Below the pieces are notes generated by a model that ran no database searches, was not told the DNA's origin, and saw nothing but the letters and a program-made list of their open reading frames with translations. Position numbers and translations under genes: made by a program. From Monocercomonoides exilis PA203 (Eukaryota > Protista > Preaxostyla), in NCBI GenBank assembly GCA_001643675.2, contig LSRY02000008.1, positions 1,178,001 to 1,242,000 on the forward strand: a DNA stretch of 64,000 bases, written 5' to 3'. Below, piece by piece: positions 1 through 64,000 of the stretch. Position 1 is the stretch's first letter; every line of letters starts with the position of its first letter.

Positions 1-1256
1 TTGATGAGCAGCTGTTCATTCTCATCAGTTTGCGATGCATATGATGGCGGGATTGTTCCTTCTCTGAACAACCCCTTGGCTTCCTTAACAGCCTCAAACA
101 CCTCATTTATTGGGTGTTGTCGAACAAGGAATGTTGTATGTGAAGGAAATGCAGATGGAAAGTTGACTCCAGGGAGACAAAATACAACGGATAATGGAGC
201 AAACTCATTCATTTGGTGCGAATGGAGCGGATCGAAGACGACAGGAGAAAGTGACTCGTGGGCTGATGGAGTGTCAAGCGGAGGGGCAATCTGCATGTAC
301 AATCAGTCATCTGCCACTGTTTCAGTTTCGCATTGTGTGTTTTGTGAGTGCGTTGCGCATTGGTGCGGTGGAGGTATTAATTGCTACAACATTAAATCAG
401 TTGAGATTGTGAATAACACATTTGATTCATGTAATGCGCAAAATCGATATGGAGGGGGGATGTTCATTTATTTGATTTCATCGTGTGTTCGGATCAGCGG
501 ATGTGAATTCCAGAATTGCAAAGCAAATAGCTATGGAGGAGGACTTTATCTAAATGATTTCAAGGTTTCAGTACAAGGATGCATTGAAGCAGAAAGTGGA
601 GGAGGGGAGAGTGCGTGTGTGTTTGACTGCATTTTCACTTCATGCTCGGTCACAAGCACTGACGGAGGGGGCATGCGTTGTGTTAATATTCCTGCCACAC
701 AATTCAAAATGAGGAGCGTCCAATTTATTTCATGCTCAGCAGCGGCGTATGGCGGAGGGTTGGAGCTGTATCCAAATCGAGCAACAGCGCCAAATGATGG
801 ATTTTATTGTTTCTTCTTATTTTTCATGAATGCAAATGCAGAACAACCTCCAATCCATATGGGCATGATGCCTATTTTGTAGATGCATATAATTTGTATT
901 TATCATCAATTAACCCGTTCTATGAATGCTACACGACAAATACAGATGATAAGAGAGTGTGCTATGCGTATAATCCATCAGGGACCTGGATATATGACCA
1001 AACATCAAAAAGGGATTGGCTGAAGGACAAGACGATCTATGTGTCAGCGAATGGAAATGATAATTTTGAGTTGTGTGGGGCAAATACAACATTTCCGTGT
1101 CAGACAGTGAAGAAGGCGTTTGAGATGTGTGAGATACAGATTAGCTTGACAATAACGCTGATGAACGGGAATCACACAAGCGAGGTGACAACAATTGAGA
1201 TTGGGACAAAGAAGATTTCAGTTATTGGAATGGGCAAAGAGAAGAAGAAAATCTGA
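1..1256 (+). pseudogene. Beta-helix family copy 1 (Cys/GGG-repeat putative surface protein), frameshifted, 5' part outside window
   Basis: ORFs 1..882 and 807..1256 together equal the intact mirror copy 9175..10431. The T-run at 820-824 has 5 T where the mirror has 6 A (9607-9612). This could be a homopolymer sequencing error. Confidence 0.75.
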
Positions 1257-1282
1257 TTGGAGGTGGATTTGTGTTGTTCATC

Positions 1283-1339
1283 CTTCTTCATCTTCTTCAT
1301 CTTCTTCATCTTCTTCATCTTCTTCATCTTCTTCATCTT
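1283..1339 (+). repeat. (TCTTCTTCA)n minisatellite, variable in copy number between paralogues
   Basis: About 6 units here, 2 fewer in the mirror (~9110-9148; antisense ORFs 77 vs 71 aa), and shorter again at ~38141-38165 / 55763-55788. Confidence 0.85.
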
Positions 1340-2104
1340 CGCATTTTTTGTTATCTTTGTTTTTTTCTTTTTCTCTTCCTATTTTTTTTATTAACGAGAC
1401 ACATCTTCATCGAATTCTTCGCCTTTGACTTCTTCTTTGCCATATTCTATTTCATTATCATCTAATTCTTCTTCGCTTTTAAAAAGAAATCCATTGATTC
1501 TTTTCGTCATCTTTCTCTTTCTCTTTGCCATCATTAGCCTCTTATTTTTTTTTTTGTTTTGTTTTATTCAGGTTTTCGTTCCCCTTCTTTTTCATCTTCT
1601 TTTTCATCTAATTCAGAGATTTGGGATTTTGGAGTTCTTGGAGAAGAAGGAAATGTGAGGATTGGAAAGAGAAAATGTTTCAGGAGAAAAGGAAAGGAAT
1701 GAGATTGACAATGAGATTGGAATCAAAGGCGAAGAAGATGGATGAGGTGGAAGAAAGAATCAATATTAGAAGAAGAAGAAGAAAGAAAAAGTCAGTGAAG
1801 AGGAGCGAATGAAAAAGGCATGAGTTTTTATTTATCATAATAATAGCATCTTATCTTGTAATTTCTTTTCTTTCTTTTTTTTGTATATATATATTTATTT
1901 AAAAGAGATTAGGATTTTAGAAAAGGAGGGGAAGCGACAGAAGAAAGAGCGAAAAGCTGATGAGATGACAAAAGAGGGAGTCTGAAAAGAATTTGAGAAA
2001 AAGAAGGTATGAATTAGAAAACAGATTGAAAAGGAATGAATGGCGAGGAAATGGAGGAAAAAGGAATTTGAAGAGAGAATGTTTTGAGGAGCATTTGAAG
2101 AAGA

Positions 2105-3994
2105 GTGAGAAAAGGGGAAGAAGATGAAAAGTTTGTTGTGGGGATGGGGAGGGACAATGAGGCAGGGGCATTTGATGTGAGTGGGAGCATTGGGGTGTTG
2201 ACAAACATCACATTGAAAGGGTGGAGAAGAGGGGGAGAGATATACTCGGGAAGGCTGTTTGGAGGGAAGGGATATGGAGGGGAGAAGGGTGGAGGTGAAG
2301 AAAAAGAAGAAGGAGGAAGAGAAAGAGAAAGAGATGGAGATGGAGAAGGCATTGAAGGGAGTATTTCGGTGAGCGAATCACACTTCTCTTCTTTTTGTGT
2401 CTCATCAGCCCCATTCCTCTCATCCCCTTCAATACCCCTTGTATCCCTCTCCAAATTATCATTTTTCAACATCTCAACAGCAAATGATGCATGCTCACCT
2501 CCAACCACTGCGTCAGCCCAAACCTCGTGTTTGATGAGCAGTTGCTCATTCACTTCTGTTTGTGATGCATATGATGGAGGGATTGTCCCTTCCCTCAACA
2601 ATCCCTTGGCTTCCTTATCTGTTTCAAATACATCATTCGTTGGATGTTGCAGGACAAGAAATGTTAAATGTGAAGGAAATGCAGGTCATACGCTGACTCC
2701 AGACAGACAGAACGAAACAGAAAATGGAGCAAATTCATTCACTTGGTGCGAATGGAGTGGATCGAGGACAACAGGAGAAGCTGATTCCACCACAGACGGG
2801 ATATCGAGTGGAGGGGCCATTTTCATGTACAACAAGGGAAATGGAGAACTTTCAGTTTCGAATTGTCTGTTTAATAATTGCTTTGCATACAGCCGTGGAG
2901 GTGGAATTATGTGCTTGACAGTTATGTCTGTGCGTATCGAAAATAATGTGTTCAATGCGTGTACAGCACAAAATCAATATGGAGGAGGAATGTATGCTCA
3001 TACCATTTCATCATGTGCCCGAATCAGCGGTTGTGAATTCCAGAATTGTAAAGCAGTTAATTACGGAGGAGGACTTCTTCTTGAAAATTTTCAGGTTTCA
3101 GAAACAGGATGTATTGAAACAGAAAGTGGAGGAGGGGAGAGTGCATGCGTGTTTGACTGCAGTTTCACTTCATGTTCACTTACAAGCACAGGCGGCGGAG
3201 GCATGTTTTGTAAAACTGTTCCCAATCAATTTAAAATGAGGAGCATTCAGTTTATTTCATGTTCAGCAACTGCATATGGAGGAGGGCTTCATTTGGAGCC
3301 AGCAAAACAAGCTGTTTCGGATGAAACGGTTTATTGTTATTTCCTCTTCTTCCACGGATGCAAATGTTCAGCCAATCCCCCACTTGGCCACGATATGGTA
3401 TATCTGGATTATTACAATGTCTTTTTGAATTCAGACAATCCATTTTATGAATGCTACACCACAAACACAGACGAGAAGAGAGTGTGTTATGGACATGATT
3501 ATTCGAGTTCAACGGGTTGGACATTTCAGCACACAGAAAAGAAGGATTGGCTGAAGAGAGGGATTCTCAATCGATTTGTGGCTGTGAGTGGAGGAAACGC
3601 AGAAGAGTTGTGCGGAGTGAATGAATCATATGCATGCAGAACCATTGGTGTTGCAGTTGAAAAGAGCGTGATTCAAGTGAGTCTGTCAGTCACACTGATG
3701 GGCGGGGATCACACAAGCGAGACAACAACAGTTGAGATTGGGACAAAGAAGATTTCGGTCATTGGGAAAGGGAGGACGGAGAGTTTGATCGGAACAGGAG
3801 CACTTTTATCAACAAGAGAGCTATTCAGCGTGTCAACAGGTCATCTTGGAATGAGCCACTTGAAGGTTGACTGCAACTCAAATTCAAGTCCTTCTTCACA
3901 GAGTGTGGTTGTTGTATCTGATGGGAATGGGTCACTCTCGTCGGAGGAAGTTATTATGTATTTATTATCATTTTTTATTTTTTTTCATGTTTGA
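2105..3994 (+). CDS. Beta-helix family copy 2 (Pmp/pectin-lyase-fold-like, Cys-rich), probably a gene fragment
   Basis: 629-codon ORF with repeated FxxCxA...GGG(A/G) motifs, CDAYDGG, WCEW, SACVFDC, ECYTTNTD and a VAVSGG...CG...ACRTI motif. Starts at GTG just after an in-frame TGA (2096); the C-terminus runs into AT-rich DNA. Confidence 0.7.
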   Translation: MRKGEEDEKFVVGMGRDNEAGAFDVSGSIGVLTNITLKGWRRGGEIYSGRLFGGKGYGGEKGGGEEKEEGGRERERDGDGEGIEGSISVSESHFSSFCVSSAPFLSSPSIPLVSLSKLSFFNISTANDACSPPTTASAQTSCLMSSCSFTSVCDAYDGGIVPSLNNPLASLSVSNTSFVGCCRTRNVKCEGNAGHTLTPDRQNETENGANSFTWCEWSGSRTTGEADSTTDGISSGGAIFMYNKGNGELSVSNCLFNNCFAYSRGGGIMCLTVMSVRIENNVFNACTAQNQYGGGMYAHTISSCARISGCEFQNCKAVNYGGGLLLENFQVSETGCIETESGGGESACVFDCSFTSCSLTSTGGGGMFCKTVPNQFKMRSIQFISCSATAYGGGLHLEPAKQAVSDETVYCYFLFFHGCKCSANPPLGHDMVYLDYYNVFLNSDNPFYECYTTNTDEKRVCYGHDYSSSTGWTFQHTEKKDWLKRGILNRFVAVSGGNAEELCGVNESYACRTIGVAVEKSVIQVSLSVTLMGGDHTSETTTVEIGTKKISVIGKGRTESLIGTGALLSTRELFSVSTGHLGMSHLKVDCNSNSSPSSQSVVVVSDGNGSLSSEEVIMYLLSFFIFFHV

Positions 3995-6453
3995 TAATGA
4001 AAATAAAGCAAAAAATAAATGTGGTGGTTTTTATTAGTCAGGACATTTTTTTAGTAAGCATAGGAAAACAAAAACAAGTTAAAAATGAACAAAACAAATT
4101 GTGACAAGTTTTAATATATTTATTTGAATTCGTATTTAAAAAATAATATGCTCTGATTTTATTTTTGTTTTGTTTCGAATAAAGATCTCGAGAGTTTGTG
4201 TTTGTTTAATTTTCAAATTATTTATTTATTCATTTTTTTTTTTCATATTTCCCCTTTCCGCTTGTCTTTAACAATTTGTCTCAGTAATGCAAGAAATCGT
4301 CTGTTATTGTTATTATTTAAAACATCATTTTTTATTCAATTTGTTTGAACGAAAAGTGTGAAAAGTTCCAATTTCTGATTTATTATTTTCTAAAAAAAAA
4401 AAAAAAAGACTGAATGAATGTTAAATATTGACATTAAAGAAGTTCACTAATTTTATCAAAATTCAATGCAAAAAGAAGTTTTGTGAAAAAATCAATAAAT
4501 GTTTCATTTTGCAAAAGCATGAATATTTTTCGATTTTAATCATGTGGACTTTCTTGGAAGTCACATTGTTCTTATCATTTCATCTGGTCAGTTATTAACA
4601 GGTGCCCTCTTTTCATTTATCCAAACATAAATGTTTTTCAAACCAAACATCATTCTTTTTCAAAAACAAAAATTGTGTTTTGAAATCTGAGTTATATTTT
4701 AGAATTATTGTGTCTGAGATTATTTCATTTTTTTTATTATGATTTTTATTTTTGATCAAAGACTTGTTCGTGGGATAAGAGCACTTGAGTGTTGAAGGTT
4801 ATGATATGGGTGATTGTTTTTGAAATCATAACTTTCATACAGGGGTGTGGCCATTGACATTTCATCCTTTGACATGAACATTGCCACTGAAACCAAGTTG
4901 ATCGAAACATAGAATTTCCGACTTTGGTGAACAATCAAAAGCCAAAAAATGACAATCAACTTCATGTGGATTTCTGCTCACCTTTGTTATCAAACAAACT
5001 CGAACAATCAAAATCAATTTTCACTGAGACTTCCTGAATGAAAAACAATAATTTTGAAAAGGATAAAACATCCAAAGAAGTTCAAATTTTGTTTCAATGA
5101 TCAAAAATTTTGAAGAGAACTCACAAATTATTGATTATGTTTTTTATTCTATTGATTTTTTTTTTTCAATAACAATAGAGCATTCAAAAAAAAATTTTCT
5201 TCATCGTTCATCACTCGTATTTTTGAAGCATGTTGAATTAATATTTATTATATGGTTTAATTTATTTCTGTTGAAATCATAAAATAATTTGAAATCAAAA
5301 AATTATTTCATCAATAATTTGAAAGTTCTCTTCAAAATTTTTGATCATTGAAACAAAATTTGAACTTCTTTGGATGTTTTATCCTTTTCAAAATTATTGT
5401 TTTTCATTCAGGAAGTCTCAGTGAAAATTGATTTTGATTGTTCGAGTTTGTTTGATAACAAAGGTGAGCAGAAATCCACATGAAGTTGATTGTCATTTTT
5501 TGGCTTTTGATTGTTCACCGAAGATGGAAATTCTATGTTTCGATCAACTTGGTTTCAGTGGCAATGTTCATGTCAAAGGATGAAATGTCAATGGCCACAC
5601 CCCTGTATGAAAGTTATGATTTCAAAAACAATCACCCATATCATAACCTTCAACACTCAAGTGCTCTTATCCCACGAACAAGTCTTTGATCAAAAATAAA
5701 AATCATAATAAAAAAAATGAAATAATCTCAGACACAATAATTCTAAAATATAACTCAGATTTCAAAACACAATTTTTGTTTTTGAAAAAGAATGATGTTT
5801 GGTTTGAAAAACATTTATGTTTGGATAAATGAAAAGAGGGCACCTGTTAATAACTGACCAGATGAAATGATAAGAACAATGTGACTTCCAAGAAAGTCCA
5901 CATGATTAAAATCGAAAAATATTCATGCTTTTGCAAAATGAAACATTTATTGATTTTTTCACAAAACTTCTTTTTGCATTGAATTTTGATAAAATTAGTG
6001 AACTTCTTTAATGTCAATATTTAACATTCATTCAGTCTTTTTTTTTTTTCTTTTTTAGAAAATAATAAATCAGAAATTGGAACTTTTCACACTTTTCGTT
6101 CAAACAAATTGAATAAAAAATGATGTTTTAAATAATAACAATAACAGACGATTTCTTGCATTACTGAGACAAATTGTTAAAGACAAGCGGAAAGGGGAAA
6201 TATGAAAAAAAAAAATGAATAAATAAATAATTTGAAAATTAAACAAACACAAACTCTCGAGATCTTTATTCGAAACAAAACAAAAATAAAATCAGAGCAT
6301 ATTATTTTTTAAATACGAATTCAAATAAATATATTAAAACTTGTCACAATTTGTTTTGTTCATTTTTAACTTGTTTTTGTTTTCCTATGCTTACTAAAAA
6401 AATGTCCTGACTAATAAAAACCACCACATTTATTTTTTGCTTTATTTTCATTA

Positions 6454-8343
6454 TCAAACATGAAAAAAAATAAAAAATGATAATAAATACATAATAACTT
6501 CCTCCGACGAGAGTGACCCATTCCCATCAGATACAACAACCACACTCTGTGAAGAAGGACTTGAATTTGAGTTGCAGTCAACCTTCAAGTGGCTCATTCC
6601 AAGATGACCTGTTGACACGCTGAATAGCTCTCTTGTTGATAAAAGTGCTCCTGTTCCGATCAAACTCTCCGTCCTCCCTTTCCCAATGACCGAAATCTTC
6701 TTTGTCCCAATCTCAACTGTTGTTGTCTCGCTTGTGTGATCCCCGCCCATCAGTGTGACTGACAGACTCACTTGAATCACGCTCTTTTCAACTGCAACAC
6801 CAATGGTTCTGCATGCATATGATTCATTCACTCCGCACAACTCTTCTGCGTTTCCTCCACTCACAGCCACAAATCGATTGAGAATCCCTCTCTTCAGCCA
6901 ATCCTTCTTTTCTGTGTGCTGAAATGTCCAACCCGTTGAACTCGAATAATCATGTCCATAACACACTCTCTTCTCGTCTGTGTTTGTGGTGTAGCATTCA
7001 TAAAATGGATTGTCTGAATTCAAAAAGACATTGTAATAATCCAGATATACCATATCGTGGCCAAGTGGGGGATTGGCTGAACATTTGCATCCGTGGAAGA
7101 AGAGGAAATAACAATAAACCGTTTCATCCGAAACAGCTTGTTTTGCTGGCTCCAAATGAAGCCCTCCTCCACATGCAGTTGCTGAACATGAAATAAACTG
7201 AATGCTCCTCATTTTAAATTGATTGGGAACAGTTTTACAAAACATGCCTCCGCCGCCTGTGCTTGTAAGTGAACATGAAGTGAAACTGCAGTCAAACACG
7301 CATGCACTCTCCCCTCCTCCACTTTCTGTTTCAATACATCCTGTTTCTGAAACCTGAAAATTTTCAAGAAGAAGTCCTCCTCCGTAATTAACTGCTTTAC
7401 AATTCTGGAATTCACAACCGCTGATTCGGGCACATGATGAAATGGTATGAGCATACATTCCTCCTCCATATTGATTTTGTGCTGTACACGCATTGAACAC
7501 ATTATTTTCGATACGCACAGACATAACTGTCAAGCACATAATTCCACCTCCACGGCTGTATGCAAAGCAATTATTAAACAGACAATTCGAAACTGAAAGT
7601 TCTCCATTTCCCTTGTTGTACATGAAAATGGCCCCTCCACTCGATATCCCGTCTGTGGTGGAATCAGCTTCTCCTGTTGTCCTCGATCCACTCCATTCGC
7701 ACCAAGTGAATGAATTTGCTCCATTTTCTGTTTCGTTCTGTCTGTCTGGAGTCAGCGTATGACCTGCATTTCCTTCACATTTAACATTTCTTGTCCTGCA
7801 ACATCCAACGAATGATGTATTTGAAACAGATAAGGAAGCCAAGGGATTGTTGAGGGAAGGGACAATCCCTCCATCATATGCATCACAAACAGAAGTGAAT
7901 GAGCAACTGCTCATCAAACACGAGGTTTGGGCTGACGCAGTGGTTGGAGGTGAGCATGCATCATTTGCTGTTGAGATGTTGAAAAATGATAATTTGGAGA
8001 GGGATACAAGGGGTATTGAAGGGGATGAGAGGAATGGGGCTGATGAGACACAAAAAGAAGAGAAGTGTGATTCGCTCACCGAAATACTCCCTTCAATGCC
8101 TTCTCCATCTCCATCTCTTTCTCTTTCTCTTCCTCCTTCTTCTTTTTCTTCACCTCCACCCTTCTCCCCTCCATATCCCTTCCCTCCAAACAGCCTTCCC
8201 GAGTATATCTCTCCCCCTCTTCTCCACCCTTTCAATGTGATGTTTGTCAACACCCCAATGCTCCCACTCACATCAAATGCCCCTGCCTCATTGTCCCTCC
8301 CCATCCCCACAACAAACTTTTCATCTTCTTCCCCTTTTCTCAC
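6454..8343 (-). CDS. Beta-helix family copy 3 (mirror of copy 2)
   Basis: Protein identical to 2105..3994 except Y->C in SATA[Y/C]GGG (position 3276 vs 7172). Confidence 0.7.
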   Translation of the reverse strand: MRKGEEDEKFVVGMGRDNEAGAFDVSGSIGVLTNITLKGWRRGGEIYSGRLFGGKGYGGEKGGGEEKEEGGRERERDGDGEGIEGSISVSESHFSSFCVSSAPFLSSPSIPLVSLSKLSFFNISTANDACSPPTTASAQTSCLMSSCSFTSVCDAYDGGIVPSLNNPLASLSVSNTSFVGCCRTRNVKCEGNAGHTLTPDRQNETENGANSFTWCEWSGSRTTGEADSTTDGISSGGAIFMYNKGNGELSVSNCLFNNCFAYSRGGGIMCLTVMSVRIENNVFNACTAQNQYGGGMYAHTISSCARISGCEFQNCKAVNYGGGLLLENFQVSETGCIETESGGGESACVFDCSFTSCSLTSTGGGGMFCKTVPNQFKMRSIQFISCSATACGGGLHLEPAKQAVSDETVYCYFLFFHGCKCSANPPLGHDMVYLDYYNVFLNSDNPFYECYTTNTDEKRVCYGHDYSSSTGWTFQHTEKKDWLKRGILNRFVAVSGGNAEELCGVNESYACRTIGVAVEKSVIQVSLSVTLMGGDHTSETTTVEIGTKKISVIGKGRTESLIGTGALLSTRELFSVSTGHLGMSHLKVDCNSNSSPSSQSVVVVSDGNGSLSSEEVIMYLLSFFIFFHV

Positions 8344-9174
8344 TCTTCTTCAAATGCTCCTCAAAACATTCTCTCTTCAAATTCCTTTTTCCTCCATTTC
8401 CTCGCCATTCATTCCTTTTCAATCTGTTTTCTAATTCATACCTTCTTTTTCTCAAATTCTTTTCAGACTCCCTCTTTTGTCATCTCATCAGCTTTTCGCT
8501 CTTTCTTCTGTCGCTTCCCCTCCTTTTCTAAAAATCCTAATCTCTTTTAAATAAATATATATATACAAAAAAAAGAAAGAAAAGAAATTACAAGATAAGA
8601 TGCTATTATTATGATAAATAAAAACTCATGCCTTTTTCATTCGCTCCTCTTCACTGACTTTTTCTTTCTTCTTCTTCTTCTAATATTGATTCTTTCTTCC
8701 ACCTCATCCATCTTCTTCGCCTTTGATTCCAATCTCATTGTCAATCTCATTCCTTTCCTTTTCTCCTGAAACATTTTCTCTTTCCAATCCTCACATTTCC
8801 TTCTTCTCCAAGAACTCCAAAATCCCAAATCTCTGAATTAGATGAAAAAGAAGATGAAAAAGAAGGGGAACGAAAACCTGAATAAAACAAAACAAAAAAA
8901 AAAATAAAAGGCTAATGATGGCAAAGAGAAAGAGAAAGATGACGAAAAGAATCAATGGATTTCTTTTTAAAAGCGAAGAAGAATTAGATGATAATGAAAT
9001 AGAATATGGCAAAGAAGAAGTCAAAGGCGAAGAATTCGATGAAGATGTGTCTCGTTAATAAAAAAAATAGGAAGAGAAAAAGAAAAAAACAAAGATAACA
9101 AAAAATGCGAAGATGAAGAAGATGAAGAAGATGAAGAAGATGAAGAAGGATGAACAACACAAATCCACCTCCAA

Positions 9175-10431
9175 TCAGATTTTCTTCTTCTCTTTGCCCA
9201 TTCCAATAACTGAAATCTTCTTTGTCCCAATCTCAATTGTTGTCACCTCGCTTGTGTGATTCCCGTTCATCAGCGTTATTGTCAAGCTAATCTGTATCTC
9301 ACACATCTCAAACGCCTTCTTCACTGTCTGACACGGAAATGTTGTATTTGCCCCACACAACTCAAAATTATCATTTCCATTCGCTGACACATAGATCGTC
9401 TTGTCCTTCAGCCAATCCCTTTTTGATGTTTGGTCATATATCCAGGTCCCTGATGGATTATACGCATAGCACACTCTCTTATCATCTGTATTTGTCGTGT
9501 AGCATTCATAGAACGGGTTAATTGATGATAAATACAAATTATATGCATCTACAAAATAGGCATCATGCCCATATGGATTGGAGGTTGTTCTGCATTTGCA
9601 TTCATGAAAAAATAAGAAGAAACAATAAAATCCATCATTTGGCGCTGTTGCTCGATTTGGATACAGCTCCAACCCTCCGCCATACGCCGCTGCTGAGCAT
9701 GAAATAAATTGGACGCTCCTCATTTTGAATTGTGTGGCAGGAATATTAACACAACGCATGCCCCCTCCGTCAGTGCTTGTGACCGAGCATGAAGTGAAAA
9801 TGCAGTCAAACACACACGCACTCTCCCCTCCTCCACTTTCTGCTTCAATGCATCCTTGTACTGAAACCTTGAAATCATTTAGATAAAGTCCTCCTCCATA
9901 GCTATTTGCTTTGCAATTCTGGAATTCACATCCGCTGATCCGAACACACGATGAAATCAAATAAATGAACATCCCCCCTCCATATCGATTTTGCGCATTA
10001 CATGAATCAAATGTGTTATTCACAATCTCAACTGATTTAATGTTGTAGCAATTAATACCTCCACCGCACCAATGCGCAACGCACTCACAAAACACACAAT
10101 GCGAAACTGAAACAGTGGCAGATGACTGATTGTACATGCAGATTGCCCCTCCGCTTGACACTCCATCAGCCCACGAGTCACTTTCTCCTGTCGTCTTCGA
10201 TCCGCTCCATTCGCACCAAATGAATGAGTTTGCTCCATTATCCGTTGTATTTTGTCTCCCTGGAGTCAACTTTCCATCTGCATTTCCTTCACATACAACA
10301 TTCCTTGTTCGACAACACCCAATAAATGAGGTGTTTGAGGCTGTTAAGGAAGCCAAGGGGTTGTTCAGAGAAGGAACAATCCCGCCATCATATGCATCGC
10401 AAACTGATGAGAATGAACAGCTGCTCATCAA
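9175..10431 (-). CDS. Beta-helix family copy 4 (intact mirror of copy 1)
   Basis: 418-codon ORF with family motifs and IYVSANGNDNFELCG...PCQTV; ends KKISVIGMGKEKKKI*. Confidence 0.7.
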   Translation of the reverse strand: MMSSCSFSSVCDAYDGGIVPSLNNPLASLTASNTSFIGCCRTRNVVCEGNADGKLTPGRQNTTDNGANSFIWCEWSGSKTTGESDSWADGVSSGGAICMYNQSSATVSVSHCVFCECVAHWCGGGINCYNIKSVEIVNNTFDSCNAQNRYGGGMFIYLISSCVRISGCEFQNCKANSYGGGLYLNDFKVSVQGCIEAESGGGESACVFDCIFTSCSVTSTDGGGMRCVNIPATQFKMRSVQFISCSAAAYGGGLELYPNRATAPNDGFYCFFLFFHECKCRTTSNPYGHDAYFVDAYNLYLSSINPFYECYTTNTDDKRVCYAYNPSGTWIYDQTSKRDWLKDKTIYVSANGNDNFELCGANTTFPCQTVKKAFEMCEIQISLTITLMNGNHTSEVTTIEIGTKKISVIGMGKEKKKI

Positions 10432-13400
10432 ACATGAGGTTTGAGTTGACGTAGCGGATTGAGGTGAACATGCATCATTTGCTGTTGAGATGTTGAAAAA
10501 TGATAATTTGGAGAGGGATATAAGGGGAATAGAAGGTGATGAGAAAAATTGGCAAAAGAAGAGAAATGAAATTCATTCACAGAAGTTCTTCCTTTCCCTT
10601 CACTTATTTGCCACATGATCCTTTGTGCCATATCGTAAAATATCCCAATGCAGCTGTATCCATTTTCCTGCCTCATCTGCTGCTGCTTCCAAAAAAAATT
10701 TTTGTAAATAAAAAATTCCACAAAAATATCTTTTCCCATTCTCTTCAGTTTTTTCCGCCTGGCTCATTCTGCCAAACACTCTTCTGCTGCTGTTTTCTCC
10801 CAATTTCTTCCAGGAATGCCCAGAAAAAAAAGCAGTGTTTCCACATCCCATGTTTCATGCTCCCCCAGCGCTTCTGGCAACACCTGATCGCATCACACAT
10901 CAATCAAATCAAAAAAAATACAAATAAAAATAAAAAATGGAACATGAAGAAAATGAACAAACAAGAATAAAATACCTCCACAAATCTTCATTTCCCTTCA
11001 CTCCCCTCATCCCCTGTTTGCCTCTCTCCAATTAACTCTCACCCCAACATCATCCACTCCAAGCACCACACCACACCACGCCTTCGCTTTTCAAATCCAA
11101 TTCCAAAAAAAAAAATAATATGTTGTTTTCACACTCTCTTCCATTGCCCATTCAACCTCACTTTCACCATTCTTCTCTTCCCTTCTTCCTCCATCCAGCC
11201 CTCAACCAAAAAAAAATATAGAATATCTCTTCTTCCCATCTTCTGCTCATTCTTCAAGCAAGGATTAAAAGAATAAACAGTCTGCGCTCCATCGACATCC
11301 CTCAGGCAACATATGATGGCTTTCCGCGCATCTTTCGGCAATTCACTCAATATTCTGAATAAAAATATGTATCAAATAAAAAATATCATGAAATTTTTAT
11401 TTAAGAAAATATACAAATTTGTAAAAAAAAAATGTGAAAGATATTTTTAAAAAACAAAACAAAACAAATAATAACAAACTATTTTATAATGAATTTTCTT
11501 CACACACTTTTTCTAATTCGTCCTTTCTTCTTCATTTCCTTTTTTTTCCCCAAAATATCGTTCCTTTCTGTCAGCAAAATTCATTTATCCCGGCTACGTT
11601 TCTTTTCCACTTCTCCTAAATATTAACAAAAGCTCAATCCTCTGTTCTGCTTCCTCTCGAATTACCTCCACAAACTCCATTCCATAAAAATGCAAGCAAT
11701 GAAGAAGATTCCATCTGAAGAATCCTTTCCCATCTCTTTCCCAAATCTTCTTCTTCTTCTCTCCATTTCCCCTCAAAACAACAGCAATACTATCCCACTA
11801 AATATCACAATCCCTGTCCCCCCAGCTCCCATTCCCCTTCTTCCAACCAAAAAAATATAAATATCTCCATCCTTTTTCTGTCTCTTTCCATTGCAAAACA
11901 CCTCCCATAATCAGCTCCTCATCTTCCTCTGCCTCCACACCTCCAATGCAAAGCGCCAGCGCTGATGTTCCTTCTTCCTGTCTTCCTCCGCACCCACCTC
12001 CATCACTTGCCCTGCAATCGCCTGGCGCGGCCAAACGGTCCTTTCAATAAAAAATAAAAAAAGATAAAAAAATATCTCTTTCTTTTTTTTTCTTCAACCC
12101 CACTTCTCTTTCTTATCAAACATACATCAGCAAAAATTCTCCCTCTTGCTCCGCCTCATATGAGCCCTCTTCTCTCTCCCTGCATTTGAAAAAAATCACA
12201 TCTCCTCCCCATTTCTTCTCCATCTCAAATCCTCACCTCCAAAAAATATATTCCATTCACTCCACCCATCTTTTCCCCCTCTATTCCCTCCTCGCCCCAC
12301 CTTCAACACAACAAATTCCATTTTTCAAATAATAAACGCAACTTCCACACCTTCCAACTCACAAAAATCGAAAAAATAACCCCTCCCAAACTCCATCCCT
12401 ATCCATCTCCCACGCATCCATTTTGCCTCTTAAACCTCCCAAAAACACCTCTTTTCCACAAAAAACATTCTTTTATCGCTCCTTTCCCTCTCAAAACCTT
12501 GTCTCCTCCAAAAACTCAACCCCATCACTCCACACCATAAATCCATCCTTTTACAATCGCATTGTCTTCATATGCCCGTTCAGCCACGGCACATCGAGTA
12601 GGACTTTCTTTTCTTTTGTGGCTCTAATTCGTTATGGAACATGATCAAGAAATGCCAAATGCTCAGAAACTGCCAACGGGGTCAGATTCAGAAGCTAAAA
12701 CAAAGACAGGTTGACTAAGTGAAATATTTTTAGTGAAAGGGTTGGGTATTACAAAGAATATCCGCTTGATGGAAGATGAAATTGTTCATATTTATTGATG
12801 GAATGCTGTGGAGCAACAATATTTTCGATGGAAATGAAGAATTTTCAATGTATGTATTTTATATTGTTCTATATGTTGTGAAGATATTTCCATCCGTAAC
12901 CTCTCCAAAGTCGTGATTCAGACGATTTATAAAAAATGGACAATTTATTCCATGCAGAGCAAGACAGAGAGGAAGGGAGCCAAATGTTATCTTACAAATA
13001 TATTACTAGAGCCTAGATGTGTTTTGTTACGAATGTTTATGCTTCTTATTATGGACTCAACATGCTCTGGATAGAAATTTGATGAAAAATGAATTTTAAT
13101 GGAGCAGAAATCAACGGTATTGGAAAATGTTCAAAGCTATAAAGGAAATCTGAAAGATTTGCCCGAATAGGGAACCTTTTTGAAGATGGCGGGGATATTT
13201 TCAGAAAAATTTTGTTGGGGAGATTGGGGCAAATAACTGAAACAGGATATTGGAGGCAGTTGGAGCAGAACAAGGCGCATTTCTTGGAATAAGAAGGGCA
13301 AGACATTGCTTTTATGGACCGGGGGGAGCGATGGAACTGGATTTGATTACTTGGCTTTTGAACCAAATATACGAGAAAATCAGAAAGTTTGGCGTTATAC

Positions 13401-13600
13401 AAGAAGCTTGGAGTGGATTACAGGCAAAATGGACTTTGAGTCATTTGACCTTTGTCTTCAGCCTTCTATCATTGAAACGTTATTCACAAGAGCAGAGAAC
13501 GAGACTGTGATGCTGAGAATATCTTCTGACAGAAAATATATAGTATTCAAACTTGACAATAACATCGCATTCACCATCTTTATCATCTTCTTCTTTGTCA
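10334..13600 (+). repeat. Direct repeat copy A of the head-to-head intergenic module (partner ~22554-25810, offset ~12.22 kb)
   Basis: Identical small ORFs at 11129/23351, 11434/23656, 11798/24020 and 12423/24645; essentially identical sequence ~11120-13060 vs ~23340-25285. Confidence 0.92.
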
Positions 13601-14897
13601 TTGCCATCATTGCTGTCATCATCTTCTTCTTCATCTCCATCTCCATCTTCATCTTCATCCCCTTCATTTCCTTCATCGAATTCTTCTTCGTCATTATTTT
13701 CAAATGCATCTCCTCAACAATTAAAATTTAATATAATTTTATCCTACTTATCCATTATCATATTTGTCTTCCTCTTCTTCTTCCTAATATTCTTCTTCAT
13801 TTTCCTCCAAGCCTTCTTCGCCTTCTTCGCCTTATTCCTCTTCTTCTTCTTCTATCATTCTTCTTCGCCATCTTCGCCATTATCTACCCCTCTTAATTTG
13901 ACAATTTCATTTTTTCCTTCGATTTGCCCTTCTTGGCCATCATCGTCTCATTATTCTTCTCAACTTCTTCCTCTTCTCAGTCGTCCTCGCCTATTTTTGA
14001 AAACACAAGTTGAAGGAGCAATTTGAGTGGAAGCAGAACAGGAGGACGGAAATGGGATGAATTTTTGGAGGAGCAGAAGAGAAGCAAAGCTGTTGATTGA
14101 ATGACGGAAGAATGAGATGGGGGAAATGGGTGCTTTTGCAGAAAGGAAAAATAATCTGGAGAAGGAGAAAGAAGAAAGAAGAAAGACAGAAAGACAGAAA
14201 CAGTGAAGAATGGAGATTGTTAAAGGCATGAATATATGTTTTTTTCATATAAAAGAAATAACATTTTTTCAAAAATTTTACAATATATTTTCTTTAATAT
14301 TGCTTAGGATCTTTTTGGAAGAATATCTTCATTGGATAAAAGCGCAAGGGTTGAGAAAAGATGGCTTTTTGAGCACTTTTGGAAACACAGTTGAAACAAT
14401 TTTAGGGCGTGCGGAGGAATTAATCAAAGAAAATATATGAAATGAATGGAAAAGATGGGATTTGCGAAATGGAAAAGGTATTTTGAAAAGAAGGAGGGGA
14501 AGCGATAAAAGAGAGAATGTGAGAAATTGAAGAAATGGTTGAAGGAGAAATTTGACAAAAATTCGAAAAGAAAAAAGACACAAAAGCGGATGTTGAAGCG
14601 AAAGATTGAGAAAAGAATATGATACTGATTTTTCATAATTCATTTTATATATTTTTAGTTTTTTCATATTTTTGATATTTTTCTTTTGTGTTTAATTTCT
14701 AATTTTATATTGAATTTTTTGTTTTATTAAATATATTTTTTAAATGATAGCAGGAGCTTTTGCGCGAACATTCAAAATCGATGAAAGAAAAAGGATTTTT
14801 GAAAACAAGCAGAAGATTGCAACAGAAGAAAAAGGGATATGGGGAAAGCAGACGATGAAGAAGGGGCAAAAGAGATGGGAAAAGGGATACGGCCATA

Positions 14898-16574
14898 TTG
14901 AGGTATTTTGTGAAATTTCACCAAGAGGCAAGGGAAAGAGAAGGAGGCGAAGATGGAAGTGTTTCGACATGCGAATCTCTTATCTCATCTTCAACAGCAT
15001 TTCTTTCATCACCTTCTATACCCCTAATATCCCTCTCCAAATTATCATTTTTCAACATCTCAACAGCAAATGATGCATGCTCACCTTCAACCTCTACGTC
15101 AACACAAACCACTTGTTTGATGAATAGTTGCTCATTTTCATCGGTTTGCAATGCATATGATGGCGGGATTGTTCATTCCCTCAACAACCCCTTGGTTTCT
15201 CTGACTGTCTCAAACACCTCGTTTGTGGGATGTTGTCGGACAAGGAATGTTGAATATATTGGAACTTCAGGAAATAAGAAACAACCAGGAAGACAGAATA
15301 TAACAGAGAATGGAACGAATACATTCACTTGGTGCGAATGGGATGGGTCGAAAACAGCGGGAAAAGGCGATTCATGGGATGATGGTATATCGAGCGGGGG
15401 AGCGATATGCATGTTCAATTTAGGAGAAGGAGTATTGTCTATTTTGTTTTGCAAGTTCAACAACTGCTATTCCGACGCATATGGGGGAGGTGTATTTTGC
15501 CATGCGATCAAGACAATTGTGTGTGAGAACAGCACATTCAGCAGCTGCACAGCACAAGCAAATACAGGTGGCGGAATTCATGCTTATTCGATTTCATCAT
15601 GTGTTCAGATCAGCGGATGTGAATTTCAAAAATGTTCTGCAAATGGCTGGGGAGGAGGTTTGAGACTGGATGATTTTCAGGTTTCAGAAACAGGATGCAT
15701 TCCAACAGAAAGCGGAGAAGGGGAGAGTGCGTGTGTGTTTGACTGCAGTTTCACTTCATGCTCAGTCACAAATTCATATGGTGGAGGCATGTATTGCACT
15801 AACATTCCAGCTGCATTCAAGATCAAGAATATTAGATTTCTTTTTTGCTCTGCTGTTTCATATGGCGGAGGGTTGCGATTATATACAGATAAAACAACAA
15901 TGCCAATTGATTTGCATTATTGTTATTTTCTTTTTTTCCACGAATGCAAATGCTCAGCCAATCCTCCACGCGGACATGATATTGCATATGCAGATTATTA
16001 CAACTTCTTCTTGAACTCAGGAAATCCATTCTTTGAATGTTACACCACAAATACGGATGAAAAGAGAATTTGCTATGCATTCAACTATTCGAATGCAAAC
16101 ACCTGGTATTTTCAGCACACAGAAAAGTGGGATTGGCTGAAGGATAAGACGATATACGTTTCAGTGAAAGGGAATGATTCATCTCCACTTTGTGGTGCAA
16201 ATGAAACATTTCCTTGTCTGGCAGTGAAGAAGGCGCTTGAGATGTGTGAAATACAGATTAGTTTGACAATCACACTGCTGGAAGGGAATCACAAAAGCGA
16301 GACAGCAACAATTGATATTGGATCAAAGAAGATTTCGGTCATTGGGAAAGGGAGGACGGAGAGTTTGATCGGAACAGGAGCACTTTTATCAACAAGAGAG
16401 CTATTCAGCGTGTCAACAGGTCATCTTGGAATGAGCCACTTGAAGGTTGACTGCAACTCAAATTCAAGTCCTTCTTCACAGAGTGTGGTTGTTGTATCTG
16501 ATGGGAATGGGTCACTCTCGTCGGAGGAAGTTATTATGTATTTATTATCATTTTTTATTTTTTTTCATGTTTGA
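14898..16574 (+). CDS. Beta-helix family copy 5 (mosaic)
   Basis: 558-codon ORF. N-terminus is identical to copy 8, the middle is near-identical to copy 10, and the C-terminal ~80 aa are identical to copy 2. Confidence 0.7.
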   Translation: MRYFVKFHQEAREREGGEDGSVSTCESLISSSTAFLSSPSIPLISLSKLSFFNISTANDACSPSTSTSTQTTCLMNSCSFSSVCNAYDGGIVHSLNNPLVSLTVSNTSFVGCCRTRNVEYIGTSGNKKQPGRQNITENGTNTFTWCEWDGSKTAGKGDSWDDGISSGGAICMFNLGEGVLSILFCKFNNCYSDAYGGGVFCHAIKTIVCENSTFSSCTAQANTGGGIHAYSISSCVQISGCEFQKCSANGWGGGLRLDDFQVSETGCIPTESGEGESACVFDCSFTSCSVTNSYGGGMYCTNIPAAFKIKNIRFLFCSAVSYGGGLRLYTDKTTMPIDLHYCYFLFFHECKCSANPPRGHDIAYADYYNFFLNSGNPFFECYTTNTDEKRICYAFNYSNANTWYFQHTEKWDWLKDKTIYVSVKGNDSSPLCGANETFPCLAVKKALEMCEIQISLTITLLEGNHKSETATIDIGSKKISVIGKGRTESLIGTGALLSTRELFSVSTGHLGMSHLKVDCNSNSSPSSQSVVVVSDGNGSLSSEEVIMYLLSFFIFFHV

Positions 16575-19110
16575 TAATGAAAATAAAGCAAAAAATAAAT
16601 GTGGTGGTTTTTATTAGTCAGGACATTTTTTTAGTAAGCATAGGAAAACAAAAACAAGTTAAAAATGAACAAAACAAATTGTGACAAGTTTTAATATATT
16701 TATTTGAATTCGTATTTAAAAAATAATATGCTCTGATTTTATTTTTGTTTTGTTTCGAATAAAGATCTCGAGAGTTTGTGTTTGTTTAATTTTCAAATTA
16801 TTTATTTATTCATTTTTTTTTTTCATATTTCCCCTTTCCGCTTGTCTTTAACAATTTGTCTCAGTAATGCAAGAAATCGTCTGTTATTGTTATTATTTAA
16901 AACATCATTTTTTATTCAATTTGTTTGAACGAAAAGTGTGAAAAGTTCCAATTTCTGATTTATTATTTTCTAAAAAAGAAAAAAAAAAAAAGACTGAATG
17001 AATGTTAAATATTGACATTAAAGAAGTTCACTAATTTTATCAAAATTCAATGCAAAAAGAAGTTTTGTGAAAAAATCAATAAATATTTCATTTTGCAAAA
17101 GCACGAATATTTTTCGATTTTAATCATGTGGACTTTCTTGAAAGTCACATTGTTCTTATCATCTCATCTGTTCAGTTATTAACAGGTGCCCCCTTTTCTT
17201 TTATCCAAACATAAATGTTTTTCAAACCAAACATCATTCTTTTACAAAAATAAAAATTGTATTTAGAAATCCAAGTTATATTTTTTTGAATTATTGTGTC
17301 TGAGATTATTTCATTTTTTTTATTATGATTTTTATTTTTGATCAAAGACTTGTTCGTGGGATAAGAGCACTTGAGTGTTGAAGGTTATGATATGGGTGAT
17401 TGTTTTTGAAATCATAACTTTCATACAGGGGTGTGGCCATTGACATTTCATCCTTTGACATGAACATTGCCACTGAAACCAAGTTGATCGAAACATAGAA
17501 TTTCCGACTTTGGTGAACAATCAAAAGCCAAAAAATGACAATCAACTTCATGTGGATTTCTGCTCACCTTTGTTATCAAACAAACTCGAACAATCAAAAT
17601 CAATTTTCACTGAGACTTCCTGAATGAAAAACAATAATTTTGAAAAGGATAAAACATCCAAAGAAGTTCAAATTTTGTTTCAATGATCAAAAATTTTGAA
17701 GAGAACTCACAAATTATTGATTATGTTTTTTATTCTATTGATTTTTTTTTTTCAATAACAATAGAGCATTCAAAAAAAAATTTTCTTCATCGTTCATCAC
17801 TCGTATTTTTGAAGCATGTTGAATTAATATTTATTATATGGTTTAATTTATTTCTGTTGAAATCATAAAATAATTTGAAATCAAAAAATTATTTCATCAA
17901 TAATTTGTGAGTTCTCTTCAAAATTTTTGATCATTGAAACAAAATTTGAACTTCTTTGGATGTTTTATCCTTTTCAAAATTATTGTTTTTCATTCAGGAA
18001 GTCTCAGTGAAAATTGATTTTGATTGTTCGAGTTTGTTTGATAACAAAGGTGAGCAGAAATCCACATGAAGTTGATTGTCATTTTTTGGCTTTTGATTGT
18101 TCACCAAAGTCGGAAATTCTATGTTTCGATCAACTTGGTTTCAGTGGCAATGTTCATGTCAAAGGATGAAATGTCAATGGCCACACCCCTGTATGAAAGT
18201 TATGATTTCAAAAACAATCACCCATATCATAACCTTCAACACTCAAGTGCTCTTATCCCACGAACAAGTCTTTGATCAAAAATAAAAATCATAATAAAAA
18301 AAATGAAATAATCTCAGACACAATAATTCTAAAATATAACTCAGATTTCAAAACACAATTTTTGTTTTTGAAAAAGAATGATGTTTGGTTTGAAAAACAT
18401 TTATGTTTGGATAAATGAAAAGAGGGCACCTGTTAATAACTGACCAGATGAAATGATAAGAACAATGTGACTTCCAAGAAAGTCCACATGATTAAAATCG
18501 AAAAATATTCATGCTTTTGCAAAATGAAACATTTATTGATTTTTTCACAAAACTTCTTTTTGCATTGAATTTTGATAAAATTAGTGAACTTCTTTAATGT
18601 CAATATTTAACATTCATTCAGTCTTTTTTTTTTTTCTTTTTTAGAAAATAATAAATCAGAAATTGGAACTTTTCACACTTTTCGTTCAAACAAATTGAAT
18701 AAAAAATGATGTTTTAAATAATAACAATAACAGACGATTTCTTGCATTACTGAGACAAATTGTTAAAGACAAGCGGAAAGGGGAAATATGAAAAAAAAAA
18801 ATGAATAAATAAATAATTTGAAAATTAAACAAACACAAACTCTCGAGATCTTTATTCGAAACAAAACAAAATTAAAATCAGAAAGAATTTTAAAAGAATG
18901 AACTCAAAAAATATATTAAAACTTGTCACAATTTGTTTTGTTCATTTTTGACCCGTATTTGTTTTCCTATGATTATTTAAAAAAATGTCCTGACTAATAA
19001 AAGCCACCACATTTATTTTTTGCTTTATTTTCATTATCAAACATGAAAAAAAAAATGATAATAAACACATAATAACTTCCTCCGACGAGAGTGACCCATT
19101 CCCATCAGAC
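16500..19110. repeat. Palindrome P2: second copy of the P1 core, arms ~16500-17721 and 17896-~19110, same 174-bp spacer
   Basis: Spacer 17722-17895 matches 5136-5309 in the same orientation; mirrored ORFs 17342..17551 / 18066..18275. Confidence 0.93.
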
Positions 19111-20912
19111 ACCACAACCACACTCGGCGAAGAAGGATTTGCATTTGAGTTGCAATCAACTTTCATGTGCAATAAACCAAGTTGGCCTGCTGTCACACTG
19201 AACAGCGTTCCTACAGATGAAAGTGCTCCTGTTCCAATCGCGCTCTTCTCTTTGCACGTCCCAATGACCGAAATCTTCTTCTCTCCAATATCAACTGTTG
19301 TTGTCTCGCTTGTGTGATTCCCTTCCATCAGTGTGACTGACAGACTCACTTGAATCACGCTCTTTTCAACTGCAACACCAATGGTTCTGCATGCACTTGA
19401 CTCATCCAATCCACACAACTCTTCTTCACCACCACCACTCACAGCTACAAATCGATTGAGAATCCCTCTCTTCAGCCAATCCTTCTTTTCTGTGTGATAG
19501 TACGACCAACTACTTCCCGTATAATCATATCCATAACACACTCTCTTGTCATCTGTATTTGTTGTGTAGCATTCATAGAAAGGATTGTTTGAAGACTTAA
19601 AAACATTATATAGATCAAAATACATCACATCATGCCCATATGGAGTGGCTGCAGAGCATTTGCATTCATGGAAAAATATGAAGAAACAATAAATTTTATC
19701 ATTTGGTGCTGTTGCTCGATTTGGATGCAAACACAATCCTCCCCCAGTTGACGTTGCTGAACATGAAATAAACTGAACACTCCTCATTTTGAATTGTGTG
19801 ATTGGAATGTTAGCACAACACATACCCCCACCTCCATTGTTTGTTATCGAGCATGAAGTGAAACTGCAGTCAAACACACACGCACTTTTCCCTCCTCCAT
19901 TTTCTGTCTCAATGCATCCTGACCCTGAAACCTGAAAATTATCAAGATTAAGCCCTCCTCCATAGCCAATTGCTTTACAATTTTGAAATTCACATCCGCT
20001 GATCCGAACACATGTTGAAATCGTTACAACGTATAACCCTCCTCCAACATTATTTTGAACCGAGCACGAATTAAACAAATTATTTTCGATATACACAGAT
20101 TTGATTGTATGACACATGATTCCGCCTCCACGACTGAATGCAAAGCAATTATTAAACCGACAATGTGAAACAGAAAGTTCTCCAGAATTGAGATTATACA
20201 TGCAGATGGCCCCTCCGCTTGATACTCCATCAGTCCACGAGTCACTTTCTCCTGTTGTCCTCGATCCGTTCCATTCACACCAAGTGAATGTGTTTGCTCC
20301 ATTGAATGTTTCATTCTGTCTGTCTGGTTTCAATGGAATCTCTGTTGTTCCTTCACATTTAACATTTCTTGTCCGATAACATCCCACAAACGAGGTGTTT
20401 GAGGCAGTTAAAGAAGCCAAGGGATTGTTGAGGGAAGGGACAATCCCGCCATCATATGCATTGCAAACCGATGAAAATGAGCAACTATTCATCAAACTTG
20501 ATGCGTGGAATGAGGAAGTGGTTGAAGGTGAGCATTCATCATTTGCTGTTGAAATGTTGAAAAATATCAGATGCGAGAAGGATATAAAAGGGATGGAAGG
20601 TGAAGAAAGGAATGGGGCAGAAGATGAGATGAGAGATTTGCATATTGAAACGCTTCCTTCTCTTTTAATTTTTTTATCATGCACCTGTTTTGCATCTCCG
20701 CGCCATGTAACAGAATATTTCCAAAAGTCAGATCCTTTCACTATCTCTTCTGCTGCCTCTGAAAACCATGTTGTTAAAAATGGAAAAGCATCTTTTTTCT
20801 TCAACTCCGCTGAACGGAAACAACATTCCAACATTCTTCCTCCTCTATTTCTTTGATAATCTCTTTTTCTCCCATTTCCATCTTCTGCCTTCTTTCCATA
20901 TTCCATTCGCAT
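18942..20912 (-). CDS. Beta-helix family copy 6 (mosaic)
   Basis: 656-codon ORF with ATG start and family motifs; shares blocks with copies 2, 8 and 11. Confidence 0.7.
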   Translation of the reverse strand: MRMEYGKKAEDGNGRKRDYQRNRGGRMLECCFRSAELKKKDAFPFLTTWFSEAAEEIVKGSDFWKYSVTWRGDAKQVHDKKIKREGSVSICKSLISSSAPFLSSPSIPFISFSHLIFFNISTANDECSPSTTSSFHASSLMNSCSFSSVCNAYDGGIVPSLNNPLASLTASNTSFVGCYRTRNVKCEGTTEIPLKPDRQNETFNGANTFTWCEWNGSRTTGESDSWTDGVSSGGAICMYNLNSGELSVSHCRFNNCFAFSRGGGIMCHTIKSVYIENNLFNSCSVQNNVGGGLYVVTISTCVRISGCEFQNCKAIGYGGGLNLDNFQVSGSGCIETENGGGKSACVFDCSFTSCSITNNGGGGMCCANIPITQFKMRSVQFISCSATSTGGGLCLHPNRATAPNDKIYCFFIFFHECKCSAATPYGHDVMYFDLYNVFKSSNNPFYECYTTNTDDKRVCYGYDYTGSSWSYYHTEKKDWLKRGILNRFVAVSGGGEEELCGLDESSACRTIGVAVEKSVIQVSLSVTLMEGNHTSETTTVDIGEKKISVIGTCKEKSAIGTGALSSVGTLFSVTAGQLGLLHMKVDCNSNANPSSPSVVVVSDGNGSLSSEEVIMCLLSFFFSCLIMKIKQKINVVAFISQDIFLNNHRKTNTGQK

Positions 20913-21030
20913 TCATTGCTATCAAAGACTTCTGAAAAGACTCTAGCATCAACAGAAAAATAGAAGAGAATAAATGAAAAGGATATTATTGAAATATCAA
21001 AAACAAAATAACTTCAACAAATTAAAAAAA

Positions 21031-21078
21031 AATACAATAAAATACAATAAAATACAATAAAATACAATAAAATACAAT
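21031..21078 (+). repeat. (AATACAATAA)x~5 tandem repeat
   Basis: Directly visible. Confidence 0.9.
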
Positions 21079-21187
21079 GTGGCAATAATTAGAATCCTTT
21101 TTATAATTAACAATCTTCACACACCTCTTCATCTTTCGCTTTTCAAAATATTGTTCCTTTCTGCCTGCAAAATCCATCTGCTCTGTC

Positions 21188-22801
21188 TCAGCTGCCAATG
21201 TCACAGACAATAGCATTGCTTCTCTTCTGCTCCAAAAATTGCTGCTTAATTCCAATCTCAGCTTCGCTTGCACTCCAACAACTCATACAAAAAATTCTTA
21301 AAAAAAATTGACGAGTATGATGAAGAAAGCGAAGAAGACGAAGAAGACGAAAATTGTTGAATAAAGGGAAAACAGCTTCTGTTCCAATCGAACTCTCCGT
21401 CCTCCCTTTCCCAATGACAGAAATCTCCTTTGTCCCAATCTCAATCGTTGTTGCCTCGCTCGTGTGATTCCCTTCCATCAGCGTGACTGATGAGCTCAGC
21501 TCTTCCAAGCCCGTCTCCACTGCGTGTCCCACCGTCTGGCATGGAGCCGACTCGCCCATTCCACACAGCCCACTCGAGTCGCTTCCATTTACCCCCACAA
21601 ACAGAACCTTTGTCCAACCCTTCAGCCACTTCTTCTTTTCTGTGTGCTGATATGACCAGCTGCTCCCAGTATAATCATATGCATAACACATTCTCTTCTC
21701 ATCTGTATTCGTTGTGTAACATTCTTTGAACGGACAATCTGAGTTCAAATAGAGGCTGTAATAATCTTCATAGTACAGGTCAGCTCCATACGACGGATCA
21801 GAATCACTCGAGCAACTGCAGTTGTGAAAGAGAAGGAAAAAGCAATACAGTTTGTCACTTGGCAACACATCTCGCCACGGAGCAAAACACAATCCCCCTC
21901 CCTTGATCAATGCAGAGCACGAAAAAAACCGAATGCTCCTCATTTTAAATTTTGTCTCAGGCACATTTTTGCAAAACATGCCTCCACCAAGTGAATTTGT
22001 TATGGAACATGAAGTGAAACTGCAGTCAAACACACACGCACTTTCCCCTCCTCCTTTTTCTTCTCCAATGCATCCTGACCCTGAAACCTGAAAATTTTCG
22101 AGAAAAAGTCCTCCTCCTTGAATACTTGCTTTGCAATTCTGGAATTCACATCCGCTGATCCGAACACATGTTGAAATCGAATATACATACAACCCTCCTC
22201 CATAGAAATTTTGAGCTGTGCATGTATTGAATATATTGTCTTCAGCAATAAATGTTTTGATTTGCCGGCATATTACTCCCCCACCTCCATAATGCGCATA
22301 ACAGTTGTTGAACGTGCAATGCCGAATAGAAATTGAGGCAGATGCCAAATTGTTCATGTTGATTGCTCCGCCATTCGAAGTACGATCAGTATGATCGTCA
22401 ACTTCTCCTGTTGTTTTCGATCCATTCCACTCACACCAAGTGAACGTATTCGCTATATTTTCTGTAATGCTTTGTCTCTCTGGGTGTTTCTTATTGTCTT
22501 CGGTTCCGGTACATTCAACATTTCTTGTCCGACAGCATCCAAAAAACGATGTATTTGAGGCTGTTAAGGAAGCCAAGGGGTTGTTCAGAGAAGGAACAAT
22601 CCCGCCATCATATGCATCGCAAACTGATGAGAATGAACAGCTGCTCATCAAACATGAGGTTTGAGTTGACGTAGCGGATTGAGGTGAACATGCATCATTT
22701 GCTGTTGAGATGTTGAAAAATGATAATTTGGAGAGGGATACAAGGGAAATAGAAGGTGAAGCGAAATATTGGCAAAAAGATGAGAAATTAAATTCATTCA
22801 C
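21188..22801 (-). CDS. Beta-helix family copy 7
   Basis: 537-codon ORF. N-terminal block is identical to copy 4; the C-terminal LFVGVNG..SSG.CGMGESAPC.TVGHAVETGLEELSSSV block is shared with copy 9. Confidence 0.7.
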   Translation of the reverse strand: MNEFNFSSFCQYFASPSISLVSLSKLSFFNISTANDACSPQSATSTQTSCLMSSCSFSSVCDAYDGGIVPSLNNPLASLTASNTSFFGCCRTRNVECTGTEDNKKHPERQSITENIANTFTWCEWNGSKTTGEVDDHTDRTSNGGAINMNNLASASISIRHCTFNNCYAHYGGGGVICRQIKTFIAEDNIFNTCTAQNFYGGGLYVYSISTCVRISGCEFQNCKASIQGGGLFLENFQVSGSGCIGEEKGGGESACVFDCSFTSCSITNSLGGGMFCKNVPETKFKMRSIRFFSCSALIKGGGLCFAPWRDVLPSDKLYCFFLLFHNCSCSSDSDPSYGADLYYEDYYSLYLNSDCPFKECYTTNTDEKRMCYAYDYTGSSWSYQHTEKKKWLKGWTKVLFVGVNGSDSSGLCGMGESAPCQTVGHAVETGLEELSSSVTLMEGNHTSEATTIEIGTKEISVIGKGRTESSIGTEAVFPLFNNFRLLRLLRFLHHTRQFFLRIFCMSCWSASEAEIGIKQQFLEQKRSNAIVCDIGS

Positions 22802-25800
22802 AGAAGTTCTTCCTTTTCCTTCTCTTCCCCACGCATCTTGGCAAAGCGTCGCAAAATATCATTATGTGGCTGTATCCCTTTTTCTGCCTCTTCTGCTGCT
22901 GCTTCCGAAAAGATTTTTGTTAAAAAAAAATCCCACAAAAATTTCTTCCCCATTCTCTTCAGTTTTTTCCGCCTGGCTCATTCTGCCAAACACTCTTCTG
23001 GATGCTGAATTCTCCCAATTTCTTCCAGGAATGTTCATGAAAAAAAAGCAGTGTTTCCATATCCCATGTTTCATGCTCCCCCAGCGTTTCTCATAACACC
23101 TGATCGCATCACACATCAATCAAATTAAAATATGCAAAAGTATATAAAATAAAAAATGGAACATGAAGAAAATGAACAAACAAGAATAAAATACCTCCAC
23201 AAATCTTCATTTCTCTTCGCTCCCCTCGTCCCCTGTTTGCCTCTCTCCAAATAACTCTCACCCCAACATCATCCACTCCAAGCACCACACCACACCACGC
23301 CTTCGCCTTTCATGTCCAATTCCAAATAAAGAAAAAATAATATGTTGTTTTCACACTCTCTTCCATTGCCCATTCAACCTCACTTTCACCATTCTTCTCT
23401 TCCCTTCTTCCTCCATCCAGCCCTCAACCAAAAAAAAATATAGAATATCTCTTCTTCCCATCTTCTGCTCATTCTTCAAGCAAGGATTAAAAGAATAAAC
23501 AGTCTGCGCTCCATCGACATCCCTCAGGCAACATATGATGGCTTTCCGCGCATCTTTCGGCAATTCACTCAATATTCTGAATAAAAATATGTATCAAATA
23601 AAAAATATCATGAAATTTTTATTTAAGAAAATATACAAATTTGTAAAAAAAAAATGTGAAAGATATTTTTAAAAAACAAAACAAAACAAATAATAACAAA
23701 CTATTTTATAATGAATTTTCTTCACACACTTTTTCTAATTCGTCCTTTCTTCTTCATTTCCTTTTTTTTCCCCAAAATATCGTTCCTTTCTGTCAGCAAA
23801 ATTCATTTATCCCGGCTACGTTTCTTTTCCACTTCTCCTAAATATTAACAAAAGCTCAATCCTCTGTTCTGCTTCCTCTCGAATTACCTCCACAAACTCC
23901 ATTCCATAAAAATGCAAGCAATGAAGAAGATTCCATCTGAAGAATCCTTTCCCATCTCTTTCCCAAATCTTCTTCTTCTTCTCTCCATTTCCCCTCAAAA
24001 CAACAGCAATACTATCCCACTAAATATCACAATCCCTGTCCCCCCAGCTCCCATTCCCCTTCTTCCAACCAAAAAAATATAAATATCTCCATCCTTTTTC
24101 TGTCTCTTTCCATTGCAAAACACCTCCCATAATCAGCTCCTCATCTTCCTCTGCCTCCACACCTCCAATGCAAAGCGCCAGCGCTGATGTTCCTTCTTCC
24201 TGTCTTCCTCCGCACCCACCTCCATCACTTGCCCTGCAATCGCCTGGCGCGGCCAAACGGTCCTTTCAATAAAAAATAAAAAAAGATAAAAAAAATATCT
24301 CTTTCTTTTTTTTCTTCAACCCCACTTCTCTTTCTTATCAAACATACATCAGCAAAAATTCTCCCTCTTGCTCCGCCTCATATGAGCCCTCTTCTCTCTC
24401 CCTGCATTTGAAAAAAATCACATCTCCTCCCCATTTCTTCTCCATCTCAAATCCTCACCTCCAAAAAATATATTCCATTCACTCCACCCATCTTTTCCCC
24501 CTCTATTCCCTCCTCGCCCCACCTTCAACACAACAAATTCCATTTTTCAAATAATAAACGCAACTTCCACACCTTCCAACTCACAAAAATCGAAAAAATA
24601 ACCCCTCCCAAACTCCATCCCTATCCATCTCCCACGCATCCATTTTGCCTCTTAAACCTCCCAAAAACACCTCTTTTCCACAAAAAACATTCTTTTATCG
24701 CTCCTTTCCCTCTCAAAACCTTGTCTCCTCCAAAAACTCAACCCCATCACTCCACACCATAAATCCATCCTTTTACAATCGCATTGTCTTCATATGCCCG
24801 TTCAGCCACGGCACATCGAGTAGGACTTTCTTTTCTTTTGTGGCTCTAATTCGTTATGGAACATGATCAAGAAATGCCAAATGCTCAGAAACTGCCAACG
24901 GGGTCAGATTCAGAAGCTAAAACAAAGACAGGTTGACTAAGTGAAATATTTTTAGTGAAAGGGTTGGGTATTACAAAGAATATCCGCTTGATGGAAGATG
25001 AAATTGTTCATATTTATTGATGGAATGCTGTGGAGCAACAATATTTTCGATGGAAATGAAGAATTTTCAATGTATGTATTTTATATTGTTCTATATGTTG
25101 TGAAGATATTTCCATCCGTAACCTCTCCAAAGTCGTGATTCAGACGATTTATAAAAAATGGACAATTTATTCCATGCAGAGCAAGACAGAGAGGAAGGGA
25201 GCCAAATGTTATCTTACAAATATATTACTAGAGCCTAGATGTGTTTTGTTACGAATGTTTATGCTTCTTATTATGGACTCAACATGCACTGGATAGAAAT
25301 TTGATGAAAAATGAATTTTAATGGAGCAGAAATCAACGGGGTTGGAAGATATCCAAGGCTAAAAGGAAGAATGATCAATACATATGAATAGAAAGTGTTT
25401 TTTTTAAAGGAGGAAGAGGACATTTTCAAAAAAAAATTTTGTTGGAAAGATTGGAGCAAATGACTGAAACAGGAGATTGAAGGCGCTGGAGCAGGACAGG
25501 GAGCATTTCTTGGAATAAGAAGGGCAAGACATTGCTTTTATGGACCGGGGGGAGGGATGGAACTGCTTTTCTTTGCTTGGCTTTTGAACCAAATATACGA
25601 GAAATACAGACAGTTTGGCGTGATACAGGCAGCTGGAGGCAAATGATAGGCAAAATGGATTTGAGTCATTTGACCTTTGTCTTCAGCCTTCTATCGTTGA
25701 AGGGTTATCCATTGAAGCAGAGAGCGAGGCAGTGATGCTGAAGATATCTTCTGACAGAAGATACATAGTATTCAAACTTGACAATAACATCGCATTCACC

Positions 25801-25810
25801 ATCTTTATCA
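22554..25810 (+). repeat. Direct repeat copy B of the intergenic module
   Basis: Partner of 10334-13600. More diverged relatives lie at ~40380-42400 (+) and ~51250-54000 (inverted). Confidence 0.9.
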
Positions 25811-26750
25811 TCTTCATCATCTTCATTTCTATCATCGCCTTCATCACCTTCATCATCATATTCTTCTTCACCAAATCATTTTAATGGATTTTTATTATTT
25901 GTGTGTTATTTGAGTGGAATCAGCGCCAAGAATTGGAAAAAAGCAAATTTTTTGAAGCAGAACAGAATCGATTTCATTGATGTTGAGATTGGCAGCGGAG
26001 ACAGAAAAGGCGAGTTTTGTTGGCAGAAAAGAACAATAATTTGAGAGGCTTTTGAAGAAGAAGAAAGTGTGTGAAGATTGGCAATAAATATTTTTAGAGT
26101 GTGTTTTGTATTATTTTTTTTCTCTATTTTTTCACATATTTTATTTTATTTTATTTTATTTTATTTTATTTTTTGAGGGATTAAGATTTATGGAAGGACA
26201 TTTTCAGGCAATGAATGAACATGGGGAAAAGAGCACATTGGATGCTTTTGAGAAATCAGGCAATGACAAAAAATTTGAGAATATCGAAGAATGAGCCAGG
26301 GGTATTAAATGAAATGAATGGAAGAGGAGGGATTTGAAGATTTATGTTGAATTTTGAAAAAGAAGGAGGGGAAGCAACAGAAAAGAATAATTGGAAAATT
26401 GAAGAAATGGCTGAAGAAGAAATCTGACAAAAATTCGAGAAGAATATGAAGAAGAAGAAGAAAAGGAAGAAGATTGCAAAAAGAAAATGGTACTGGTTTG
26501 TGATATTTTTAATATCAATTTTATGTATTTTTTATATTTTTTCTTTATTTTTTTATATAATTCGTTTTATTTTTTTTATTTTTTTTTAATTGTTAAATCA
26601 TAACAGGGACTTTTGCGCGAACATTCAAAATCGATGAAAGAAAAAGGATTTTTGAAAACAAGCAGAAGATTGCAACAGAAGAAAAAGGGATATGGGGAAA
26701 GCAGACGATGAAGAAGGGGCAAAAGAGATGGGAAAAGGGATACGGCCATA

Positions 26751-28307
26751 TTGAGGTATTTTGTGAAATTTCACCAAGAGGCAAGGGAAAGAGAAGGAGG
26801 CGAAGATGGAAGTGTTTCGACATGCGAATCTCTTATCTCATCTTCAACAGCATTTCTTTCATCACCTTCTATACCCCTAATATCCCTCTCCAAATTATCA
26901 TTTTTCAACATCTCAACAGCAAATGATGCATGCTCACCTTCAACCTCTACGTCAACACAAACCACTTGTTTGATGAATAGTTGCTCATTTTCATCGGTTT
27001 GCAATGCATATGATGGCGGGATTGTCCCTTCCCTCAACAATCCCTTGGCTTCTTTAACTGCCTCAAACACCTCGTTTGTGGGATGTTATCGGACAAGAAA
27101 TGTTAAATGTGAAGGAACAACAGAGATTCCATTGAAACCAGACAGACAGAATGAAACATTCAATGGAGCAAACACATTCACTTGGTGTGAATGGAACGGA
27201 TCGAGGACGACCGGAACAGAAAATACATGGGAAGACATTGCTTCAAATGGAGGGGCTATTTGCATGCACAGTCAATCAAACGCATCAGTTTCTATTAAGC
27301 ACTGCTCATTCAATGATTGCAATGCTTATTGGGATGGAGGGGGAGTTATGTGTGCAAAAATCAAATCTGTTGAAATTGAAAACAACTCATTCAGCTCATG
27401 CTTGGTTCAAAACAATGCCGGAGGAGGATTGTATGTGAATACCATTTCAACATGTGTTCGGATCAGCGGATGTGAATTCCAGAATTGCAAAGCAATTGGC
27501 TATGGAGGAGGGCTTCATCTCGAAAATTTTCAGGTTTCTGGAATAGGATGTGTTGGAAATGAAAGTGGAGAAGGGGAGAGTGCGTGTGTGTTTGACTGCT
27601 GTTTCACTTCATGCTCAGTTACAAATTCGCAAGGTGGGGGTATGCGTTGCGTTATTGTTCCCAATCAGTTCAAAATGAGGAGCATTCAGTTTATTTCATG
27701 CAATGCATCGTCATATGGAGGAGGGATGAGTGTGGACCCACGTATGACAACAGCACCAAAAGATGAGCATTATTTTTATTTCTTATTCTTCCATGAATGC
27801 AAATGCAGAACAACCTCCAATCCATATGGGCATGATGTGATGTATTATGATTATTATAATGCCATTTCGACTTCAGACAATCCATTTCATGAATGTTACA
27901 CAACAAACACAGATGATCAGAGAGTGTGTTATGGATATAATTACTCGAATGCAGGTGCCTGGAAATATGATCAGACATCAAAAAAGGATTGGTTGAAAGA
28001 CAAGACGATTTTTGTTTCGGTGAATGGAAATGATAATTTTGAGTTGTGCGGGGCAAATGAATCAAATCCGTGTCTGACAGTGAAGAAGGCGTTTGAGATG
28101 TGTGAGGTGCAGATTAGCTTGGCAATCACACTGATGGAAGGGGATCACACAAGCGAGATAGCAACTATTGAGATTGGAACAAAAAAGATTTCAGTAATTG
28201 GGAGAGGCAAAGATAAGAGTTCGATTGGAACAAAAACGAATTTAAACCGTTCATTCTCCTCCTCTCCATCTGGTTGCTATTTCTTCTTCCTTCAAATTTT
28301 CCTCTAA
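26751..28307 (+). CDS. Beta-helix family copy 8 (mosaic)
   Basis: 518-codon ORF; shares blocks with copies 5, 6 and 14. Confidence 0.7.
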   Translation: MRYFVKFHQEAREREGGEDGSVSTCESLISSSTAFLSSPSIPLISLSKLSFFNISTANDACSPSTSTSTQTTCLMNSCSFSSVCNAYDGGIVPSLNNPLASLTASNTSFVGCYRTRNVKCEGTTEIPLKPDRQNETFNGANTFTWCEWNGSRTTGTENTWEDIASNGGAICMHSQSNASVSIKHCSFNDCNAYWDGGGVMCAKIKSVEIENNSFSSCLVQNNAGGGLYVNTISTCVRISGCEFQNCKAIGYGGGLHLENFQVSGIGCVGNESGEGESACVFDCCFTSCSVTNSQGGGMRCVIVPNQFKMRSIQFISCNASSYGGGMSVDPRMTTAPKDEHYFYFLFFHECKCRTTSNPYGHDVMYYDYYNAISTSDNPFHECYTTNTDDQRVCYGYNYSNAGAWKYDQTSKKDWLKDKTIFVSVNGNDNFELCGANESNPCLTVKKAFEMCEVQISLAITLMEGDHTSEIATIEIGTKKISVIGRGKDKSSIGTKTNLNRSFSSSPSGCYFFFLQIFL

Positions 28308-30469
28308 AAATTGTTCACTGCCAATTCGGTTCATTTCATAGCAATTTTAAATCTACAAGAATCTTATTTTCAATATCCCTTCTCTTGTTATTTTTTCCGA
28401 TCAGATATTTGAGATAACGAAGAAGGAGGAGCAGAAAGACAGAATCAGAGATTTGTTGTTCTTGCTAATTGTGAAGGATATGCTTAATATTCATTTATCC
28501 TTTTCAACTTTTTCATCAATAATTTTTTTTTTGTACAAAAAAAGCTTCTTATCCCTCTTTTTATTCCTCATTTTCTTCTTCATCCTCATCTCAATTTGTT
28601 ATTCTTTCCTTTCCTTTTCTTTCATTTTATTTCCTTGTGTTATCTTTTTTTTCTTATGTTTCATCAACTTCAACTGAATAACAATGATGTTTTTTTTAAC
28701 TTTTTCTTTATTGGATGAAAATTGATTGGAACAACACGTGTCGATTGAATGACATATTGTGTGAAAAAAAACAAAAAATCAAAACAAAGGAGAAAACAAA
28801 AGAAAATAATGTTGAATGCCATGGAGAAACTGGATTGTCCATTTTTAAGGAAAGCTTTTCAGCTCCAAATGGCTATTCGATGCAGCGGCTGGCTAAACAC
28901 ATGAATGTCTGTGCCAATAAAATTCAATCTGTTGATCAAATAATGTTGGTGAACACAAAGAACAAAAATCTGTTTGACAAAAATGAAAAAAGAAGAAAAA
29001 TAATTCGAAAATAATAAAAGAAAAAAAGAATAAAAAGAATAAGAATATTTAAATACCATCGAAATTGATGAAGCAAATGATGATATCCTCGTCCTCAGAA
29101 GATTAATTTGTCATTCTTTCGCAAATGCTTCTTGCACATCAGCACCAACACCAACAGACAGCACAACAGCGGAGTCTCATCTCCTCCAATTGGCCACTTC
29201 GCAAAATGATATATTTCTTTCTCTCTCTCTCTTTCAAGCTCATGTCAAGCATTGTCGGGTTATGCAGCATGCATAACAGATGGCAGAAGTCACGAATGTT
29301 ATTGTTGAATGCAATCCAAACAAGAATAATCTCAAAACTTCTGTATCTTTTGAAAAAGGATAAAACGGCTTCTCTCTCTTTGCGGTATTCCTGTTCAAAA
29401 CCAATCTGTATTCATTCAAAGAACATCTTAAAAGAAAAATGAACAAAACAAAAAAAGTCAAACCATTCTTTTGGTCTTGAAATATTTTCCCATCTCCAAG
29501 GGATTGGTAATTATCTGTCAAACTGGTTTTCTTGTTCTTAGAATCCATTGTGAAGCTGGTCGTGATATCTGATGAAAACACATATTCTCCAAATTAACTC
29601 CTTTTCAAAACCCAATTCAACGACAAGTCTTTGCTGATAGCATACCAGCATGCTTAGTGCAAAATGCAAATGAGATTGTTGTTGAGGCCTGCTGAGTGTT
29701 TCGCTCAACTCGTTTCCTCCATTGTCCAACCCCCAATTCCCTATCCTTTTCCACAAAACCAACCTTCCCCCCAAAAACCATGTTAAACAAATCCTGCTCA
29801 AATGATATGCCAAGTACACTGCACTTCCCTGAAATGACATAGCGGTTCAATTCAATCTTTCTAGCATTTTAATCGCTTTTTTTGTATCTTGCTTTATTCA
29901 TTTTTCATTCAAAATATAGCATTTGACGATATGTCACACATTTTGCAATTTTTCATCATGTTCAAATTTCATGCAACTTCCCACACTTATTCACTTTTCG
30001 CAAGCAATCGATGCAAACAGCCACTCTCTCCTCCATCTGCAAGAAAAGTACCTGTTCTTCTGCAATGCTATAACTCGCATGGTTGCATCCGTGGAAGTTA
30101 ACCTAAGCAGCTCAAACAAACTTTTATCTCAACATATCATCAATCAAAAATCTTCACTTATAAAATTATGGGTTGTGAACCCTTATTAATTGTTCGATTT
30201 GGAGATCTGTTTTTCTTCTTTATGATTTGCTTGTTTTGAAGCAAAAATCATGATGGCAAAAGAGGTTTGGAATCCTGTTTTATTAGATATTTGACGGTGT
30301 TTTTAATTCTTTTGATTCAACTGCGCTACAAATATTTCGAAAAAGAACGTTGATTAATCGCTTTGAAATCATTTAACCATTGCACAGCCTTTTTCAACAA
30401 AACATGTATTCCTTGGTATGTCAATATTTTGAGAAAACGATTGCTCGGATGATTAATTGTTTTATTTTC

Positions 30470-31857
30470 CAATTTTTCAGAAAAACTGCTGCAATTGGAA
30501 AAATGCACTGACGCTGAGCAGAAACAGAAAATCGAAGAAATGAGCAATACATTTGAAGAAATGGAGGAAGAAGAGGATGAAAATGTTTTCAGCAAAGAAC
30601 TGTTCGATGAAATTCACAAGATGATTGAAGAAAAGAAACTGACTTTGGAGAATGCCATTATATTGTTGAAATACGTTGGATGTTGGAAAGAAATGAAAAG
30701 AATATGGAATCTGCACTTTGATGAATCTGCATTGAACAGAAGATTTGAGAAGATGATTATTAATGAAGAACAAAAAAAGAGGGAAAAGTCGAAAAGCATC
30801 TTTACGTTCTTTGCGAATGCTACGCTTCTTTGAGCTTCTTTTTCCCTCAAAATTAATTTCAGTCTGTGTGCCTTGCCTTCTGAAAGTTGCATTGAGGAAA
30901 GAAGAGAACAGGGAAATGCAAAAAGAAGTGGAAATGGATTTGTTGGCGTTGAGGAACATTAAACAATGGGACGTGTGTTTTTTTATATATTGATTGTTTT
31001 TTTTTTTTCTTATCTTTTATTAGGAAGTGAGAAATGAACTTTTCTTGGATGAAATCAAAGAGATTGTCAAACATCATCAGGAACATCACAATCTGACACA
31101 ACTTGCCTATCAATCAGCTTGGCAATTTTTAATGAACCGATTTTTCAAAGACGAAGACTTGGAAATAGTTATTGTGAGTGAACTACATTTTGTGAGAGAA
31201 GCAAAAAGAGAAGTGGAAGATCTATCAAAGTGTGATGACTGGAAGACAAAAGAAAATAAAGAAGGAGAGAAAAGAAGAGGAAAAGTGAAAGAAGAAGAAG
31301 AAGAAGAAGAAGAAGTGAATGAAGCAAATGAAGTGAATGAAGTGAATGAAGCATCTGTTATTAGGAGATGGCTCGATGTGAATTCTTGTTTCTTGTCCTG
31401 GTGCAAATTGGGGAGTGAGGAATAAGTTGAGCTAATAGGCAGCATTGTTCACATGTTTCGAGCATCAAGGGATAATTCCGAAGAAATTCCCAAGCAATGC
31501 ATTTACCCACTTTCAGAAGCAGCAGATAACAGAGCTGTCAAAGTTGATGAGTTGTTGAAAGGAAAGGCAAGTGACGCTGTTTTGGAGGAGGTTCATTGGC
31601 CAACGCTGAATGACGGAATAACAAATGGATGCTTGAGGTTTATCATGAATATTTCGAGGCGATTGAAAGAAGAAGAAGATGACGAAAACGAAGAAACAGA
31701 ACGAAAAAAATTGAAAAGGAAAGTGTTTGAAAAGCTGGAGGAGGAAGGATACGAAGATATCATTCCAAGCTTTCATGAACTTATTGATTTTCTGAACGGA
31801 GATTTCCATCCTTTTTTGTCGTTGGATATTTCAGATTATTTTGTTTATGTTTTATGA
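30470..31857 (+). pseudogene. Pseudogene of a Glu/Lys-rich helical protein family highly expanded in Monocercomonoides
   Basis: Fragments EKCTDAEQKQKIEEM / LCECY / CVPCLLKVAL / HQEHHNLTQLAYQSAWQFL / EEEGYEDII / DISDYFV match a family I recall. Two frameshifts at ~30780-30845, an in-frame TAA at 31423-31425, and one intron. Confidence 0.75.
30973..31023 (+). other. 51-nt spliceosomal intron (GTGTGT...TTAG), phase 0
   Basis: T-rich and contains an in-frame TGA. Removal joins KQWD to EVRNELFLDEIK in frame. Confidence 0.75.
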
Positions 31858-34800
31858 AATGAAACTCTTTGAATATTTTTTGACCTCAAAAATGATTTCT
31901 TTCTTTCTTTCTTTCTTCATTTCACATTTCAACAAACAATTATGTTATTTTGAAAATGATTATTTATCAAAACTTCGAAATGGAGCAAAACAATTTTAAA
32001 AAAAGGAAAAAGAAGAACAAATTCACAAATAGAAGGATAAACATTTTTGAATCAAAAAATAATCAACATTCAATTTCAATCAGATTTTCCAAATATTTAG
32101 AGAAGAAGAAGAAATAAAGTTGCTGTTGAAGATGGCCTCATATTCCAAAAAATGCTGCAATCAAATAGAACCAATGAAGGCAGGGGAAGGATATTTATCA
32201 TTGATTGAATGGAAAATAAAAGTCTCTTTGTCTTTTCATATCGTTTCTTTGGTTGAGTTTCTAAACTGCAGATGAAATAGGTGGTTGAGCAATAAATATA
32301 TCGGAGAAATATGCAGAATTTCTTTGGAGGAGGACAATAATGTCCTTGGAAGAAAATCATGCTCTGAGGCTCCAACAACGCTTCTTTGGAGGGAACGGAG
32401 AATAACTCAAAAGGATCAGTGAAAAATCATCAAGACTCAATCTGCAAAAATGCTTGCGAAAAGCTTCATCAGCTCAATCCATGATACGAATTGTTGCATT
32501 TTGCTCATTTTTGGAGACAAACAAATCGCTCTGTTCAAGTCAATGGAGAAATTGTGACAAGCAACCAAAAAATCGTCATCGGCTCAAGTCGGCAAAGGCA
32601 TTGAAGAGAAAATATCCGATATATGCGAGGCCGTGTAACAATGCTCCGAGTATTCTCACTCCACGTGGTTTGTGAGAGATTCGGTTCCGCATTGTTTTGT
32701 AAAAAAAAAATAATAAATTCAAATTCAGCATCGGTTGTCGTCCAAAAAAAATAGTGCATGAATTCCATGTGGCAGGATTCATGTTTGGCAACATGCAACC
32801 GGTATTTCGAGCAATCGCACTCAATCTTGAATGTTCATGAAAACATCTCGTTTCTTGTCGTTTCCCCTCCTTTCACACAAAATACAAATTGGAAAGATTC
32901 CGTGAAGCTGCTCATGCGCCAGACTCTGTTGGCGGACGCCCAGTAACTGCGAGTGTCTTTTTGTGGAACAACTGCGGAAACAATGAGAATGAGGAAAGTT
33001 GGTGATTTAGATGCAAAACTGTTCATTGTTCGTGCCAAAAAAGACATGTCATTTTCGGTAATGAAGCACCTGGCGAGCCTCTCCATTCTGCTCGCGATGT
33101 CACATCGTTGCTCAAGAAGTATTCGGTGTTTCTGGAGAAAAAAAATAAGTTTTGTTCTCACCAAATCACATTCCAACTTATATTTCGATCAATAAATTCG
33201 AAAAAAATGATTCATTCCACTTGAGTTGAACAAAAAAATAAAGATAATAAATTATTTTTTTTTTTGTGATTGTTGTTGATTGTTGTTTGGTTGCAAAAAG
33301 CGAGATTTGTTTGGTTTCTTTTTTGTAAATTAAAAAATTTTTGTGAAATACTAAAAATATATCATTTCTTTTCATTTGGACAAGATAACAGTGCATCCGC
33401 AAACGATGGTATCAAAAACACTTTGTCTGACCATTTTGTTGATTTGAACAAAAAATTTATATTTTTCTTTTATTATTAATAAGAATAACAGTGATTCAGA
33501 AAATAAAACATTCTTCAACAAGAACAAAAAATTTAATAAACTGAATTTTAATTTTGAAAAAATGAAATATTTGATTTGAATGATTTATTGAACTGAGAAC
33601 ATATTTCCTGATAAAAATCCATTAGAAATTGAAATTTTGTACTCCGCCGAGTTCAGTCGAATTGTCTTTTCCAAGTTGAAACATATTTTCATTTCAGTCA
33701 ATGAGATGGAGAATGAATGACAGAAAGAAATATGAGATAAAGGATGGAACTTCAATCACTTTTTATGAAAAATATGCACTTTGAATGAATTTATAGTTTT
33801 CAATAAAATACACTTAAAATAAAAATTGTTTGAAAAACACATATTTCTTGTTTCCAAACAATATTTTATCACAGTTCTTGTATTTCATAACAAACATGAA
33901 AAAGAAATTCATTCATGATTTCCAGACAGAATATTGAATTTATTTGGAGAAAAGAACTTTTGATGTATTATGCAAAAAATAAGCTTGAAAATCAATATTT
34001 TTCTGAATTAGGATATTTGTTTTGCACATGAATTAATGATTGAAAATATTGGTGATTTCAACAAAAATGATTATTTAATAGAAAATAAAGATTTCTTTTG
34101 ATAAAATAAAAATACATTTCCCATTGATTTCAAAAAAGAAAAATTCATTCCAAACAGTTTTGTTTTTTTCTTTATTTGGAGGATGAGTGATTCTTTTTGA
34201 TTTCATATTTTTCCTATCAAAATTTTGGTATCAACATTTTGTCGCAAACATTGAGAAATCTATCATATGTTTATATTGAAATCTTCAATGTGCTTCTCTG
34301 TCTTTCAATGACAATGTGTGTTTGGAAAACAATAATTTGAAAACATGTGACACTTTTGTTAAAATTCTTTTGCAAATAACTGCGAATCAGAAAATTACAC
34401 ATACTCCAAAAAATGTCATGATTTTAAAAATAATCATCCATATTCTCATTTGAATGTTTTCCTCTATTTAATCGTTTATGTTTTGATTGAACCCTTGTGT
34501 TTCAGTTGAGTGTTCGAAAAGCAGTGAAAAAAAGCAAAAACACTCAATACATAAAAATAATCTCAAACAAATCACAGAAAACATTTTCAACTCAATGAAA
34601 GATTCAGCCAGATTTTTTGGGTGATTATTTTTGAAATCACAATTCTCATCCAAGATTGTTATTCAACAAAAACAGCTTCATTCAAATGAATCCGCATCAT
34701 TTCTATTTTTTGATTGTTTTTAGAAAAAGTTATTCAGTCATGAGCACAATTCAATTGATGTTTGAAAAAAAGAAAAGAAAAAGAAAACTCGTAATATGCG

Positions 34801-35685
34801 AATATTTTTTTTTAAACAAAACAATAATGCGTCACAAAGTCTGAAATAATAATTCAAATTCTGATAACATTGAAAATTTTCGTTCTGTCTTTAAATTCAT
34901 TCGTTATTTTTTTCATCCTTCTTTGAATTCACATGTTGAAAAAATATAAGAAACAAGAATCAATCCGATTCATTTATTTTTTCCCATTGAAAATAGAAAT
35001 AATGTTTTCAAATATCTCTTCTTTGATAAAAAAAGGAATGAAAGAAAACATATGAAAATTCTGAAAAACAAAAAAACAAAGAGAATATTAAAGATAACGA
35101 TTTAAACAAAAATTCAAGAAATGAGATTATTCTGTTGAAGATGAACAAGATTATTTGACAAAGAATTCCAATCACATGCCTATGTGTAATATTCACAAGA
35201 TGATGAACATTTCATGAAAAAGAATAACTAGGAATATTTCTTTTTCAACAATCTTTTCTCTTTTCTTGAACTCAAAAAAAAGACATTGAAGAGGTTTTTC
35301 TTCTTTTCTTCTTTTTCATTTATTCTTAAAAATAATAAATATTTGAATTTTTGAAAAATTATTTCTTTTTTCTATCAAACAGAAAAATCCATAAAAATTA
35401 TAATGAAATGAAAACAATATGCATCTGAAAACAAAACTCCAAATATTTAAATAAAAGAAATGTGCAAATCAAATCTTTTTTGTAATAAATACGTATATTT
35501 CTTATTTAATATATTACTCCATTTCTCATTTGCCCAACTCGCTTCTTGACACAAGTGAGATTGATCCGCTTCAATAAGACACCACAACCACATTCGGCGA
35601 AGGATTTGCACTTGAGTTGCAGTCAACCTCCATGTGCAATAAACCAAGTTGGCCTGTTGTCACACTGAACAGCACTCCTGTTGAT

Positions 35686-37413
35686 TTAAAATGCTCCTGT
35701 TCCAATCGAACTCTCCGTCCTCCCTTTCCCAATGACAAAAATCTTCTTTTCTCCAATATCGATTGTTGCTGTCTCGCTGATGTGATTCCCTTCCATCAGC
35801 ATGACTGATGAGCTCAGCTCTTCCAAGCCCGTCTCCACTGCGTGTCCTACCGTCTTGCAAGGTGCCGACTCGCCCATTCCACACATCCCACTCGAGTCCT
35901 TACCATTCACCCCCACAAACAGAACCTTCGACCATTCGTTCAGCCACACCTTTTTTGATGTTTGGTTATATGACCAAGCTTTTGCACTTGCATAATTGTA
36001 TGCATAGCACACTCTCTGGTCATCTGTGTTTGTTGTGTAACATTCTTTGAACGGATTTCCTGTGCTCAAAAAAACATTGTTATAATCTGCAAATTCTAAA
36101 TCATGCCCATATGGATTGGATGCATCCCTGCATTTGCATTCATGAAAGAAAAGGAAAAAACAATAAATCTTATCATCTGGTGCATTTTGTCTATCTGGAT
36201 TAAAATGAAACCCTCCTCCATATCTCATTGCAGAGCATGAGATAAATTGAACGCTCCTCATTTTGAACTGGGGAACAATATTGAAACAGCACATGCCCCC
36301 ACCGCAATCACCAGAAATTGTACAAGAAGAAAAGCTACAGTCAAACACACACGCACTTTTCCCTCCTCCATTTTCTGTCTCAATGCATTCTTGCCCCGAA
36401 ACATTAAAATTATCAAGATAAAGTCCTCCTCCAGCATTATTTGCTTTACAATTCTGGAATTCACATCCACTGGTCCGAGCACACGTCGAAATCAAATAAA
36501 CGAATACCCCTCCTCCATATCGATTTTGCGCATTACATGAATTGAACGTGTTATTCACAATTTCAACCGATTTAATATTATAGCAATGAACGCCTCCGCC
36601 ACACCAATGCGCGACACATTCATTGAATGCACAATGCGAAACTGAAACAGTGGCCAACGATTGACCACACATGAATATCGCTCCCCCGCTCGATATACCA
36701 TCATCCCATGAATCGCCTTTTCCCGCTGTTTTCGACCCATCCCATTCGCACCAAGTGAATGTATTCGTTCCATTGAATGTTTCATTTTGTCTCTCTGGGT
36801 GTTTCTTATTACCTGAAGTTCCAATATATTCAACATTTCTTGTTCTGCAACACCCGATGAATGATGTATTTGAGGCTGTCAAGGAAGCCAAGGGGTTGTT
36901 GAGGGAATGAATAATCCCGCCATCATATGCATCGCAAACAGAAGAAAATGAGCAGCTGTTCATAAAACAAGAGGTTTGGGTTGACATTGTGGTTGAAGGC
37001 GAGCATGTCGAAGTTGCTGTTGAAATGTTGAAAAATGATAATTTGGAGAGGGATACAAGGGGTATTGAAGGGGATGAGAGGAATGGGGCTGATGAGACGC
37101 AAAAAGAAGAGAAGTGTGATTCGCTCACCGAAATACTCCCTTCAATGCCTTCTCCTTCTCTTCCTCTTCCCATTTCTCCTCCTTCTCCTCCTTTTTCTTC
37201 ACCTCCACCCTTCTCCCCTCCATATCCCTTCCCTCCAAACAGCCTGCCTGAATAGATCTCTCCCCCTCTTCCCCACCCCTTCAATGTGATATTTGTCAAC
37301 ACCCCAATGCTCCCACTCACATCAAATGCCTCTGCCTCATCTTCCCTCCCCATCCCCACAACAAACTTTTCATCCCCTTCCCTTTTTCCCACTCTTCTGC
37401 AAATGCTCCTCAA
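35686..37413 (-). CDS. Beta-helix family copy 9 (mosaic); homology continues out of frame to ~35540
   Basis: 575-codon ORF; shares blocks with copies 14, 10/13, 11 and 7. After a frameshift, ORF 35571..35756 continues STGVLFSVTTGQLGLLHMEVDCNS. Confidence 0.7.
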   Translation of the reverse strand: MRSICRRVGKREGDEKFVVGMGREDEAEAFDVSGSIGVLTNITLKGWGRGGEIYSGRLFGGKGYGGEKGGGEEKGGEGGEMGRGREGEGIEGSISVSESHFSSFCVSSAPFLSSPSIPLVSLSKLSFFNISTATSTCSPSTTMSTQTSCFMNSCSFSSVCDAYDGGIIHSLNNPLASLTASNTSFIGCCRTRNVEYIGTSGNKKHPERQNETFNGTNTFTWCEWDGSKTAGKGDSWDDGISSGGAIFMCGQSLATVSVSHCAFNECVAHWCGGGVHCYNIKSVEIVNNTFNSCNAQNRYGGGVFVYLISTCARTSGCEFQNCKANNAGGGLYLDNFNVSGQECIETENGGGKSACVFDCSFSSCTISGDCGGGMCCFNIVPQFKMRSVQFISCSAMRYGGGFHFNPDRQNAPDDKIYCFFLFFHECKCRDASNPYGHDLEFADYNNVFLSTGNPFKECYTTNTDDQRVCYAYNYASAKAWSYNQTSKKVWLNEWSKVLFVGVNGKDSSGMCGMGESAPCKTVGHAVETGLEELSSSVMLMEGNHISETATIDIGEKKIFVIGKGRTESSIGTGAF

Positions 37414-38196
37414 AACATTCTATCTTCAAATTCTTTTTTCCTCCATTTCCTCGCCATTCATTCCTTTTCAATCTGTTTTCTTAGTAATACCTTTTTTTTC
37501 TCAAATTCTTGCCAGACTCCTTCTTTTGTCATCTCATCAGCTTTTCGCTCTTTCTTCTGTCGCTTCCCCTCCTTTTCTAAAATCCTATTCTCTTTTAAAT
37601 AAATATATATATACAAAAAAAAGAAAGAAAAGAAATTACAAGATAAGATGCTATTATTATGATAAATAAAAACTCATGCCTTTTTCATTCGCTCCTCTTC
37701 ACTGGCTTTTTCTTTCTTCTTCTTCTTCTAATATTGATTCTTTCTTCCACTTCATCCATCTTCTTCGCCTTTGATTCCAATCTCATTGTCAATCTCATTC
37801 CTTTCCTTTTCTCCTGATATATTTTCTCTTTCCAATCCTCACATTTCCTTCTTCTCCAAGAACTCCAAAATCCCAAATCTCTGAATAAGATTTCGAAGGA
37901 GAGGAAAAAGAAAGGGAACGAAAACCTGAATAAAACAAAACAAAAAAAAAAAAATATGAGGCTAATGATGGCAAAGAGAAAGAGGAAAAGGATGAAAAAA
38001 ATCAATGGATTTCTTTTTAAAAGCGAAGAAGAATTAGATGATAATGAAATAGAATATGGCAAAGAAGTCAATGAAAATGTGTCTTGCTAATAAAAAGAAT
38101 AGGAAGAGAAAAAGAAAAAAACAAAGACAACAAAGAATGCGAAGATGAAGAAGATGAAGAAGATGAGAAGGATGAACAACACAAATCCACCTCCAA

Positions 38197-39813
38197 TCAG
38201 ATTTTCTTCTTCTCTTTGCCCATTCCAATAACTGAAATCTTCTTTGTCCCAATCTCAATCGTTGTTGTCTCGCTTGTGTGATTCCCTTCCATCAGCGTGA
38301 TTGCCAAGCTAATTTGTATCTTACACATCTCGAATGCCTTCTTCACCGTCAGACACGGATATGTTTCATTCATCCCACACAACTCAATATTATCATCTCC
38401 ACCAACAGAAACATATATCGTTTTGTCCTTCAGCCAATCCCACTTTTCTGTGTGCTTGTGGATCCAATTAGTACCATCATAGTATTCATAAAATAATCTC
38501 CTATCATCAGCATTTGTAGCATAGCACTCGAAAAACGGATTTCCAGAATCCAAAAAATGTTTGTAATAATCTGCATATGCAATATCATGTCCGCGTGGAG
38601 GATTGGCTGAGCATTTGCATTCGTGGAAAAAAAGAAAATAACAATAATGCAAATCAATTGGCATTGTTGTTTTATCTGTATATAATCGCAACCCTCCGCC
38701 ATATGAAACAGCAGAGCAAAAAAGAAATCTAATATTCTTGATCTTGAATGCAGCTGGAATGTTAGTGCAATACATGCCTCCACCATATGAATTTGTGACT
38801 GAGCATGAAGTGAAACTGCAGTCAAACACACACGCACTCTCCCCTTCTCCACTTTCTGTTGGAATGCATCCTGTTTCTGAAACCTGAAAATCATCCAGTC
38901 TCAAACCTCCTCCCCAGCCATTTGCAGAACATTTTTGAAATTCACATCCGCTGATCTGAACACATGATGAAATCGAATAAGCATGAATTCCGCCACCTGT
39001 ATTTGCTTGTGCTGTGCAGCTGCTGAATGTGCTGTTCTCACACACAATTGTCTTGATCGCATGGCAAAATACACCTCCCCCATATGCGTCGGAATAGCAG
39101 TTGTTGAACTTGCAAAACAAAATAGACAATACTCCTTCTCCTAAATTGAACATGCATATCGCTCCCCCGCTCGATATACCATCATCCCATGAATCGCCTT
39201 TTCCCGCTGTTTTCGACCCATCCCATTCGCACCAAGTGAATGTATTCGTTCCATTGAATGTTTCATTTTGTCTCTCTGGGTGTTTCTTATTACCTGAAGT
39301 TCCAATATATTCAACATTTCTTGTTCTGCAACACCCAATGAATGATGTATTTGAGGCTGTCAAGGAAGCCAAGGGATTGTTGAGGGAAGGGACAATCCCG
39401 CCATCATATGCATCACAAACTGATGAAAAGGAGCAGCTGTATATCATACATGTGGTTTGGGTTGACATTGTGGTTGGAGGTGAACATGCATCATTTGCTG
39501 TTGAGATGTTGAAAAATGTGAGTTGTGAGAAGGAAACAAAGAGCATTGAGGATGATGAAAAAAATGATGTTGAAGATGAGAAATGCGATTCTCTCACAGA
39601 AGTTCTTCCTTTTTCCTTTTCCCATTTGCAATGTGCTTGTCTTGAATGCACGCACAATGAAGCAGCATTCTCGGAAAAGTCCAAGTCTCTTTTCCAATCT
39701 CTTCTACGGCTTCTGACTTGCATGCTGAACTCATATCCATTTTCGGTTGTTGTTAACTTCTGTCTTTTTTTCCATATTCCATTCACATCCATTCCTTTTG
39801 AATGTTCGCGCAA
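38197..39813 (-). CDS. Beta-helix family copy 10
   Basis: 538-codon ORF; mirror partner of copy 13; ends GKEKKKI*. Confidence 0.7.
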   Translation of the reverse strand: MREHSKGMDVNGIWKKRQKLTTTENGYEFSMQVRSRRRDWKRDLDFSENAASLCVHSRQAHCKWEKEKGRTSVRESHFSSSTSFFSSSSMLFVSFSQLTFFNISTANDACSPPTTMSTQTTCMIYSCSFSSVCDAYDGGIVPSLNNPLASLTASNTSFIGCCRTRNVEYIGTSGNKKHPERQNETFNGTNTFTWCEWDGSKTAGKGDSWDDGISSGGAICMFNLGEGVLSILFCKFNNCYSDAYGGGVFCHAIKTIVCENSTFSSCTAQANTGGGIHAYSISSCVQISGCEFQKCSANGWGGGLRLDDFQVSETGCIPTESGEGESACVFDCSFTSCSVTNSYGGGMYCTNIPAAFKIKNIRFLFCSAVSYGGGLRLYTDKTTMPIDLHYCYFLFFHECKCSANPPRGHDIAYADYYKHFLDSGNPFFECYATNADDRRLFYEYYDGTNWIHKHTEKWDWLKDKTIYVSVGGDDNIELCGMNETYPCLTVKKAFEMCKIQISLAITLMEGNHTSETTTIEIGTKKISVIGMGKEKKKI

Positions 39814-42800
39814 AAGTCTCTGTTATCTTTTTGAATAAAATATATTTAATAATGCAAAAATTATAATAATGCAAAAAACGTAATAAATAAAAAAAATTAA
39901 GAAATTAAAAAAAAAATTCCAAAAAATAATTGATATTAAAAATATGAAAAGCCCCGTACCATTTTCTTTTCACCATCTTCCACTTCTTCTTCTCGACTTT
40001 TTGCCAAATTTCTTCTTCTGCTATATCATCATTTTTCCATTCCCTCCTTTAACTTTTATTAAGATTCATCGTATATGCCTTCCAAAACCTTCAAAAAAAT
40101 ATATCTTCTTCTCTTTTCCTTGATATTTCATCCGGCTCATTCCTCGATGCTCCCCTTCATTTATTATCTCCAGATTTCTTTATATGCATCCAATATCCCC
40201 TCAAATCATATTCCTTGTTCGTTCATTGCCATTGAGCAGTCCTGTGAAAAAACCTAATTTCATAATAAAAAATAAAAACATTTGATAAAAAATATTAATA
40301 AAAAAATGCAAACCTACATCTTTCGCAATGACCGCCTTTCGCTGACTTTTTTCTTTCTTCTTCTTCTTCTTTTTAAAATATTAACAAAAGCTCAATCTTC
40401 TGTTCCGCTTCCACTCAAATAACCTCCACAAACTCCATTCTATAAAAATACAAGCAATGAAGAAGATTCCATCTGAAGAATCTCTTCCCATCTCTTGCCA
40501 AAATCTTCTTCTTCTTCTCTCCATTTCCCCCCAAAACAACAGCAATACCATCCCACCAAATATCACAATCCCTGTCTCCCCAGCTCCCATTCCCCTTCTT
40601 CCAACCAATAAAAATAAATATCTCCATTTCTTTGTATGTCTCTGGCGCAAAACATCTTCTCGTGGTCAGCCCCTCACCTCGCTCCATCTCTGTCGCGAAT
40701 CCATCCCCACACCTCCAATGCAAAGCGCCAGCGCTGATGTTCCTTCTTCCCGTCTTCCTCCGCCTCCACCTCCAACACTTGTCCTGCAAATGAGAGGCGC
40801 GGCCAAACGGTCCTTTCAATAAAAAATTAAAAAAGATTAAAAAAATATCTCTCACTTTTTTTCCCCCTTCAACCCCGCTTCCCTCTCTAATTATACACTC
40901 ACTCACAAATGCTCTCCCTCTTGTTCCGCCTCATATGCCTCCTTCTCTCTGCATTTGAAATAAAAGCATCTTCCCCCCATATCTCTCCATTTCCTGTCCT
41001 CCCCTCCAGTGAATATATTCCATTCACCCCACTCATCTTCTGCCCTTCTTGTTTTCCCTCTTATCCCACCTCCTCCACATCGAATTCCTTTTCTCCAACA
41101 ATAAACACGGCCTAAACACCTTCCCAATGATAAAAATCTCAAAAACTACCCCTCCCAACCTCATCCCAATCCATCCTCCGCACATCCGTTTTGCATCTGA
41201 AATATCACCAAAACCACCTCTTTCTCCCCCCAAAAAAACATTCTTTTATCGTTCCATTCCCTCTCTAAACCCTGCCTCCTTCAAGTACTCAACTCCATCA
41301 CCCCATTCCATAAATCCATTCTTTTACAATCGCATTGTCTTCATATGCCCATTCAGCCACGACACATCGAGTTGTGCCCCTTTTCTTTTGTGGCTCTAAT
41401 TCGTTATGGAACATGATCAAGAAATGCTTAATGCTCAGAAACTGCCAACGGAGTGAGATTCCGAAGCTAAAACAAGCACAGGTTGACTAAGTGAAATATT
41501 TCCAGTGAAAATGTGGGGTATTACAAAAGAATATTTATTCGATGGAAGATGAAATTATTCATTTTGATTGATGAATGGCTGTGAAGCAACAATATTTTCG
41601 ATGGAAAAGAAGAATTTTCGATGTATGCAATTTTTATTGCTCTATTGATTGTGAAGATGTTATCATCCGTATCCTCTCCAAAGTCGTGATTCAGACAACT
41701 TATAAAAAATGGACAATCTATTCTTTGCAGAGCAGAACAGCGAGGAAGGGAGCCAAATGATACCTTACAAATATATTAGAGCCTGAATGTATTTTGTTAC
41801 AAATATTTATGTGACTTATTTTGGACTCAACATGCGCGATGGATAGAAATGCGATGAAAAATGAATTTTAATGGAGCAGAAATGAACGGGGTTGGAAGAC
41901 ATTCAAAGCTAAAAGGAAGAATAACAAAATTCAATGAAAAGTGAGCGTTTTTTAATGAGGGTGGGATATTTTCAGAAAATTTTTGTTGGGGAGATTGGGG
42001 CAAATAACTGAAACAGGAGATTGAAATTGGTTGGGACAGAACAAGGCGCATTTCTTGGGGTGGGAATGGCAAGACATTGCTTTTACGCGCTGGGGGGAGC
42101 GATGGAACTGGATTTGATTACTTGGCTTTTGAACCAAATATACGAGAAAATCAGAAAGTTTGGCGTTATACAAGAAGCTTGGAGTGGATTACAGGCAAAA
42201 TGGACTTTGAGTCATTTGACCTTTGTCTTCAGCCTTCTATCATTGAAACGTTATTCACAAGAGCAGAGAACGAGGTTGCGATGCTGAGAATATCTTCTGA
42301 CAGAAGATACATAGTATTCAAACTTGACAATAACATCGCGTTCACCATCTTCATCATCTTCATCTCTGTCATTGCCATCATCGCTGTCATCATCATCCTC
42401 ATCTTCATTAAAAATTTTATTGAAGGATTTTTATTATCTATGTGTTATTTGAGTGGGATCTGTGCCAAGAATTGGAAATAAGCAAGTTTTTGGAAGCAGA
42501 ACAGAATCACTTTCATTGATGTTGAGATTGGCAGCAGAAGCAAAAAAGGCGAATTTTGCTGGCAGAAAAGAACAACATTTTGAGAGGCTCAAGAAGAAGA
42601 AGAAAGTGTGTGAAGATTGGCAATAAATATATTTTTAGAGTTTGCTTTGTATTATTTTTTTTTCTCAAATTTTTCACATATTTATTTTTTTTATTTTTTT
42701 GAGGGATTAAGATTTATGGAAGGACATTTTCAGGCAATGAATGAACATGGGGGAAAGAGCATATTGGATGCTTTTGAGAAATCAGGCAATAACAAAAATT

Positions 42801-43256
42801 TGAGAATATCGAAGAATGAGCTGGAGGAAATCAATGAAATGAATGGAAGAGGAGACCTTTGAAGATTTGTGCGGCGATTTGAAAAAGAAGAAGGGGAAGC
42901 GACGGAAAAGAGTAATCGGAAAATTGAGGAAATGGCTGAAGAAGAAATGTGACAGGAAGTCAAGATGGAAATGAAGATGAAGAAAAGGAAGAAGATTGCA
43001 AAAAGAAAAAGGTACTGGTTTGTGATATTTTTAATATCAATTTTATGTATTTTTTATATTTTTTCTTTATATTTTTAATTGATAATAGGGACTTTTGCAT
43101 GAATATTCAAAAGCGATGAATGCGAATGGAATATGGAAAGAAGGAAGAAAACGGAAACAGAAGGAAAAAAAAGAGATGTGTGGAAGCCATGATGATCAGA
43201 AGGGGAAGAAGAAGCAGAAAAAATGATACAATCATATTGAGATATTTTGCAGCGTT

Positions 43257-45446
43257 ATGCTAAAGGCGTTGAGAAGAGAAGGTTGCGTTGAAGAAAGAAT
43301 TTCAGTGAATGAATCGCGTTTCTCATCTTCTTCCCCATTCTTCTTTTCACCTTCCATTCCCTTTATATCCCTCTTTCATTTGACATTTTTCAATATTTCA
43401 ACAGCATCTTCAGATTGCCCATCTCCAACAATTACGTCAACCCAAACATCAAGTTTTATGAATAGTTGCTCATTCTTGTCTGTTAATGATGCATATGATG
43501 GCGGAATTGTTCCCTCCCTTAATAACCACTTGGCTTTCTTGACTGCCTCAAACACATCGTTTGTCAGATGTTGTCGGACAAGGAATGTTGTTTGCGAAGG
43601 AACTGCAGAGGTACCATTGAAACCAGACAGACAGAATGAAACATTCAATGGAGCTAATTCATTCACTTGGTGTGAATGGAATGGATCGAGAACAACAGGA
43701 AAAGGCGAGGTATATTCCGATGGCACTTCGAACGGTGGTGCGATATTCATGTGTGGTCAATCGTTGGCCGCTGTTTCAGTTTCGCATTGTGCATTCAATG
43801 AATGTGTCGCGCATTGGTGCGGTGGAGGTATTAGTTGCTATAATATTAAATCGGTTGAGATTGTGAATAACACGTTCAATTCATGTAATGCGCAAAATCG
43901 ATATGGAGGAGGGGTATTCGTTTATTTGATTTCGACGTGTGCTCGGACCAGTGGATGTGAATTCCAGAATTGTAAAGCAAATAATGCTGGAGGAGGACTT
44001 TATCTTGATAATTTTAATGTTTCGGGGCAAGAATGCATTGAGACAGAAAATGGAGGAGGGAAAAGTGCGTGTGTGTTTGACTGCAGTTTCACTTCATGCT
44101 CGATAACAAACAATGGAGGTGGGGGTATGTGTTGTGCTAACATTCCAATCACACAATTCAAAATGAGGAGCATTCGGTTTATTTCATGTTCAGCATTAAG
44201 AGAAGGCGGAGGATTGGAGTTATATCCATACAGACAAGCATCACAAAATGATGTGATTTATTGTTATTTCCTGTTCTTTCACGAATGCAAATGCTCTGCA
44301 GCCACTCCATATGGTCATGATATGGTATATTATGATCGATATAATGTTTTTAAGTCTTCAAACAATCCTTTCTATGAATGCTACACAACAAATACAGATG
44401 ACAAGAGAGTGTGTTATGGATATGATTATACGGGAAGTAGTTGGTCGTACTATCACACAGAAAAAAAGGATTGGTTGAAGGACAAGACAGTATACGTGTC
44501 AGAGAGCGGGAATGATGAACATGTGCTGTGCGGGTCAAATGAATCAAATCCGTGTCTGACGGTGAAGAAGGCGTTTGAGATGTGCGAGGTGCAGATTAGC
44601 TTGACAATCACGCTGCTGGACGGGAATCACACAAGCGAGGCAACAACAGTTGATATTGGAGAAAAGAAGATTTCAGTTATTGGGAAAGGCAAAGATAAGA
44701 GTTCGATTGGAACAGGAGCCCTTTCATCAACTGGAGCGCTGTTCAGTGTGACAACAGGCCAACTTGGTTTATTGCACATGAAGGTTGATTGCAACTCAAA
44801 TGCAAATCCTTCTTCGCCGAGTGTAGTTGCGGTGTCTGATGGAGGTGGGTCACTCTCGTTGGAGGATGTTGTGATCACCACGAGTAAAACAGGAGACTAT
44901 GTGATGTCGTCGTCAGTGTTTGTGGTGCCGCTGTCGCAGCTGTCGATGGTTGATGTGGAGATCATAAATATGAATGTCTCAAAATCATTGTTCTCTGAGC
45001 CGGATCTCTCTTCTCCTTCTTCTTCTTCTTCATTGTTGTCATTGTCGTCAACTGCACTGTATCTGACAGCCACAGCATCAGGAGATAGCGTGCTGGCGAA
45101 TGTGAAGGTGACGAATGTGAAGTTGACTGAAGGAGATGGGGTGGTTGTGGCAAAGAGTGTGAAGGCAGGAGAGACGTTCGGGATGATGAGCACGAGAACA
45201 GAAGGGGAGCAGAGTGGTTGTATATTTGGGAAGGGCGATTCTGAGATGAATTTTTGGTCGCATGTGAAATTGGAGGGAGGAATAAAAAATCATAGGTGCG
45301 TTGCGAATTTGTTTCTGTTTTGCTGCAACCCGTGCAACCCACATAAAATAAGCACCATCACTGCTGCAAAACTCGAAATCTCCTGTTTTATCGAGGAGAA
45401 GAAAATCGGGTTTATTTGTGAAAAGGAAAGGAAGAAAGGTGAGTAA
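43257..45446 (+). CDS. Beta-helix family copy 11 (longest retained C-terminus)
   Basis: 729-codon ORF with ATG start. Continues past SLSLEDVVITT into further beta-strand-rich sequence and a Ser run, until ~45180. Confidence 0.72.
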   Translation: MLKALRREGCVEERISVNESRFSSSSPFFFSPSIPFISLFHLTFFNISTASSDCPSPTITSTQTSSFMNSCSFLSVNDAYDGGIVPSLNNHLAFLTASNTSFVRCCRTRNVVCEGTAEVPLKPDRQNETFNGANSFTWCEWNGSRTTGKGEVYSDGTSNGGAIFMCGQSLAAVSVSHCAFNECVAHWCGGGISCYNIKSVEIVNNTFNSCNAQNRYGGGVFVYLISTCARTSGCEFQNCKANNAGGGLYLDNFNVSGQECIETENGGGKSACVFDCSFTSCSITNNGGGGMCCANIPITQFKMRSIRFISCSALREGGGLELYPYRQASQNDVIYCYFLFFHECKCSAATPYGHDMVYYDRYNVFKSSNNPFYECYTTNTDDKRVCYGYDYTGSSWSYYHTEKKDWLKDKTVYVSESGNDEHVLCGSNESNPCLTVKKAFEMCEVQISLTITLLDGNHTSEATTVDIGEKKISVIGKGKDKSSIGTGALSSTGALFSVTTGQLGLLHMKVDCNSNANPSSPSVVAVSDGGGSLSLEDVVITTSKTGDYVMSSSVFVVPLSQLSMVDVEIINMNVSKSLFSEPDLSSPSSSSSLLSLSSTALYLTATASGDSVLANVKVTNVKLTEGDGVVVAKSVKAGETFGMMSTRTEGEQSGCIFGKGDSEMNFWSHVKLEGGIKNHRCVANLFLFCCNPCNPHKISTITAAKLEISCFIEEKKIGFICEKERKKGE

Positions 45447-48195
45447 TTTGATGGAACATCAACGATTTATTTTTTCTTTGAAAAAAAAGAGTATTTATGT
45501 TAATTCATAAATTTCGATGTTTTGCAGAAACAAAAAGTGGACAAGTTTCTTTGTTGAATCCTTCTTTTTTTTTTTCAATGAAAAAATTCATATGATTTTT
45601 ATTTTTTCATTCATTAGCCAACTGCTTTTGAATGATTTTTTAGACTACAATAGTTATTAAAAATATATATCGATCTTTTCTTTTTCATTCTTTTTTTTTC
45701 AAATGTGATTTTCACAACAACATTTTTTTATAACAAAATGAAAAAATCAAATAGTTCCCTTGTTTGAAAGGATATATGAAATTTCGGAACAAACTGTTGA
45801 AGAACTTCAAAAATGATATGTTGATGAACAAACAAACAAATGGATAAATGAATGGATGAAAAACATCAAACAAGAGTATTTTCACAGCAACTGATGAATG
45901 AAAAAGGAAAACGATAACTTTTTTTTGTATTTTTGTCAAGTAATATCAAACTCTTCTGATTTGTCAATCATTCATTTTCATTTTGACAGGGGAAAATAAA
46001 AATGAAAACAATTATTCATTGAGAAATCAGATGAATTAGAAAATGGGCTTTATCATGATTCAAATGAGAAACATTTATCAAAATGAAAAATATGAATCAA
46101 AAAATGATCAAATCTTTTTTATTAGAAATGATTATTTTTCATTGACGTTTAACTCTATATCCTTTTTTATATCAACCACAAGGCACTCAATGGCTTTCAA
46201 AATCATGATTTCAAAATTAATCACCCATATTAATTCTTTTGAATTGAATGTTTCTTTTTAGTTTGTTTAGCTGTCTATTATTTCAGAACTAATATATCTT
46301 TCCCAAAACTTTGATGAGACGATAATTATACAATCACTTTATGTTCATTTCTCTTTTATGATTTTTGAAATCACATTTTAACTTCAAAATAAGTTTTAAT
46401 GCACCAATTTATCAAACATATTTGGAACAATGAAAAATTACCAACAAATTGTGATTTGCATTTCTGTCAAATTTGACAAATCGATTGTCCTCATTCAAGG
46501 AAAATCCCAAATGTCATTGAATATGGAGATTTTTTACATGTGCGATTTTTCAAAAAAAGTGAAACATTTTTATTTGATATTTTTATTCTATTTTAATAAT
46601 TTAAGAGATGCTCAAATTAATTATTCTAACTTTTTATTGCGTGAAATTAAATATAAATATATATATAGTTAGTGTTAATAATGGTGGATACTTTCAATAA
46701 CTGTGGACAGTTGCATTATCTCAACAATCGTTGACAGTTGCTTTTTGACAATTAACCCAATTATTCCCTCATTGAATATGAACTTATATATCTTTCAAAA
46801 ATGAATCTTTCTTAATTCCTGGGAGCAAGTTGTAACATTACAGTACGTCTCATAAGTTCATATTCAATGAGGGAATAATTGTGTTAATTGTCAAAAAGCA
46901 ACTGTCAACGATTGTTGAGATAATGCAACTGTCCACAGTTATTGAAAGTATCCACCATTATTAACACTAACTATATATATATTTATATTTAATTTCACGC
47001 AATAAAAAGTTAGAATAATTAATTTGAGCATCTCTTAAATTATTAAAATAGAATAAAAATATCAAATAAAAATGTTTCACTTTTTTTGAAAAATCGCACA
47101 TGTAAAAAATCTCCATATTCAATGACATTTGGGATTTTCCTTGAATGAGGACAATCGATTTGTCAAATTTGACAGAAATGCAAATCACAATTTGTTGGTA
47201 ATTTTTCATTGTTCCAAATATGTTTGATAAATTGGTGCATTAAAACTTATTTTGAAGTTAAAATGTGATTTCAAAAATCATAAAAGAGAAATGAACATAA
47301 AGTGATTGTATAATTATCGTCTCATCAAAGTTTTGGGAAAGATATATTAGTTCTGAAATAATAGACAGCTAAACAAACTAAAAAGAAACATTCAATTCAA
47401 AAGAATTAATATGGGTGATTAATTTTGAAATCATGATTTTGAAAGCCATTGAGTGCCTTGTGGTTGATATAAAAAAGGATATAGAGTTAAACGTCAATGA
47501 AAAATAATCATTTCTAATAAAAAAAGATTTGATCATTTTTTGATTCATATTTTTCATTTTGATAAATGTTTCTCATTTGAATCATGATAAAGCCCATTTT
47601 CTAATTCATCTGATTTCTCAATGAATAATTGTTTTCATTTTTATTTTCCCCTGTCAAAATGAAAATGAATGATTGACAAATCAGAAGAGTTTGATATTAC
47701 TTGACAAAAATACAAAAAAAAGTTATCGTTTTCCTTTTTCATTCATCAGTTGCTGTGAAAATACTCTTGTTTGATGTTTTTCATCCATTCATTTATCCAT
47801 TTGTTTGTTTGTTCATCAACATATCATTTTTGAAGTTCTTCAACAGTTTGTTCCGAAATTTCATATATCCTTTCAAACAAGGGAACTATTTGATTTTTTC
47901 ATTTTGTTATAAAAAAATGTTGTTGTGAAAATCACATTTGAAAAAAAAAAAGAATGAAAAAGAAAAGATCGATATATATTTTTAATAACTATTGTAGTCT
48001 AAAAAATCATTCAAAAGCAGTTGGCTAATGAATGAAAAAATAAAAATCATATGAATTTTTTCATTGAAAAAAAAAAAGAAGGATTCAACAAAGAAACTTG
48101 TCCACTTTTTGTTTCTGCAAAACATCGAAATTTATGAATTAACATAAATACTCTTTTTTTTCAAAGAAAAAATAAATCGTTGATGTTCCATCAAA

Positions 48196-50385
48196 TTACT
48201 CACCTTTCTTCCTTTCCTTTTCACAAATAAACCCGATTTTCTTCTCCTCGATAAAACAGGAGATTTCGAGTTTTGCAGCAGTGATGGTGCTTATTTTATG
48301 TGGGTTGCACGGGTTGCAGCAAAACAGAAACAAATTCGCAACGCACCTATGATTTTTTATTCCTCCCTCCAATTTCACATGCGACCAAAAATTCATCTCA
48401 GAATCGCCCTTCCCAAATATACAACCACTCTGCTCCCCTTCTGTTCTCGTGCTCATCATCCCGAACGTCTCTCCTGCCTTCACACTCTTTGCCACAACCA
48501 CCCCATCTCCTTCAGTCAACTTCACATTCGTCACCTTCACATTCGCCAGCACGCTATCTCCTGATGCTGTGGCTGTCAGATACAGTGCAGTTGACGACAA
48601 TGACAACAATGAAGAAGAAGAAGAAGGAGAAGAGAGATCCGGCTCAGAGAACAATGATTTTGAGACATTCATATTTATGATCTCCACATCAACCATCGAC
48701 AGCTGCGACAGCGGCACCACAAACACTGACGACGACATCACATAGTCTCCTGTTTTACTCGTGGTGATCACAACATCCTCCAACGAGAGTGACCCACCTC
48801 CATCAGACACCGCAACTACACTCGGCGAAGAAGGATTTGCATTTGAGTTGCAATCAACCTTCATGTGCAATAAACCAAGTTGGCCTGTTGTCACACTGAA
48901 CAGCGCTCCAGTTGATGAAAGGGCTCCTGTTCCAATCGAACTCTTATCTTTGCCTTTCCCAATAACTGAAATCTTCTTTTCTCCAATATCAACTGTTGTT
49001 GCCTCGCTTGTGTGATTCCCGTCCAGCAGCGTGATTGTCAAGCTAATCTGCACCTCGCACATCTCAAACGCCTTCTTCACCGTCAGACACGGATTTGATT
49101 CATTTGACCCGCACAGCACATGTTCATCATTCCCGCTCTCTGACACGTATACTGTCTTGTCCTTCAACCAATCCTTTTTTTCTGTGTGATAGTACGACCA
49201 ACTACTTCCCGTATAATCATATCCATAACACACTCTCTTGTCATCTGTATTTGTTGTGTAGCATTCATAGAAAGGATTGTTTGAAGACTTAAAAACATTA
49301 TATCGATCATAATATACCATATCATGACCATATGGAGTGGCTGCAGAGCATTTGCATTCGTGAAAGAACAGGAAATAACAATAAATCACATCATTTTGTG
49401 ATGCTTGTCTGTATGGATATAACTCCAATCCTCCGCCTTCTCTTAATGCTGAACATGAAATAAACCGAATGCTCCTCATTTTGAATTGTGTGATTGGAAT
49501 GTTAGCACAACACATACCCCCACCTCCATTGTTTGTTATCGAGCATGAAGTGAAACTGCAGTCAAACACACACGCACTTTTCCCTCCTCCATTTTCTGTC
49601 TCAATGCATTCTTGCCCCGAAACATTAAAATTATCAAGATAAAGTCCTCCTCCAGCATTATTTGCTTTACAATTCTGGAATTCACATCCACTGGTCCGAG
49701 CACACGTCGAAATCAAATAAACGAATACCCCTCCTCCATATCGATTTTGCGCATTACATGAATTGAACGTGTTATTCACAATCTCAACCGATTTAATATT
49801 ATAGCAACTAATACCTCCACCGCACCAATGCGCGACACATTCATTGAATGCACAATGCGAAACTGAAACAGCGGCCAACGATTGACCACACATGAATATC
49901 GCACCACCGTTCGAAGTGCCATCGGAATATACCTCGCCTTTTCCTGTTGTTCTCGATCCATTCCATTCACACCAAGTGAATGAATTAGCTCCATTGAATG
50001 TTTCATTCTGTCTGTCTGGTTTCAATGGTACCTCTGCAGTTCCTTCGCAAACAACATTCCTTGTCCGACAACATCTGACAAACGATGTGTTTGAGGCAGT
50101 CAAGAAAGCCAAGTGGTTATTAAGGGAGGGAACAATTCCGCCATCATATGCATCATTAACAGACAAGAATGAGCAACTATTCATAAAACTTGATGTTTGG
50201 GTTGACGTAATTGTTGGAGATGGGCAATCTGAAGATGCTGTTGAAATATTGAAAAATGTCAAATGAAAGAGGGATATAAAGGGAATGGAAGGTGAAAAGA
50301 AGAATGGGGAAGAAGATGAGAAACGCGATTCATTCACTGAAATTCTTTCTTCAACGCAACCTTCTCTTCTCAACGCCTTTAGCAT
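48196..50385 (-). CDS. Beta-helix family copy 12 (mirror of copy 11)
   Basis: Translation identical to 43257..45446. Confidence 0.72.
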   Translation of the reverse strand: MLKALRREGCVEERISVNESRFSSSSPFFFSPSIPFISLFHLTFFNISTASSDCPSPTITSTQTSSFMNSCSFLSVNDAYDGGIVPSLNNHLAFLTASNTSFVRCCRTRNVVCEGTAEVPLKPDRQNETFNGANSFTWCEWNGSRTTGKGEVYSDGTSNGGAIFMCGQSLAAVSVSHCAFNECVAHWCGGGISCYNIKSVEIVNNTFNSCNAQNRYGGGVFVYLISTCARTSGCEFQNCKANNAGGGLYLDNFNVSGQECIETENGGGKSACVFDCSFTSCSITNNGGGGMCCANIPITQFKMRSIRFISCSALREGGGLELYPYRQASQNDVIYCYFLFFHECKCSAATPYGHDMVYYDRYNVFKSSNNPFYECYTTNTDDKRVCYGYDYTGSSWSYYHTEKKDWLKDKTVYVSESGNDEHVLCGSNESNPCLTVKKAFEMCEVQISLTITLLDGNHTSEATTVDIGEKKISVIGKGKDKSSIGTGALSSTGALFSVTTGQLGLLHMKVDCNSNANPSSPSVVAVSDGGGSLSLEDVVITTSKTGDYVMSSSVFVVPLSQLSMVDVEIINMNVSKSLFSEPDLSSPSSSSSLLSLSSTALYLTATASGDSVLANVKVTNVKLTEGDGVVVAKSVKAGETFGMMSTRTEGEQSGCIFGKGDSEMNFWSHVKLEGGIKNHRCVANLFLFCCNPCNPHKISTITAAKLEISCFIEEKKIGFICEKERKKGE

Positions 50386-53300
50386 AACGCTGCAAAATAT
50401 CTCAATATGATTGTATCATTTTTTCTGCTTCTTCTTCCCCTTCTGATCATCATGGCTTCCACACATCTCTTTTTTTCCTTCTGTTTCCGTTTTCTTCCTT
50501 CTTTCCATATTCCATTCGCATTCATCGCTTTTGAATATTCATGCAAAAGTCCCTATTATCAATTAAAAATATAAAGAAAAAATATAAAAAATACATAAAA
50601 TTGATATTAAAAATATCACAAACCAGTACCTTTTTCTTTTTGCAATCTTCTTCCTTTTCTTCATCTTCATTTCCATCTTGACTTCCTGTCACATTTCTTC
50701 TTCAGCCATTTCCTCAATTTTCCGATTACTCTTTTCCGTCGCTTCCCCTTCTTCTTTTTCAAATCGCCGCACAAATCTTCAAAGGTCTCCTCTTCCATTC
50801 ATTTCATTGATTTCCTCCAGCTCATTCTTCGATATTCTCAAATTTTTGTTATTGCCTGATTTCTCAAAAGCATCCAATATGCTCTTTCCCCCATGTTCAT
50901 TCATTGCCTGAAAATGTCCTTCCATAAATCTTAATCCCTCAAAAAAATAAAAAAAATAAATATGTGAAAAATTTGAGAAAAAAAAATAATACAAAACACA
51001 CTCTAAAAATATATTTATCGCCAATCTTCACACACTTTCTTCTTCTTCTTCGAGTGCCTCTCAAAATATTGTTCTTTTCTGCCAACAAAACTCGCCTTTT
51101 CTGTCTCCGCTGCCAATCTCAACATCAATGAAAGTGATTCTGTTCTGCTTCCAAAAACTTGCTTATTTCCAATTCTCGGCACTGATTCCGCTCGAATAAC
51201 ACACAAACAATAAAAATCCTTCAATAAAATTTTTAATGAAGATGAGGATGATGATGACAGCGATGATGGCAATGACAGAGATGAAGATGATGAAGATGGT
51301 GAACGCGATGTTATTGTCAAGTTTGAATACTATGTATCTTCTGTCAGAAGATATTCTCAGCATCGCAACCTCGTTCTCTGCTCTTGTGAATAACGTTTCA
51401 ATGATAGAAGGCTGAAGACAAAGGTCAAATGACTCAAAGTCCATTTTGCCTGTAATCCACTCCAAGCTTCTTGTATAACGCCAAACTTTCTGATTTTCTC
51501 GTATATTTGGTTCAAAAGCCAAGTAATCAAATCCAGTTCCATCGCTCCCCCCAGCGCGTAAAAGCAATGTCTTGCCATTCCCACCCCAAGAAATGCGCCT
51601 TGTTCTGTCCCAACCAATTTCAATCTCCTGTTTCAGTTATTTGCCCCAATCTCCCCAACAAAAATTTTCTGAAAATATCCCACCCTCATTAAAAAACGCT
51701 CACTTTTCATTGAATTTTGTTATTCTTCCTTTTAGCTTTGAATGTCTTCCAACCCCGTTCATTTCTGCTCCATTAAAATTCATTTTTCATCGCATTTCTA
51801 TCCATCGCGCATGTTGAGTCCAAAATAAGTCACATAAATATTTGTAACAAAATACATTCAGGCTCTAATATATTTGTAAGGTATCATTTGGCTCCCTTCC
51901 TCGCTGTTCTGCTCTGCAAAGAATAGATTGTCCATTTTTTATAAGTTGTCTGAATCACGACTTTGGAGAGGATACGGATGATAACATCTTCACAATCAAT
52001 AGAGCAATAAAAATTGCATACATCGAAAATTCTTCTTTTCCATCGAAAATATTGTTGCTTCACAGCCATTCATCAATCAAAATGAATAATTTCATCTTCC
52101 ATCGAATAAATATTCTTTTGTAATACCCCACATTTTCACTGGAAATATTTCACTTAGTCAACCTGTGCTTGTTTTAGCTTCGGAATCTCACTCCGTTGGC
52201 AGTTTCTGAGCATTTGGCATTTCTTGATCATGTTCCATAACGAATTAGAGCCACAAAAGAAAAGGGGCACAACTCGATGTGTCGTGGCTGAATGGGCATA
52301 TGAAGACAATGCGATTGTAAAAGAATGGATTTATGGTGTGGGGCGATGGAGTTGAGTACTTGAAGGAGGCAGGGTTTAGAGAGGGAATGGAACGATAAAA
52401 GAATGTTTTTTTGGGGGGAGAAAGAGGTGGTTTTGGTGATATTTCAGATGCAAAACGGATGTGCGGGAGATGGATTTGGATGGGATTTTGAGGGGTTGTT
52501 TTTTCGATTTTTGTGAGTTGGAAGGAGTGGAGGTCGTGTTAATTATTTGAGAAAAGGAATTTGATGTGGAGGAGGTGGGATAAGAGGGGAAAACAAGAAG
52601 GGCGGAAGATGAGTGGCGTTAATGAAATATATTTATTGGAGGGGAAGAGAGAGATGGAGAAGAAATGGAAAAGGGATTATTTTTTTTTATGTATCGAGAG
52701 AAGGAGAAGGCATATGGGGCAGGGCAAGAGGGAGAGTATTTGCGAGTGAGTGTTTGATAAGAAGGAAAAGTGGGGTTGAAGAAGAAAAAAAAAAGAAAGA
52801 ATATTTTTTTATCATTTTTTATTTTTTATTGAAAGGACCGTTTGGACGCTCCTCTCATTTGCGGGGCAAGTGTTGGAGGCGGAGGCAGAGGAAGACGGGA
52901 AGAAGGAACATCAGCGCTGGTGCTTTGCATTGGAGGTGTGGAGGCAGAGGAAGATGAAGGGCTGACAATGAGAGGGTGTCTTGCAATGGAAAGAGACAGA
53001 AAAAGGATGGAGGTATTTATTTTTTGATTAGAGAAGGATGATGGGAAAAGGTGTTACAAGGAGTGAAAAAGAAAGGAATTTTGCAATTGTTTATGGAAGA
53101 GATGGAGGATATGTGGTGGAGGGGCGTTGTTGTTGTTTTGGAGGAAACGGAGAGAAGAAGAAGGCGATACAGCGGAAAGGGATGGGAAGGGATTCTTCAG
53201 ATGGAATCTTCTTCATTGTAAGTTTTTTATGGAATGGAGTTTGCGGAGTTGTTCCTCTGAAAGCAGGGCAAGGATTGGAAATAAATTATTTTTTGGAGCA

Positions 53301-53425
53301 GAAAGGAAGCGAAGACGGGGCTGACGGGCTTTGTTGCTGAAAAGAACGATATTTTAAGAAAAAAAGGAAATGAAGAAGAAAGGATGAATTAGAAAAAGTG
53401 TGTGAAGAAAATTCATTATGAAACA

Positions 53426-53551
53426 GTTTGTTATTATTTGTTTTGTTTATTTTAAAAAAAAAATATCTTTCACATTTTTTTTTACAAATTTGTATATTTT
53501 CTTAAATAAAAATTTCATGATATTTTTTATTTGATACATATTTTTATTCAG
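53426..53551 (+). other. Candidate intron (GTTTGT...TTCAG) in the 5' module; homologues on the - strand at ~11355-11477 and ~23577-23700
   Basis: AT-rich 126 nt with GT-AG ends, between more GC-rich exon-like blocks. Confidence 0.45.
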
Positions 53552-54031
53552 AATATTGAGTGAATTGCCGAAAGATGCGCGGAAAGCCATCATATGTTGC
53601 CTGAGGGATGTCGATGGAGCGCAGACTGTTTATTCTTTTAATCCTTGCTTGAAGAATGAGCAGAAGATGGGAAGAAGAGATATTCTATATTTTTTTTTGG
53701 TTGAGGGCTGGATGGAGGAAGAAGGGAAGAGAAGAATGGTGAAAGTGAGGTTGAATGGGCAATGGAAGAGAGTGTGAAAACAACATATTATTTTTTCTTT
53801 ATTTGGAATTGGACATGAAAGGCGAAGGCGTGGTGTGGTGTGGTGCTTGGAGTGGATGATGTTGGGGTGAGAGTTATTTGGAGAGAGGCAAACAGGGGAC
53901 GAGGGGAGCGAAGAGAAATGAAGATTTGTGGAGGTATTTTATTCTTGTTTGTTCATTTTCTTCATGTTTCATTTTTTATTTTTATTTGTATTTGTATTTT
54001 TTTTGATTTGATTGATGTGTGATGCGATCAG

Positions 54032-55732
54032 GTGTTGCCAGAAGCGCTGGGGGAGCATGAAACATGGGACATGGAAACACTACTTTTTTTTTGGGCATTC
54101 CTGGAAGAAATTGGGAGAAAACAGCAGCAGAAGATATTTGGCAGAATGAGCCAGGCAGAAAAAATGGAGCGAACGGGAAAAGGAATTTTTGTGGGATTTT
54201 TTATTTACAAAAATCTTTTCGGAAGCAGCAGCAGAAGAGGCAGAAAAGAGGAACTCAAGCTCAATGGGATATTTTTTGACATGGCACAAAGGATCATGTG
54301 GCAAATAAGTGAAGGGAAAGGAAGAACTTCTGTGAATGAATTTCATTTCTCTTCTTTTTGCCAATTTTTCTCATCACCTTCTATTCCCCTTATATCCCTC
54401 TCCAAATTATCATTTTTCAACATCTCAACAGCAACTTCGACATGCTCGCCTTCAACCACAATGTCAACCCAAACCTCTTGTTTTATGAACAGCTGCTCAT
54501 TTTCTTCTGTTTGCGATGCATATGATGGCGGGATTATTCATTCCCTCAACAACCCCTTGGCTTCCTTGACAGCCTCAAATACATCATTCATCGGGTGTTG
54601 CAGAACAAGAAATGTTGAATATATTGGAACTTCAGGTAATAAGAAACACCCAGAGAGACAAAATGAAACATTCAATGGAACGAATACATTCACTTGGTGC
54701 GAATGGGATGGGTCGAAAACAGCGGGAAAAGGCGATTCATGGGATGATGGTATATCGAGCGGGGGAGCGATATGCATGTTCAATTTAGGAGAAGGAGTAT
54801 TGTCTATTTTGTTTTGCAAGTTCAACAACTGCTATTCCGACGCATATGGGGGAGGTGTATTTTGCCATGCAATCAAGACAATTGTGTGTGAGAACAGCAC
54901 ATTCAGCAGCTGCACAGCACAAGCAAATACAGGTGGCGGAATTCATGCTTATATAATTTCAACGTGTGCTCGGATCAGCGGATGTGAATTCCAGAATTGT
55001 AAAGCAAATAATGGTGGAGGAGGTTTGAGATTAGAAAATTTTCAGGTTTCAGGAACAGGATGCATTGGAACAGAAAGTGGAGGAGGGGAGAGCGCGTGTG
55101 TGTTTGACTGCAGTTTCACTTCGTGTTCAGTGACAAATTCATATGGTGGAGGCATGTATTGCACTAACATTCCAGCTGCATTCAAGATCAAGAATATTAG
55201 ATTTCTTTTTTGCTCTGCTGTTTCATATGGCGGAGGGTTGCGATTATATACAGATAAAACAACAATGCCAATTGATTTGCATTATTGTTATTTTCTTTTT
55301 TTCCACGAATGCAAATGCTCAGCCAATCCTCCACGCGGACATGATATTGCATATGCAGATTATTACAAACATTTTTTGGATTCTGGAAATCCGTTTTTCG
55401 AGTGCTATGCTACAAATGCTGATGATAGGAGATTATTTTATGAATACTATGATGGTACTAATTGGATCCACAAGCACACAGAAAAGTGGGATTGGCTGAA
55501 GGACAAAACGATATATGTTTCTGTTGGTGGAGATGATAATATTGAGTTGTGTGGGATGAATGAAACATATCCGTGTCTGACGGTGAAGAAGGCATTCGAG
55601 ATGTGTAAGATACAAATTAGCTTGGCAATCACGCTGATGGAAGGGAATCACACAAGCGAGACAACAACGATTGAGATTGGGACAAAGAAGATTTCAGTTA
55701 TTGGAATGGGCAAAGAGAAGAAGAAAATCTGA
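54032..55732 (+). CDS. Beta-helix family copy 13
   Basis: 566-codon ORF. Matches copy 10 from LNNPLAS onward except an internal ~60-codon replaced segment; the N-terminus differs. Confidence 0.7.
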   Translation: MLPEALGEHETWDMETLLFFWAFLEEIGRKQQQKIFGRMSQAEKMERTGKGIFVGFFIYKNLFGSSSRRGRKEELKLNGIFFDMAQRIMWQISEGKGRTSVNEFHFSSFCQFFSSPSIPLISLSKLSFFNISTATSTCSPSTTMSTQTSCFMNSCSFSSVCDAYDGGIIHSLNNPLASLTASNTSFIGCCRTRNVEYIGTSGNKKHPERQNETFNGTNTFTWCEWDGSKTAGKGDSWDDGISSGGAICMFNLGEGVLSILFCKFNNCYSDAYGGGVFCHAIKTIVCENSTFSSCTAQANTGGGIHAYIISTCARISGCEFQNCKANNGGGGLRLENFQVSGTGCIGTESGGGESACVFDCSFTSCSVTNSYGGGMYCTNIPAAFKIKNIRFLFCSAVSYGGGLRLYTDKTTMPIDLHYCYFLFFHECKCSANPPRGHDIAYADYYKHFLDSGNPFFECYATNADDRRLFYEYYDGTNWIHKHTEKWDWLKDKTIYVSVGGDDNIELCGMNETYPCLTVKKAFEMCKIQISLAITLMEGNHTSETTTIEIGTKKISVIGMGKEKKKI

Positions 55733-56515
55733 TTGGAGGTGGATTTGTGTTGTTCATCCTTCTCATCTTCTTCATCTTCTTCATCTTCGCATTCTTTGTT
55801 GTCTTTGTTTTTTTCTTTTTCTCTTCCTATTCTTTTTATTAGCAAGACACATTTTCATTGACTTCTTTGCCATATTCTATTTCATTATCATCTAATTCTT
55901 CTTCGCTTTTAAAAAGAAATCCATTGATTTTTTTCATCCTTTTCCTCTTTCTCTTTGCCATCATTAGCCTCATATTTTTTTTTTTTTGTTTTGTTTTATT
56001 CAGGTTTTCGTTCCCTTTCTTTTTCCTCTCCTTCGAAATCTTATTCAGAGATTTGGGATTTTGGAGTTCTTGGAGAAGAAGGAAATGTGAGGATTGGAAA
56101 GAGAAAATATATCAGGAGAAAAGGAAAGGAATGAGATTGACAATGAGATTGGAATCAAAGGCGAAGAAGATGGATGAAGTGGAAGAAAGAATCAATATTA
56201 GAAGAAGAAGAAGAAAGAAAAAGCCAGTGAAGAGGAGCGAATGAAAAAGGCATGAGTTTTTATTTATCATAATAATAGCATCTTATCTTGTAATTTCTTT
56301 TCTTTCTTTTTTTTGTATATATATATTTATTTAAAAGAGAATAGGATTTTAGAAAAGGAGGGGAAGCGACAGAAGAAAGAGCGAAAAGCTGATGAGATGA
56401 CAAAAGAAGGAGTCTGGCAAGAATTTGAGAAAAAAAAGGTATTACTAAGAAAACAGATTGAAAAGGAATGAATGGCGAGGAAATGGAGGAAAAAAGAATT
56501 TGAAGATAGAATGTT

Positions 56516-58357
56516 TTGAGGAGCATTTGCAGAAGAGTGGGAAAAAGGGAAGGGGATGAAAAGTTTGTTGTGGGGATGGGGAGGGAAGATGAGGCAGAGG
56601 CATTTGATGTGAGTGGGAGCATTGGGGTGTTGACAAATATCACATTGAAGGGGTGGGGAAGAGGGGGAGAGATCTATTCAGGCAGGCTGTTTGGAGGGAA
56701 GGGATATGGAGGGGAGAAGGGTGGAGGTGAAGAAAAAGGAGGAGAAGGAGGAGAAATGGGAAGAGGAAGAGAAGGAGAAGGCATTGAAGGGAGTATTTCG
56801 GTGAGCGAATCACACTTCTCTTCTTTTTGCGTCTCATCAGCCCCATTCCTCTCATCCCCTTCAATACCCCTTGTATCCCTCTCCAAATTATCATTTTTCA
56901 ACATTTCAACAGCAACTTCGACATGCTCGCCTTCAACCACAATGTCAACCCAAACCTCTTGTTTTATGAACAGCTGCTCATTTTCTTCTGTTTGTGATGC
57001 ATATGATGGCGGGATTGTTCATTCCCTCAACAATCCCTATGCCTCTCTGACTGCCTCAAACACCTCATTTGTTGGGTGTTGCAGGACAAGAAATGTTGTA
57101 TGTGAAGGAAATGCAGATGGAAAGTTGACTCCAGGGAGACAAAATACAACGGATAATGGAGCAAACTCATTCACTTGGTGTGAATGGAGCGGATCGAAGA
57201 CGACAGGAGAAAGTGACTCTTATACTGATGGAATATCAAGTGGAGGGGCCATCTGCATGTACAATCTCAATTATGGAGAACTTTCTGTTTCGAATTGTCT
57301 GTTTAATAACTGTTTTGCATTCAGTCGCGGAGGTGGGATTATGTGCAATACAATAAAGTCTGTTCATATAGAAAATAATGTGTTCAATGCCTGTACAGCA
57401 CAAAATCAATATGGAGGAGGGTTATACGTTGTAATGATTTCAACATGTGTTCGGATCAGCGGATGTGAATTCCAGGATTGCAAAGCAAGAGAACGTGGAG
57501 GAGGACTTCTTCTTGAAAATTTTCAGGTTTCAGAAACAGGATGCATTCCAACAGAAAATGAGGGAGGGGAGAGTGCGTGTGTGTTTGACTGCTGCTTCAC
57601 TTCATGCTCATTGACAAGCAATGGAGGTGGAGGCATGCGTTGTGTGACTGTTCCAAGTCAGTTCAAAATGAGGAGCATTCAATTTATTTCATGTACAGCA
57701 AATGGATATGGTGGAGGGTTGGAATTGTATCCAAATCGAGCAACAGCGCCAAATGATAAATTTTATTGTTATTTTTTGTTCTTCCATGAATGCAAATGCA
57801 GAACAACCTCCAATCCATATGGGCATGATGTGATGTATTATGATTATTATAATGCCATTTCGACTTCAGATAATCCATTTCATGAATGTTACACAACAAA
57901 CACAGATGACAAGAGAGTATGTTATGGATATAATTACTCGAATGCAGGTGCCTGGACATTTCAGTACACCGAAAAGAAGGAATGGTTGAAAGATAAGACG
58001 ATTTATGTTTCTGTGAATGGAAATGATAATTTTGAGTTGTGCGGGGCAAATGAATCAAATCCGTGTCTGACAGTGAAGAAGGCGTTTGAGATGTGTAAGA
58101 TACAGATAAGCTTGTCAGTCACGCTGATGGAAGGGAATCACACAAGCGAGATAGCAACGATTGAGATTGGGACAAAGAAGATTTCGGTTATTAGGATGGG
58201 CAAAGAGAAGAACCAAATTGGGTTGGAGGTGGATTTGTATTGTTCATCCTTTCTTCATATTTCTTTTCACTTCTTTTTTATTTTTTATAAATTCAAGCTG
58301 AATAACAGAATTTTATTGTTGGAAACACAGAAAATTATTTTAAATGGGTATTTTTGA
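56516..58357 (+). CDS. Beta-helix family copy 14 (mosaic)
   Basis: 613-codon ORF. N-terminus is identical to copy 9; internal blocks are shared with copies 1/4, 2, 6 and 8. Confidence 0.7.
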   Translation: MRSICRRVGKREGDEKFVVGMGREDEAEAFDVSGSIGVLTNITLKGWGRGGEIYSGRLFGGKGYGGEKGGGEEKGGEGGEMGRGREGEGIEGSISVSESHFSSFCVSSAPFLSSPSIPLVSLSKLSFFNISTATSTCSPSTTMSTQTSCFMNSCSFSSVCDAYDGGIVHSLNNPYASLTASNTSFVGCCRTRNVVCEGNADGKLTPGRQNTTDNGANSFTWCEWSGSKTTGESDSYTDGISSGGAICMYNLNYGELSVSNCLFNNCFAFSRGGGIMCNTIKSVHIENNVFNACTAQNQYGGGLYVVMISTCVRISGCEFQDCKARERGGGLLLENFQVSETGCIPTENEGGESACVFDCCFTSCSLTSNGGGGMRCVTVPSQFKMRSIQFISCTANGYGGGLELYPNRATAPNDKFYCYFLFFHECKCRTTSNPYGHDVMYYDYYNAISTSDNPFHECYTTNTDDKRVCYGYNYSNAGAWTFQYTEKKEWLKDKTIYVSVNGNDNFELCGANESNPCLTVKKAFEMCKIQISLSVTLMEGNHTSEIATIEIGTKKISVIRMGKEKNQIGLEVDLYCSSFLHISFHFFFIFYKFKLNNRILLLETQKIILNGYF

Positions 58358-59247
58358 AAACATCATAATTTTTTTTAATGATGGAATTAACATTTGATAT
58401 TCAGTTTGCTAAAAAAATCATTTTTCAAATGAAATTATGAAAATAATAATTGATTTTTTTTTCGAAATCTGTGAGTTCATAATTTTGAGATATTCTATTT
58501 GAATGATAAAACTATATCAAAAATTATATATATATATTTATTTATTTGGCCTCAAATTAATTTTTTTTCTTTTTCATTCAACTCTTTTAACAATGAAAAT
58601 ATAAAAGTCCAAAGATTTGATTTCAAAAATTGTTGTTAAATTTTTTGAGTATTTTTTTTTTTTATTTATTTTTATTTTTTATTTTTTTATTTTTATTTTT
58701 TTATTTATTTATTTTTTATTTGGTTAACAATAACTTTTTTTCAGTAAAAAATGAAAAATGAGATCGTTATTGAAATGATGAGTTATTTTGTGAGGATGTT
58801 TTGAGAATACAGTTTTTTTAACAAATAATAATAATTACAGAAACAAAATATTCGATGAGCTGATTTGAAAATAACATCATGCAATTATATTCGAAATATG
58901 ACATTCAAATTAATTTGGAAATGTTTTTATTTCATAGAAATTTTTGCAAAATTCAATTTCACAATTGGGATTACATTTTTTGCTTTATGAATTTTGTTCC
59001 ATTCTTAATATTCGGACCAATTAATCATTTTTTTTATTATTCTGTATATTTTTGACATGGAAATGAAAGACTGACAATGAAAAAGTTAAAGAAAAAGTCT
59101 GGAATAAATCGTTGTTTTTTTCACAAAAGCTGGAATTTTGTCCCAATTTTCATCAAAAAACATTTATTAGAATTATTCAAATTTCAAAAAGAAAAACACA
59201 TATTCCGTTTTTTTTCTTTGCAGCAGGTTTTTTTTTTTTTTTAATGG

Positions 59248-59449
59248 CTGATCCTTTTTGAAATCAAACTTTCGTTCGAGTTTTGATCAGAAATTTAATC
59301 TCAATGGGATTTTAGAATAAAATTAGTTTTAACAATTAAAACGTCATGAACAAAATGTATTAACAGTTAAAGTTCAATTTTTCAAAATCCCTTTTAGAAA
59401 AATTTTTTGATCAAAACTCGAACGAAAGTTTGATTTCAAAAAGGATCAG
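59248..59449. mobile_element. 202-bp foldback/MITE-like element with perfect 42-bp terminal inverted repeats
   Basis: ctgatcctttttgaaatcaaactttcgttcgagttttgatca (59248-59289) and its exact reverse complement (59408-59449). Imperfect pairing continues inward; no TSD seen. Confidence 0.6.
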
Positions 59450-60294
59450 TCAAACTTCATTGAAATTACACTTTTTCATCAGATTTCTGTTCTCACTCGC
59501 TAAACTTCACCAGAATGGAAACAACAGCTTTTTTGAGTTTCAAATTTTTTTTAGTGAAGTTTTGTGAGTTTGAACGGAAATATGGGTGATTATTTTAAAA
59601 ATCATATATTTTTTCGGGGTGTTGAATTTTCAAAGATTGAAAGTTTTTCGAAAGAAATTTTTATTTCAAAAGAAAAGAAGCATAAAAATTGTTTTCATTA
59701 ACAAATGTCATGCTGAAACAAAAGATAAAAATGTTTTGAATAAGCCTTTTCACTTTTCTGTGTTCTTTTATTATTATTCAAGAGATATTCTTGAACCGAA
59801 ATTTTTGAAAGAAAAATTTTGATATCAAAAATAATCACCCATATAAATATTTTAGACAATTTTGTATTATTTTTTTAAAAACAAACAAAAAGAAAAGTTT
59901 CAAAAAAAAAGTTTCCCTCGAAAACAAACATTTCATGCTATCTCAATCAAATATTGTTATAGATGATCATTAAAATTCCGATGTGATTATCTCCAATTTT
60001 TTGCAGTATATCCGCTTATCACAAATAATCAAAAATTGTTGTTATGTCCATGAAAGTCACATTTTAACACTTAACTTTTCTTATTTGATCTCATGTGTTG
60101 TGTTGGCAAACTGTCCCTATACGTAAAACGAGTTGATGGGAAACCTCAATCTCTATAACTTTAATAATAAAAAAATCAAAATAAAATATTTCACATAAAT
60201 TAAAAACTCAAAAGAAGAATCAAAGAGAAAAAAATGATTCACATTATTTTGTTTCGATAAGTTCAAATATGGGTCAAAATTCGAGCATTTTTGT

Positions 60295-60298
<4 letters not shown>

Positions 60299-60344
<46 letters not shown>
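60299..60344 (+). repeat. poly(A) tract, 46 nt
   Basis: Directly visible. Confidence 0.9.
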
Positions 60345-60346
<2 letters not shown>

Positions 60347-60871
60347 GAGGTGAACAAAATTCTTGAAGCAAAAAATATGGTGCCATATTTCTTTCCTTTA
60401 TTTTTTTTCTCACAAAATTCAAACTTATCAACAATTCTTTTCATTCTCAATTCAAAATATTACTGCAAGAATTAAATCAATTTTTCGCATAAATTCAGAA
60501 TCACCAATTTAAAAAGCTTTTAGTTTTTATCCATCCATTCTTCCCTTCGCTACCATTCCTTTTCCAATTGAGAATCAATAATATTTATTTTTCTCAATAA
60601 AACCTCCTCCTCTCCTCATTGCAATCTCTTCATCTTTATTAAATACAAAGGAAAAAAAAAAATAATTATAAAAAAAGGAAATGATCAAAATCAAAAATCA
60701 AAAAAAAAATTTTTTTTCACAAATTTCAAACAAAAACACCAATAACACAAAACAACAATAAAAATAACAATTTTTATTTCCAATTTCAATAACAATAAAA
60801 ACAAATCAAAACAAAGCAAAATCCCTCTTCTTCGTCCTCTCTCTTCACCCACCTCTCCTCCCTCTCCTCCC

Positions 60872-61330
60872 TCTTCTCCTCTTCTCCTCTTCTCCTCTTC
60901 TCCTCTTCTCCTCTTCTCCTCTTCTCCTCTTCTCCTCTTCTCCTCTTCTCCTCTCTTGCCTCTTCCCTTCCTTCTTTTAAACATAAAGAAAAAGAAAATC
61001 ACTTTTTCTGACCCCTCTTCTGCATCATCAAGAACAAACAGAATATATAAAAAAAAAGGAAAAGGGAAAAAAATAAAAATAAAAAAAAGAACGAAAAAAA
61101 AAAAAAAAAAGAGGAATAACACTGTCAACTGGGTGTGACTGCCTCCCGCCCCACTAAAAAATTGCCTCGCACTCGTCACTCTATTTGTCTGTCTGTATGT
61201 CTGTCTGTCTGTCTATCTATCTATCTGCCTTGTCTTATCTTGTCTTGTCTTGTCTCTAATTGTGTCTGTGTGTCTGTGTGTCTGTCTGTCTGTCTATCTT
61301 GTCTTGTCTTTTCTGTCTGTCTGTCTGTCT
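60872..61330 (+). repeat. Microsatellite cluster: (CTCTTCTC)n ~60872-60953 and (TGTC/TATC/TGTCT)n ~61185-61330
   Basis: Directly visible, downstream of the Ser-rich gene. Confidence 0.85.
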
Positions 61331-61442
61331 AATCTTCTCTTCCCCTCTCTTTTCTTTCTCCTTCTCCCTCTCCCTCTCCCTCTCCTTCTTCTCAATTAAT
61401 TCGTTCTTCTTCTTCTTCTTCTTCTTCTCTTCTTACTCCTCC

Positions 61443-61758
61443 TCATTCCCCCGCCTCTGTCCACAGCGACTGGCTTGTTGCCGACCTCCTCAGCGTCACC
61501 AGCGCCTTCGGATCAAGCTCATCTTTCTTCTTCAGCAGCTTCGACAGCTTTTCCACTCTTTCATTGTCCCACTTCTTATGCAGCATTAGCATATCTTGTT
61601 TTCTCTTGTTCCGGATCTCTTCCATTGTGGCGTCTTTTAGAGCGAAGGAGGCTGTGGAGGAAGAGGAGGTGAGCGTGCGGTGGGTGGTGCGGGGGCGTGA
61701 GGGAGAATGAGAAGAAGAAGAAGAAGGGAAACGAGAGGGAGAAGGAGAAGGGGAAGAA

Positions 61759-61790
<32 letters not shown>

Positions 61791-62942
61791 ATTCACATTT
61801 ACGCTTGAACTTGAACTAAACCCACTTTCTTTTTCTCCTCCTTCTTTTCCTCCTCCCTTCTCCTCTGCACTTTCTGTTGGCATATCCACTTCTTCTTCTT
61901 TACTCTGACTCTGACTAGAAATTTGTGTTATATTCGAATTTTGACTCGAAATCTGATTAGAAATCTGATTTTCAACAGAATTTTTACTTGAAATTTGACT
62001 TTGAGTCAAATTTTGACCAGAAATTTGACTAGAACTTTGACTTTGAACAGAATTTTGACTCAAATTTTGAACTTGATTAGAACTTTGACTAGAATTCTGG
62101 CTCTGCGCCATCACAGCGACTGGCTGATGAGGAGCAAAGAAAGAGGAAGACAATTCAGAAAAGGAGACCTCCTGTTGCGGATTCAAACCTGCGCTTCGCT
62201 CTCTGCCTCTTCTGGACGAGCGGGGCGAGGGACCGACTGTGCTATTGGTGTGCAGATAAGAGGCGGTGGAGGAGTGGAAAAGATGAGAGCGATGGGAATA
62301 AGAAGAAGAAGAACGGGGTGAAGAAAGAGAAGAAGAAGAAGAGGAGGAGGAAGAGGAGGAAGAGGAAGAAGAAGAAGAAGGAGAACGAGAAGAAGAGGAA
62401 CGAGTTGGAGAAGAAGAAGAAGGGAGGAGAGAAGGAAGAGGAGGAACAAGAGAAGAAGAAGAAGAAGAAGAAGAAGAAGTTTGTTGATTTAAACCTTTCG
62501 CATCTTTTCCCTCTTTTCCTTCTTTTTGCAATGAAACTTGATCATTTTTGGAGAATTTGAGGGAAGAAGAAGGAGAAGAATTTCGAGAGGAATTTCGAGA
62601 GGAGGAGGAAGAAGAGGAGGAGGAAGAAGAAGAAGGAAAAGAAGGAAAAGAAGAGGAAAAGGAAGAAGAAGAAGAAGATGAAGAAGAAGGATACAGCAAC
62701 GAATTGTTCTTCTCCTTTTTGCTGTTTCTCCCTTTTATTTGATAAAACTGGCTTTCCATTTTTCTTCTTCTTTCTCTTTCTCTTTCTCTTTCTTTGCTTC
62801 TTCTTCTTCTTTCTTCGATGTCTAATGAACGGGAAGTCAACGAGCCAGAAATGTCTTCTGAATAATCACGCAAGAGGAACGAAGAAGAAGAAGAAGAAGA
62901 AGGAGAAGAAGAAGAAGAATTAAATGAAGAAGAACGAGAAGA

Positions 62943-62973
<31 letters not shown>

Positions 62974-63729
62974 TGAGAACGAGAAGGAGAAGAAGAAGGA
63001 GAAAGAGAAAGAGAAGAAGAAAGAGAAGAAGAAGAAGAAGAAGAAATAGAATGAGAAGGAGGAGGGAAAGAAGAAGTTAAAGGATCAGTTCTGTGTCTTA
63101 TCAGTTTCTTGGATTCAAAAGAAGAAGAAGAAGAAGAATTAATAGAAGGAGAAAGAGAAAGAGAAGGAGAAAGAGAAGAAGAGGAAGAAGAAGAAGAGGA
63201 AGAAGAAGAATTTAATGAAGAAGAAGAAGGAGGTAGAGGCAAAGGAACATGACTTCTGGGTGAATTTTGAGATTTTCCATATGAAATTCTTTGGTTGTTT
63301 AAGCGAGAAAGACGAGAAGGAGAAGGAGAGGGAGAAGAAGAAGAGGAGGAGGAAGAAGAGGAAGACAAAGAAGATAAAGAAGATAACGAAGAAAGAGGAG
63401 GAATTTTGATTCTGTTTGAAGAAGGAGAAGGAGAAAGAGAAGAAGAAGAAGAAGAAGAAGAAGAAGAAGAAGAAGAATTAGAAGAAGACAAATGTTTTCT
63501 TTTATGCTCTTTCATAAGAATTTCTTGATATCTTGTAAGAGAAGGAGAATGAGAAGGAGAGGAGGAGGAGGAAGAGGAGGAAGAAGAAGAATTAGAACGA
63601 GAAGGAGAAGAAGAGGAAGATAAAGAAGAGGAAGAAAGAGAAGAGGAAGAGGAAGAAGAAGAAGAATTTAACAACTTAATATTTTTATTTGATTGATAAG
63701 CTTTATTTCTTTGAAGTGCTTTTTGAGAA

Positions 63730-63760
<31 letters not shown>

Positions 63761-63894
63761 AACTTGAAGAAGAAGAAAGAGAAAAAGAAGGAGAAGGAGA
63801 AAGAGAAGAAGAAGAAGATAATGATGATGATGTGTTAACCAATGAAATGGTAGCAAAAGGATGAGAAGAAGAAGAAGAAGATGTGGAAGAAAGA

Positions 63895-63926
<32 letters not shown>

Positions 63927-64000
63927 ACAAAAAGGAGAAAGAGAAGAAGAAGAAGAAGAAGAAATATGATTTTGTTTCGAATTTCTGTATTTTTCTTGAA
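61443..64000 (-). CDS. Ser-rich low-complexity (likely disordered) protein, 3' part; frame open to the window edge
   Basis: 799-codon ORF whose frame remains open upstream of 63842 (QEKYRNSKQNHISS...). Poly-Ser tracts alternate with complex segments, ending in a charged helical C-terminus (DATMEEIRNKRKQDMLMLHKKWDNERVEKL). Confidence 0.75.

Follow-up and report, generated by a model that had tools for sequence, protein, structure and literature searches.

A palindromic array of receptor head fragments

The window, meaning the whole 64-kb stretch of Monocercomonoides exilis DNA that was analysed, is part of a palindromic array and holds 14 related copies. The first-pass annotation described these copies as genes, whereas alignment with complete family members indicates that each is a truncated piece of the N-terminal beta-helix head of a receptor pseudokinase about 3000 amino acids (aa) long. 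All 14 map from receptor aa 169–279 through 722–876 and are devoid of the signal peptide, body, membrane segment and tail of the receptor. Almost no receptor body from downstream of the head is present in the array. Fragments occur on C80 (1.16–1.85 Mb), on C53 and C71, and in further arrays. The cut points vary, with at least four on the 5′ side and at least five on the 3′ side, and a few of them are common to many copies; the same hypervariable region is kept in all. The starts and ends of the open reading frames (ORFs) are heterogeneous and extend into unrelated flank, and stop codons concentrate at the fragment ends and are rare in the cores. About 26 framework cysteines are conserved in the fragments. 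A Pfam search of the fragments and an Rfam search of the whole window returned nothing significant. NCBI annotates the fragments as genes.

Copies lie in both orientations, separated by kilobase spacers, and the palindrome arms extend through the copies and past them. Palindrome P1 has its core at 4396–6049, with arms of ~726 bp and a loop of ~200 bp, and its arms reach outward to at least 1 and 10431. Copy 2 (2131–3982, forward strand), which matches receptor aa ~169–793 and is identical to the 454-based protein P0007, has a mirror twin in copy 3 (6466–8317, reverse) that differs by 1 substitution. Copy 1 (1–1253, forward), a head fragment truncated by the window start, is the mirror twin of copy 4 (9178–10594, reverse; aa ~266–722), which has tracts in common with copies 7, 13 and 14. 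A one-base frameshift in a T run near 822 interrupts copy 1; the 454-based protein P0122 reads through, and the frameshift is probably an assembly error. A 2.6-kb duplicate (98.8%) of the copy 2 tail and the P1 core now lies between copies 5 and 6, at 16288–18882.

The centre loop of palindrome P2 is at 46788–46851, and its arm similarity runs to ~36.9 kb and ~57.0 kb, ending within copies 9 (35556–37366, reverse; aa ~169–727/756) and 14 (56563–58222, forward; aa ~169–723). Copy 11 (43276–45179, forward; aa ~245–876) is the longest fragment, has a 3′ cut point common to many array copies, and is identical to its mirror twin, copy 12 (48463–50366, reverse). Copy 10 (38200–39611, reverse; aa ~279–722) is mirrored by copy 13 (54318–55729, forward), which has another 5′ end and a replaced internal block. 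The others are copy 5 (14928–16562, forward; aa ~233–793), copy 6 (19068–20702, reverse; aa ~232–778), which has tracts in common with copies 8, 11 and 2, copy 7 (21371–22906, reverse; aa ~227–727) and copy 8 (26781–28232, forward; aa ~233–724). Copies 7 and 8 are identical to P0095 and P0021, respectively, and are present in both the 454-based and the nanopore (ONT) proteomes. A spacer ORF that recurs at 13237–13731, 42008–42481 and 51163–51636 is probably not a gene, and its relatives are riddled with stops.

Tracts shared between copies

Overall identity between copies is 67–79%, yet many pairs have tracts of 80–700 bp in common with 0–1 mismatches. Copy 5 had been read from its protein sequence as the N-terminus of copy 8, the middle of copy 10 and the tail of copy 2, and the DNA bears this out. 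Positions 14757–15172 (forward) equal copy 8 at 26610–27025 over 416 bp with 0 mismatches, beginning in non-coding flank; positions 15309–16003 (forward) match copy 10 at 39255–38561 over 695 bp with 1 mismatch; and the tail and flank at 16324–16977 equal those of copy 2 at 3744–4397 with 0 mismatches. The intervening stretches, 15173–15308 and 16004–16323, have no near-identical partner within the window.

For copy 9, the proposed blocks from copies 14, 10/13 and 11 are also present as shared DNA: the 5′ end is in common with copy 14 (its mirror arm), a tract of 381 bp matches copy 13 with 1 mismatch, and two tracts of 80 and 224 bp match copy 11 exactly. The 224-bp tract lies at 36338–36561 (reverse) and is identical to copy 11 at 44083–43860. 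The tail is of the copy 7 type as suggested, but is only 88% identical. DNA tracts likewise confirm the blocks proposed for other pairs as sharing, without an order of donor and recipient: 241 bp exact between copies 8 and 6, a 178-bp tract carrying 4 mismatches and a second tract of 84 bp between copies 8 and 14 (copy 8 being itself a mosaic), 82 bp exact between copies 14 and 4, and 138 bp and about 130 bp exact between copies 6 and 11. The block in which copy 13 differs from copy 10 is 180 bp long (54953–55132, forward) and had no exact donor among its 40 best genome matches, the best of which reach 90–91%.

Modular mosaicism by recombination is supported by three sequence-based analyses. 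In a codon-permutation test, 32 of 55 pairs carried runs exceeding chance (p<0.01). Four-fold sites differ at 29 of 756 positions (4%) within protein-identical blocks versus 614 of 1746 (35%) outside them; the silent sites are thus homogenised, not equally divergent, which rules out convergence or selection on point mutations as the source of the shared blocks. Per-segment trees of the copies, as the first-pass annotation had proposed, are discordant.

The assembly was built from ONT reads with Canu and polished with Pilon (PMC8767320). The same chimeras recur in the 454-based proteome and in read contigs, which speaks against consensus artefacts. In that proteome, copies 7 and 8 are identical throughout the length annotated, and the identity of copy 2 spans 533 aa. 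The region of copies 9–10 is covered in 30 of 30 bins in three DNA runs, with few alternative letters in the coding copies, and two contigs, one from DNA (30 nt) and one from RNA (90 nt), join the edge of the 224-bp tract to DNA found only in copy 9. Assembly chimeras are ruled out for copies 2, 7, 8 and 9. Contigs from the RNA run reach 23 of the 30 bins, among them the copy-9-specific head, but contigs cannot tell RNA from DNA, and the run reaches the spacers too and may contain DNA.

Where the tracts end

The copies had also been thought to switch within a few conserved motifs. Conservation at tract ends in the window set is 0.742, against 0.734 ± 0.014 expected for uniform breakpoints under matched ascertainment (p=0.28), and among 28 sequences the ends fall in 43 of 45 bins of 30 nt. 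These values do not fit site-specific (shufflon-like) shuffling at fixed recombination sites; the simulation rules out fixed crossover motifs, and we found no dedicated switching site. Tract ends fit a model of 6-nt homology, and models that demand perfect homology over 10 nt or more are rejected. At resolved two-donor junctions the median identity is 22 nt versus 6 nt at random sites, the former being inflated by three-way sharing. What stands of the motif proposal is a weak need for local identity (~6 nt), and the apparent preference is mostly an effect of ascertainment together with that need. Reading frame is kept because the exchange is in-register, and a special mechanism is unneeded.

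Complete receptors

The family has at least 100 members, each a receptor pseudokinase about 3000 aa long, and our complete-gene set consists of 16 receptors picked by similarity to one window copy. Complete genes read as a signal peptide, an ectodomain, one membrane segment and a kinase-like tail. A PF07714 match (E 4e-12, aa 2879–2978) covers only model positions 157–257, the C-lobe, and in the four receptor tails read, HRD and DFG were not found where an active kinase would have them. With this C-terminal match, the complete receptors belong to the tyrosine-kinase-like expansion of M. exilis, for which PMC6759080 gives 332 predicted kinases and PMC8767320 an overlap with unclassified repeats.

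The head is predicted to fold as a right-handed parallel beta-helix (pectin-lyase-like). In the core model, pLDDT is mostly 80–97 across residues 80–350, and structural matches have Z scores of 14–19, the best being 5mqp (Z 19.2, rmsd 3.5, 244 aligned); Foldseek alone gave no significant match. Among ten representative relatives of the head that were looked up, eight are from M. exilis and one is from Streblomastix (35%, over a short part), and those outside M. exilis are only distant.

Close receptor paralogues have bodies that are mostly 80–100% identical and heads that are at most 76% identical, and their silent-site divergence is 0.32–0.50 in the head versus 0.07–0.15 in the body. Head similarity and body similarity are uncorrelated among receptors, and heads are scrambled in every receptor pair tested. 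The scrambled region is exactly that common to all fragments. Fragments have a framework dN/dS of 0.09 and complete genes one of 0.06, and a neutral ORF mutating to 5% would remain open only 4% of the time.

Tracts also join fragments to complete genes. Copy 8 has 165 nt in common with a complete receptor on contig C7 (1 mismatch), and copy 14 has 119 nt in common with a receptor on C14. Positions 57560–57920 of copy 14 are 96% identical to a receptor gene at C53:516.3–516.6 kb (356-nt tract) and 98% identical to a cassette at C80:1270 kb. The longest common peptide of a complete gene has a median of 25 aa both with another complete gene and with a fragment, and therefore fragments are not privileged donors. 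Copy 13 and its mirror copy 10 differ in a manner indicating that fragments alter among themselves, rather than by one-way transfer, and we found neither one-way flow nor a single expression site in these comparisons.

A proposed reservoir of head variants

We favour, with a probability of roughly 0.58, a model of family-wide segmental gene conversion in which the fragments serve as an additional store of head variants. The sequence comparisons show in-register exchange of head segments tens to hundreds of bases long, whether the partners are two fragments, two complete genes or one of each, and they show that fragment cores remain open with the framework kept. Head fragments would have been amplified by inverted duplication into palindromic arrays. 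The exchange would be ordinary homology-directed repair, namely gene conversion and at times crossover that also swaps flanks, for which perfect identity over a few bases would be enough where the wider similarity is 70–80%. The fragments may then supply added head variants to many receptors on an evolutionary time scale, with selection perhaps favouring new ligand-binding surfaces for bacterial prey glycans, host molecules or antibody escape. Two caveats apply to the reservoir. Open cores could reflect overwriting by functional genes, not selection on the fragments, and the shared tracts do not give the direction of transfer, fragments being no more privileged as donors than complete genes.

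An alternative that we consider rather unlikely is that the arrays are palindromic debris (foldback or Pack-type), amplified selfishly or by accident, that adds little to receptor diversity. Such debris would recombine because the head is the only sequence common to all units, and would stay open because functional genes overwrite it. Tracts per pair are fivefold more frequent among fragments (0.41) than between fragments and complete genes (0.07), several tracts continue into non-coding flank, rearrangement ends fall within heads, and a few cut points recur in many copies, all of which, like the absence of donor privilege, fit this account. Accidental debris does not explain so well why the same hypervariable region is kept despite the varied cut points, or why stops gather at fragment ends and seldom in cores. 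It is very unlikely that the fragments are short free beta-helix proteins kept open by selection for a function of their own. The RNA-run contigs over the copy-9-specific head, the NCBI gene models and the low framework dN/dS would agree with this, but the fragments have no signal peptide despite their cysteines, their ORF ends run into unrelated flank, and the RNA run may hold DNA. An artefact of assembly or polishing, with nanopore reads merged across repeats into a chimeric consensus, is scarcely credible given the 454-based proteins and the read coverage and contigs, even though the ONT/Canu assembly, the large perfect palindromes and the homopolymer frameshift in copy 1 would fit it.

Programmed antigenic variation would copy silent cassettes in one direction into a single expression site or a small number of them, for example the three near-identical receptors that flank the arrays (C80:1.15–1.16 Mb, C53:460 kb and C53:516 kb). 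Their bodies score alike and their heads differ. The copy 14 head has its best non-self match in one of them (91% over 801 nt), and among complete genes the copy 11 tail is matched best by the C80 gene, which lies about 20 kb ahead of the window. When 40 matches to the 5′ arm of copy 14 are ranked, the same C80 gene comes last (78%); the signals are mixed, and this arm does not support a vlsE-like site. Moreover, head scrambling affects all receptors tested and not one, fragments recombine with one another, and the 454 and ONT versions of ten receptors (the flanking trio not among them) and four fragments have no head substitutions, in consensus data from host-free culture. We consider such a programme improbable. 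Also unlikely is regulated diversification, in which palindromic head-only arrays would rewrite the ligand-binding tip of a few array-flanking receptors, or of whichever receptor is expressed, within a host. If true, this would amount to an immune-like or antigenic-variation device that works on signalling receptors, and in a harmless, mitochondrion-free gut protist.

Comparison with known systems

As in the vls, VSG and msp2 systems, the array stores incomplete copies that cover the variable region only, and its mosaics are segmental and in frame. A close parallel among protist surface families is the Trypanosoma brucei VSG archive, which also combines incomplete copies with in-register mosaics (PMC13233330, PMC3708902). 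Break-induced VSG mosaics have junction identities with a mean of ~9 and a median of 6 bp (PMC13233330), similar to our best fit of about 6 nt. Unlike in VSG, the targets in M. exilis are numerous receptors of signalling type, which carry a membrane segment and a pseudokinase tail; the fragments are themselves heavy mosaics in internal palindromic arrays, and we found no monoallelic expression site. The Borrelia vls cassettes also hold the variable part only, with alternating variable and framework blocks, conversions random in position and length, and inverted repeats (PMC11499132). However, in vls the transfer is one-way into a single expression site, from cassettes that are about 90% identical and lie in a contiguous array with one orientation (PMC11499132), whereas in M. 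exilis identity is 67–79%, spacers are kilobases long, both orientations occur and exchange looks many-to-many. The Anaplasma msp2/p44 functional pseudogenes are clustered truncated copies with a hypervariable region between conserved arms (PMC2789410), as in M. exilis; unlike M. exilis, that system is bacterial, with a single expression locus and demonstrated immune-driven switching.

We found no published description of the M. exilis head-fragment mosaics, and a term search of PMC6759080 and PMC8767320 found no mention of a beta-helix ectodomain, head-only arrays or gene conversion. Most partial-donor archives known so far belong to pathogens in which a single coat protein varies, and here a whole receptor pseudokinase family in a commensal is involved. 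The array offers a testable case of a pseudogene archive arising before, or without, a programmed switch, and special crossover motifs are unnecessary for such mosaics.

The transmembrane kinases of Entamoeba, also a gut protist, form a large Cys-rich receptor kinase family whose folds differ from those of M. exilis, and we know of no donor arrays for them. Truncated donors also diversify a binding domain in the chicken immunoglobulin pseudo-V system, in which the fold is different and conversion is somatic, AID-driven and directed at a single target. Within M. exilis, head arrays explain some of the genome's unclassified repeats and hypothetical genes.

Head fragments in inverted arrays

The window contains 14 Cys/Gly-rich copies in both orientations, each related to a head domain that opens ORFs of ~3000 aa on many contigs of the genome searched (82.3 Mb, 101 contigs), for which a nanopore assembly of Monocercomonoides exilis has been published (PMC8767320). 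These ORFs read as a signal peptide and a long ectodomain followed by a single membrane segment and a degenerate C-lobe of a kinase, and the head is carried by at least 100 annotated proteins of ~1000-3100 aa. Those protein hits that bear names are MONOS genes. The window copies span just residues 169-279 through 722-876 of a complete receptor, and the 200 aa of body that come next after the head region are nearly missing from the array. The common core fold is a right-handed beta-helix (structure model, Z 19), and this fold and the position of the domain suggest that the head may have a binding role. All fragment cores are open, copy 1 excepted because of a frameshift, and framework dN/dS in the fragments is 0.09.

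Two large palindromes, centered near 5,223 (P1) and 46,820 (P2), organize the window. Copies 1/4, 2/3 and 11/12 are mirror twins across them; two further mirror pairs, 10/13 and 9/14, have diverged since. The P1 core is found again at 16,980-18,635, flanked by different copies, and twice more on contig C53. Inverted pairs of a similar kind extend along contig C80, which carries the window (1178001-1242000), to ~1.85 Mb, and are present also on C53 and C71. A ~37-bp piece of palindrome core (window 4799-4846 and 5610-5646) is repeated on many contigs, in some places as inverted pairs spaced 0.2-1.6 kb apart, and may be one terminus of a small mobile element. Fragment-like copies also occur outside the three main arrays (G000:C34:960596-961278 and C45:512071-513441), and the match of the former spans the 3' cut point of copy 11.

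Mosaic structure of the copies

Non-twin copies are 67-79% identical, yet have exact tracts of 80-700 bp in common. The first-pass annotation had described several copies as mosaics of others, and each named mosaic was recovered at the DNA level with small corrections. Copy 5, said to join parts of copies 8, 10 and 2, includes two stretches with no counterpart elsewhere in the window. The tail of copy 9, said to be of the copy 7 type, is only 88% identical to copy 7. The flanks of copy 5 are those of copy 8 on the 5' side and of copy 2 on the 3' side. Trees for four segments conflict in topology, and the conflict is strongly supported: copy 9, for instance, pairs with copy 13 in segment 1, copy 11 in segment 2 and copy 7 in segment 4. 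A codon-permutation test gave p<0.01 for 32 of 55 copy pairs.

If shared blocks differed at synonymous sites as much as unshared ones, mosaicism would be in doubt. However, when blocks were delimited by protein identity alone, four-fold sites differed by 3.8% within them versus 35% outside. The chimeras might instead be consensus artefacts of the assembly. We took EukProt proteins with GiardiaDB-style names as products of an earlier assembly built from 454 data (PMC8767320). Between this proteome and the nanopore-based one, copies 7 and 8 show no difference across their annotated length, nor does copy 2 across 533 aa, and the EukProt protein for copies 1/4 is open across the frameshift site of copy 1. 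Within 35,400-41,200 (copies 9-10), the region covered by the read check, contigs from three DNA runs span 30 of 30 bins, with few other letters in coding copies. One DNA contig (36,238-36,367) joins DNA found only in copy 9 to a tract shared with copy 11 (edge 36,338), and a contig from an RNA run (36,232-36,427) joins the same pair. Thus, the mosaics are upheld for copies 2, 7 and 8 by a second proteome and for copy 9 by read contigs, and we consider the mosaic head fragments to be real. The frameshift in copy 1, one base in a T run at ~822, is seen neither in the mirror twin (copy 4) nor in the 454-based protein, and is likely a nanopore error.

The kinase expansion of M. exilis and its overlap with unclassified repeats have already been described, and the literature searched, whose coverage was incomplete, yielded no account of arrays made up of heads alone or of mosaics among them. 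Our analysis adds a breakpoint test, silent-site tests and a two-assembly check.

Breakpoint placement

Switches had been proposed to fall in conserved motifs such as AYDGG and GGAI. An apparent tract end extends to the next mismatch, and therefore tends to adjoin conserved sequence even when the true break is random. With this bias included in the simulation, the 28 window tract ends exhibit no excess conservation (0.742 versus 0.734 +/- 0.014, p=0.28). Among 28 sequences, 97 tract ends occupy 43 of 45 bins. Uniform placement is of marginal fit (p=0.05); the data agree with a requirement for 6 nt of identity and reject one of at least 10 nt. Tract ends also arise from later point mutations, which would weaken a stronger signal. 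At two-donor junctions that are fully resolved, the median shared length is 22 nt, versus 6 nt at random sites; three-way sharing inflates the former value. Together, these results indicate that some local identity is preferred, as in any homologous exchange, and that crossovers are not confined to a small set of motifs. For break-induced VSG mosaics, perfect identity averages ~9 bp, with a median of 6 bp (PMC13233330).

Exchange with complete receptors

In seven close receptor pairs, four-fold sites differ by 32-50% in the head versus 7-15% in the body. Positively selected point mutations would not increase divergence at silent sites, and thus the heads undergo replacement. Among 16 complete receptors, head protein identity is at most 76% in every pair whereas body identity is as high as 94%, and similarity in the head does not follow that in the body. 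Tracts link copy 8 to a complete receptor on C7 (165 nt), and copy 14 to receptors on C14 (119 nt) and at C53:516 kb (356 nt, 96% identical). The longest peptide that a complete gene has in common with another complete gene has a median of 25 aa, and the longest that it has in common with a fragment is no longer (median also 25 aa). Tracts are most frequent among the fragments themselves, and exchange looks many-to-many. Within the complete receptors L011-L030, bodies and tails are swapped between subfamilies too; for example, identity shifts from ~50% to ~90% part-way along the receptor pairs C1a/C62 and C19a/C19c.

Our findings establish that inverted duplication has occurred, that segments are exchanged in register, that the heads of complete genes are replaced and that the framework is conserved. 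The exchanges could proceed by homology-directed conversion, with occasional crossovers that swap flanks, as copy 5 with its two foreign flanks might illustrate. The fragments may serve as an additional donor pool, and selection would favor new binding surfaces.

Three receptors flank arrays (C80:~1149500-1158500(-), C53:~459000-462000(+) and C53:~514800-517800(-)), and might conceivably be expression sites. Their body scores are near-equal and their heads are different. One of them is the best non-self match of the copy 14 head, and another is the best match among complete genes for the copy 11 tail. The C80 flanking receptor matches the 5' arm of copy 14 poorly (78%). In ten receptors other than this trio, head sequences show no substitutions when the two assemblies are compared. 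The assembly ORFs of the two C53 receptors are just 1581 and 1252 aa.

Other features of the window

ARAGORN calls tRNA-Ala at 43809-43894 and 49748-49833, within coding sequence of copies 11 and 12; these are almost surely false, and Rfam gives no match. A spacer ORF of ~160 aa lies between divergent copies (13237-13731, 42008-42481 and 51163-51636) and has ~90 genomic relatives, mostly with stops, many of them within arrays and on C42. The 7 kb that separate copies 8 and 9 contain two neighboring short ORFs (31024-31857) with no Pfam match and no relation to receptor heads. A long Ser-rich, low-complexity ORF at 61443-63998(-), also with no Pfam match, appears to sit in a gap of the array. 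Finally, a 270-bp stretch at 59576-59844 is a dispersed repeat, with 71-79% identity to DNA downstream of complete receptors on C8 and C14.
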